Shown here in pieces: positions 1-32,000 of a stretch of 32,000 bases of DNA. The stretch comes from Candidatus Thorarchaeota archaeon. Its GTDB lineage: Archaea > Asgardarchaeota > Heimdallarchaeia > Hodarchaeales > Hodarchaeaceae. A program made the translations under genes and the position numbers. The DNA lies in NCBI GenBank assembly GCA_048882505.1, contig JBHLRO010000014.1, forward strand, positions 1-32,000, in the 5' to 3' direction. Position 1 is the stretch's first letter. The number at the start of each line of letters is the position of its first letter. The notes beneath the pieces are model-generated. The model ran no database searches. It was not told the DNA's origin and worked only from the letters and a program-made list of their open reading frames with translations.

Positions 1-93
1 AACGCGGGAAACCGAATCGCCCAACGAGTAGGGGCTTCACCAAAATCAAAATTCAAGGCCTGGATAGAGGAGGTTGTTGAGCGATTGCAATAA
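1..93 (+). CDS. Thioredoxin-fold protein, C-terminal end (5' truncated by window)
   Basis: Frame 1 reads NAGNRIAQRVGASPKSKFKAWIEEVVERLQ-stop (TAA 91-93). This matches the usual thioredoxin C-terminus (NG..V.R.VGA.PK..L..WIEE). The CxxC site would lie upstream, outside the window. Confidence 0.6.
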   Translation, partial: NAGNRIAQRVGASPKSKFKAWIEEVVERLQ

Positions 94-127
94 TCTCATC
101 ACAGAAAAAATATGAGTTGGGTAGTTT

Positions 128-196
128 ATGAGAGAAAAATGGAAGAAAAAACGATTAAGAAGGCGGAAACGGAAGGAACGAAGAAGAACCCGTTAG
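128..196 (+). CDS. rpl41e: Ribosomal protein eL41 (L41e/eS32), 22 aa
   Basis: Manual translation of ATG128..TAG196 gives MREKWKKKRLRRRKRKERRRTR. It aligns without gaps to eukaryotic eL41 (MRAKWRKKRMRRLKRKRRK...) and to the archaeal core (MRWKW.KKRLRRLKR). Too short for the supplied ORF track. Confidence 0.85.
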   Translation: MREKWKKKRLRRRKRKERRRTR

Positions 197-365
197 TGTC
201 TCCGTGATGAAAGCTTGGAGCAGATTAGAGGAATTTTCTCCTCCTTTGCATGTCGCTGGATCTTAATCATGAATATGCAAAAGAGATTGGAGAAATGCTC
301 ATAACACTCCAGGATTCCTCTAAAGTGGTCAGACACTCCAATCCTGCCGATTGGATGTAGAAAAA

Positions 366-1487
366 ATGATCATTGGTTTAATAGGTGCCCGTGGGACTGT
401 ACCTACTGATGCAATGGCCACTGTCTCCTTTCTGGTCGATAATCGATACTTATTCGAATGCCCATCTGAGATAATTCCTGCCTTTGATAGATTCCAAAAA
501 GAATGGGGACGAATCTCTAGTGACGAAATTCATCCTCAATTGGCAGCTTTAGGACGTCCAACACTTGGGAAAGTTCGTTATATCATAATATCCCATTTAC
601 ATTACGATCATTGGGGAGGCCTTCCCCATATAATCCATCGAATCTTGTTACTGGAGCGAGAGATGAGAGAGAGAAATCCATTATCGATTATCATCCCTAA
701 AGGGGCTACAATTCCGTTTCAATTACGGATGCAGAATCTGTTTTCCCTCCCTAATGCGAACATTCCACTTCCAGATGCAGAATTCTTGTACCACTGGCTT
801 ACGATCGAAGTAGGCGATGCTGTTAGGAAAGTTATACGTATAACAACCATAGAGGACGGGAATATCATTCCTCTGGATCCTGGATACTTTTTATCCTGTA
901 AAAAGAACCTTCACCTTGAGGTTGGTTCGGTAGCATATAAACTCACATTCCAGAAACCAAAATTAGACGTAAATAAGGCTAAACAAATGGGAATCCCCTT
1001 TAATAAAACTTTAAAACGAATTGAGCGGAGCCAATCTCCAGTTAAGGTGGGAAACTCAGTAATCTCACGAACCGACATATACTTTGACCTGATTAAGACA
1101 TTGTGTTATTCAGGGGATACAAGCGTAGATTCAGGCCTGTTTGAATTTTTCAGGGACGCCCAAATACTAATTCACGAGGCTACATACCTAACACGAGAAA
1201 AAAATTTCCACCTTGAATCTCATTCAGACATGGAAAGCTTACTTCCCGAAGTAGAGAAATTGAGCGATCAAACCTCTCTAGCTGGGTTAATACCCATTCA
1301 TTTTTCTACTCGATATAAAGCGGTGGAAATCTCCAGATATTGCGATCAACTTTCCCAGAATCACGAGAAACAGTTTCGAATCATTAATCCCCTTAACAAC
1401 TTATTTGTGTTTATAACTGATCAGGGGAATTTACACTGCGTAAAACGCTCTCAGAAAATATCCGAGAACCATTCTGGAAGTGAATGA
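366..1487 (+). CDS. rnz: Ribonuclease Z (tRNA 3' endonuclease, metallo-beta-lactamase fold)
   Basis: Motifs SHLHYDH (HxHxDH), YSGDT, HEATY, SHS and IHFSTRY, plus the flexible-arm segment KLDVNKAKQMGIP. ATG366 gives MIIGLIGARGTVPT, like the canonical M.I.FLGT.G.VPT start. The ORF track starts at TTG351. Confidence 0.9.
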   Translation: MIIGLIGARGTVPTDAMATVSFLVDNRYLFECPSEIIPAFDRFQKEWGRISSDEIHPQLAALGRPTLGKVRYIIISHLHYDHWGGLPHIIHRILLLEREMRERNPLSIIIPKGATIPFQLRMQNLFSLPNANIPLPDAEFLYHWLTIEVGDAVRKVIRITTIEDGNIIPLDPGYFLSCKKNLHLEVGSVAYKLTFQKPKLDVNKAKQMGIPFNKTLKRIERSQSPVKVGNSVISRTDIYFDLIKTLCYSGDTSVDSGLFEFFRDAQILIHEATYLTREKNFHLESHSDMESLLPEVEKLSDQTSLAGLIPIHFSTRYKAVEISRYCDQLSQNHEKQFRIINPLNNLFVFITDQGNLHCVKRSQKISENHSGSE

Positions 1488-2266
1488 TAACCCGAGAGTT
1501 TAGCCTGTTTTCGTAGAAGTTTAACCGTTCCTGATCCATATTGCATGGCTTTCTTAGGCTGAGTGATGGCCTTCTCAGGTAAACCGAGTCTAGAGGCGCA
1601 CTTACGGAGAATATACTTGCGAATAACTTCTCCTTCTGGTGTTTGGCTGAGATGGGCTTTAATGGGTTGAGATTGGGCATAAGTTACAATTTTAGGTTCT
1701 AAATACGGGTATACAAGCTTTAAATCGAAAAAACTAGCAATTTTAGATTCCATTTTCGCCTGCTGGGAAGTAAGTTTTATGAAATCGTGATACATTGCCT
1801 GTTGTGTGACCTTTGTACCTTGTTCCATGAACAAGGTTACATATTTCCTATAACCAGCAAATAATTCATCCGCGCCTTGCCCGAGAAATACAATTTCCAA
1901 ATCTTGATGTTCGGTTAAAGCCCCCATCCCAAGAAAAAGGGGGATAGCAATTGTAAGATCTCCTGGGTTTTTTACTATATTAAGTTGGCGTAGGTCGTCG
2001 ATGACCTCGGGCAAAATCCTTTCAGATAGGTAACACAATGATAACGAGAGGCCAAGCCCTTTAGCCATGGTTAGGGCGTTATTTAAGTCGTAACTATCTG
2101 GGAGACCAACTGACACTGCTTGTACTGCCGATGGAGGGGACTGAGAGAGTAGAATGTGTGCTATGATCGTTGAATCTAAACCACCACTGTAAAGTAATCC
2201 CACAATCTCCTCTTGTTGTAGATAACTTTCGATTAATTGACTGAGCGTCTCAATGATTGTTTCCAT
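1451..2266 (-). CDS. Asparagine-synthetase C-terminal-type (PP-loop) ATPase lacking the N-terminal glutaminase domain
   Basis: LLYSGGLDS PP-loop, VFLGQGADELFAGY, YPYL, KYILR and KKAMQYGSG are all hallmarks of the Asn_synthase domain. Only 271 aa, with no N-terminal Cys/Ntn-hydrolase part. Its 3' end overlaps rnz by 37 nt. Confidence 0.85.
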   Translation of the reverse strand: METIIETLSQLIESYLQQEEIVGLLYSGGLDSTIIAHILLSQSPPSAVQAVSVGLPDSYDLNNALTMAKGLGLSLSLCYLSERILPEVIDDLRQLNIVKNPGDLTIAIPLFLGMGALTEHQDLEIVFLGQGADELFAGYRKYVTLFMEQGTKVTQQAMYHDFIKLTSQQAKMESKIASFFDLKLVYPYLEPKIVTYAQSQPIKAHLSQTPEGEVIRKYILRKCASRLGLPEKAITQPKKAMQYGSGTVKLLRKQAKLSGYHSLPEWFSDIF

Positions 2267-2295
2267 TGTGTATAAATCCCATAATAGAATCGAGA

Positions 2296-2301
2296 TTTAA
2301 A
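2296..2301 (-). promoter_or_regulatory. Possible TATA box (TTTAAA) for the asparagine-synthetase-like gene
   Basis: TTTAAA lies 30-35 nt upstream of ATG2266 and no SD is present, consistent with a leaderless archaeal transcript. No clear BRE. Confidence 0.3.
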
Positions 2302-2504
2302 GAATGCATTCATTTTAAAACGACTGACCTATCACCCCAGGCCTTGACGGTGACGGTTTTGGGGCAAGCATCACCAAAAAGCGGTCTAAGAAAGCGGTAC
2401 GAAGCGTTTTTTGCACCTTTTGGGAGGTTTCTTGCAAATACACGACTATGATTTCTGAGGTCAGCTCGTCGAATCCACTATTTCACTATCCTTGGTGTCC
2501 AGTT

Positions 2505-3494
2505 TTACAAGCGAAAGGCGTACGTTTTCGTCCTCAGTTGGAGTTCGGGGGGTATGGTTGGCAACAATCCCGCTTGTCTCGGGATGATCCGATATGCTAG
2601 TGGAGAATACTTGGGATTTCGATCCAGGTATCCTGCGGCCACCAACTGGGGTAGCATCGTATGTACCTCCGCAAGCGTGACCTCCGTGTCAATGTAATGG
2701 TGATAGAGGTCGAGGACTTCCTTCGCCTGCAGCCACTCTGGGTTGCCCCAGTGGTTCACAATCGCCAGCAACCGCTCTTTTTTGGGGGTGTCGGCGAAAA
2801 AATCGTGCATCAGCCCTTTATACGGGAGCCACCCTACGTGGGGTTGTATCTGCTGACTGAAACAGGGCGCAAACCTGTCCACAAACCGCCTAAGATGTGG
2901 GGTCTCATTCTGCCGCTCTTCCAACCGATCAAACCACTCAAAATTCCTGGCCAGGAGATCTTCGGGGAATGAAGGCCAATACCAGATGAAGTAATACACC
3001 CCACGGTAATGATTCGGAGCATAGGAATAGAGGGACATAAACAGACTTAAAAGCAGGGGGAGTTTTGTCCTTTCATCAAGGACATCGGTCAGAAACCTAA
3101 TTCCATTAATCTGAACTCTCGTTAATCCGAGTGGAGCTAACTTGGGACTAGCGGTGAGCGAGCGCGGGAGGGTGTTTCCGAAATACCGTTGCGCTTCTTG
3201 GGGTAGTTTTAAGGAAAAGATCGGGATGATCCTCCGGCCATACTCCTCGTGACCTTCGTACTCCACTCTGAACCCCTCCTCTGTCGGTAACGGGCCTTCC
3301 TGGGGGGATTGAATTTGGTCTAGTAACAAAAATTTGAATAATTCCTTCTTTACGTTCACATGGTCAGCGTTAGAATCGTCAAGGATGATAGTATGATTCC
3401 GATTGAACCGAGGATCCTTATGAATCCGATTAATTTCGGATAAAACAACAGTGGTCAGAGAATCCAGACCTTTTGAGATCAACCTAGAACCCAC
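2505..3494 (-). CDS. Hypothetical protein with a probable C-terminal winged-helix domain
   Basis: 329-aa ORF with protein-like composition. The segment LQAKEVLDLYHHYIDTEVTLAEVHTMLPQLVAAGYLDRNPKYSPLAYRI has the wHTH pattern (helices, L...GYL, beta-wing). The GTG start is uncertain. Confidence 0.65.
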   Translation of the reverse strand: MGSRLISKGLDSLTTVVLSEINRIHKDPRFNRNHTIILDDSNADHVNVKKELFKFLLLDQIQSPQEGPLPTEEGFRVEYEGHEEYGRRIIPIFSLKLPQEAQRYFGNTLPRSLTASPKLAPLGLTRVQINGIRFLTDVLDERTKLPLLLSLFMSLYSYAPNHYRGVYYFIWYWPSFPEDLLARNFEWFDRLEERQNETPHLRRFVDRFAPCFSQQIQPHVGWLPYKGLMHDFFADTPKKERLLAIVNHWGNPEWLQAKEVLDLYHHYIDTEVTLAEVHTMLPQLVAAGYLDRNPKYSPLAYRIIPRQAGLLPTIPPELQLRTKTYAFRL

Positions 3495-3511
3495 ACCATT
3501 CTCAATTTAGA

Positions 3512-3530
3512 ACTTAAGTTTTTTAACCTT
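3512..3530 (-). promoter_or_regulatory. Possible BRE/TATA region upstream of the 329-aa gene
   Basis: The minus strand reads AAGGTTAAAAAACTTAAGT, about 18-36 nt upstream of GTG3494. Confidence 0.3.
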
Positions 3531-4024
3531 ACTAAACCCTTTGATGTCGGAAGATTACTTACTAAATATCTTTGTGTTTCATTTCTTATTTATGGTTTGT
3601 TGGGGGTGTTGTGGAAATAGCTGTGTCTTTAAAACCAACAAACACCCCTTGACCAGGGATTCTGGCGAAAAAACCCAGTTTCTGGTGAGGAGAATGGGAG
3701 TTGTTGGAGGATTCGGAATTGTCGGACTCCAGCTAACCATCTTTTATGATCGAAAAACACGACTTTCCTCCCTAAAATTTCGAAATTCAATCATGGAAGC
3801 AGGAGACTACCCCGTTAGACTTCACATTTGGAGGTACTAGTGAAATGCCTTGAACCCTGAATGGGGGTATTTCGTGGGTTTTTAACCAAAATTTCGCGGC
3901 CCCTCGGTGAAATCATTTCGAAGGGAAACGGGGTCGGCTGGTGTTCCCGTTGACCATTCACTGATTTCCCCCCGAGGAACCTTTCGAAAAAAAGTTTCGA
4001 TTTTCCACCAATCAAGTCACCTCT

Positions 4025-4426
4025 TTAATCCCCCATGTTTGGTGTGACCATCCAAAACCCACATTCCTCTTTACACGGGATTCCTCGCGTCAATAGGGCG
4101 GGATGGTCGAAATAGTGTTTCCATTCCTCTCCGATCTTTGTTACCACCTTAATACCGGCCCCGTATGAGTACATGAATGGATGTGAACTAGGTTTCCCCT
4201 TGACAAACTGGGCTTTAAGACTTTGTTTAATTGCTGCAGCCAATTCGTCCTTGATCTGTTGCCATTTGAGAAGGGACATTTTCTCGATCGTGCCATCACG
4301 GGTGAGTCTACCTCGAATATGGGGCTGGCCACAGGCGGGGTAGACAGTGAATACAATAGTTTTCTCTCTGATGCGTGTCTTAGCTAAGTTGAGGTGTTCT
4401 CCTAATCTCTCTTTGAGTGAGGTCAT
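4025..4426 (-). CDS. Hypothetical protein, 133 aa
   Basis: ATG-started ORF with globular composition and a G-rich tract (AGGGGCGG) a few nt upstream. Family not recognised. Confidence 0.55.
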   Translation of the reverse strand: MTSLKERLGEHLNLAKTRIREKTIVFTVYPACGQPHIRGRLTRDGTIEKMSLLKWQQIKDELAAAIKQSLKAQFVKGKPSSHPFMYSYGAGIKVVTKIGEEWKHYFDHPALLTRGIPCKEECGFWMVTPNMGD

Positions 4427-5005
4427 TGGCTAAGTTCCGCCCCTAGGTAGGAACCCCTTTGCTGGGAATCTTCGACATATGAAAGGTGAGGTGAAGAAAA
4501 GACCCTTAAGATATTCTGCTTCAAAAACTACTTTCAGATCCTCATATATGAGTCTATGGGTCGGTGGAATCCAAGTATCACCTTACCGCGTTTTTTAGAA
4601 GTACATTATTGCCTCTTTCTCTGATTATATACTGTAGGCGACCTATTCCTATTGCAATGAGGGTCAGGAAACAGAACTACCTCCATCCAATTGGATATCG
4701 TGCAGGTGACCTATCTTGCTTGATCGCACCCTTGCCACTGCTATGGAGTTCTTGAACAGATTATTTCTTGTCGCGAACTAAGTCATGCATCTCTGACCAA
4801 GTTGAGGGACTATGATCCAAAATTTCGATTAAACTCAGCTTATTAATGCCGGCTGATTGGTTCCCTTCAGGATCAGCTCATTCGGTGATGCCAAGGATTC
4901 TGATCCCGATTGATCTTGTTCGGATTTCCATAAGCTTAAAAGTAAAAATGCATGTAAATCCCGTAATGACGGGAAATTTTCCCCCTCAAATCGGTATTTC
5001 CTCTC

Positions 5006-5012
5006 GAGGTGA
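5006..5012 (+). promoter_or_regulatory. Shine-Dalgarno site GAGGTGA
   Basis: Archaeal consensus SD 5 nt before ATG5018, which argues for ATG5018 over GTG5009 as the start. Confidence 0.7.
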
Positions 5013-5017
5013 GCCTT

Positions 5018-6784
5018 ATGAAAATTAGTTGGAAGAAAAACGCATTACGAATCTGCTTACTTCTCTTCATTACAACCTATTTGGTTCAAGGGAAGGGGTT
5101 TTTGGTTTCTGATTACGATACAAATCCACCCAAAATTGGATCGAGAGCGCTGAATGAGAGGATAATCACCACGAACAAAAATTTTATACCCCATGGCCCA
5201 TTGAATATCAGAGGGGAAACGGCACTTCTAGAAGCTGTGCAAACTGAGGGGTGGAGTGGAAACGGGACAGTAAATAACCCCTTCATCATTTCTGGATACA
5301 ACTTTTCTGGTCCCATTGACTGGCTAAATGACACATCACCGAATAAAGTTCTTCTAAGTGTCGGATTGACAGATTATCACATACATATTACCAATAACAT
5401 CTTTACAGACTATGCCACAGGGATAAGTGCCCATAGGGCGGGTAATGTCACGATCGAAAATAACACGGTGTATTCTACTCATATAGGGATTAGTATAGCT
5501 AGTGGTACTAATATACATTTGAAAAATAATCTGTTCTTTGAAAACAGTCGAAGTATGGATATACACGACTCCAGCAATATATTTGTTGAGGATAATAGGA
5601 TCTATGATTCATATACGGGCGTTGAGATCATTCAATCAGAGGGGATCCTTGTTCATAAAAATGAACTACGAGGCAATTTGGATAGTATTAGATCCGTCAT
5701 TAGCAACAACATCACGATTATATCCAATGATGTCTCCCGATCTCATTCAAAACAAACAGGGTCAGGAATAAAGATAGAGGGCATCCTCCGAACAGGGTCA
5801 GGAATTATCAGCCAGAATTACCAAACTCTGATTTTAAATAATTCAGTAAATGGATTCTGGGACGGGATAGAAGTTTCAGATTGTAATTACGGTGGAAATC
5901 AGATTAATATCTCGAAAAATCTAATCAATGTTAATGCTCGAGGGATTACCGCCTTAAATTCGAGTAGAATATTCATTCAGAACAATACGATATTTAACAA
6001 TGAACGGTGGGGAGTTTATGCAGAAACATCACGCTCCTTGACCATTAAAGGGAATGACTTTATTGGGAATCGTTATTATTTATTTAAACCCAGTTGGCTC
6101 AATACAGATATGATCAATGAGAATCAAGTTAAAGAAATACGTCAAAGTGCAATCAAAGATTGGTCTGCAAGTTCCCAGATTGAATTCAAAAATAACTTTT
6201 GGGATGACCATGTTATTGATCTGAATCTTGATGGATACTCTGACTCTCCATATGTTTTGAACGGTAGTCTTCAAGATGACATGCCGTATTCGAATCCCCA
6301 TCAACACCTCACTTCTGATCCAAACCTTCACATCGTATCGATTCCTAAAATCCTGTTTCCCTTAGCTTATGAATCGTTACAAGGGCCCATAGAAATATTC
6401 TGGATTGAATCAAAGGATTATCCCAACGGACACAATATTGTCTATCATATTTCCTTGGGAGTTGAAGATCAAAATGGATCTTACGATCCCTTTAAGGTTC
6501 AACAGTGGACAGTCTTAGTGTCTGATTTAGATTATCAGAATGCTACTTGGGATACAAATCTAATAATCAACGGGTGGTACCATTTGAAAATCGAGGCTGT
6601 ATGTGAGAATGGACACTCAGTTTTTGATACAAGTGATCATGCATTCTCAATTGGGCTAGATAGACAACGTAATGAACTTCGGGGGGAATCAGCTTCAGGG
6701 TTTAGTTTCTCATTTACGCTGATTCTATTTGTTGGTATTGCTCTCTCTGTTAGGGTGAAAAAAAGAAAGAGAAAGGGAAAATAA
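5018..6784 (+). CDS. Secreted right-handed parallel beta-helix (NosD/CASH-like) surface protein with C-terminal membrane anchor
   Basis: Signal peptide MKISWKKNALRICLLLFITTYLVQG; lead-in PHGPLNIRG..EGWSGNGT.NNPFIISGY; many I.NN.I...GI repeats; NFWDDH..D.N.DG.SD.PY cap; a beta-sandwich domain (W..L.SDL...TWDT..I.NG.YHLKIEA); tail ASGF + hydrophobic helix + RVKKRKRKGK. Confidence 0.88.
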   Translation: MKISWKKNALRICLLLFITTYLVQGKGFLVSDYDTNPPKIGSRALNERIITTNKNFIPHGPLNIRGETALLEAVQTEGWSGNGTVNNPFIISGYNFSGPIDWLNDTSPNKVLLSVGLTDYHIHITNNIFTDYATGISAHRAGNVTIENNTVYSTHIGISIASGTNIHLKNNLFFENSRSMDIHDSSNIFVEDNRIYDSYTGVEIIQSEGILVHKNELRGNLDSIRSVISNNITIISNDVSRSHSKQTGSGIKIEGILRTGSGIISQNYQTLILNNSVNGFWDGIEVSDCNYGGNQINISKNLINVNARGITALNSSRIFIQNNTIFNNERWGVYAETSRSLTIKGNDFIGNRYYLFKPSWLNTDMINENQVKEIRQSAIKDWSASSQIEFKNNFWDDHVIDLNLDGYSDSPYVLNGSLQDDMPYSNPHQHLTSDPNLHIVSIPKILFPLAYESLQGPIEIFWIESKDYPNGHNIVYHISLGVEDQNGSYDPFKVQQWTVLVSDLDYQNATWDTNLIINGWYHLKIEAVCENGHSVFDTSDHAFSIGLDRQRNELRGESASGFSFSFTLILFVGIALSVRVKKRKRKGK

Positions 6785-6821
6785 TCTTCCCTATTAATTC
6801 CCAACCAAGATTTGTGCACAC

Positions 6822-6839
6822 GTGGGGATTTTACCCCAT
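6822..6839. terminator. Weak hairpin in the 66-nt gap between two convergent genes
   Basis: TGGGG-ATTTTA-CCCCA, a 5-bp stem plus a possible G.U pair. The position fits a shared terminator, but the stem is short. Confidence 0.2.
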
Positions 6840-6850
6840 AATCCACTTGC

Positions 6851-9800
6851 TTAAATGTAAAGATTCTTGTTCTTATCACCATCAACAAATACAGGGATAA
6901 TTGCATCACCGAATCGAGACTGGAGGAAGAGGAAATTTTCTTCTACTGATAACGTCCAATCCCATATCTGTAGCCAGTTCCCATAAAACACTGAATAACG
7001 ATCAAATGTGTTAGAGAATAGTGGTCTGTCGTCTTTTTGAGCTGCAATAAGAGATCTTTTATCTGATTCTAACTCATATAACATACCTTCGCCAAAACAG
7101 GTGTTAAAAACAAATAGCTGATTTGATGTTTCCCAGACATTAACCAATTCACGTAATTCTGTATCAAGTATTAAATGCCCGTTATTCGTTACAATCCCCT
7201 GAGTTTCATTTGCAAATCCATTATTTGAAATATCAATCGCGTGACCTCCGTAATTAACTATAATAGTAGTATTCCATACATCCTTTTCAAGTACATCAAT
7301 GAGATTGACCACATTCTCTAGGGATTGATAATTCAAAAACTCATCTACCAACCAGAATACACGATACCCCTTATCCCTATAGGTTTGGATTTGAGTCAGA
7401 TAGTCGTTATAGAGAGTCCCGAGCTGGGACAGATCATTAAACTGATTAGAGGGCGTTGCGAGAACTAGAGCAATTTTGTGTTCCTCACTAATCTCGAGGT
7501 AGCTGCTTATCACTGTGTCTACATCGAATGACCCCGCAAAGCTGTTAGATTCATTTATTCGACTAGTTCGCATCAGATCATAGAAATATCTGACATTAGA
7601 GAGCAATGCAAACTGTTCATCGGTAGCTAATTTAGTAAAGTTTGTATTATATAATTCTTGGTTCACGGTTTGGCCTGCGTTATACAATGGAATATTTGAT
7701 ACCTGAGTTGAGTTGAAAACTCCACCAATAATGCTGGTTGTGTTCTGACTCATAGAACCATTGATTTGGACATTATAGGTTGAATTAATGGTGAAAGTTC
7801 CTAAAGTTGCATTGGAAGGAACCTCGGCAACGTTTAACACTTGCCATGTATCATTACCCAAGTTGTATATCATTGAATTGGTGTCGAGACTTTGACTTTG
7901 GGTACTGTTCGTAATAAAGTCAATTCCGTCAACGGAAATGTCTTCGAGATTCTCATAGTAGAAAGTATCAGTCCAAGATAGGAAGTCTGAAGCCTGCAAA
8001 CCGCTGTTTTCCCAGGTAGTATATACCCCCTGAGTACTATTTACCGAGGAAGGGGCATTCCATATCTGACCAGAAGGAGTGCCAGTCCACCGGAGATGGT
8101 CAATGTAACCATCGACATAAACTAAAGTCCCAACTTGTGCCTTAACCTCCACGGTTCCACTGTATTTGCCTACACCTTGGACGTATGAACCCATGTCAAT
8201 TGGATCCGACCAACGCCCGTAATTGGTTTCATATTTAAGAACACCGGCCTTAGTTACTTTGATAGCTATATAATGATGACCAGTTGCAAGTGGTGGATCG
8301 AAATAGTAATATGGATTTCCTGTTATTAAAACTTCTATTCCCCACCAGTATCCAGGCGTGGGGGTCTCCAGAGCTATCGCATCTCTCTGTTGTCCTTGTG
8401 CGTACACATAGAGATAATTATTCTTTAATTGTAGATACCAGTTGAGATATTTGTTGAATATTATACGCATATCTGTGTCATAGGAAATTGGTAGGAAATT
8501 TATCGATAAATAGATGTCTTCGCCACCCCAACTGAAATCAGAGACGCTACTACTCTTGACCAAGTAATCGTATAAGTGGAATCCCTTATATGATGGGTTA
8601 CTCCAGCTGGGAGTGTAGTCCCAGTCAGCATGACACCAGCCTGCATCGATAATTGTACCCCAACAGTGTAGACTGTTGGGAGAACTATAGACTGAAGAAC
8701 TCCAGCTACTAATTCCCATACCTATATTTGTACCTTCGGTCCAAGTGGTAAATTCAGATAGACTATTGAGGTGGTTTTCTCTTCCTGAAGATGGAGGAAC
8801 CACATTTACATAAGCAGGAGTTACTGAATTATGATCCGCGTAGTAGGTCGATCCTGTTCTAATCCAACGGAACTCGTAATCGGGAAATGTATCTTGCCAA
8901 GCCCACTGTTCTAATATCACTTCGACAAAATCGAAGAAGAACACGTCATAATGTCCAATCTTTCCAGTTCCGTCACCTGTCACTCCAGTAATGATATTCC
9001 CGTTATAATCACGCATGGAGTTCCAACCTCCTCCTTCTTCGACTACCCAATGTAATTTTGGTTGGTTCTGGTTATCACTCTTTTGCCAAAGCCAGCCATA
9101 GACTTGAAGGGTGTAGACCTCACCATCTCTGACGGGAGTTCCCTCACCCTGCTCTGTTGCGGTACCTGTAAACACTAGACTGTTTGGGACTCCCTGAGGA
9201 TAACCGACTGCACCCCCACCGTAATTGGTTTCAGCAATGGTTACACTCGCCAATTCCTTGAGGATATCAAAGTCAGCATTACCACCCACGGTATCGCGTA
9301 TGGTTCCCCAATTGGAATGATACGCTTGGGCAAAAATGGAGTAGTCTCCAGGGGTACCACCAGAATCTAGTTTTCCTGCAATAGTACTCCACAGAGTTGC
9401 AGGAATATCTACTTCTCCCTTTCCTCTGATTGGATTCCAAATAGGTACAAGTCCTTCCCAACATAATTCATACGGGGCTTGGTTGCAATCGGGTACATTA
9501 TCGGAATCTTCATTGATCCACACAGTTACTGATACCGATGACATCCCTTCAGGAATCCATCCAACGTCAATTACATCGTCATGCCGCGCCATATCGTCTG
9601 ACCAATAGGTACTCGTAGATCCGACTACCTGAATACTCCAATCGATAGTATCTATTCTAGTATATCCTGATTGGGCGGATTGGGCTGACTGATCTGTAAA
9701 TTCTGCCACAAAATAGCTTCCACCAACTAAACCATTAAGAAGCATTGATACGTCATCGCCATCCCATGTGGTCCAGTCCGTACTCCAACTGTCTGTAAAG

Positions 9801-12800
9801 ACGTAATTGGTGGGGTAATTATTACAGGTTGACCAGTCACCCACACAATGACCAATTCGATATTGTGAGGGATTTCCGTCATAGACGTCCCAAACTAGGG
9901 TGTAACCGAGTTGACCGAATGCAATGGTATCATCTGGTGGTGTCTGGATTACATTAGGTGCGTTATCTGTAATGCGCACTCTGATGGACGCATCCCTGGT
10001 AGGATGATCCTCGAGGTGATCGTTCGCTTGACCCGCTGAATCATAGGCGTACCAAATAAGGTTATATTCGGTGTATAGATTAGCTAAAGTTGGATCTGTG
10101 AGGGAAGCAAGGTCAAACGTGATGGGGGTTCCACTTGTCCAGAGGTTACTAGTACCGTCTACTATCCATGTTTGACTCACGTCATCAAAGATCTTATAAT
10201 AATCGGCGTCGGTATCAAAGAATGTCATAGAAAGAATATTTGATGCTCCTGCCTCGGAGTACAACGGTTCGGCTGGGGAATCCCGTCCAGTGAGTAATGG
10301 GATTGGATTAGATACCTGAACAGTGACGGTATCATCGTTGTAATACCCTCCTGTGTTGTATGCGGTGATGGTGTAAGGATACGTTCCTGCATCAAGACCA
10401 TCGACGTTCGCAGTTACGGTCTCGGGGTCTGTCCACGGAATTTGTGTCTCCGCTGGAGTACCCTCACTTTCTACTGTCACTGACCGTACTGCCATTTCAG
10501 CGGGACGATAATCATCGGTTTCGTAATGGAACATGATATAGGCTATAGGACCTCGTTCGAAGCCGTTAGATGGGATTGATTGCCATGTATCTGCACTGGA
10601 AAACGGATAAGATGGATCGTCGGGGAAACGATAACTTCCGAGTCCATTGATGTATTGGAGACTCAAAACGCCGTCGATTATGCTGGCCCCGCTTACTGGG
10701 TTCTCCGATAAAAGTGGAATATCAGTCCCCAGTGCATCATAATATTGTGCAGAGAACTGCATCTCTCGTCCAAATGGGAAGACTCCAGGGTACGAAGCAT
10801 CACTATCTTCGTAAGAGAACCGAATCACAGGTTCCTTATTGGCGTTCAGGAAATAAATCTGAAACAGTCCTGAGTGACTAATGCTAGAACCAGAGTTGAA
10901 GTTATCAGCATCATAGATAAAGTCCACATCAATACGCCAGTCTCTCGTTGTGGGGAGAGTGACTGCATGTGTGATTCCTGCGAAATTGGCACCATTATTC
11001 CACCAATCGGTACTGTACGGAGTCTCGGGGGTCAACAGATTGTCTGTGCCATCAAAATAGTTGATGACATCCTGATTGTACGCAATACTCCAGTCAATTG
11101 CAGGATCCTCCCGAGCTTGATGCCACCCGCCAACGTATGAATCGTATAAGGCCTTGGCCTCTGTAGGGGATAACGCCAGATCATAAATGCGGAATTCATC
11201 AATCGTTCCACGCATGGTATATTGATACCCACTGCGCATCTCATATCCAATCCACCCATCCGTGGCGGCGGCGGTGTCTCCATGAGGATCACCCGCAAAG
11301 ATCGGATTTGCACTGTCAGGTTGTCCGTTGATATAGAACCGCGCGTTCCGACCGCCCTCCCGATTATAGACGACTGTGACATGAGTCCATGTATCGGTGG
11401 GGATGGTTGTAGTGGATAACGCTGGTTGGTCGTCGTTTTGGAGGAGTAATCTGTTACCTGAGAGTCCAAACCACATGGTAGTACTCCATGATTTACCCCA
11501 GATGGTGCACATTCCACAACTGGAGGTGCGTTTCACCCAAGCACTAATTGAAAATACATCGGTATCCACGAAATTCGTGGCTAAGCCATCGACATATACA
11601 CGGTCTCCTGTTGCGTCATAATATAACGCAGAACCTTCATATCCACTTGTCCATGTTGGTGTCCCACCAAAATTACCGTCCAGTCCATGCCCGCTGGTGT
11701 CGTAAACGATTGATCCTGTGTTTTCATCGAGTTTGAAGTGAGCTATGGGATCTTTATCTGATAAGACCGTGGAGGGTTCATAGAGTGTCTTCCAAACAGT
11801 TGGGGTACCTTCGACCTTGACGTGGTGGAAATAATTATTTCTCGGTCTACGTCCGCGACCTGAGGTGGTAAGTCGAATATACGTGGGTGTACCTCGTTGT
11901 AATAAATCTGCCCCACCAGCAGCGGCCGTTAGATCTTGCCATACCCCACATCCCGCAACTATCGTGCCTTGGGTATTACAAACGAAGAACACCGAAATGG
12001 TCTGACCCTCTTTTTTGAGTTGGACATCTCCCTTCATATTATACCCATTGACCGCAGCCGGACTATAGATTTGAGTTTGTGTTCCGCCTGCAGTATAATA
12101 ATATGCATAAGTATAATACCGATGTGCACCCGAACTGGCAGAGCCATCACCATAGAGAAGGTACACCATTTCTTCCATAAATTCATTCAGAATGATAATT
12201 TGATGAGTTCCAGACGGACTATACGTGCCATCCACATAGGGGAAGGTATCGAGTTCAGTAGAAAATGTGAGGTGCCAATCCTCTGCTTCGCTAATCCCCA
12301 ACTCTCGAACCATTCCCGCTGCTTGATATGCAAGGGGGTCATGACCTGGACTACCATATGGTAACCAATAATCGAGGTAGTGTGGTGTTTCGGGGGTGAT
12401 GACATCATTGCCGTTGAAAATCGTTAATATCTCGGATGCGGATAAATCATCATTATAGAGGGTAGGTTCATCAATTCCTCCTCCAAAAATATAATAATCA
12501 TCAAGGCGACGACCAATATTGATTGGGTTTACTGTGTTTCGGACTAGAGTGAAAGTTCCGCCCCCGACTTGAGACGTAGCACCCGTATCTTCTACCCCAT
12601 TAATATATATCTTGATACCTTGATGTGCGTTTGTTCCTTGAGTTCCATCATAGGTAGCTGCAATGAATGACCACTCATTATCATCTATCATCACTGATGA
12701 AATTTTCCCTCGTTGACTCGCTGATCCGTATGAGTCATCGTAGAGATTAAGCTCCACACGGTGTTTGGCTGTATATGGATCGGGTGGACAATTTTCGGAC

Positions 12801-15800
12801 TTGAGTTTGAATTCCCATTCCATGGGACTTGGATAATTCTGCTTAGAGATGACATGGTGATTACATCCCATGTAGGTTGGATACACCCAAGCCATCCAAG
12901 TCATTCCGTTTGTTCCTGGAGTAAAGTCGGAGGAATCTGGAATATATATATAATTTTTATCTGTATACCCACCAAGCCATAGGGAGTTGCCTGCTTCGGG
13001 TCTGTAACTGGTGGTCCTTGAATAATTGGGTCCATATATCGTTCCATGATGTCGGGCATGACTACTATCAGCTGCACTGTTTCCCGATCCCTCGTTCAGT
13101 AAGAGCTGGAGGACTAAATTCTCAGAATCAATCGGGGCATTATACGAAGTCATATCGTGCCAATTTTCATTACCGGCATTTTCGTAGTAAGGATGATCGT
13201 TTTGTTGGGTCCATAGTGATACGTCAGACATATCATCCTCCCAAACGAGAGCCATGGTTTGGGTGATCTCCTCTGGGCGTAAGGCCCAGCCATCGCGTTC
13301 AATGACATAATAATCGGCGGGATCACCTGTACCTTCCGTTATAACCCACGTGATTTGGTTGCCAGTCTCGCCAACATTATACTGTAGGAGGTCATTGGGT
13401 ATGTCGGGGTTTTGAACAACATTTGGCCCCGCTTCAACAATAACATCGACAGGGTCCGAAACAAAATTAACGGGCAGTGCATCGTCCGTTGCATTCATAA
13501 GGAAGGTATAGGATCCACCTACCAATCCATCTATGTCAACTTGGAATTCAACATCATGAGTCCATGTGATGTCGTCATATGTACTCCAGATGACGTAGCT
13601 TGTGTCTGGTGCACCCAGAACCTTCCACAGTACATCGTAAGTTCCAGTTTGGTCATACTGGTCGGAAACGGTCCACGCAATAATATTTCCAGTGGAATCC
13701 TCTACATAAATGGGGATATCAGGAGGACTTGTTGTGGTGGGGATTGGGTTGTACACGGTGACATCATACACATTGCTTAATACGCTATTGGCTGGTGAGG
13801 CGCTGTCAGAGACGTTTACTCGGAATTCATATAATCGACCAGCCGCACTACCCTTAAGATCCGATTGTAATACTACAAAGTTGACCAAGTCACCTGCACC
13901 ATCGGTCACGAACCATGAACCACTACTTCCTGTTCCAGTCCAAGGTGCCCATGTTCCCCCGTCTATTCTGTACTCAGAGAACCACCCACCTGAGTCCCCT
14001 ACTTGGGGTTGAGAAGGCAAACCTTGATAGTCATTCACAGTGAAATCTAAGGTTAGATCACCACCATCATCTTCATAGTAGGTCCCACCGTAGGTAGTTG
14101 GGAAACCAGAGATTGAGGGTGGGTAGTTATAGACAGTTACCGTGGTGTTGTCACTAGTAACCTGATTACCTGGAACCGCACTGTCCGCCACAACCAAACG
14201 GTAAATATAGGATATTCCAGTATTGTTGCCTACTAGGGTCGAGAGAACAATTGTGGCTTGTGGAGACCCAGTTCCATCTAACCAAGTTCCAGATTCTCCC
14301 GGAATGTCTTCCCAAGCATCATTGATGTAGTGTTGGACTTGCCAAGTTCCGCTATCATGGACATCATATGTCGAATTATAATCAGATATGGTCCAGTTCA
14401 GGGTGAGGGGGCTGTAATTCTGATAGTAATCCATGTGTGGGTCTGGAGAAATACCAGAAGGAGGATTATTATAACTCGTGACGTCAACTCCATCAAATAC
14501 CTCCGAACCGAACGCATCAAGAACCTTGAGGCGGAACTGGCATAATCTTCCAATGGGGTTTCCTTCCAAATGTGTGTTCGGGATGGATGCGTAAATGGTG
14601 TCGCTTGTCCCTAGGGTGTCGTTCCATGTTCCTGTGGTATTATAACCTGTTAAATCTTTCCAGTAACCATCTAACCATTGAATGCGCCATGTCCCTAAAT
14701 CATAAGGATCGTTAACCGTCCATGTCAGGTTGATGTAATTATCCTGCCCCTGATAGTACACAGGAATGTTGGGATTATCCGAAAGAACAGGGGGATCGTT
14801 ATAAACGAGAATGCTGATTTCTGCTGACCCTGTGTTATCCCCGCTTTCGTCCGTTACATTTAGACGGAAGTAGTAAGGATCAACACTAGCAGATAGGCCG
14901 TCTATCGTGACTGCGATAGTGAAAGCAGCACCAGTAGAATTCCACGTCCCAGTTCCCGATCCATCTGCGGGATGCCATTCACCCCACGATCCGCTAGGAC
15001 CAACCTTTAAATAGGCTTGATAGCTGCCTGCATCAGCATGTGGGCTATTCTGATCGGTTGCGTCCCATTCGATGATATGTCCTGTGGTGAATTCTAAGTA
15101 TTCATATCCTGGTGGGGCGCTTTTCTCAACTACGGTAGCAAGGGGATTGGTAACATCAATTTGTACACTGGATGAAGTATTGAAATCACCGCTTTGATCT
15201 GTTACATTTGCCATGAAGTAGTAGGGTGTCATTGTGTAATTCAGACCATCTATAACCACGGATATGAGGTCTGATGCTACTCCATCTGTGATCCACGTTC
15301 CTGATCCACTGGGATCATTTAGCCATGGTTTCCATTGAATATCGGTACTATTCTTGTAATAGATCTGGTACGAACCTCCACTCTGTATGCTATTGACGTC
15401 TCTGACCGTCCAGTTAATAGACGTCCCGTTAACGAGATGGATATAGGGAGTTGTGTAGTCTTGGATTTCAATGCTAGGTAGAGGATTGTATACGGTTACA
15501 TTGACCAAGTCAGAAGTAGTATAGGCCTGTTGATCGGTAACATTAATCCGGAATGTATAAGTCCCTGTGGGCGATAAACCATCAACGCTGACTGTGATTG
15601 GTGTGTCATATACCCAAGTTCCACTATCCCACGCAACCCACGATGTAACGGCATCAACATAGTCATACTCTACTACATACGACCCGCTATCGTAGGGGTC
15701 AGTAACATTCCACATAATCGAATGTCCAGTGGTAAATTCAATATAGTCAGGGAATTCGATATCTGGTGGTGGTGACAGGAATTTTGGTCTATCATGTCTA

Positions 15801-18800
15801 AAGATCCAGTCAAAGGTTGTGATATTTGTTTGTAAGAAACGATCTCTAGAAGCATTAATGATAAAGTCGTGCGTACCTGGGCCGTATTGGGTGTAGTACC
15901 AATTAAGGTCTGTAGGTGGATTCCAAGTTAGTAAAGGTCTATCTACATGACCAGTAGAATTAGTTATTGCATTATTGATAACCAATAGATCGTTACCACT
16001 ATTAAAGACTCCATTTTGTATGAAATCTACCCACGCAAAGATATTCACATTCTGTGGGTCAGTCAAACTAGTGACGTATTCACAACCTAGGCATGCAGGG
16101 ACATCTCCACCGTAGGAGGTATTGACTCCTGGAGTCCATATATTGAAGGTTTCAACAGTGATATTGAAGGGAACTTCGATGGTCTTAGGTTCAACATATA
16201 TGCCCCGTGATGCGTTGAAAATGAGGGTGTAATTGCCCATATCTGTGAAGTATTGATAGAGATAGGATGCCCATGAAACGGGAGTAATATCTAAGGTGCC
16301 ATTGGTAACTCCTGTGGTCAACAGGTTGTCGATAATGATCGGTTCCGTACCAGAGTCATAGGCGTCATTGTCGTTGATATCAACCCAAGCAAAAACATTT
16401 ACGTTACTATTATCTCTCATATCTGTAACGCTTACTCCATCAACAATCGTTGTTTCAGGTGCGTCATGAGACCATTCAGTTGTGATGGCACTGGCCGTAA
16501 GATTCATCTTCTCCCGATCACGTAATAAGAAAGAGTCGAGTGCGAATGTACCGCCATCGTAATACTGATCTATGTTAGTTCCATTGAATATCGTTTTAAT
16601 TTTTACCCAACGATCCGAGGGAGATGGAGACCAGAATGAATCATCCCAAAAGAAATTAACTCCACATTGTCCAGTGGAATTGGTGGAGCAAGTTCCTGGT
16701 ATTCTGTACCAGGTAGTACCTCCGTCAATGGAGTAATTAAAGTGAATTTCAATTCCCTGAACGGGTACACTACCAATGGGGGTATCATCTTCGAAAACGT
16801 GGCCAAATAATGGAATGGTTGCACCTTCAAACCACCAATAGTCCTGATCCTTGTATTCATACGCTGTGCCATCTGCATTATATCCTCTAACTACACTGGT
16901 TTCGTTGGCTATTGTAAATGTCCGAACTGTGGTCTGGTTAAAGATTCCGCTACGCTCGTAGGAGATGTAAAGCAGCCACGTGTTGGTGTAGTTGTGGAAC
17001 CATGTCGGGCCAGATATTTCAGCCCATGACTTTCCTGGGATTGAAACATAACCTGCGGCGTCACTGGTATCGTTGACGAATAGTAGTTCACTGCCACTAT
17101 CGTAGACTTGATCCCCATCCAAATCGATCCAAGCATGGACCTTCACACCTGAGTTATCTACCAGGTTTGTAACCTGCAGATTCGAGGAGGGCATCGGATC
17201 ACTCCAAGGAATGGAAATGGAAGACATTGATATAACAGCAGTCTCTGCTACAACCACTCTGAAGTTATCAGTAGTCCTGGTTCTATCCCGGTACCGAGGA
17301 GAACTGGATAATGCGACCTTTATTTCATAATAGCCTAATGGTAGTCCTGAAGGAATATTCCAATCTACAATGGTAGCCTTCCCAGTGCTGTCGGTGATTG
17401 CACTCCCAATCCAATTCCATGTGCTATTATCTTGGTGTTTGTATTCGAACGTCACGCTTTCTCCATCTAAGGGTACAGGATCGGAAACATTCGTCACATC
17501 CCACAAATAAGCTTCGAGTGTGACTGTTTTTCCTTGGGATTGGATAACGTCTCCATAATTCTGAGTAGTATAGCTAAAGATAGCCAACCCCTTCTCGATA
17601 GTAAAGATAGCACTGGCATACGCGGGATTTATAACATCAGACTTTGTACCGTTTACCATGAGAGTATAGTTTACTGCGCTAGTATATCGATCAAATGTAT
17701 CCCAAGACAAAGAAGGCAGATCATATCTACCTACCTGATTGGCCGTGACATTATCTGCCAATACTAGTTCACCAGGATCCTGATCACCCTCATTGTCTTC
17801 GTCAACCCAGATTGTATAGAATAAGTTGTTGTACTGGGGAAGGGTGCCTGCTGACACCATTCCCTCAACAGCTGGGGATGATTGGTTATAACTGAATACC
17901 AGATCTTGTAATGAAAGGCGGAGCTGTAAGCTAGGAGGCCCGACGTCGAATTCTGTCCAAGATGAATTATACGCTGTATCGTAGAATTGACTTGCGTCTG
18001 ACGTGGGGTCCAATCGGAAGTTAATACGGAAATGCCCTTCATCTAGAACCAATGGTTTTCCATCATATAAGATTGCACGCTGATTTGGATAGTTGGCACT
18101 GAGTTGGTTCCACCATTGGAGCCAGATTACGGTGTCGGTGTTAACATTGGGTGTCATTGGGGTATTAAGGAAATAGTAGAGATTGGGTGCTGTGGGGTCG
18201 GAAGCAGTTCGATAAATCCAGTTAACTTCTATGGCAGAGGGATTGTCTGAGAAATATTGCCCGACAATCGGAAGTGAGTGTGAAGTAGGTTCAACTCCGT
18301 AGCTATCGATTCCCAGTTTTATGGTAAGAACTCGTTCATGCGAGTTGGGTATATGAGCTGGATTAACGACAGATGGAGTTATTGTCCAATCTGGGTCATA
18401 ACCGAGACTGGGGTCTAATGTTCCGAAGATTGTGGTTCCGTTATTGTGGTATGTCGTGTTATCAGGAGTTGGCATAGCATACTCGACATGTAAGAAGTCT
18501 GATGCGTCATCAGGTATTTGGAATCCTACCCAGTAGTCTTTATCACCTTGGAGAGTCACATATGGATTAAAGTTTAGTTGGAACCATTCAGGGGTAAAGT
18601 ACCAGGCATTAAGGAAGATGTCGTCTGTGGTCGCAATTAAATCTAGTTGATTGCCGTTTAACTCGTATATGACCCCCCGAATAACGGTACCAAGACCAAT
18701 CGATGAGTGAGTCGCATATAAACTTAAATCTTTCACTATTGAAGTATACGGTAAGTACATTTCAGTAAGGACGAGTGATCGTGCAGAGGGGTAATTAGTG

Positions 18801-21800
18801 CAAGGAGGTTGCATATCATTGGACGGATGAGATCCACAACTACCTCGGGGCTGTTGGACACCCCAATCAGTGGAATGTGGGCCGTAATCAGTCTTATTAT
18901 CGGTTGTATTGTACGGAGAAATTTCAACATACGGATCTGTTGCCATATCGAAATAAGTTCCATCCATAAACTTATCCATCGTCTCTGGGTTCGAATTCCA
19001 ATCCGATGTTGATCCACGGGATAAGATCTGATATGTACTTGATGTATTATTATAATCAGGCAATCCTTCATTCCATGTTCTCTGGACTTCATAATTCGAT
19101 CCAACTACATCTGATACCCAATAAACATTACTGAACTGTGAATTATTTCTCAGAAAGTCTATTGCTTCCTGTTCTGTGTTAGGGAGATCTGACATTCCTA
19201 GATTCGGAGTATATGCTGGATATAGAAAGTCTGGTACACTACCAATGTATTCAGTTGTGATAAAATCAGTGTAGTTCACCAAGGGGTTCGCTAAATCTAT
19301 GGAATACCAAGAACTACTCGTTTGATTCCATTTTTCGATGACCATATCGGCCCGCATAAATGAAAGATCAAACGCATCGATGTTTCCTGCGGCATTAAAT
19401 CGGTGTAGATCAGCTCCCGTCGAATCGGTTATATCAATGACAAACCCTGTTTCCTCTGCGTTTCCAGATTCTAGTCCATCGCCAAAACTACTAGTGGAGG
19501 AATCAATCGTGAAAGTTAATTGTAATGGACTTAGTGAGAGATAAAACTCTGATAGATCAGGTCCGTAAATTGCCTCAGACAGTGTGGAGTGGAAACCACC
19601 TGAACTGTTGGTATGAATAGTTGTATTTTTGTAGAAGATATTTTCAGTGATGTTTAATCGGTAGTAATGAGTACCTTGTGGTAGTACATTTCCGCCAAAA
19701 GCAGGGTTTGATGACACGGTTTCAAATGTGAGGTTCCTCGAAGTGTGTGAAGGAGGCGTATCTATAAGCTGGTTCCATGTATTGTTGTAAAATACCTCAT
19801 AATCTACATCGGTAACATTATGTGTTATAGTCTCGGAATAATTTTCTGGATCTACCATTTGATACTCTATTCGACCTACCTCTCCTACTGTGGCGGTGAA
19901 GTGGAGATTCGCGGTATCATTATAGGTTATCATTATATCCTCTTTATCGATAATTATGGGGAAGAGACCTTGAGTAATCCCATCGTTATCCTCGATTTCT
20001 GCAATTAAATTGTAAGTTTGCCATGGAGTTACACTCGTGTTCATGACTGTGTCGAATTTATTTTGTACAAATACTGGGTCTGGGCAGCTTTGTGGTGATG
20101 TACAACCGTCAACAAGTGTTGTATTTTCTGATACGAGGAGATCTCCGAGATCAAAGACGAAGTTGGCGTTAGCGTCAATGTATATTCGATCTAACTCATT
20201 ACCATCAATTATTGAGTTGTCTCTACTTGTCCATCCACTAGAGTTAGATACTATTAGACCATCAATCCGGCTTCCACCTAGCCCATCATGGTAATCATCG
20301 GTGTAATCAACCAATTTATCTGATTCTGTTTGGATATCCAATGTATCAATCGGACTAGTTAAATGGAAAGGATCAATAACATTGTCCCAGACATCTATAT
20401 AAGGATCTAAAGGATCTAATAAATCCGTATTCAGTGAAGGAAGCATTAACGAAGCTTCCTCGGTATCGGTGAACGCATCACCATCCGAGTTGGAGTCGAT
20501 AGCATTTTCAAATCCATCATTATCTGTATCGAGAGCATAATTTTCCTTTGTTGGAATGTCACGATAAAAGATAGTGTGAGTGCCCTCGGTGAGACTATAC
20601 AAGGGAGATGGGAAACCATCTCGAATAGTATCGCCATCGGGATCAATCTTAGTTGAGTAATGATCAATGTCCGCTAAGAAGGATTCCCAGCCAAATGAAT
20701 CGGATGCGGTGCTATAATAGGATCGATATTTCTTGACGTGGACTTGATAGAACCAATATATGTCATCGAACATGAAGAGATATTCTTCATTGGGGTTACT
20801 TTGGAACCAATTGTACACATCGGTCTCTGAGTAATACCAAGGCGAATTAAATCGGGGGAAGAGTAAATTTGGACTTCGACCAACGTAGGTCCAGAAGGGT
20901 TCCCAACCAATGATTTCAACGACTTCGTAAGAATCTGGTGCTGTTGCCATATTCCATTCATATGCAACATCAACACCAAACTCCCTGATTAAATCGGGTT
21001 TACTCCAAAATGCTGGGGTGTAGGCAGTTACTTCTACTCCTAATGTTCCCATTGGTCGGGTTACTTTATATTGGTAGGTCCAGCCATATTCCGAATTAAC
21101 AGGAACCAGCCATCCGAAGAAAACATGACTCTCATTTTCATTTCCTGCCGTTTCCAACCAAGTAATCGCATCATTGACTCCAGTCATTTTATCTGTGTAT
21201 ATTTGTCCTAAATGAGGATCGTCCTGCATTCCCGCGTAACAGTCAGTGTAGGGGAAGGACATGTCATAACATTTCCAGCTTTTTGTAGCAGTCCATGTAT
21301 ATGTACTGCCCGAGTAATAGTAGGTATTTGCTGGATTTTTCTCTCCAAACATGGTGATTCCATCGGTTAAGAAATCGTTGTCATAATTCGGAGAGAGGGC
21401 ATATGAAATCATACCACTTGGTCTTGTGCCCTTAATAAATTTATAATCCACTGCCTCTTGCTTGTCTTGGAAGGTAGGATCGGGATCATAGGGGAATGGA
21501 TATTCGTCGTGGATGGCCTTATAGTCAAGACGATATCGGGATAGAGCATTCCAGGACCCATTTAATGTTCCGTATTCTGGATCGGGATGTGTAAACTCTC
21601 CATCCCAAGTTACGAATCCACCTTCAGTACCATAACGATACTCTACTGGCCAAAGCTCTACATCTGAATATACCGACTCCCACATTACTTTTGGACTTGT
21701 ATTGAGGATATCAGCTACTGTGGCGTCACTCTGAATTATATCCCAGTTGGTTCCCCAAATGACGGGCACATCATTTAGATCTACACCAAATATCTCTAAT

Positions 21801-24800
21801 TCTTGGGTCGGTTTATGATTCGCCAAGGCGTTACTATCAAAGTTTTCATTCATCCAACTATTGGTTCCCTCAACATAATTCGCATGGTATTCTGGTAACC
21901 AATCATTCCACCAAGGAGCAATGAATTTAATATCCTGATAACTGCGACTTGATAGTTCGTTTCGTCCATAACCAGTACGTTCTCCTAAATCAGTATTTCT
22001 CTCGATCCAGAAGAAATTAGCCATTGTAACCTGCATTGATAAAGATGGGGCGAATCCCATAAGCATTGGATCAACTTGGTAGGTGTTAGCAGGGTCGTTA
22101 AGCCAATCAAGGTAATAATAGTATTGGGCGGTATTAATATAACTACCAGAGGGAACATACACGTCTGCTCCGAAGGCGGTGAGGTTTACAGCTCCAGCCA
22201 GGCGCCCGTTTGGGAATGGTTCGTATAGATAAAGGAGGAAGGCATCATCATCACTATCTGTCTTCCAGGGGTTTGTTTTAACGAAGGAATGATTGAATGC
22301 ATAAGTACTACCATCGATATCAAACAGATAATCATCTACCGTAGCATTGTACTCGTATTGGTTATCTCTTATACGCCCAAAGGGATCAATGTCTCCTTCC
22401 GATAACCTAGTGGTTCTCATGACATGGAAGAAGTCAGAAACTGTTTCATTTCCGAGTATGAATTCTTTCACCCAATAGACGTAATCATCTTGAGGATTGC
22501 CCTCCAGGTAGATTACGGACTCACTAATACTATGGGCGACCCCACCGAAGGGTAGGTAGGTATCTAGTCCGTAGTAGTAAGTGTCGTTATACATCCATTG
22601 ACTATCAAATAGACTATACATGGTTCCTCCAGAGTTGAATACAACCTCTCCAATGTATCCATTATTGTTGAAGTCTACCCATGCACCTGTAGAACCGTTC
22701 CAATTCCATGTCATGTATTTGTTTTGAGGATCTCGCCATACAGGCACCTTTTCCATCACATAGACGTCGAAAGTAGTGACATTATTTCCGGGATCTACCG
22801 CACTAGTCCAATATACAGTATCTTGGGTCTCAAGATCATCCAAATAAGTATATGCATCTCCGCTTGTCTTATTAAATCCTAAGTTTGGAATAGCCCAGTA
22901 GAGATAACTGCTTTTATTCATTGTATCAAAGAAACTGGGTTCGAGGTACCACTCTTGGTATGTGAGAACGGTATGACCAATTTCCTCTCCGTCTAAAAGT
23001 CCGTCGAAGTCACTATCCCGATTCAACGGGTCAGTTCGTGGTTCTTCAATAACTACTTCTTCGGTGTGATAAACCGTAAAGGTAGTAACTGTGTCATTTG
23101 GATCAACCTCGTTTGTCCAATACACAAAAGTTTCATTATTTGTAAGTAGCCAATCTCTTGCATCGTTGAAAGTTTGTTCAAAGAGACCGATGCTATTGGG
23201 TAAACCAAGATAGGTTGTTTTATTTAACTCACCATAATTCGTTGTATTATATTGAGGCATTTGGAAGATATACATCCCATTCGCTTCGGTATAGTCATCT
23301 AAGAAGTCTTGATCAGTATCGAAATGAAGAGGATTTGTTCCTTCCCAGAATTCTCGACCATCGTAAAGACCGTCCTTATCACTATCTCGTAGATGGAGAT
23401 CGGAATATACGGGGAGGAATCGTTCGTCTATTGTTGCAAGGACATCGACACCAACACTCCAATCGCCTCTTGCAGAGACTACAATTTTTTGGACGGCATA
23501 GATCGGCTCTGCCTCAAAGCTGTTGTAATGAATATCCGCTTCAAATGAAAATCTAATGGCCTTAATCGGTGGTGACCACTTATCGTCTAGTCTTCCTGTC
23601 CAAGAGTTGTTCGCCCAAGTATAACTAGAAGAGTTTGTAACCCAGTCAATTGAAGTAGAATCGAAACTGTATGTTCCAAGGAGCGTTGGGCTGTCATCGG
23701 TGTGAATCAGTGCGACCTCGTATCCTGTTCCATTGTTGAAGGTGTCTTGATCTACCCGATACTCCCACGAGATGGTTACAGGATACTGATATGTTGTAAG
23801 AGTATAATCCCACCATGGAGTAATAATGATGCTACTGTTGAATGGAAGTTCGACATATGAATCACTATGTACAGATCCTCGAATAGCTTGGTCATTCCAA
23901 GCATCCAACCAAATTTGTTGTTGGTAGTCCTTTCCTTTGAGACCTGCCCAATACCATGGCCAGGAAACTGTACGTTCACCAACAATTCCTCCAGAGAAGG
24001 ATTCGTTGACATACTCTGCATTCCCACGAACTGTTCCATCTGCCTTCAGTAATCCTATTTCCTTAAAGTCCGATAGAAGATCGTTATCGGTGTCGTACAT
24101 AAGAGGAGACGTGAGGAAAATGTTCAATTCTTCTCCGTCGTTGATGTGATCGCCGTTATATTCACCATCAGGTTGTTCATCAGTGTACGTTTCACCAACA
24201 TCAAAAATACCATTCCCATTGGTATCATCGAACCATTCGGAGTCGGTGTCTGCATCGGTTGGGTCAGTCACTCGAACATTGGCAGGACAACCACCACAAG
24301 TCCAGTAGGTGTCAGTCAAGTTTGTATAAGGATTAACTCCACGAGGATCAATCCCAAAGGACTGATTATCAGAATATGCATAAACCAAGGCGCGCCAATC
24401 ATCGGGGAACGGATTGTCCTCAAGACGGATGTAAGGCGTACTAACTTCGGAGGCATCCGATAATCCATCATCATCGGTGTCGGATTTACTATTATCTGTG
24501 TTCCAGATACGCTCTCTGACGTCAAGTAAAGAATCACCATCTGTATCAGACTTCAATGGAGAAGACCATGAACCTATGCCTGTGTCAGGGCGGATCGTTC
24601 CATTGGAGAAGAATATTTCCTCAAAGTCAGTCAGGAAATCGGAATCGGTATCCATGTCACGAGGATTAGTGACATCACCGACTGCGGGCATATAGATGGT
24701 CTTAATACCTTCGATCGGCCCAGTCTGATTTTGTAATTGCCCAACATCCCAGGTATGCCCTGTAATGCCGTCAAAATCAAGGTAATCGGTTCCTGGGATG

Positions 24801-27800
24801 TTGACCACGCCATAGACTTCATGGGCGTCGGACATGTTATCGTTATCTGAGTCAGCATCCCACCAGAACGGTCGGTTGCACGTAGTACAGGAATAACCAG
24901 GTTCTGCGGGATGACCATAACTGTCTAGGTCTGGTGGGAGATAGTAGGTATAACTGGCATTATAGCCGCCAACGATGGATCCATTGTCGTAGGCGGGCGG
25001 TGTTAAGAGATATCCCAAGGGCCATCCTGAGAGGGTCGAATAGGTGACTTTGCCTGCATTAATAATCCCCAAACTGTCTCCTGTCAAGCTAACGGGACTA
25101 TTCAGGAAGAGATACCCCACCTGTTCTCTCAGATGAACCACAGGGGCCACCTGGTAGGTCATGTTCATGGTAATGGAGTCAATCATGACCAGCTCGGTTG
25201 TCGAGGTGTTGAGCCTGATCCGCATTTCCTCGGTGAACGTACTGGAATCACGGGAGGTTAAGGTAAAGTTATACAATGTTGGGGTAGTATCAATCGATAC
25301 GATACTTCCTGTCCAGTTCTCATACCCACTTTGGCCATGATTCGGTAGGGTTTCGTCCCAGAAATAAACACCGACATCAGCGGTATTCTGATAGGTCCAC
25401 ATGGCCACTTGGGCTGTGAAATTGATCGAAGTAACATTGGATGGTGGAAGGGAGTCATGGAAATTAAAATTCCAGAAAATGCCATCGGTGGGCCCTCGAG
25501 TGTATGCCACCATGTCACTGAAACGGACATACTGGCCGTTATGAAGGATCTTATTTTCTATCTGGAAATTATCCAGGTATGCCTCGGTACCGAGACCCTC
25601 TTCAGGAGTTTCTAAAATAAACAAGTCAGGAAGTACGATCACACCAGAACTACTGACAGAGGCTAAGGTGCCACTGGTATTCACTATATTAACCGTTAAG
25701 GTGTAGTTTCCATCGGGTTGCAGATCAATCAAGTTATAATTGAGGGTAAAGTTGTACCAGGAATTAGTGCCGATAGAGATTCCATCATAGAACAGAGTCT
25801 CATTCTCGTATAGTCCTGGCCCTCGGATGTAAACGGATCCGTTTTTATAGATATTTAATCGTACCGAATCATTTTGCCAGTACCCGCTAGCTAACCGAAG
25901 TTGAATTGATTGGTTGTCCCACCCAGTCAGACTCTGGACTGATAGACCAAAACTATAGGTCATATTATCCAACGGTTGGGGGATGGCGCCAGGGGGTAAG
26001 TGAAGGCTAGCATAAGTCGAGGAGGCGGTACTGGAATTAGCGCTATAGGTATAATACGAAACTTGGGAGGTGAGGTAATCCAGTGTCACAATGTTTGGTG
26101 AATCTACGGTGAAATTCACAGCCAAGTTGTTGATGTCGAGATAATCATCAATGCTTTGGGTGATGGTGAAGTTCTGGTAGACTGAATCCACGCTCACGAC
26201 ATATGGAGTAGACCAGTTACCATTGGAAACGTCATAGGTACTCACATTCACACTGAGGGGATTAGTACTAGTGTACCCAACTGCTTCCATCCCAAAGGCT
26301 AACTGAAGATTCATATTCTCGGCACTTGCGGGAATATTATGATTGAAGGAATCCCAGACTCCACTCGCCAGTCCTTTTGCCATGACAATTCCATATTCCT
26401 TAACCTGAACATCCGTGAATGCATCCAGGAAGATTCGTGATTTTCCTTCATAACTTGTTTGAATGGTAAGATTGGTCGGTATGGAGGTGACATTAAGCTG
26501 GGTTACCACGAAGTCGTCGTAATAGAGCGTGAGGGTATCATTGGCCATTCGTGTGTCGAATGTTAGTCTGAATGAATGCCACACATCTTGGTAAGAGGTC
26601 TGGGGAACACTGACCGACGAATTCAAACTGGAACTGGTGACATTAATGAGAGTTGGCCGAAGAGTCAATGCTAAGACATCCTCGACTGTGTTGTTGAAAC
26701 TGAATTTCACATACCCATCATGGCTCAATTCTTCCAAGTAAAAGAAGATGTCAAAGTACTGAACCTCATTAGGAGCTATGGTAGGTAAGACATATCCCAT
26801 ATTTTCAGTTCGCAATGGGACATACCGAACACTACTATCTATAGAGTCGATATAGACGTAATTTGTATTCCCATTCAATGAAAGACTGATGTTTAGACTA
26901 TTGATATCCTGATAATCGGAGATGGGGATCCCAGTCAAGGTGTAGTTGACTAATGAACCAGTTAAGGGTATGACCCCTACAGGTATCCATGTGGAACTTG
27001 ACACATCCCAGACAGATGCGTTGATCAGGCTACTTCCTGTGCCATTCCACTCGAATGCACCAATGGTGAGATCCAGCTCGATGGCTGTGGCATTACTAGG
27101 AAGATTGTAACCAAAACCACTCCACGAACCATTAATGGTACCAATGCCTTTGGCGACACCTTGGTAGAGACTTCGGGTTTCATTGAATTGGTCAATGAAG
27201 ATTACTGTTCCAGTCTGGTTATTGGTCTCAATATAGACATGTTCAGGGACAATTGGATTGGTAGAAGTTCGATTAATCATTTGATCTATGGTGAGGGCCA
27301 AGGTTGGCGTCATGGTTCGATTATTATACACTAATCTCAGATTGTGCCATGTGTCTAGAGATAAAGTGCCTAACTGTTCTGTGGTAAAACCTGCGCCTGA
27401 TAGTGTCATGTTACCAAAATCAGATATGCACAGAACCATAGAGTTTCCTGCTGTACTATTGAATCGATAGACAACAGCGTCTGATCCATTTAATGAATCT
27501 AAATAGAAGAAAAATTCGAATGTTCGATATTCATCATGGTCGAATGTAGATATTGATTTGTCAAGTGTCACTTGTGTAGTATTTCCTGTTCGTAGAATGA
27601 CCGCATCAATATCCCATGATCCCTGACTAGTATCAGAGCTGGGTATCCCATCTCTGAATCGCACATAGAAATCAGGGCTGTCAAGATAACTACTGACCGA
27701 TACATTCGACCAAGCGTTGGCATTTAAATCGGTCAGCACATTCGTCCAACCGCCGCCATACCAGACGTCTACCAAGATCTGTTCAGTATCCAATGCCCCT

Positions 27801-30800
27801 GCATAAATTGCGAGCTCTTCCAGCTCTGAATTGAAGGCACTGTTTGTAAAATGTATTTCCATATCAAGTTCGTAATTCCCTACAATTGTGGTCGTGGGCC
27901 ATTGGATGACATCGAAGCCTATGCGGTATTCTTGGCCTGAATCGGAAGTAGTTTTCGTGGCTTGATTTGCCCCCGTAATTCGAAAATTGACACTTCCACG
28001 CGGGTAGGCCGTCCCTGAACCATCAGAACTTACCACTTCTCCAAAAACACTGGAACTATTTACATTAAAGTTATTAGAAAGAGTAGTTGTAGAGACTCGT
28101 TCCTCAGTACCTCCATTATCCTCGTAATGGGCCACATGTTCCACGAACATGGAGCTAGCCGTGCTTTCTATAAGCCAAACCACGTGATATTTAAGACTGG
28201 CCCCAGAGGAGGTGCGACGTCGGATAGTGAGATCGGTAGTGCTGGTAGTTATTTCCACGTTTTCACCAGAGTCATCTAGTCCCTGATTACCGCCATTTTC
28301 ATTCCGGTATTGGGCATGGAGGAACGCCTTCGAAGCATTCAACAGGGGCGAGGCAATCGGATAGATTCCACTATTCTCTGTGGCACTACTGGTCCACGGC
28401 GAGGCACCCGCATCTGCGGAAGTAAATGCGATCCGTTGGACGGGGCGCCAGTTACTCCCCGTGAATTCTACAGTCGCCCATGAAACATACCCCGTATCTT
28501 GTGCACGACCCCGAGTCAGGAGTGGATCCCAATTTGGCCCATTAGCAACCAGTTCCGCGGTGAATTGCGCTGCGCCCCAGACAGAACGGCCAGTGTAACT
28601 AGAGGATTGGCCTGTGACAAAGATGGCCACTTGGTTGTTGTCACCGATCGTGGTAACGGTAGGACCTATGACCGTAGTCCCAGTGGTTAACCCCGCGGAT
28701 GCCTGGTGGACAATAAATTCGTTACTACCTCCTGGACTACCAATGTATTGGATAATCTCCCAATCCAACCTGTTGTCGTTGGAAGTCCCCACACGACTGA
28801 GGGTGACTGAGTTCTCGATATTCGCGGGATCAGTAATGTATACTGTAAAATCATCGATGTACTGACTGCCACCTCCCGATGTCCGACCCATTCCCGTCAG
28901 ACGACTGTTCGTTATACGGATAAACGAAGTACTGCTCGTGACCCCTGAATCGAGCAAATAATCTACACCTTCGGTTAGTGTAATGGAGGTGCTACCTGCG
29001 GGAAGTATCGATGACCCTCGAATGACTTTGAAATCATCATAGACGCCTGGAATCCCAGTTGTACTCTCTTCAATCATGGTATCATTAAGACCGTCAAGAT
29101 TTCGAAGTAAGTTAAAATCGCTGTGGTTTCCAACGTCTGCTACCCCATCCACATCTGATAACATATCGACGTAATCCTCTGGGATGCCTCCCCCAAATGA
29201 AAGTATAGCACTTTCAATCATGGCAGAGAAACTCCCTACGTAAGCTATCGTGCTATTCCGAACAATATAAGTCGGATCTGAAACATTCCAATCTGCAAAT
29301 GGATACGTTTCGAATCCTGGATCGGCCAGTAGGTTGGTATTCAACTCTTGATAATCCGCCGAGTAAACAGCCTCGGGGGAAATCCAACCGTTATTCACAC
29401 CCACGGTCGATGGACTGCCTAGCTGTGTCAGGGTTATGAGGAAGTCAGTAAGTCGAGCAGAGTAGTTACCTGCATAATAGATGCTATCATTTTGTGTAAC
29501 ATAGACCCCATCAGAAATCGTCCAATTAGTGAATGGGAGTTGTTCGAAGGTTTCATTCAACAACAAAGAATTGATATAGTTGTAGTCTGCGCGATCCAGT
29601 GTGGCATCCGAGGTATTGAACCAGTCACCCGTTCCCATTAACGAGGGACTTGAAGATTCTTGGGTGAAGGAGGGGACCTGTAGACTATCGTTGATGGAAA
29701 GCGAGTAATTCCCCCCTTGACTGTAACTACTATAACCAATGCTTGATCCTTCCAAGGCCTGACTTATCCAGGGGGATTTGTACCCTTCAAATCCTGAAAA
29801 GAGTACCACAAGACTTTCGTTAATCCAATCAGTCGATGTGAAATCGCGCACGGTAACTAGGCCAGTCTGCGTCCAGGTGTCGTTGGCCATTTGGGTATAG
29901 AAGGCAGGCGTGTTATTCATCGAGTAGATTTCCGCAATACTGCCGTCGAGTTCAGATTCCTTAATTATTGTGGAAGTGCTAGTTGCCGTTGTGTTATATT
30001 GGAGGAGCAGTGCGCCAGCTTGATCTCGCTTTGTTTGAATCTGAGTGAACACTAATGGGCGTGCGCGGCTACGATCAAAATGGACTTCGACCCAATCTTG
30101 ATACATCCACACCCCGTCAATCCGGTTAGTATGCCCCATGGTGAAGCTAGCCGCATTGAAGGCCCCAGTGGATGCAACAGCAACATACCCAATAGTTTCG
30201 ACCCTATTATGCGTAACGTGATTATCTTCCTCAATGAAGACACCTTGCATAGCTGATCGTGATACATCGTTAAATCTTACCCAGGACGGGGAGGTGCTGT
30301 TCCTAGTTTGAAGTTGGGCCACAACGACTGGTTGACTGACAAAATTAGTGTTGAAGGCGTGATCATAGGCCCCCGTTCCGTTGTGAGTGTAAGATCCTAC
30401 CTCTATATCTAATCCCGCTACAGAGTAATTTCCAGGTTTAAAGGCCACCCATTCGACGAGCTCATCAAATGCGGGGGCTGAGGCATTGATACCTTCGATT
30501 TTCATCTCAAAACTTGCGGCTGTCACATTTGTGATGGCGACATATTCTCCTTGACTATCTTTGTCTGCTGCGGACTTCTTCTTAATCGAGGCCAAAATAA
30601 CTGGAATGTAGGCCAAGGTATAGGGAAAGATCACCCGCAACCAGGTATCATAGGGCACCATATCCACGGCGCCAGCGGCGCCGAAAATTTCGTCTGAACT
30701 GGGGGTAAACACTCCGTTTATTGAGAATTCAGGTTTGCCATCGAAATTGGTATCATGCCCGAATCGGATATAGCCAGTAATCTCCTCATAATCGGTTACT

Positions 30801-31999
30801 CCATCTTTATCGAAGTCGATAATGGACAGGGGATCGAGGAGGACATCAATATCTCCATCAGCATCAATATCGCTGGCGTAATATTCGGGAGTCTGACTTC
30901 GATAATCATCTTTCTCACCGTCCATGTCAGTGTCGTAGTAGTCGTAGGTGTGATCGAATTCATCACGCACCGTAAGACCATCGCCATCCCAGTCAGCATA
31001 CTTCCAATAGAGCCAAATATCACTTTCATTTGAGGATTGGGAACCAATGACTTTCACATCATACCTGTCTTTGGGGTCTAATCCGAAGTGGAGTTCATAT
31101 ATGTCCCATATTCCGTCCCTGTCCGTATCGGGGTTGTTGGGATCCGTAGGGTCAAATTCCGTCTGGGGGCCATAGACCACGGCAGCGGCATCAATTGAGG
31201 TTTTGACCATGACATCGGCTTTATCGATAGTGCGGTTGGGGTACTGTTGGTTGAGGAGCGCTTTGGGTAACCCCATCACCTCTTCTACGTCCCAGAGACC
31301 GTCCGAATCGCTGTCTTTCTTGAGCGGGTTCGTGCTTGAATATGAAATAACGTCTAAGACGGTACCCCAGACTGGTCCGTTCTCATCCCAGTCAACAATC
31401 ACATCACGATCCCCGAAAAAGGATCCATAATATTCCTCGATATTGATCAGGGTGTCATTATTCTTATCGACGAACGCAAAATACTCCTCGTAGTCGGTCA
31501 AGCCATCCTCGTCGGAATCAGGGACAAAGGGTGAGGCGGTGCGCCAACAAGTGGGACATGTGCTCTTATTAGCAGGAACCCCAAACGTGGGATGAGTGCC
31601 ATTGTGCCAACCGTACGCAATGCCCGACGTACTATTGGTATCCCATTCATCATAGAAGACTCCGATTTCATATCCGTCAGGTAATTGATCAAAATCCGTA
31701 TCAGGATTGAGAGGATCGGTCAGATACTTGTATTTTTCATCAAAGTCGCCAATAAGATCTCCATCGGTATCGTAAATCCCAGGATGAGTCTCGTACATAA
31801 CCACAATATCGTAGTAGGTGGTGACACCTTCGGTGATCATTCCGATAGTAGAGGGCGCCGTATTTAGACTTAGATTGGCGACAAGATGACCATCCAATGA
31901 CAAAATCACTAGATTCTCGTATCCAGGAATGATATTGTCTTTCATCTTGAACAGGGTCATGTCATACCAGGTGTTGTACGTGAGATTGATCGGAAGGTC
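6851..31999 (-). CDS. Giant (>=8,382 aa, 5' truncated) Ca-binding lectin/Ig-repeat surface protein with a C-terminal clan CD cysteine peptidase domain
   Basis: A single stop-free frame runs from TAA (6851-6853) to the window edge. Upstream of the track's ATG31960 the frame continues (DLPINLTYNTWYD-MTLFK), and that M is not followed by a signal peptide. D/N/T/S/Y/W-rich and Lys-poor, with many N-x-S/T sequons. Confidence 0.93.
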   Translation of the reverse strand, partial: DLPINLTYNTWYDMTLFKMKDNIIPGYENLVILSLDGHLVANLSLNTAPSTIGMITEGVTTYYDIVVMYETHPGIYDTDGDLIGDFDEKYKYLTDPLNPDTDFDQLPDGYEIGVFYDEWDTNSTSGIAYGWHNGTHPTFGVPANKSTCPTCWRTASPFVPDSDEDGLTDYEEYFAFVDKNNDTLINIEEYYGSFFGDRDVIVDWDENGPVWGTVLDVISYSSTNPLKKDSDSDGLWDVEEVMGLPKALLNQQYPNRTIDKADVMVKTSIDAAAVVYGPQTEFDPTDPNNPDTDRDGIWDIYELHFGLDPKDRYDVKVIGSQSSNESDIWLYWKYADWDGDGLTVRDEFDHTYDYYDTDMDGEKDDYRSQTPEYYASDIDADGDIDVLLDPLSIIDFDKDGVTDYEEITGYIRFGHDTNFDGKPEFSINGVFTPSSDEIFGAAGAVDMVPYDTWLRVIFPYTLAYIPVILASIKKKSAADKDSQGEYVAITNVTAASFEMKIEGINASAPAFDELVEWVAFKPGNYSVAGLDIEVGSYTHNGTGAYDHAFNTNFVSQPVVVAQLQTRNSTSPSWVRFNDVSRSAMQGVFIEEDNHVTHNRVETIGYVAVASTGAFNAASFTMGHTNRIDGVWMYQDWVEVHFDRSRARPLVFTQIQTKRDQAGALLLQYNTTATSTSTIIKESELDGSIAEIYSMNNTPAFYTQMANDTWTQTGLVTVRDFTSTDWINESLVVLFSGFEGYKSPWISQALEGSSIGYSSYSQGGNYSLSINDSLQVPSFTQESSSPSLMGTGDWFNTSDATLDRADYNYINSLLLNETFEQLPFTNWTISDGVYVTQNDSIYYAGNYSARLTDFLITLTQLGSPSTVGVNNGWISPEAVYSADYQELNTNLLADPGFETYPFADWNVSDPTYIVRNSTIAYVGSFSAMIESAILSFGGGIPEDYVDMLSDVDGVADVGNHSDFNLLRNLDGLNDTMIEESTTGIPGVYDDFKVIRGSSILPAGSTSITLTEGVDYLLDSGVTSSTSFIRITNSRLTGMGRTSGGGSQYIDDFTVYITDPANIENSVTLSRVGTSNDNRLDWEIIQYIGSPGGSNEFIVHQASAGLTTGTTVIGPTVTTIGDNNQVAIFVTGQSSSYTGRSVWGAAQFTAELVANGPNWDPLLTRGRAQDTGYVSWATVEFTGSNWRPVQRIAFTSADAGASPWTSSATENSGIYPIASPLLNASKAFLHAQYRNENGGNQGLDDSGENVEITTSTTDLTIRRRTSSGASLKYHVVWLIESTASSMFVEHVAHYEDNGGTEERVSTTTLSNNFNVNSSSVFGEVVSSDGSGTAYPRGSVNFRITGANQATKTTSDSGQEYRIGFDVIQWPTTTIVGNYELDMEIHFTNSAFNSELEELAIYAGALDTEQILVDVWYGGGWTNVLTDLNANAWSNVSVSSYLDSPDFYVRFRDGIPSSDTSQGSWDIDAVILRTGNTTQVTLDKSISTFDHDEYRTFEFFFYLDSLNGSDAVVYRFNSTAGNSMVLCISDFGNMTLSGAGFTTEQLGTLSLDTWHNLRLVYNNRTMTPTLALTIDQMINRTSTNPIVPEHVYIETNNQTGTVIFIDQFNETRSLYQGVAKGIGTINGSWSGFGYNLPSNATAIELDLTIGAFEWNGTGSSLINASVWDVSSSTWIPVGVIPLTGSLVNYTLTGIPISDYQDINSLNISLSLNGNTNYVYIDSIDSSVRYVPLRTENMGYVLPTIAPNEVQYFDIFFYLEELSHDGYVKFSFNNTVEDVLALTLRPTLINVTSSSLNSSVSVPQTSYQDVWHSFRLTFDTRMANDTLTLYYDDFVVTQLNVTSIPTNLTIQTSYEGKSRIFLDAFTDVQVKEYGIVMAKGLASGVWDSFNHNIPASAENMNLQLAFGMEAVGYTSTNPLSVNVSTYDVSNGNWSTPYVVSVDSVYQNFTITQSIDDYLDINNLAVNFTVDSPNIVTLDYLTSQVSYYTYSANSSTASSTYASLHLPPGAIPQPLDNMTYSFGLSVQSLTGWDNQSIQLRLASGYWQNDSVRLNIYKNGSVYIRGPGLYENETLFYDGISIGTNSWYNFTLNYNLIDLQPDGNYTLTVNIVNTSGTLASVSSSGVIVLPDLFILETPEEGLGTEAYLDNFQIENKILHNGQYVRFSDMVAYTRGPTDGIFWNFNFHDSLPPSNVTSINFTAQVAMWTYQNTADVGVYFWDETLPNHGQSGYENWTGSIVSIDTTPTLYNFTLTSRDSSTFTEEMRIRLNTSTTELVMIDSITMNMTYQVAPVVHLREQVGYLFLNSPVSLTGDSLGIINAGKVTYSTLSGWPLGYLLTPPAYDNGSIVGGYNASYTYYLPPDLDSYGHPAEPGYSCTTCNRPFWWDADSDNDNMSDAHEVYGVVNIPGTDYLDFDGITGHTWDVGQLQNQTGPIEGIKTIYMPAVGDVTNPRDMDTDSDFLTDFEEIFFSNGTIRPDTGIGSWSSPLKSDTDGDSLLDVRERIWNTDNSKSDTDDDGLSDASEVSTPYIRLEDNPFPDDWRALVYAYSDNQSFGIDPRGVNPYTNLTDTYWTCGGCPANVRVTDPTDADTDSEWFDDTNGNGIFDVGETYTDEQPDGEYNGDHINDGEELNIFLTSPLMYDTDNDLLSDFKEIGLLKADGTVRGNAEYVNESFSGGIVGERTVSWPWYWAGLKGKDYQQQIWLDAWNDQAIRGSVHSDSYVELPFNSSIIITPWWDYTLTTYQYPVTISWEYRVDQDTFNNGTGYEVALIHTDDSPTLLGTYSFDSTSIDWVTNSSSYTWANNSWTGRLDDKWSPPIKAIRFSFEADIHYNSFEAEPIYAVQKIVVSARGDWSVGVDVLATIDERFLPVYSDLHLRDSDKDGLYDGREFWEGTNPLHFDTDQDFLDDYTEANGMYIFQMPQYNTTNYGELNKTTYLGLPNSIGLFEQTFNDARDWLLTNNETFVYWTNEVDPNDTVTTFTVYHTEEVVIEEPRTDPLNRDSDFDGLLDGEEIGHTVLTYQEWYLEPSFFDTMNKSSYLYWAIPNLGFNKTSGDAYTYLDDLETQDTVYWTSAVDPGNNVTTFDVYVMEKVPVWRDPQNKYMTWNWNGSTGAWVDFNNNGYIGEVVFNSGGTMYSLFDSQWMYNDTYYYGLDTYLPFGGVAHSISESVIYLEGNPQDDYVYWVKEFILGNETVSDFFHVMRTTRLSEGDIDPFGRIRDNQYEYNATVDDYLFDIDGSTYAFNHSFVKTNPWKTDSDDDAFLLYLYEPFPNGRLAGAVNLTAFGADVYVPSGSYINTAQYYYYLDWLNDPANTYQVDPMLMGFAPSLSMQVTMANFFWIERNTDLGERTGYGRNELSSRSYQDIKFIAPWWNDWLPEYHANYVEGTNSWMNENFDSNALANHKPTQELEIFGVDLNDVPVIWGTNWDIIQSDATVADILNTSPKVMWESVYSDVELWPVEYRYGTEGGFVTWDGEFTHPDPEYGTLNGSWNALSRYRLDYKAIHDEYPFPYDPDPTFQDKQEAVDYKFIKGTRPSGMISYALSPNYDNDFLTDGITMFGEKNPANTYYYSGSTYTWTATKSWKCYDMSFPYTDCYAGMQDDPHLGQIYTDKMTGVNDAITWLETAGNENESHVFFGWLVPVNSEYGWTYQYKVTRPMGTLGVEVTAYTPAFWSKPDLIREFGVDVAYEWNMATAPDSYEVVEIIGWEPFWTYVGRSPNLLFPRFNSPWYYSETDVYNWFQSNPNEEYLFMFDDIYWFYQVHVKKYRSYYSTASDSFGWESFLADIDHYSTKIDPDGDTIRDGFPSPLYSLTEGTHTIFYRDIPTKENYALDTDNDGFENAIDSNSDGDAFTDTEEASLMLPSLNTDLLDPLDPYIDVWDNVIDPFHLTSPIDTLDIQTESDKLVDYTDDYHDGLGGSRIDGLIVSNSSGWTSRDNSIIDGNELDRIYIDANANFVFDLGDLLVSENTTLVDGCTSPQSCPDPVFVQNKFDTVMNTSVTPWQTYNLIAEIEDNDGITQGLFPIIIDKEDIMITYNDTANLHFTATVGEVGRIEYQMVDPENYSETITHNVTDVDYEVFYNNTWNQLIDTPPSHTSRNLTFETVSSNPAFGGNVLPQGTHYYRLNITENIFYKNTTIHTNSSGGFHSTLSEAIYGPDLSEFYLSLSPLQLTFTIDSSTSSFGDGLESGNAEETGFVIDITDSTGADLHRFNAAGNIDAFDLSFMRADMVIEKWNQTSSSWYSIDLANPLVNYTDFITTEYIGSVPDFLYPAYTPNLGMSDLPNTEQEAIDFLRNNSQFSNVYWVSDVVGSNYEVQRTWNEGLPDYNNTSSTYQILSRGSTSDWNSNPETMDKFMDGTYFDMATDPYVEISPYNTTDNKTDYGPHSTDWGVQQPRGSCGSHPSNDMQPPCTNYPSARSLVLTEMYLPYTSIVKDLSLYATHSSIGLGTVIRGVIYELNGNQLDLIATTDDIFLNAWYFTPEWFQLNFNPYVTLQGDKDYWVGFQIPDDASDFLHVEYAMPTPDNTTYHNNGTTIFGTLDPSLGYDPDWTITPSVVNPAHIPNSHERVLTIKLGIDSYGVEPTSHSLPIVGQYFSDNPSAIEVNWIYRTASDPTAPNLYYFLNTPMTPNVNTDTVIWLQWWNQLSANYPNQRAILYDGKPLVLDEGHFRINFRLDPTSDASQFYDTAYNSSWTEFDVGPPSLQLRLSLQDLVFSYNQSSPAVEGMVSAGTLPQYNNLFYTIWVDEDNEGDQDPGELVLADNVTANQVGRYDLPSLSWDTFDRYTSAVNYTLMVNGTKSDVINPAYASAIFTIEKGLAIFSYTTQNYGDVIQSQGKTVTLEAYLWDVTNVSDPVPLDGESVTFEYKHQDNSTWNWIGSAITDSTGKATIVDWNIPSGLPLGYYEIKVALSSSPRYRDRTRTTDNFRVVVAETAVISMSSISIPWSDPMPSSNLQVTNLVDNSGVKVHAWIDLDGDQVYDSGSELLFVNDTSDAAGYVSIPGKSWAEISGPTWFHNYTNTWLLYISYERSGIFNQTTVRTFTIANETSVVRGYNADGTAYEYKDQDYWWFEGATIPLFGHVFEDDTPIGSVPVQGIEIHFNYSIDGGTTWYRIPGTCSTNSTGQCGVNFFWDDSFWSPSPSDRWVKIKTIFNGTNIDQYYDGGTFALDSFLLRDREKMNLTASAITTEWSHDAPETTIVDGVSVTDMRDNSNVNVFAWVDINDNDAYDSGTEPIIIDNLLTTGVTNGTLDITPVSWASYLYQYFTDMGNYTLIFNASRGIYVEPKTIEVPFNITVETFNIWTPGVNTSYGGDVPACLGCEYVTSLTDPQNVNIFAWVDFIQNGVFNSGNDLLVINNAITNSTGHVDRPLLTWNPPTDLNWYYTQYGPGTHDFIINASRDRFLQTNITTFDWIFRHDRPKFLSPPPDIEFPDYIEFTTGHSIMWNVTDPYDSGSYVVEYDYVDAVTSWVAWDSGTWVYDTPITVSVDGLSPTGTYTFRINVTDQQAYTTSDLVNVTVYNPLPSIEIQDYTTPYIHLVNGTSINWTVRDVNSIQSGGSYQIYYKNSTDIQWKPWLNDPSGSGTWITDGVASDLISVVIDGLNYTMTPYYFMANVTDQSGDFNTSSSVQIDVTNPLATVVEKSAPPGYEYLEFTTGHIIEWDATDQNSPHADAGSYQAYLKVGPSGSWGEWHPADGSGTGTWNSTGAAFTIAVTIDGLSASVDPYYFRLNVTDESGDNTGSAEISILVYNDPPVLSDNPNIPVYYQGQDNYINLTWTVNDPYDLGTWRIQWLDGYWKDLTGYNTTGTWNDTLGTSDTIYASIPNTHLEGNPIGRLCQFRLKVLDAFGSEVFDGVDVTSYNNPPSGISPDPHMDYYQNYSPLTLNWTISDYNSTYDVHDSGTWQVQHYINDAWEDIPGESGTWLDGTGSPQATIVLSTLVGNNTGISYIYRLVVADSAVPGNQVTSDNTTVTVYNYPPSISGFPTTYGGTYYEDDGGDLTLDFTVNDYQGLPSQPQVGDSGGWFSEYRIDGGTWAPWTGTGSSGSWFVTDGAGDLVNFVVLQSDLKGSAAGRLYEFRVNVSDSASPANSVLSNVYDVTVYNPIPTTTSPPDIPIYVEDSTGNIIAWTVSDQYDQTGTYDVLWKVLGAPDTSYVIWSTYDDITWTHDVEFQVDIDGLVGGSYTFLMNATDDALPVNFVSDPVDVIVEAGPNVVQNPDIPNDLLQYNVGETGNQITWVITEGTGDPADYYVIERDGWALRPEEITQTMALVWEDDMSDVSLWTQQNDHPYYENAGNENWHDMTSYNAPIDSENLVLQLLLNEGSGNSAADSSHARHHGTIYGPNYSRTTSYRPEAGNSLWLGGYTDKNYIYIPDSSDFTPGTNGMTWMAWVYPTYMGCNHHVISKQNYPSPMEWEFKLKSENCPPDPYTAKHRVELNLYDDSYGSASQRGKISSVMIDDNEWSFIAATYDGTQGTNAHQGIKIYINGVEDTGATSQVGGGTFTLVRNTVNPINIGRRLDDYYIFGGGIDEPTLYNDDLSASEILTIFNGNDVITPETPHYLDYWLPYGSPGHDPLAYQAAGMVRELGISEAEDWHLTFSTELDTFPYVDGTYSPSGTHQIIILNEFMEEMVYLLYGDGSASSGAHRYYTYAYYYTAGGTQTQIYSPAAVNGYNMKGDVQLKKEGQTISVFFVCNTQGTIVAGCGVWQDLTAAAGGADLLQRGTPTYIRLTTSGRGRRPRNNYFHHVKVEGTPTVWKTLYEPSTVLSDKDPIAHFKLDENTGSIVYDTSGHGLDGNFGGTPTWTSGYEGSALYYDATGDRVYVDGLATNFVDTDVFSISAWVKRTSSCGMCTIWGKSWSTTMWFGLSGNRLLLQNDDQPALSTTTIPTDTWTHVTVVYNREGGRNARFYINGQPDSANPIFAGDPHGDTAAATDGWIGYEMRSGYQYTMRGTIDEFRIYDLALSPTEAKALYDSYVGGWHQAREDPAIDWSIAYNQDVINYFDGTDNLLTPETPYSTDWWNNGANFAGITHAVTLPTTRDWRIDVDFIYDADNFNSGSSISHSGLFQIYFLNANKEPVIRFSYEDSDASYPGVFPFGREMQFSAQYYDALGTDIPLLSENPVSGASIIDGVLSLQYINGLGSYRFPDDPSYPFSSADTWQSIPSNGFERGPIAYIMFHYETDDYRPAEMAVRSVTVESEGTPAETQIPWTDPETVTANVDGLDAGTYPYTITAYNTGGYYNDDTVTVQVSNPIPLLTGRDSPAEPLYSEAGASNILSMTFFDTDADYYKIFDDVSQTWIVDGTSNLWTSGTPITFDLASLTDPTLANLYTEYNLIWYAYDSAGQANDHLEDHPTRDASIRVRITDNAPNVIQTPPDDTIAFGQLGYTLVWDVYDGNPSQYRIGHCVGDWSTCNNYPTNYVFTDSWSTDWTTWDGDDVSMLLNGLVGGSYFVAEFTDQSAQSAQSGYTRIDTIDWSIQVVGSTSTYWSDDMARHDDVIDVGWIPEGMSSVSVTVWINEDSDNVPDCNQAPYELCWEGLVPIWNPIRGKGEVDIPATLWSTIAGKLDSGGTPGDYSIFAQAYHSNWGTIRDTVGGNADFDILKELASVTIAETNYGGGAVGYPQGVPNSLVFTGTATEQGEGTPVRDGEVYTLQVYGWLWQKSDNQNQPKLHWVVEEGGGWNSMRDYNGNIITGVTGDGTGKIGHYDVFFFDFVEVILEQWAWQDTFPDYEFRWIRTGSTYYADHNSVTPAYVNVVPPSSGRENHLNSLSEFTTWTEGTNIGMGISSWSSSVYSSPNSLHCWGTIIDAGWCHADWDYTPSWSNPSYKGFHLYDYLVKSSSVSDFSWGGEDIYLSINFLPISYDTDMRIIFNKYLNWYLQLKNNYLYVYAQGQQRDAIALETPTPGYWWGIEVLITGNPYYYFDPPLATGHHYIAIKVTKAGVLKYETNYGRWSDPIDMGSYVQGVGKYSGTVEVKAQVGTLVYVDGYIDHLRWTGTPSGQIWNAPSSVNSTQGVYTTWENSGLQASDFLSWTDTFYYENLEDISVDGIDFITNSTQSQSLDTNSMIYNLGNDTWQVLNVAEVPSNATLGTFTINSTYNVQINGSMSQNTTSIIGGVFNSTQVSNIPLYNAGQTVNQELYNTNFTKLATDEQFALLSNVRYFYDLMRTSRINESNSFAGSFDVDTVISSYLEISEEHKIALVLATPSNQFNDLSQLGTLYNDYLTQIQTYRDKGYRVFWLVDEFLNYQSLENVVNLIDVLEKDVWNTTIIVNYGGHAIDISNNGFANETQGIVTNNGHLILDTELRELVNVWETSNQLFVFNTCFGEGMLYELESDKRSLIAAQKDDRPLFSNTFDRYSVFYGNWLQIWDWTLSVEENFLFLQSRFGDAIIPVFVDGDKNKNLYI
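6854..7480 (-). other. Caspase/legumain-like (clan CD; C13/C14-like) peptidase domain at the C-terminus of the giant protein
   Basis: KIALV first strand; IIVNYGGH (His codon 7241-7243); LFVFNTCFGEGM (Cys codon 7097-7099). His-Cys spacing is 48 aa, each after a hydrophobic strand. Ends with SLIAA..., SVEENF and P.FVDG, as in prokaryotic caspase-family proteins. Confidence 0.72.
9670..10310 (-). repeat. Two Ig-like repeats (distal stalk)
   Basis: NPIP...D.DADYYKI...WTSGTPITF...YNL...YDSAG and NAP..PPD...VWDVYDGNPSQYRI...W....LNGL..G match the repeat pattern at 13430-15795. Confidence 0.65.
11140..11750 (-). other. LamG/concanavalin-A-like domain
   Basis: AHFKLDENTGSIVYDTSG...FSISAWVK...WTHVTVVY...RFYINGQ...GTIDEFRIYDLALSPTEAKALY is a classic LamG_3 signature. 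Confidence 0.9.
12415..13120 (-). other. LamG/concanavalin-A-like domain
   Basis: LVLQLLLNEGSGNSAADSS...MTWMAWVYP...WSFIAATYDG...KIYINGV...GGIDEPTLYNDDLSASEI. Confidence 0.9.
13430..15795 (-). repeat. Seven tandem Ig-like repeats (~105-125 aa), followed by an eighth, split repeat
   Basis: Recurring N.PP...P...Y.(EFTTG)..I.W.V.D....G.(Y/W)...W....SGTW.....I.V.IDGL....Y.F..NVTD......S..V.V.VY. Diverged at the DNA level. Confidence 0.8.
15990..20190 (-). repeat. Dispersed beta-sandwich domains carrying an SdrD-B-like W.D.N.N..(Y/Q)D.GE Ca loop
   Basis: YIDANANFVFDLGD (~20170), WVDEDNEGDQDPGE (~17790), WIDLDGDQVYDSGSE (~17110), WVDINDNDAYDSGTE (~16370), WVDFIQNGVFNSGND (~16015). A sixth, WINEDSDNVPD, lies at ~9505. 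Confidence 0.6.
20450..24860 (-). repeat. TSP3-like DxDxDG Ca-binding repeats (second to fourth blocks)
   Basis: Examples: DSDNDNMSDAHE, DTDSDFLTDFEE, SPLKSDTDGDSLLD, DTDDDGLSDASE, DTDNDLLSDFKE, DSDKDGLYDGRE.GTNPLHFDTDQD, TDPLNRDSDFDGLLDGEE, DTDNDGFEN. Confidence 0.85.
25148..27550 (-). repeat. Three tandem ~250-290-aa units, each a ConA-like domain plus a jelly-roll domain
   Basis: Aligned anchors: FFFYLDSL/IFFYLEEL/FGLSVQSL; DTWHNLRLVY/DVWHSFRLTF/NSWYNFTLNY; IFIDQF/IFLDAF/AYLDNF; AKG..GSW..NLP/AKG..GVW..NIP/TRG..GIFW..SLP; YIDSI/TLDYL/MIDSI. Confidence 0.65.
29210..29570 (-). repeat. Two diverged copies of a ~40-aa segment resembling a CBM4/9 N-terminus
   Basis: LLNETFEQLPFTNWTISDGVYVTQNDSIYYAGNYSARL versus LLADPGFETYPFADWNVSDPTYIVRNSTIAYVGSFSAMI. 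Confidence 0.6.
30020..30650 (-). repeat. Three H-type-lectin-like repeats
   Basis: W.RVIFP......PVILASI...ITNVTAASF...ELVEWVAF.PG; F...F..QPVVVAQLQT.N....WVR..DV....EED...H..ETIGYVA; W..V.F....RPLVFTQIQT (third copy truncated). Confidence 0.6.
30780..31775 (-). repeat. TSP3-like DxDxDG Ca-binding repeats (first block, about 9-11 loops)
   Basis: DTDGDLIGDFDE, TDPLNPDTDFDQLPDGYE, DSDEDGLTDYEE, TNPLKKDSDSDGLWDVEE, TDPNNPDTDRDGIWD, DWDGDGL, DTDMDG, DIDADG, DFDKDGVTDYEE. Confidence 0.88.
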
Positions 32000-32000
32000 G

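Follow-up and report, generated by a model that had tools for sequence, protein, structure and literature searches.

A divergent metacaspase-like domain, probably an extracellular cysteine peptidase, at the end of a giant Hodarchaeales protein

Among known archaea, the Hodarchaeales are some of the nearest relatives of eukaryotes, and to our knowledge next to nothing has been described of the biology of their cell surface or of their giant proteins. In the stretch of a Hodarchaeales genome analyzed here (32,000 nucleotides; hereafter, the window), one such protein had been predicted, from the letters alone, to end in a caspase/legumain-like cysteine peptidase instead of a membrane anchor. Is the end of this protein indeed a peptidase domain, to which family does it belong, and what might it do at the end of so long a chain? 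The features on which the answer depends are the following.

5009..6784, plus strand: convergent neighbor of 591 aa, a NosD-like beta-helix membrane protein (Pfam and comparison of the family loci)
6851..31999, minus strand: giant gene, the part within the window (ORF list, genome contig C14, Pfam and hydrophobicity scan)
6854..7492, minus strand: caspase-fold alpha/beta core (clan CD, metacaspase-like), residues 8157-8369 of the giant protein P0001 (AF2 model, VIA-align, Foldseek and hhalign)
7097..7099, minus strand: candidate catalytic Cys, P0001 8288 (model residue 189), in the motif FNTCFGEG, aligned with the Cys of metacaspase DSCHSG
7241..7243, minus strand: candidate catalytic His, P0001 8240 (model residue 141), in the motif YGGHA, aligned with the His of GSU0716 and metacaspase-4 (SGHG)
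7493..7708, minus strand: three-helix N-terminal extension specific to this family, P0001 ~8085-8156 (genome profile match and model)

The giant protein and its terminal unit

The minus-strand frame runs off the window at its 5′ edge, leaving 8,382 C-terminal codons of the giant gene in view. In the genome, the whole gene spans contig C14:6851-51025, with an open frame of 14,729 codons and 14,724 aa from the first Met; the protein exceeds the part visible in the window by about 6,350 aa. Pfam recognized two Laminin_G_3 stretches and PKD-like repeats and gave no match in the remainder of the protein. In a Kyte-Doolittle scan, a hydrophobic helix at residues 8-26 indicates a signal or anchor at the N-terminus, and no hydrophobic segment is found at the C-terminus. 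The protein therefore lacks a C-terminal anchor, as had been predicted, but is not anchorless; a transmembrane helix with a basic tail closes many other large proteins in this genome, as well as the product of the neighboring gene. N-x-S/T sequons occur about two-fold above expectation over most of the giant protein, and two within the caspase-like domain (NTT and NET) are found again in most family members; because of this excess, these recurrent sequons and the N-terminal hydrophobic helix, we infer that the domain is located outside the cell. A hydrophobic stretch inside the protein, with KKK after it (window 30584-30640), was also considered as a real transmembrane helix, which would leave the C-terminal half in the cytoplasm; this was judged unlikely, since sequons are strongly enriched on both flanks.

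The protein ends with ...TTIIVNYGGHAIDIS...(48 aa)...QLFVFNTCFGEGMLY...VDGDKNKNLYI-stop, and most of what had been read from this end was recovered in the translated minus-strand frame and in the structural model described below. VNYGGH and VFNTCFGEG stand 48 residues apart, exactly one Cys occurs in the last 300 aa, and the residue two before it is Asn (window 7103-7105), which all family members share; where the beta-rich repeats give way to an alpha/beta pattern, model residues 58-270 (window 6854-7492) show six strands alternating with helices. The size of the domain, given as ~210 aa, requires correction: the alpha/beta domain is at the end as proposed, but the conserved unit comprises about 285 aa (window 6854-7708), because the three-helix N-terminal extension belongs to the family unit. 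The family profile matches the genome over C14:6854-7708, and the extension helices (model residues 14-32, 36-44 and 48-56) have pLDDT values of 80-93. This segment is kept in P0002, P0004, P0007 and G060, and it precedes the core in every full-length member.

Fold and family assignment

An AlphaFold prediction from the single sequence was too poor to be used (pLDDT 39), and an AF2 model built from a 28-sequence alignment (mc43151b04804; pLDDT 90.4, pTM 0.90) was used instead. Its core strands are beta1 KIALVLA, beta2 RVFWLV, beta3 TTIIVNY, beta4 QLFVFNT, beta5 SLIAA and beta6 PVFVD; H141 directly follows beta3 (133-139), and C189 directly follows beta4 (181-187). VIA-align superposed the model on known structures with Z 19.4-20.6 and an rmsd of 2.2-2.9 Å over 187-204 residues, the partners at Z about 20 being metacaspase-4/9, MALT1, GSU0716, legumain, caspases including caspase-6, and PIGK. 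Foldseek against PDB and Swiss-Prot returned caspase-family proteins only among the matches listed (probability 1.0), and gingipain (C25), clostripain (C11) and the MARTX CPD (C80) were all absent from the best 50 matches of either PDB fold search. The predicted clan CD caspase-like fold is thus borne out by the model: the modeled domain is of the caspase/hemoglobinase type, with a six-stranded sheet that superposes on those of caspases, metacaspases and legumain. From this superposition and the strand positions, His and Cys would be expected to lie close together in space.

The structural Z scores for the C14 and C13 families are tied, and structure alone is therefore unable to separate them. 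Searched on its own, the domain had no match at E<=10 in Pfam or among PDB sequences. When the close family was compared by hhalign with canonical archaeal Peptidase_C14 relatives, the two aligned at 98.4% with E 4.8e-15, which, together with the structural Z of about 20, is a signal far above chance. The joint profile matches plant, yeast and trypanosome metacaspases (E 2e-22 to 6e-13), and the close-family profile alone gives clan CD matches only, with the dyad aligned. Peptidase_C14 is matched in Pfam by 21 of the 28 alignment members and Peptidase_C13 by 9; protein-language-model features pointed to Peptidase_C14 for 78 of 100 neighbors, and a protein homologue search with the alignment retrieved distant Peptidase_C14 proteins only. 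With the Pfam PF00656 gathering cut-off at 21.4 bits, P0004 scores 17.8, below it, and the distant relative P0008 scores 31.4, above it; the domain itself stays under the model's threshold, so that its link to C14 runs only through intermediates or through profile-profile comparison. These profile comparisons show that the domain is homologous to archaeal Peptidase_C14 proteins, and in them it appears nearer to metacaspase-like C14 than to legumain/Gpi8 C13 peptidases; His8240 and Cys8288 occupy the catalytic columns, at the ends of the neighboring strands beta3 and beta4.

With Peptidase_C14 (PF00656; GSU0716 = PDB 3bij, Arabidopsis metacaspase-4/9), the domain shares its fold at Z about 20, the order and position of its His and Cys (following beta3 and beta4, respectively), the ND-motif Asp, the L/I-x-D motif and the C-terminal beta6 tail. 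It differs in having His-Ala and N-T-C-F-G-E-G, whereas C14 has His-Gly and D/x-S-C-H-S-G-G, in its added three-helix N-terminal extension, and in the lack of a Pfam match of its own. Archaeal caspase-domain proteins of ~280-400 aa occur in 124 of 400 genomes of the same phylum; the archaeal C14 relatives stand alone, whereas the domain described here ends a protein of 14.7k aa, and, unlike the wider Peptidase_C14, this subfamily is confined to one genus and a few metagenome fragments.

The resemblance to C13 bears on a transpeptidase or sortase-like role, in which the domain would make its cut near a C-terminus and an amine or glycan would then receive the acyl intermediate (compare Gpi8, PorU and the peptide asparaginyl ligases), with the giant or another protein thereby attached covalently to the envelope or to the beta-helix neighbor. 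The global fold is indistinguishable from that of legumain, PIGK and peptide asparaginyl ligases (Z 19.5-20.1, equal to that for metacaspases; rmsd 2.2-2.5 Å), the sequence around the Cys strand is locally alike (FIIDTC versus FIINTC) and the close-family profile weakly matches PIGK there (E 0.38); furthermore, the giant has no C-terminal anchor and its neighbor has one. However, Pfam Peptidase_C13 misses the domain, the wider family matches metacaspase-like C14 more often and with much better E-values than C13, a C13-type prodomain or cap is absent, and, since the protein stops with the domain, there is no C-terminal signal peptide behind it to be removed in cis. We regard such a role as very improbable, and the transamidation that had been suggested for the domain is without specific support, because its sequence is nearer to C14 than to C13.

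The candidate dyad across a tiny family

Seven matches were found among 1.84 billion representative proteins, with full-length copies in only one genus (Hodarchaeota) and otherwise a few metagenome fragments. A scan of the genome contig collection with the domain yielded nothing beyond G060, and a scan of metagenome contigs with the pattern [NK]Q[LFY]F[IVM][IFL]N[TS]C yielded no match. In every member, the domain lies at the extreme C-terminus. What is defined here is a previously unrecognized and extremely rare caspase/metacaspase subfamily that standard domain libraries miss.

The original prediction had tied the peptidase to a dyad conserved among homologues; the Cys proves constant and the His does not. 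All 7 members carry the Cys, which is also nearly invariant across the 28 aligned sequences. Of the 7 members covering its position, 5 carry the His (the giant and its paralogue, P0003, P0005 and the orthologue of G060), whereas P0004 has Ser and P0007 has Arg there; P0006 is a doubtful fragment at this position. In clan CD peptidases, the backbone of the Gly after the catalytic His normally helps to form the oxyanion hole. The canonical archaeal relatives have an invariant G-H-G; here the residue after the His is Ala in the giant (GGH-A) and Ala, Thr or Ile across the family. Fourteen positions are invariant in the family: the Cys, the Asn two before it, the L-x-D Asp and 11 others. They are concentrated on the strand at whose end the Cys stands (Q-x-F-x-x-N-x-C). 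The acidic S1 pocket of metacaspases, as in TbMCA2, is formed by the Asp of the N-D motif after beta1 and the Asp two before the Cys. In the alignment, the ND-motif Asp of the family (YNDYL) falls on the first of these and is kept in 5/6 members, with Glu in P0002, and the second position appears as the invariant Asn. The points against catalysis are the loss of His in P0004 and P0007, the absence of Gly after the His, and the absence of a Pfam or PDB sequence match.

One reading of these substitutions is that the caspase fold has been kept as a non-catalytic capping, dimerization or ligand/peptide-binding module at the fiber tip, comparable to inactive caspase-like repeats and scaffolding paracaspases, with the invariant Cys serving an intermolecular disulfide or another non-proteolytic role. 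The remaining domain is conserved in the two of seven members from which the His is gone, the residue after the His and the Asn in place of an acidic S1 residue depart from the catalytic pattern, and the divergence is so large that the Pfam C14/C13 models miss the domain; in addition, giant toxins contain caspase-like repeats without catalytic residues, which may be structural (Zhang et al., PMC3482391). On the other hand, the giant, its paralogue and the orthologue from another species all retain both His and Cys at only 33-38% identity, the invariant residues are grouped on the strand ending in the Cys, and a conserved lone free Cys would be unusual in an extracellular domain unless functional. 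We consider a pseudo-protease somewhat unlikely; if the domain is inactive, it provides a clean case in which a caspase fold was taken over to form a structural tip.

The beta-helix neighbor and possible roles at the cell surface

We take the domain to be a probable extracellular cysteine peptidase, and the reading that we favor and hold to be fairly probable joins the above findings: a divergent metacaspase-like clan CD domain that acts as an extracellular His-Cys endopeptidase in limited proteolysis at the cell surface. In this unit, the three-helix extension leads into a contiguous p20+p10-like alpha/beta core, and the endopeptidase would use the His8240-Cys8288 dyad. Given a Sec-type N-terminal signal or anchor and no C-terminal anchor, it would occupy the free distal tip of a fiber thousands of residues long. 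Metacaspases prefer Arg/Lys at P1; with the S1 Asp kept and Asn in place of the acidic residue before the Cys, a shifted preference would be expected, related but not identical to this one. Limited proteolysis would be the most likely job, and its targets may be the protein's own chain (self-processing or tip release) or another protein of the surface close by; as partner, substrate or dock, the strongest candidate is the membrane-anchored NosD-like beta-helix protein encoded alongside in every family locus. Through one Cys, one His and a conserved partner gene, the domain makes an end of this 14.7k-aa protein, otherwise domain-less, accessible to experiment; if it is active, the bacterial theme of giant secreted proteins carrying their own clan CD peptidase reaches the archaea.

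The neighbor has a signal peptide, a NosD/right-handed beta-helix (Pfam Beta_helix 3e-24, NosD 3e-18), an Ig-like module, a C-terminal transmembrane helix and a KKRKRKGK tail. A gene of this kind adjoins the 3′ side of the caspase-like gene in 5/5 family loci, in two different orientations (convergent in 2/5). The closest paralogues in the genome of both the neighbor (36% identity, E 1.5e-63) and the caspase-like domain (38% identity) form a second pair on contig C56. A complex prediction for the domain with the beta-helix ectodomain scored 0.00; run without controls, it counts neither for nor against binding.

Giant bacterial surface and toxin proteins with caspase-like processing domains or terminal toxin domains have been catalogued (Zhang et al. 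2012, PMC3482391), and the architecture is thus less unprecedented than had been assumed; among the caspase-like domains known to end such proteins, the present one is a rare variant specific to its lineage. Literature searches on Asgard with orthocaspase or metacaspase found nothing relevant. In common with these bacterial proteins (Tox-Caspase; MARTX/TcdB CPD, C80), a clan CD domain is embedded in or ends a giant secreted protein, it is placed C-terminal-most, and the end region is more divergent than the stalk. In contrast to them, the host is an Asgard archaeon, the domain appears metacaspase-like and not C80 by sequence, and no InsP6-type activation is implied.

This likeness suggests another arrangement, in which cell contact would deliver the variable C-terminal ~940 aa as an effector (compare Tox-Caspase and CdiA-CT), with the beta-helix membrane protein as its cognate immunity protein or receptor and the truncated copy on C56 as an orphan cassette for recombination. 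The tip and the co-diverging beta-helix gene would then constitute a two-gene polymorphic contact-dependent effector/receptor or effector/immunity cassette with a spare copy on C56, which we judge improbable. The domain holds the C-terminal-most position of the caspase-like toxin domains described by Zhang et al. (PMC3482391), and the neighbor gene is kept in all five loci. The C56 copy begins abruptly mid-LamG, without a signal peptide, and is 64-95% identical to the giant over its first ~540 aa and 20-50% over its last ~940 aa; their DNA is 79% identical over 1.5 kb, past which no homology is detectable, and the two neighbors share only the 36% identity given above. Against this, polymorphic toxins have a small downstream immunity gene, whereas the conserved neighbor here is a large, surface-anchored beta-helix protein of some 590 aa, convergent in two loci; in 21 same-genus genomes, no relative was found that combines the same stalk with a different end domain, nor any homologue of the pre-terminal region (P0001 7640-8100). 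Moreover, 79% nucleotide identity is no sign of recent exchange, C56 is a MAG contig of 6.7 kb, and no secretion or delivery apparatus was identified. If such a cassette is real, a contact-dependent two-gene system would ride on a 14.7k-aa fiber in the archaeal lineage closest to eukaryotes.

In G069, a 74% complete genome of the same genus, a 44%-identical beta-helix orthologue occurs without an adjacent caspase-like gene, and the linkage of the two genes is thus not obligatory.

The C-terminal domain and its clan CD fold

The reading frame of the giant protein comprises 14,729 codons in the assembly (contig C14, of which the window is C14:1-32000), and the protein is 14,724 residues long when counted from the first Met. 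Residues are numbered here on its 8,369-aa C-terminal part (P0001), which starts at the ATG at 31960.

6851..31999, minus strand: 3' part of the giant reading frame, open at the window edge
7241-7243, minus strand: candidate catalytic His (P0001 residue 8240; His141 of the structural model)
7097-7099, minus strand: candidate catalytic Cys (P0001 residue 8288; Cys189 of the model), 48 residues past the His

The protein ends in ...NTTIIVNYGGHAIDIS ... TSNQLFVFNTCFGEGMLY ... FVDGDKNKNLYI-stop. The features from which a caspase/legumain-like peptidase had originally been predicted are all present in the sequence: the His and Cys motifs have the expected spacing, the Cys is the only one in the final 300 residues, the residue two before it is Asn, and a hydropathy scan found no hydrophobic segment at the C-terminus.

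Searched alone, the domain matched no Pfam family and no chain among the PDB sequences, even at E<=10. When 1.84 billion representative proteins were scanned exhaustively with HMMER, seven relatives were all that emerged.

P0002: 1,440 aa, same genome as the giant (G000), domain 38% identical
P0003-P0007: five short metagenome proteins or fragments
P0008: distant relative of 317 aa, matching Pfam Peptidase_C14 above the gathering score (E 2e-7)

Full-length matches to a profile built from these sequences occur in 2 of 400 genomes of the phylum, namely G000 (the giant and the copy on contig C56) and G060, of the same genus; weaker, core-only matches occur in 124 of the 400 and are ordinary caspase-domain proteins of 280-400 aa. 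The link from the close family to canonical Peptidase_C14 proteins has several independent supports. Of the 28 sequences in a combined alignment, 21 match Peptidase_C14, and 9 match Peptidase_C13 as well; the close family matches canonical caspase-domain proteins in profile-profile comparison (probability 98.4%, E 4.8e-15); and the joint profile matches plant, yeast and trypanosome metacaspases (E 2e-22 to 6e-13) as well as PIGK and MALT1 (E near 1e-7). The close-family profile alone matches clan CD chains exclusively, if weakly (GSU0716, metacaspase-4 and PIGK), and the catalytic residues of these chains line up with His and Cys; by protein-language-model features 78 of the 100 clusters nearest to the domain are Peptidase_C14.

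The structure predicted from the single sequence reached a pLDDT of 39, whereas AlphaFold2 with the 28-sequence alignment gave a pLDDT of 90.4 and a pTM of 0.90, with no residue below pLDDT 50. The core, model residues 58-270, is alpha/beta with six strands, in which strand 133-139 precedes His141 and strand 181-187 precedes Cys189. Among the matches listed, Foldseek against PDB and Swiss-Prot returned caspase-family proteins only, including GSU0716, metacaspase-9, MALT1, caspases and a paracaspase, and VIA-align superposed the model on metacaspase-4, MALT1, GSU0716, legumain, caspase-6, peptide asparaginyl ligases and PIGK, with Z 19.4-20.6 and an rmsd of 2.2-2.9 A across 187-204 residues. 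We infer that His and Cys lie close together, given this superposition and given that each sits at the end of one of two neighbouring strands. The predicted caspase/legumain-like fold is thereby borne out at the level of clan CD; since both C14 and C13 families match the model, structure does not choose between them, and the sequence profiles speak for C14, the metacaspase-like side. We regard these fold and homology assignments as solid. Model residues 1-57 form three confident helices that are kept in all full-length family members, and the family unit is therefore about 285 aa (window 6854-7708).

Active-site residues

Conservation was scored over seven sequences covering the C-terminal half of the domain. 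Of the proposed dyad, the Cys is invariant in all seven, as are the Asn two before it, a Gln and a Phe on the Cys strand, the L-x-D Asp and nine further positions. The His is kept in five (the giant, P0002, the G060 orthologue, P0003 and P0005); P0004 has Ser in its place and P0007 has Arg. In clan CD enzymes the catalytic His is canonically followed by Gly; this Gly is invariant in the archaeal relatives, and the domain family has Ala, Thr or Ile. The Asp of YNDYL, which is Glu in P0002 and Asp in the five other members scored, aligns with the N-D motif of metacaspases, whose Asp we take to be an S1-pocket residue in TbMCA2. The dyad is retained, with an atypical pocket, in the large proteins and is possibly decaying in some small or fragmentary members. 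The domain is probably catalytically competent, a view we hold with modest confidence; it may process the giant itself, cleave some partner at the surface (the beta-helix protein, for example), or act as an effector or a transpeptidase.

The Ser-bearing P0004 (L024:662-1576) is a stand-alone version of the domain, of about 300 aa and without a signal peptide, lying on a metagenome contig after a coiled-coil-like ORF and before a beta-helix gene.

The beta-helix neighbour and the C56 copy

DNA was available for five family loci, and in each of them a beta-helix gene adjoins the caspase-like gene at its 3' end.

5009-6784, plus strand: neighbour gene in the window (591 aa), convergent, abutting the giant gene at its 3' end
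L027:5395-6675, minus strand: counterpart on C56
L023:4252-5988, L025:829-1572 and L024:1667-2047: counterparts adjoining other family members

The product of the window gene combines a signal peptide and a NosD/right-handed beta-helix with an Ig-like module, and has a C-terminal TM helix with a basic tail; its counterparts have a signal peptide and, where their end lies on the contig, the C-terminal TM helix and basic tail. The two genes are convergent in the window and on C56, and on the same strand in G060 and two metagenome contigs. About ten beta-helix paralogues are detectable in G000, and by far the closest to the window protein is the C56 neighbour (36% identity, E 1.5e-63). Because adjacency is kept despite the change of orientation, and because the closest paralogue of each gene lies in the other pair, the arrangement argues for a functional link between them. 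The linkage is not obligatory, since a 44%-identical beta-helix orthologue in G069 (same genus, 74% complete) has unrelated neighbours.

The C56 protein, P0002 (G000:C56:1073-5395), is an N-terminally truncated paralogue of the final ~1,450 aa of the giant. Its GTG start, at C56:1073, comes right behind an unrelated ORF in reverse orientation; a signal peptide is lacking, and the protein begins mid-domain relative to the LamG of the giant. Compared with the giant, its first ~540 residues are 64-95% identical and the remaining ~940, caspase-like domain included, 20-50%; at the DNA level, similarity is 79% over 1.5 kb (giant counterpart, window 9665-11196) and undetectable beyond. Such an abrupt start, followed by a similar region and a divergent end, recalls the orphan cassettes found at polymorphic toxin loci of bacteria, but we consider it improbable that the copy is one; an old, partial duplication would explain it just as well, as would an artefact of assembly or binning on a short MAG contig.

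Architecture of the giant and other large proteins

The original prediction had the giant ending in a peptidase in place of a membrane anchor. As a description of the C-terminus the contrast is apt, because many other large G000 proteins, like the neighbour, end in a TM helix and basic tail; it needs qualifying in that the N-terminus, MTLEKSKLYYISLALFFVVGAFATAY..., is by its sequence a Sec-type hydrophobic signal or anchor. Over the 14.7k residues, Pfam recognised two Laminin_G_3 stretches and weak PKD-like matches, and no other family. Across most of residues 5,001-12,500, and once more across 14,001-14,500, N-x-S/T sequons are about twice as numerous as expected; this excess, with two sequons in the caspase-like domain that recur in relatives, fits an extracellular, glycosylated protein.

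The CPDs of MARTX and TcdB are classic examples of processing domains. Caspase-like (clan CD) domains are also found in large bacterial surface proteins and polymorphic toxins, where internal copies are releasing peptidases, the C-terminal-most are likely toxins, and some copies have lost catalytic residues (Zhang et al. 2012, PMC3482391). Given both precedents, the architecture of the giant is of a known kind. Unlike those bacterial systems, it belongs to an Asgard archaeon (Hodarchaeales), and its domain represents an extremely divergent and rare subfamily with an added helical extension, atypical H-A and N-T-C motifs and a conserved beta-helix partner. Our literature search found no paper describing such an Asgard caspase-like giant-protein end. 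The domain offers no new principle; what it represents is an orphan subfamily, well defined and testable, that caps one of the largest archaeal proteins.

Two sequon deserts were observed in the full protein, at residues 1501-5000 (beyond the window; 2 observed, ~23 expected) and 12501-14000 (window ~9026-13525; 2 observed, ~14 expected), the second spanning the LamG insert and the stretch common to the giant and the C56 copy. Inside the protein, a hydrophobic stretch with the sequence VIFPYTLAYIPVILASI and KKK right behind it (window 30584-30640, minus strand; P0001 residues 441-459) resembles a C-terminal TM anchor stranded mid-protein and may be a trace of a two-gene fusion; sequon enrichment on both its sides opposes a membrane-spanning role today. 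The N-terminal ~1,600 aa have paralogues 38-44% identical in G000 (C38:15988-21225, C44:213-5396 and C66:2510-3495); those on C38 and C44 are separate ORFs of ~1,730-1,750 codons, and this part is therefore a module that also exists alone.

A second giant ORF of 10,069 codons (G000:C10:95218-125424, plus strand) has a hydrophobic helix at the N-terminus; its C-terminus differs from that of the giant, and it lacks a caspase-like domain. Six other large G000 proteins (1,562-4,342 aa) end in a common motif type, ILSYEKIYGTTEL followed by acidic residues: C35:9568-22593, C8:38570-50884, C1:14082-25133, C17:58675-68817, C4:109892-118846 and C4:53162-57847.

Follow-up and report, generated by a model that had tools for sequence, protein, structure and literature searches.

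How large is the gene that enters the window (the whole 32,000-nt stretch of DNA analyzed), crosses 25 kb of it without a stop codon and leaves it still open, and what might a cell do with its product? The minus-strand ORF at 6851..31999 runs through 8,382 sense codons to a TAA stop (6851-6853), and its other end is still open where the window closes. It is the last 57% of a ~44 kb gene (residues 6,343-14,724 plus the stop) which lies on a 98,153-bp contig, C14, as complement(C14:6851..51025), 14,724 codons. The first-pass annotation had described an uninterrupted frame of at least 8,382 codons starting upstream of the window, and both points held: the first ATG, at C14:51025, is 19 kb past the window, 6,342 codons further upstream, and an in-frame TAA follows upstream of it at C14:51041-51043, the frame being open for 14,729 codons. 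In alignments, three homologs begin at the position of this ATG, and a TATAAATA box (TATA box) lies about 65-72 nt 5' of it. Extension of the contig, suggested earlier as the means of finding a start codon and signal peptide, thus located the start, and a signal-anchor is present behind it. The predicted product is an acidic protein (pI 4.3) of 14,724 residues and 1.65 MDa; the part inside the window had already been described as close to the size of halomucin (9,159 aa), which the whole protein surpasses.

A frame of this length invites the suspicion of an artifact, whether through a chimeric join in the assembly or through the misreading of a pseudogene, or of several genes, as a single ORF, the more so as the source genome is a metagenome bin with an estimated contamination of 3.7% and full-length support comes only from the sample that probably yielded the assembly. 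However, the chance of so long an open frame at the composition of the gene is ~10^-369. Comparison of the gene with itself at the DNA level gave no non-self match at E<=1e-5, the longest exact repeat being 15 nt, so that repeats able to cause a mis-join are absent and repeat expansion cannot account for the length, as the first-pass annotation had argued. A second, independent assembler applied to the probable source sample produced a single co-linear contig (53,240 bp, depth 29.7) with 0 differences from the giant-gene contig over the 20 kb compared, and two sister samples contain identical fragments of the gene. Fragments from a run of another study are 90-99% identical, and 34 of the 40 listed differences fall at third codon positions of the frame; this diverged copy also has one 3-nt deletion, which is in frame. 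The gene is under purifying selection. Furthermore, both ends of the protein are covered by homologs, and C14 shares a 77-nt overlap with the chromosomal contig C18. We consider an artifact extremely unlikely: the ORF is a single real gene, complete from start to stop.

The host, a Heimdallarchaeia-type Asgard archaeon, is represented by a metagenome-assembled genome, in which the gene lies within a non-syntenic island that is richer in GC than the genome (44.7% vs. 41.1%). The gene itself is missing from 20 of 21 congeneric genomes. Such a setting raises the question of whether the gene is cargo of an aloposon, the transposon-like elements of Ca. Heimdallarchaeum that carry giant genes (PMC8813620). 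Consistent with this are the break in otherwise conserved synteny together with the elevated GC, the atypical codon usage of the N-terminal module (N-module; RSCU r of 0.46 vs. a long-ORF median of 0.78) and the patchiness of the family, which has paralogs in the source genome and none in 21 congeners. However, aloposons are recognized by a downstream tRNA integration site and a ParA/MinD-type ATPase among the four upstream genes (Wu et al., 2022, PMC8813620), whereas no tRNA gene was detected either within the window or over the 20 kb that precede the giant gene (C14:50,001-70,000), and Pfam scans of flanking ORFs identified no integrase, ParA/MinD or viral genes among the C14 ORFs. The aloposon proteins Otus and Ephialtes are, like the protein described here, encoded by giant genes of Heimdall-group archaea in variable regions, but they occur as tandem pairs of 3,000-6,000 aa that adjoin a tRNA site and are preceded by a ParA-like gene (PMC8813620), none of which is found at our locus, where a lone 14,724-aa gene has neighbors of ordinary size. 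The far end of the island was not found either, and we regard aloposon cargo as very improbable. The other giant ORF of the genome (C10, 10,069 codons) has no relation to the giant protein by BLASTP.

The giant protein begins with MTLEKSK and a 19-residue hydrophobic stretch, which is 53-68% identical among homologs as compared with 34-40% overall. Judged from its sequence, the protein is most likely exported through Sec and kept on the membrane by this conserved N-terminal signal-anchor. The alternative is that the stretch is a signal peptide cleaved after ATA and before Y, and that the protein is shed, much as halomucin, as a hydrated, Ca-cross-linked glycoprotein layer of matrix or coat. 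An AxA-type motif (ATA) does close the hydrophobic stretch, the protein is very acidic with many N-glycosylation sequons and Ca-motifs, and no C-terminal anchor or sorting signal was found in it. Yet conservation of the stretch above that of the remainder would be unusual for a cleaved signal peptide, and the protein is not mucin-like, as it lacks low-complexity Ser/Thr/Pro repeats as well as DNA repeats. A released coat therefore appears unlikely to us.

Following the signal-anchor is the N-module (residues 27 to ~2,225), which is specific to a small family comprising, over the first ~2,200 residues, two paralogs, a broken copy and a metagenome protein of 3,139 aa. The last was the single distant full-length relative in a search of 1.84 billion representatives; a collection of 5.8 billion clusters returned only the C44 paralog of the source genome itself, and scanning 185,579 species genomes for patterns drawn from the N-module profile, a method of low sensitivity, returned no relative. 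In the ESM Atlas the best score of the N-module was 0.76, and the orphan core that follows it had no usable match. A model of the N-module (mean pLDDT 46.7, pTM 0.58) was compared by VIA-align with 48,161 PDB chains, and the best 50 matches were all ConA-like lectin/glucanase folds (Z 10-14.3), led by the sialidase lectin domain 5mqs_A (Z 14.3, rmsd 2.9, 165 aligned) and including GH16 enzymes, legume lectins and the thrombospondin C-terminal domain. By this fold search residues ~620-940 are a predicted ConA-like jelly-roll. Structure prediction of domains, proposed with the first-pass annotation, was in this respect productive; on the other hand, both AlphaFold models made of parts of the protein have a mean pLDDT below 50, and the C-terminal one matched only a generic beta-sandwich.

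The distribution of sequons divides the protein into sharply different parts. Counts are neutral in the N-module, whereas residues 1,621-5,100 contain 2 sequons vs. ~23 expected, an avoidance that is conserved in a 34%-identical homolog (0 vs. ~10 expected). Residues 5,101-12,500 contain 188 vs. ~88 expected, a twofold enrichment with the mirror motif at expectation; residues 12,501-14,000 contain 2 vs. 14-16 expected, and the last 724 residues 12 vs. 10 expected. The first third of the protein is non-repetitive and orphan, with a more cytoplasm-like composition (Lys/Arg and Leu up), and its core had no homolog across 399 other Asgard genomes. The first-pass annotation of a glycosylated filament accordingly suits the sequon-enriched part and does not describe the first third. 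Glycine-rich hydrophobic segments occur at residues 5,121-5,177 and 5,590-5,680 and could be true membrane helices, which would alter the topology. Because the switch in sequon density coincides with these segments, we considered whether the first 5,100 residues are cytoplasmic, and disfavor this since the conserved signal-anchor points outward and a cytoplasmic part should be sequon-neutral like the N-module, not tenfold depleted. We also observe that a non-repeat, sequon-avoiding N-terminal third with a cytoplasm-like composition is poorly explained by a plain stalk.

Less than 4% of the protein is recognized by Pfam, as two Laminin_G_3 domains and one PKD-like domain. The Laminin_G_3 domains (PF13385, cut-off 27.6 bits) span residues 12,690-12,866 (12428..12958, minus strand; E 7.1e-17, 62.4 bits) and 13,143-13,289 (11159..11599, minus strand; E 6.9e-19, 68.9 bits), and their scores above the Pfam gathering threshold place them in the ConA-like superfamily. 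Each forms, with the beta domain that follows it, one half of a sequon-poor tandem cassette (residues ~12,680-13,542) evident as a self-match. Ahead of the cassette, an iterated HMM search identified eight Ig-like repeats of ~105 aa (residues 11,717-12,616; 13178..15877, minus strand), and within this array is the PKD match, of the K319L-like type (PF22352, residues 11,808-11,845, 31-33 bits vs. a cut-off of 27); the same approach placed a ninth repeat after the cassette (residues 13,667-13,766; 9728..10027, minus strand). The nine repeats are 25-47% identical.

Putative calcium loops of the thrombospondin type 3 (TSP3) kind are the other recurrent element. The protein contains 11 strict acidic motifs, as compared with 0.03 in shuffled sequences, in two clusters: the first begins at residue 5,888, beyond the window, and continues in it (30776..31999, minus strand) with motifs at residues 6,503, 6,571, 6,633 and 6,737, and the second, of the form DxDxDGxxDxxE, occupies residues 8,725-9,348 (22982..24853, minus strand). 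Pfam TSP3_bac scores 19.9 bits, below the cut-off of 25. This strong enrichment agrees with the Ca-rigidified character proposed earlier.

Several lectin-like domains had also been proposed, and the two Laminin_G_3 domains, the putative jelly-roll of the N-module (Z 14.3) and a sub-threshold H-type lectin match at residues 6,797-6,862 (PF09458, 18.6 bits vs. a cut-off of 24; 30440..30637, minus strand) bear this out. A hydrophobic segment followed by KKK (residues 6,796-6,814) might be taken for a membrane helix; as it falls within the H-type lectin match, we set that reading aside in favor of a probable beta-strand. The suggestion of ConA-like strands fared less well. The motif pair it was based on is present, NTWYDMTL at residue 6351 and DTWHNLRL at residue 7891, the latter within three diverged units of ~255 aa (residues 7,809-8,624; 25154..27601, minus strand); however, comparison of these units and the segment at 6,351 with the protein's own LamG_3 profile gave an hhalign probability below 1.1%, and Pfam Laminin_G_2 matched at E 0.33. 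Searches with residues 6,343-11,342 against the 5.8 billion clusters gave nothing among proteins of 4.6-14.7 kaa, and PDB sequence searches with all four quarters of the protein and a C-terminal profile gave nothing beyond one chance match (E 0.16).

The C-terminal module (residues 13,277-14,724; 6854..11197, minus strand) has a second copy in the genome, truncated at its 5' end, on contig C56. It ends in a predicted alpha/beta domain (residues 14,492-14,724; 6854..7552, minus strand) with the motifs G-H (His14595, codon 7241-7243) and N-x-C-F-x-E-G (Cys14643, codon 7097-7099), found in the segments IIVNYGGHA and LFVFNTCFGEG, 48 residues apart, each of which ends a hydrophobic strand. Both residues are invariant in 3/3 copies (giant, C56 and G012), in the His-then-Cys order of clan CD. 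By ESM features the domain scores 0.92 to Peptidase_C14/C13 clusters, its ten best family-bearing matches all belonging to one clan, and in an hhalign comparison with a genuine Peptidase_C14 protein encoded on C14 both catalytic motifs align, but at a probability of 6.5% and E 0.0056. No Pfam match at E<=0.01 and no PDB sequence match was obtained for the domain, no relatives of the C-terminal 349 aa were found among the 5.8 billion clusters, and the C-terminal model has a pLDDT below 50 over the His/Cys domain, its fold search matching only the preceding beta-sandwich (Z <=6.5). We consider the domain a candidate clan-CD (caspase/legumain)-like cysteine peptidase with a caspase-like motif.

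The C56 copy suggests another interpretation, that the protein is a polymorphic contact-dependent effector, a fiber whose swappable C-terminal module, its active part being the caspase-like domain, would be delivered or presented to neighboring cells; the C56 copy would then be an orphan cassette for recombination, and membrane insertion or translocation would fall to the sequon-free core and the glycine-rich hydrophobic segments. The copy has neither start nor signal peptide and sits beside its own diverged copy (33% identity) of the gene downstream of the giant gene. Over residues 13,284-13,660 the giant gene product and the C56 copy share 75-97% identity, which then falls stepwise to 13-50%, a mosaic of the type expected from recombination, and the conserved sequon avoidance of the core would suit a part kept unglycosylated; the location in a non-syntenic island and the lack of the gene in nearly all congeners are also compatible. 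However, no known toxin domain was recognized, the steps in identity occur without a conserved demarcation motif, the His/Cys domain is kept in all three copies and not swapped, and the last 724 residues lie outside the sequon-free regions. In addition, CdiA/Rhs-like polymorphic toxins have a small immunity gene on the same strand directly downstream, whereas the downstream gene of this locus (5009..6784, plus strand) runs convergently to the giant gene, and its product is a NosD-like right-handed beta-helix protein of 591 aa that has a membrane anchor at its C-terminus. An effector of this type seems to us a rather unlikely explanation.

Taking these features together, we infer that the giant protein is an anchored, glycosylated cell-surface adhesion fiber of a Heimdallarchaeia-type Asgard archaeon, with a probability of roughly 0.6. 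In such a fiber the N-module, with its jelly-roll at about 620-940, would adjoin the membrane; the orphan core to residue ~5,100 would have to stay free of N-glycans and would be followed by the two glycine-rich hydrophobic segments; and the ~9,000 further residues would form a sequon-rich, Ca-binding array pointing outward from the cell and carrying the TSP3-type loops, the three 255-aa units, the nine Ig-like repeats and the two LamG lectin-type domains. At the far end would be the conserved His/Cys domain resembling a clan-CD cysteine peptidase. What the data establish directly is the ORF and its completeness, the integrity of the assembly, purifying selection, the domain matches and the statistics on sequons and Ca-motifs; localization, anchoring, actual glycosylation, Ca binding, fiber geometry and function are inferred. 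The protein likely serves in adhesion, binding glycans or the surfaces of particles or other cells, and its distal tip may be proteolytic. As no family can be recognized for >96% of the sequence, the adhesin reading depends on few domains, and we can only conjecture a role in partner capture or cell-cell contact of the kind first suggested for this locus. A more elaborate version, in which the N-terminally anchored, glycosylated lectin/Ig array reaches a partner and the glycan-free core, glycine-rich segments and caspase-like tip insert into or act on the partner envelope, is in our estimation quite improbable; if true, it would represent a lineage-specific, recombining device for partner capture or conflict in the archaea closest to eukaryotes.

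The giant gene is among the largest in archaea that can be read completely from start to stop, with a second assembly behind it and evidence that purifying selection acts on it, and its host belongs to the Asgard lineage nearest eukaryotes, where contact between cell partners is a central open question. That over 96% of the product is unseen by every sequence or structure library tried marks a large unexplored protein space. The alternation of sequon-avoiding and sequon-enriched regions, being sharp and conserved, provides a built-in, testable map of glycan-free parts, and the conserved His/Cys tail offers one concrete enzymatic hypothesis.

Within Archaea, it is in the Asgard group that proteins of >10,000 aa are encountered most often (West-Roberts et al., 2023, bioRxiv 10.1101/2023.11.21.568195), and giant Asgard proteins above this length have been noted in surveys (bioRxiv 10.1101/2023.11.21.568195; Wu et al., 2022, PMC8813620, Extended Data Fig. 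7). Those proteins resemble ours in phylum, size class and paucity of recognized domains, although neither this protein nor its family is described in the reports, and we found no published description of a sequon mosaic or a caspase-like tail. As giant Asgard proteins are already on record as a class, this one is of value as a well-defined example open to testing, and it introduces no new principle. Among the domains of archaeal proteins of >=5,000 aa, Laminin_G_3 is the most common (PMC11573180). These huge proteins and halomucin are, like ours, very large, acidic and secreted, with functions that are not understood. The giant protein is ~60% longer than halomucin of Haloquadratum walsbyi, has LamG over only ~2% of its length and near the C-terminus instead of the N-terminus, and for residues 6,343-11,342 no sequence relation was detected among clustered proteins of 4.6-14.7 kaa.

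Clan CD includes the cysteine peptidases caspase (C14) and legumain (C13) as well as autoprocessing domains of large toxins, e.g., the MARTX CPD. The His/Cys domain is without a significant profile or structure match to this clan, but shares with it a His and then a Cys, each after a hydrophobic strand, and an alternating alpha/beta pattern, and its terminal position in a giant secreted protein is reminiscent of autoprocessing domains like the MARTX CPD. Bacterial giant adhesins (SiiE, LapA/Bap-type) are highly repetitive and depend on type I secretion or sortase anchoring. Whereas the giant protein is nearly non-repetitive, would be N-glycosylated and consists of orphan sequence over its N-terminal third (5,000 residues), it resembles these adhesins in having a putative anchor, a long Ig-like and Ca-binding array and lectin-type domains, and in likely being a long, non-enzymatic fiber.

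In the window, the minus-strand frame comprises 8,382 sense codons, ends at a TAA stop at 6851-6853 and is still open at the last base. The window covers the opening 32 kb of contig C14. Followed across the whole contig, this frame is uninterrupted as far as an in-frame TAA at C14:51041-51043, and its first ATG lies at C14:51025; the first-pass annotation, which had held that the protein starts further upstream, was therefore correct, by 6,342 codons. The complete gene, complement(C14:6851..51025), is 14,724 codons long; its product (hereafter the giant) begins MTLEKSKLYYISLALFFVVGAFATAY... and has a computed mass of 1,652 kDa and pI of 4.3. A TATAAATA box is present ~65-72 nt upstream of the ATG.

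The probability of this open frame occurring by chance at its base composition is ~10^-369. Non-self DNA matches are absent from the gene and its exact repeats reach at most 15 nt, which excludes repeat-driven mis-assembly and bears out the earlier view that its length is not a product of repeat expansion. As an independent check of the assembly, contigs of four public runs were compared with window 12,001-32,000, which represents 20 kb of the 44-kb gene. In the probable source sample, processed by a different assembly pipeline, this region matched a single 53,240-bp contig (depth 29.7) with no differences; judged by its offsets, that contig would reach ~C14:64,300, past the start of the giant. 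For the same region, two sister samples contained short contigs identical to the giant, and a run from a different study contained 29 fragments with 90-99% identity, in which 34 of the 40 listed differences fell at the third codon position of the giant's frame and the sole indel was an in-frame 3-nt deletion. This third-position bias and in-frame deletion indicate a diverged orthologue under purifying selection. We consider it extremely improbable that the giant is an artefact.

The genome (4.32 Mb in 83 contigs, 94.6% complete, 3.7% contamination) has an archaeal SSU rRNA, and C14 (98,153 bp) is chromosomal, as the final 77 nt of another contig, C18, recur without change at its start. For the RNase Z-like gene (rnz, window 351-1487), identity is 75% with a 'Candidatus Heimdallarchaeota' MAG and 55% with a 'Candidatus Hodarchaeota' MAG. 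The closest named MAG matches the flanks at 86-93% identity, but rnz at only 75% and the AsnS-like gene at only 70%. In relatives the gene order is C18-end genes, rnz, asnS-like and then the genes that start contig C30, and the giant gene is absent from the rnz/asnS-like locus in all three relatives compared. Since C14:2349-2447 is also an 80%-identical copy of C30:1-99, the giant is placed by these comparisons in a non-syntenic island with its left border near C14:2450. The island and its left arm may have been acquired through recombination from a more distant donor. At the island edge, between the AsnS-like gene and a beta-helix protein, are two ORFs of 329 and 133 aa (window 2505-3494 and 4025-4426, both minus strand) with no Pfam match, and contig C35 carries a DNA copy of C14:2496-3000 with 85% identity. 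Divergent from the giant and upstream of it is a gene (C14:53627-57448, plus strand; L003:3627-7448) for a 1,273-aa PQQ beta-propeller/Big-domain protein, which has a 53% paralogue on contig C23 and a 49-53% homologue adjoining a giant-like C-terminal fragment in a congeneric genome (G012); the PQQ/Big protein and the giant-like tail may be recurrent partners.

The giant gene has a GC content of 44.7% (vs. 41.1% for the genome) and its codon usage is atypical over codons 1-1,620 (RSCU r 0.46; long ORFs have a median of 0.78). That it is the cargo of a mobile element is nonetheless very unlikely in our assessment: there is no tRNA gene in the window or the 20 kb upstream of the giant, and no integrase or ParA gene among the C14 ORFs, and the giant does not match the aloposon, the giant-gene transposon-like element of Ca. 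Heimdallarchaeum (PMC8813620).

Two intact paralogues of the N-terminal 1,600 residues, a family-specific module, are encoded elsewhere in the genome, on contigs C44 (1,728 aa) and C38 (1,697 aa), with 35-48% identity; C66 has an additional broken copy. An N-terminal hydrophobic stretch is common to all of these paralogues and is 53-68% conserved, which is above the proteins overall and so suggests a retained signal-anchor. An exhaustive search of 1.84 billion representative proteins with a profile of the module gave ten matches. Two are the paralogues, seven are short fragments or local matches, and the tenth (P0008) is a 3,139-aa protein from an unrelated metagenome, with 34% identity across residues 1-2,225 of the giant. 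P0008 is the only long foreign homologue; its gene (ENA ERZ23499022 scaffold_698, L031, 10001-19420) has as neighbors genes for inositol-1-phosphate synthase, UbiA, CTP-transferase-type lipid enzymes and an LRR protein. The core after the module (residues 1,621-4,609) has no match among 399 further genomes of the phylum, and the rest of the giant has only short domain-level matches in 40 related genomes (21 of the same genus, three of these single-contig).

Pfam covers <4% of the protein, with Laminin_G_3 domains at residues 12,690-12,866 and 13,143-13,289, a K319L-like PKD match within an Ig-like array, and sub-threshold matches to TSP3_bac, H_lectin and PITM; a PDB sequence search gave no match. 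Internal repeats are few and old, with none in the first ~6,300 residues. Iterated HMM searches identified three 255-aa units (residues 7,809-8,624), nine Ig-like 105-aa repeats (residues 11,717-12,616 and 13,667-13,766) and a tandem cassette of LamG and a second beta domain. Strict TSP3-type acidic motifs number 11, in two clusters, vs. 0.03 in shuffles. AlphaFold models of the N-module and C-terminus were poor (mean pLDDT 46.7 and 43.7), with only 3-5 sequences per alignment. Even in this low-confidence N-module model, the 50 best matches to residues 560-960 among 48,161 PDB chains were all concanavalin-A-like lectin/glucanase domains (Z 10-14.3 over 160-200 residues; the background is usually Z 7-8). 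The low-confidence C-terminal model matched only generic beta-sandwiches, via its first 145 residues.

To examine potential glycosylation, N-x-S/T sequons were counted against the mirror motif S/T-x-N and a composition-based expectation. Residues 1-1,620 have 8 sequons (mirror 9, expected 10), and the count for this module is neutral in all four homologues. Residues 1,621-5,100 have only 2 (mirror 14, expected 23), none of 2,000 shuffles having <10, and this desert is conserved in the homologous core of P0008 (0 vs. ~10 expected), whose second half has zero sequons. Residues 5,101-12,500 are enriched, with 188 (mirror 90, expected 88), relative to a genome-wide observed/expected ratio of 1.15 for ORFs of 300-1,500 aa, and glycine-rich hydrophobic segments (residues 5,121-5,177 and 5,590-5,680) coincide with this switch from depletion to enrichment. 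A second depletion occurs at residues 12,501-14,000 (2; mirror 16, expected 14), followed by a neutral end (residues 14,001-14,724: 12; mirror 10, expected 10). From depletion below the neutral expectation, we infer that residues 1,621-5,100 are exposed to the glycosylation machinery yet must remain unglycosylated.

Copies of the C-terminal 425 residues are confined to contig C56 of the same genome and the end of a contig-truncated ORF in G012. C56:1055-6675 and window 5009-11197 form a segmental duplication that covers the C-terminal 1,446 residues of the giant and its convergent beta-helix/NosD-like neighbor, the latter copy being 33% identical. The giant's copy on C56 is 5'-truncated: it begins within a LamG domain and lacks a signal peptide. 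Its identity to the giant is 75-97% at residues 13,284-13,660 and then drops stepwise to 13-50% (background ~35%), which fits gene conversion having acted on a tract of an old duplicate. This orphan cassette, the recombination mosaic and the glycan-free segments would be consistent with a polymorphic contact-dependent effector system, but no toxin or immunity pair is recognizable, and we view that explanation as unlikely.

In the low-confidence model the last ~230 residues alternate between alpha and beta elements; they carry the motifs G-H and N-x-C-F-x-E-G, 48 residues apart and invariant in all three copies. No match to this tail was found in Pfam, PDB or a large protein collection. By language-model features it adjoins Peptidase_C14/C13 clusters (score 0.92), the ten best family-bearing matches all belonging to one clan, and hhalign aligned both motifs to SGHG and DACHSG of a caspase-domain protein on the same contig, with a probability of only 6.5%. 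The tail is a candidate clan-CD peptidase, a good lead and not a result. The caspase-domain protein (C14:87719-89488, plus strand; L037:7719-9488) is a stand-alone 589-aa protein (Peptidase_C14, E 2e-13), and 3' of its gene are genes for a LVIVD-repeat protein and a Rce1-like CAAX protease.

Our preferred reading, with a probability of roughly 0.6, is that the giant is a Sec-exported, probably N-terminally anchored surface glycoprotein that would act as a fiber for adhesion or contact. Its proximal third would be family-specific and glycan-free; beyond it, Ig-like and lectin-type domains would form a long glycosylated, Ca-binding array, with a possible cysteine peptidase at the far end. A shed halomucin-like coat seems to us as unlikely as the effector system.

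A second giant ORF in the genome (C10:95218-125424, plus strand; 10,069 codons) is also sequon-rich (215 vs. 155 expected) and has no relation to the C14 giant by BLASTP. Giant Asgard proteins are as a kind already known, as surveys have reported that the few archaeal proteins >10,000 aa are mostly in Asgard archaea (bioRxiv 10.1101/2023.11.21.568195), that Asgard genomes contain numerous unrelated giant genes (PMC8813620) and that, among archaeal huge proteins of unknown function, Laminin_G_3 is the domain found most often (PMC11573180). What distinguishes the C14 giant is its unusual size, its almost non-repetitive and nearly family-less sequence, its conserved sequon mosaic and its caspase-like tail.
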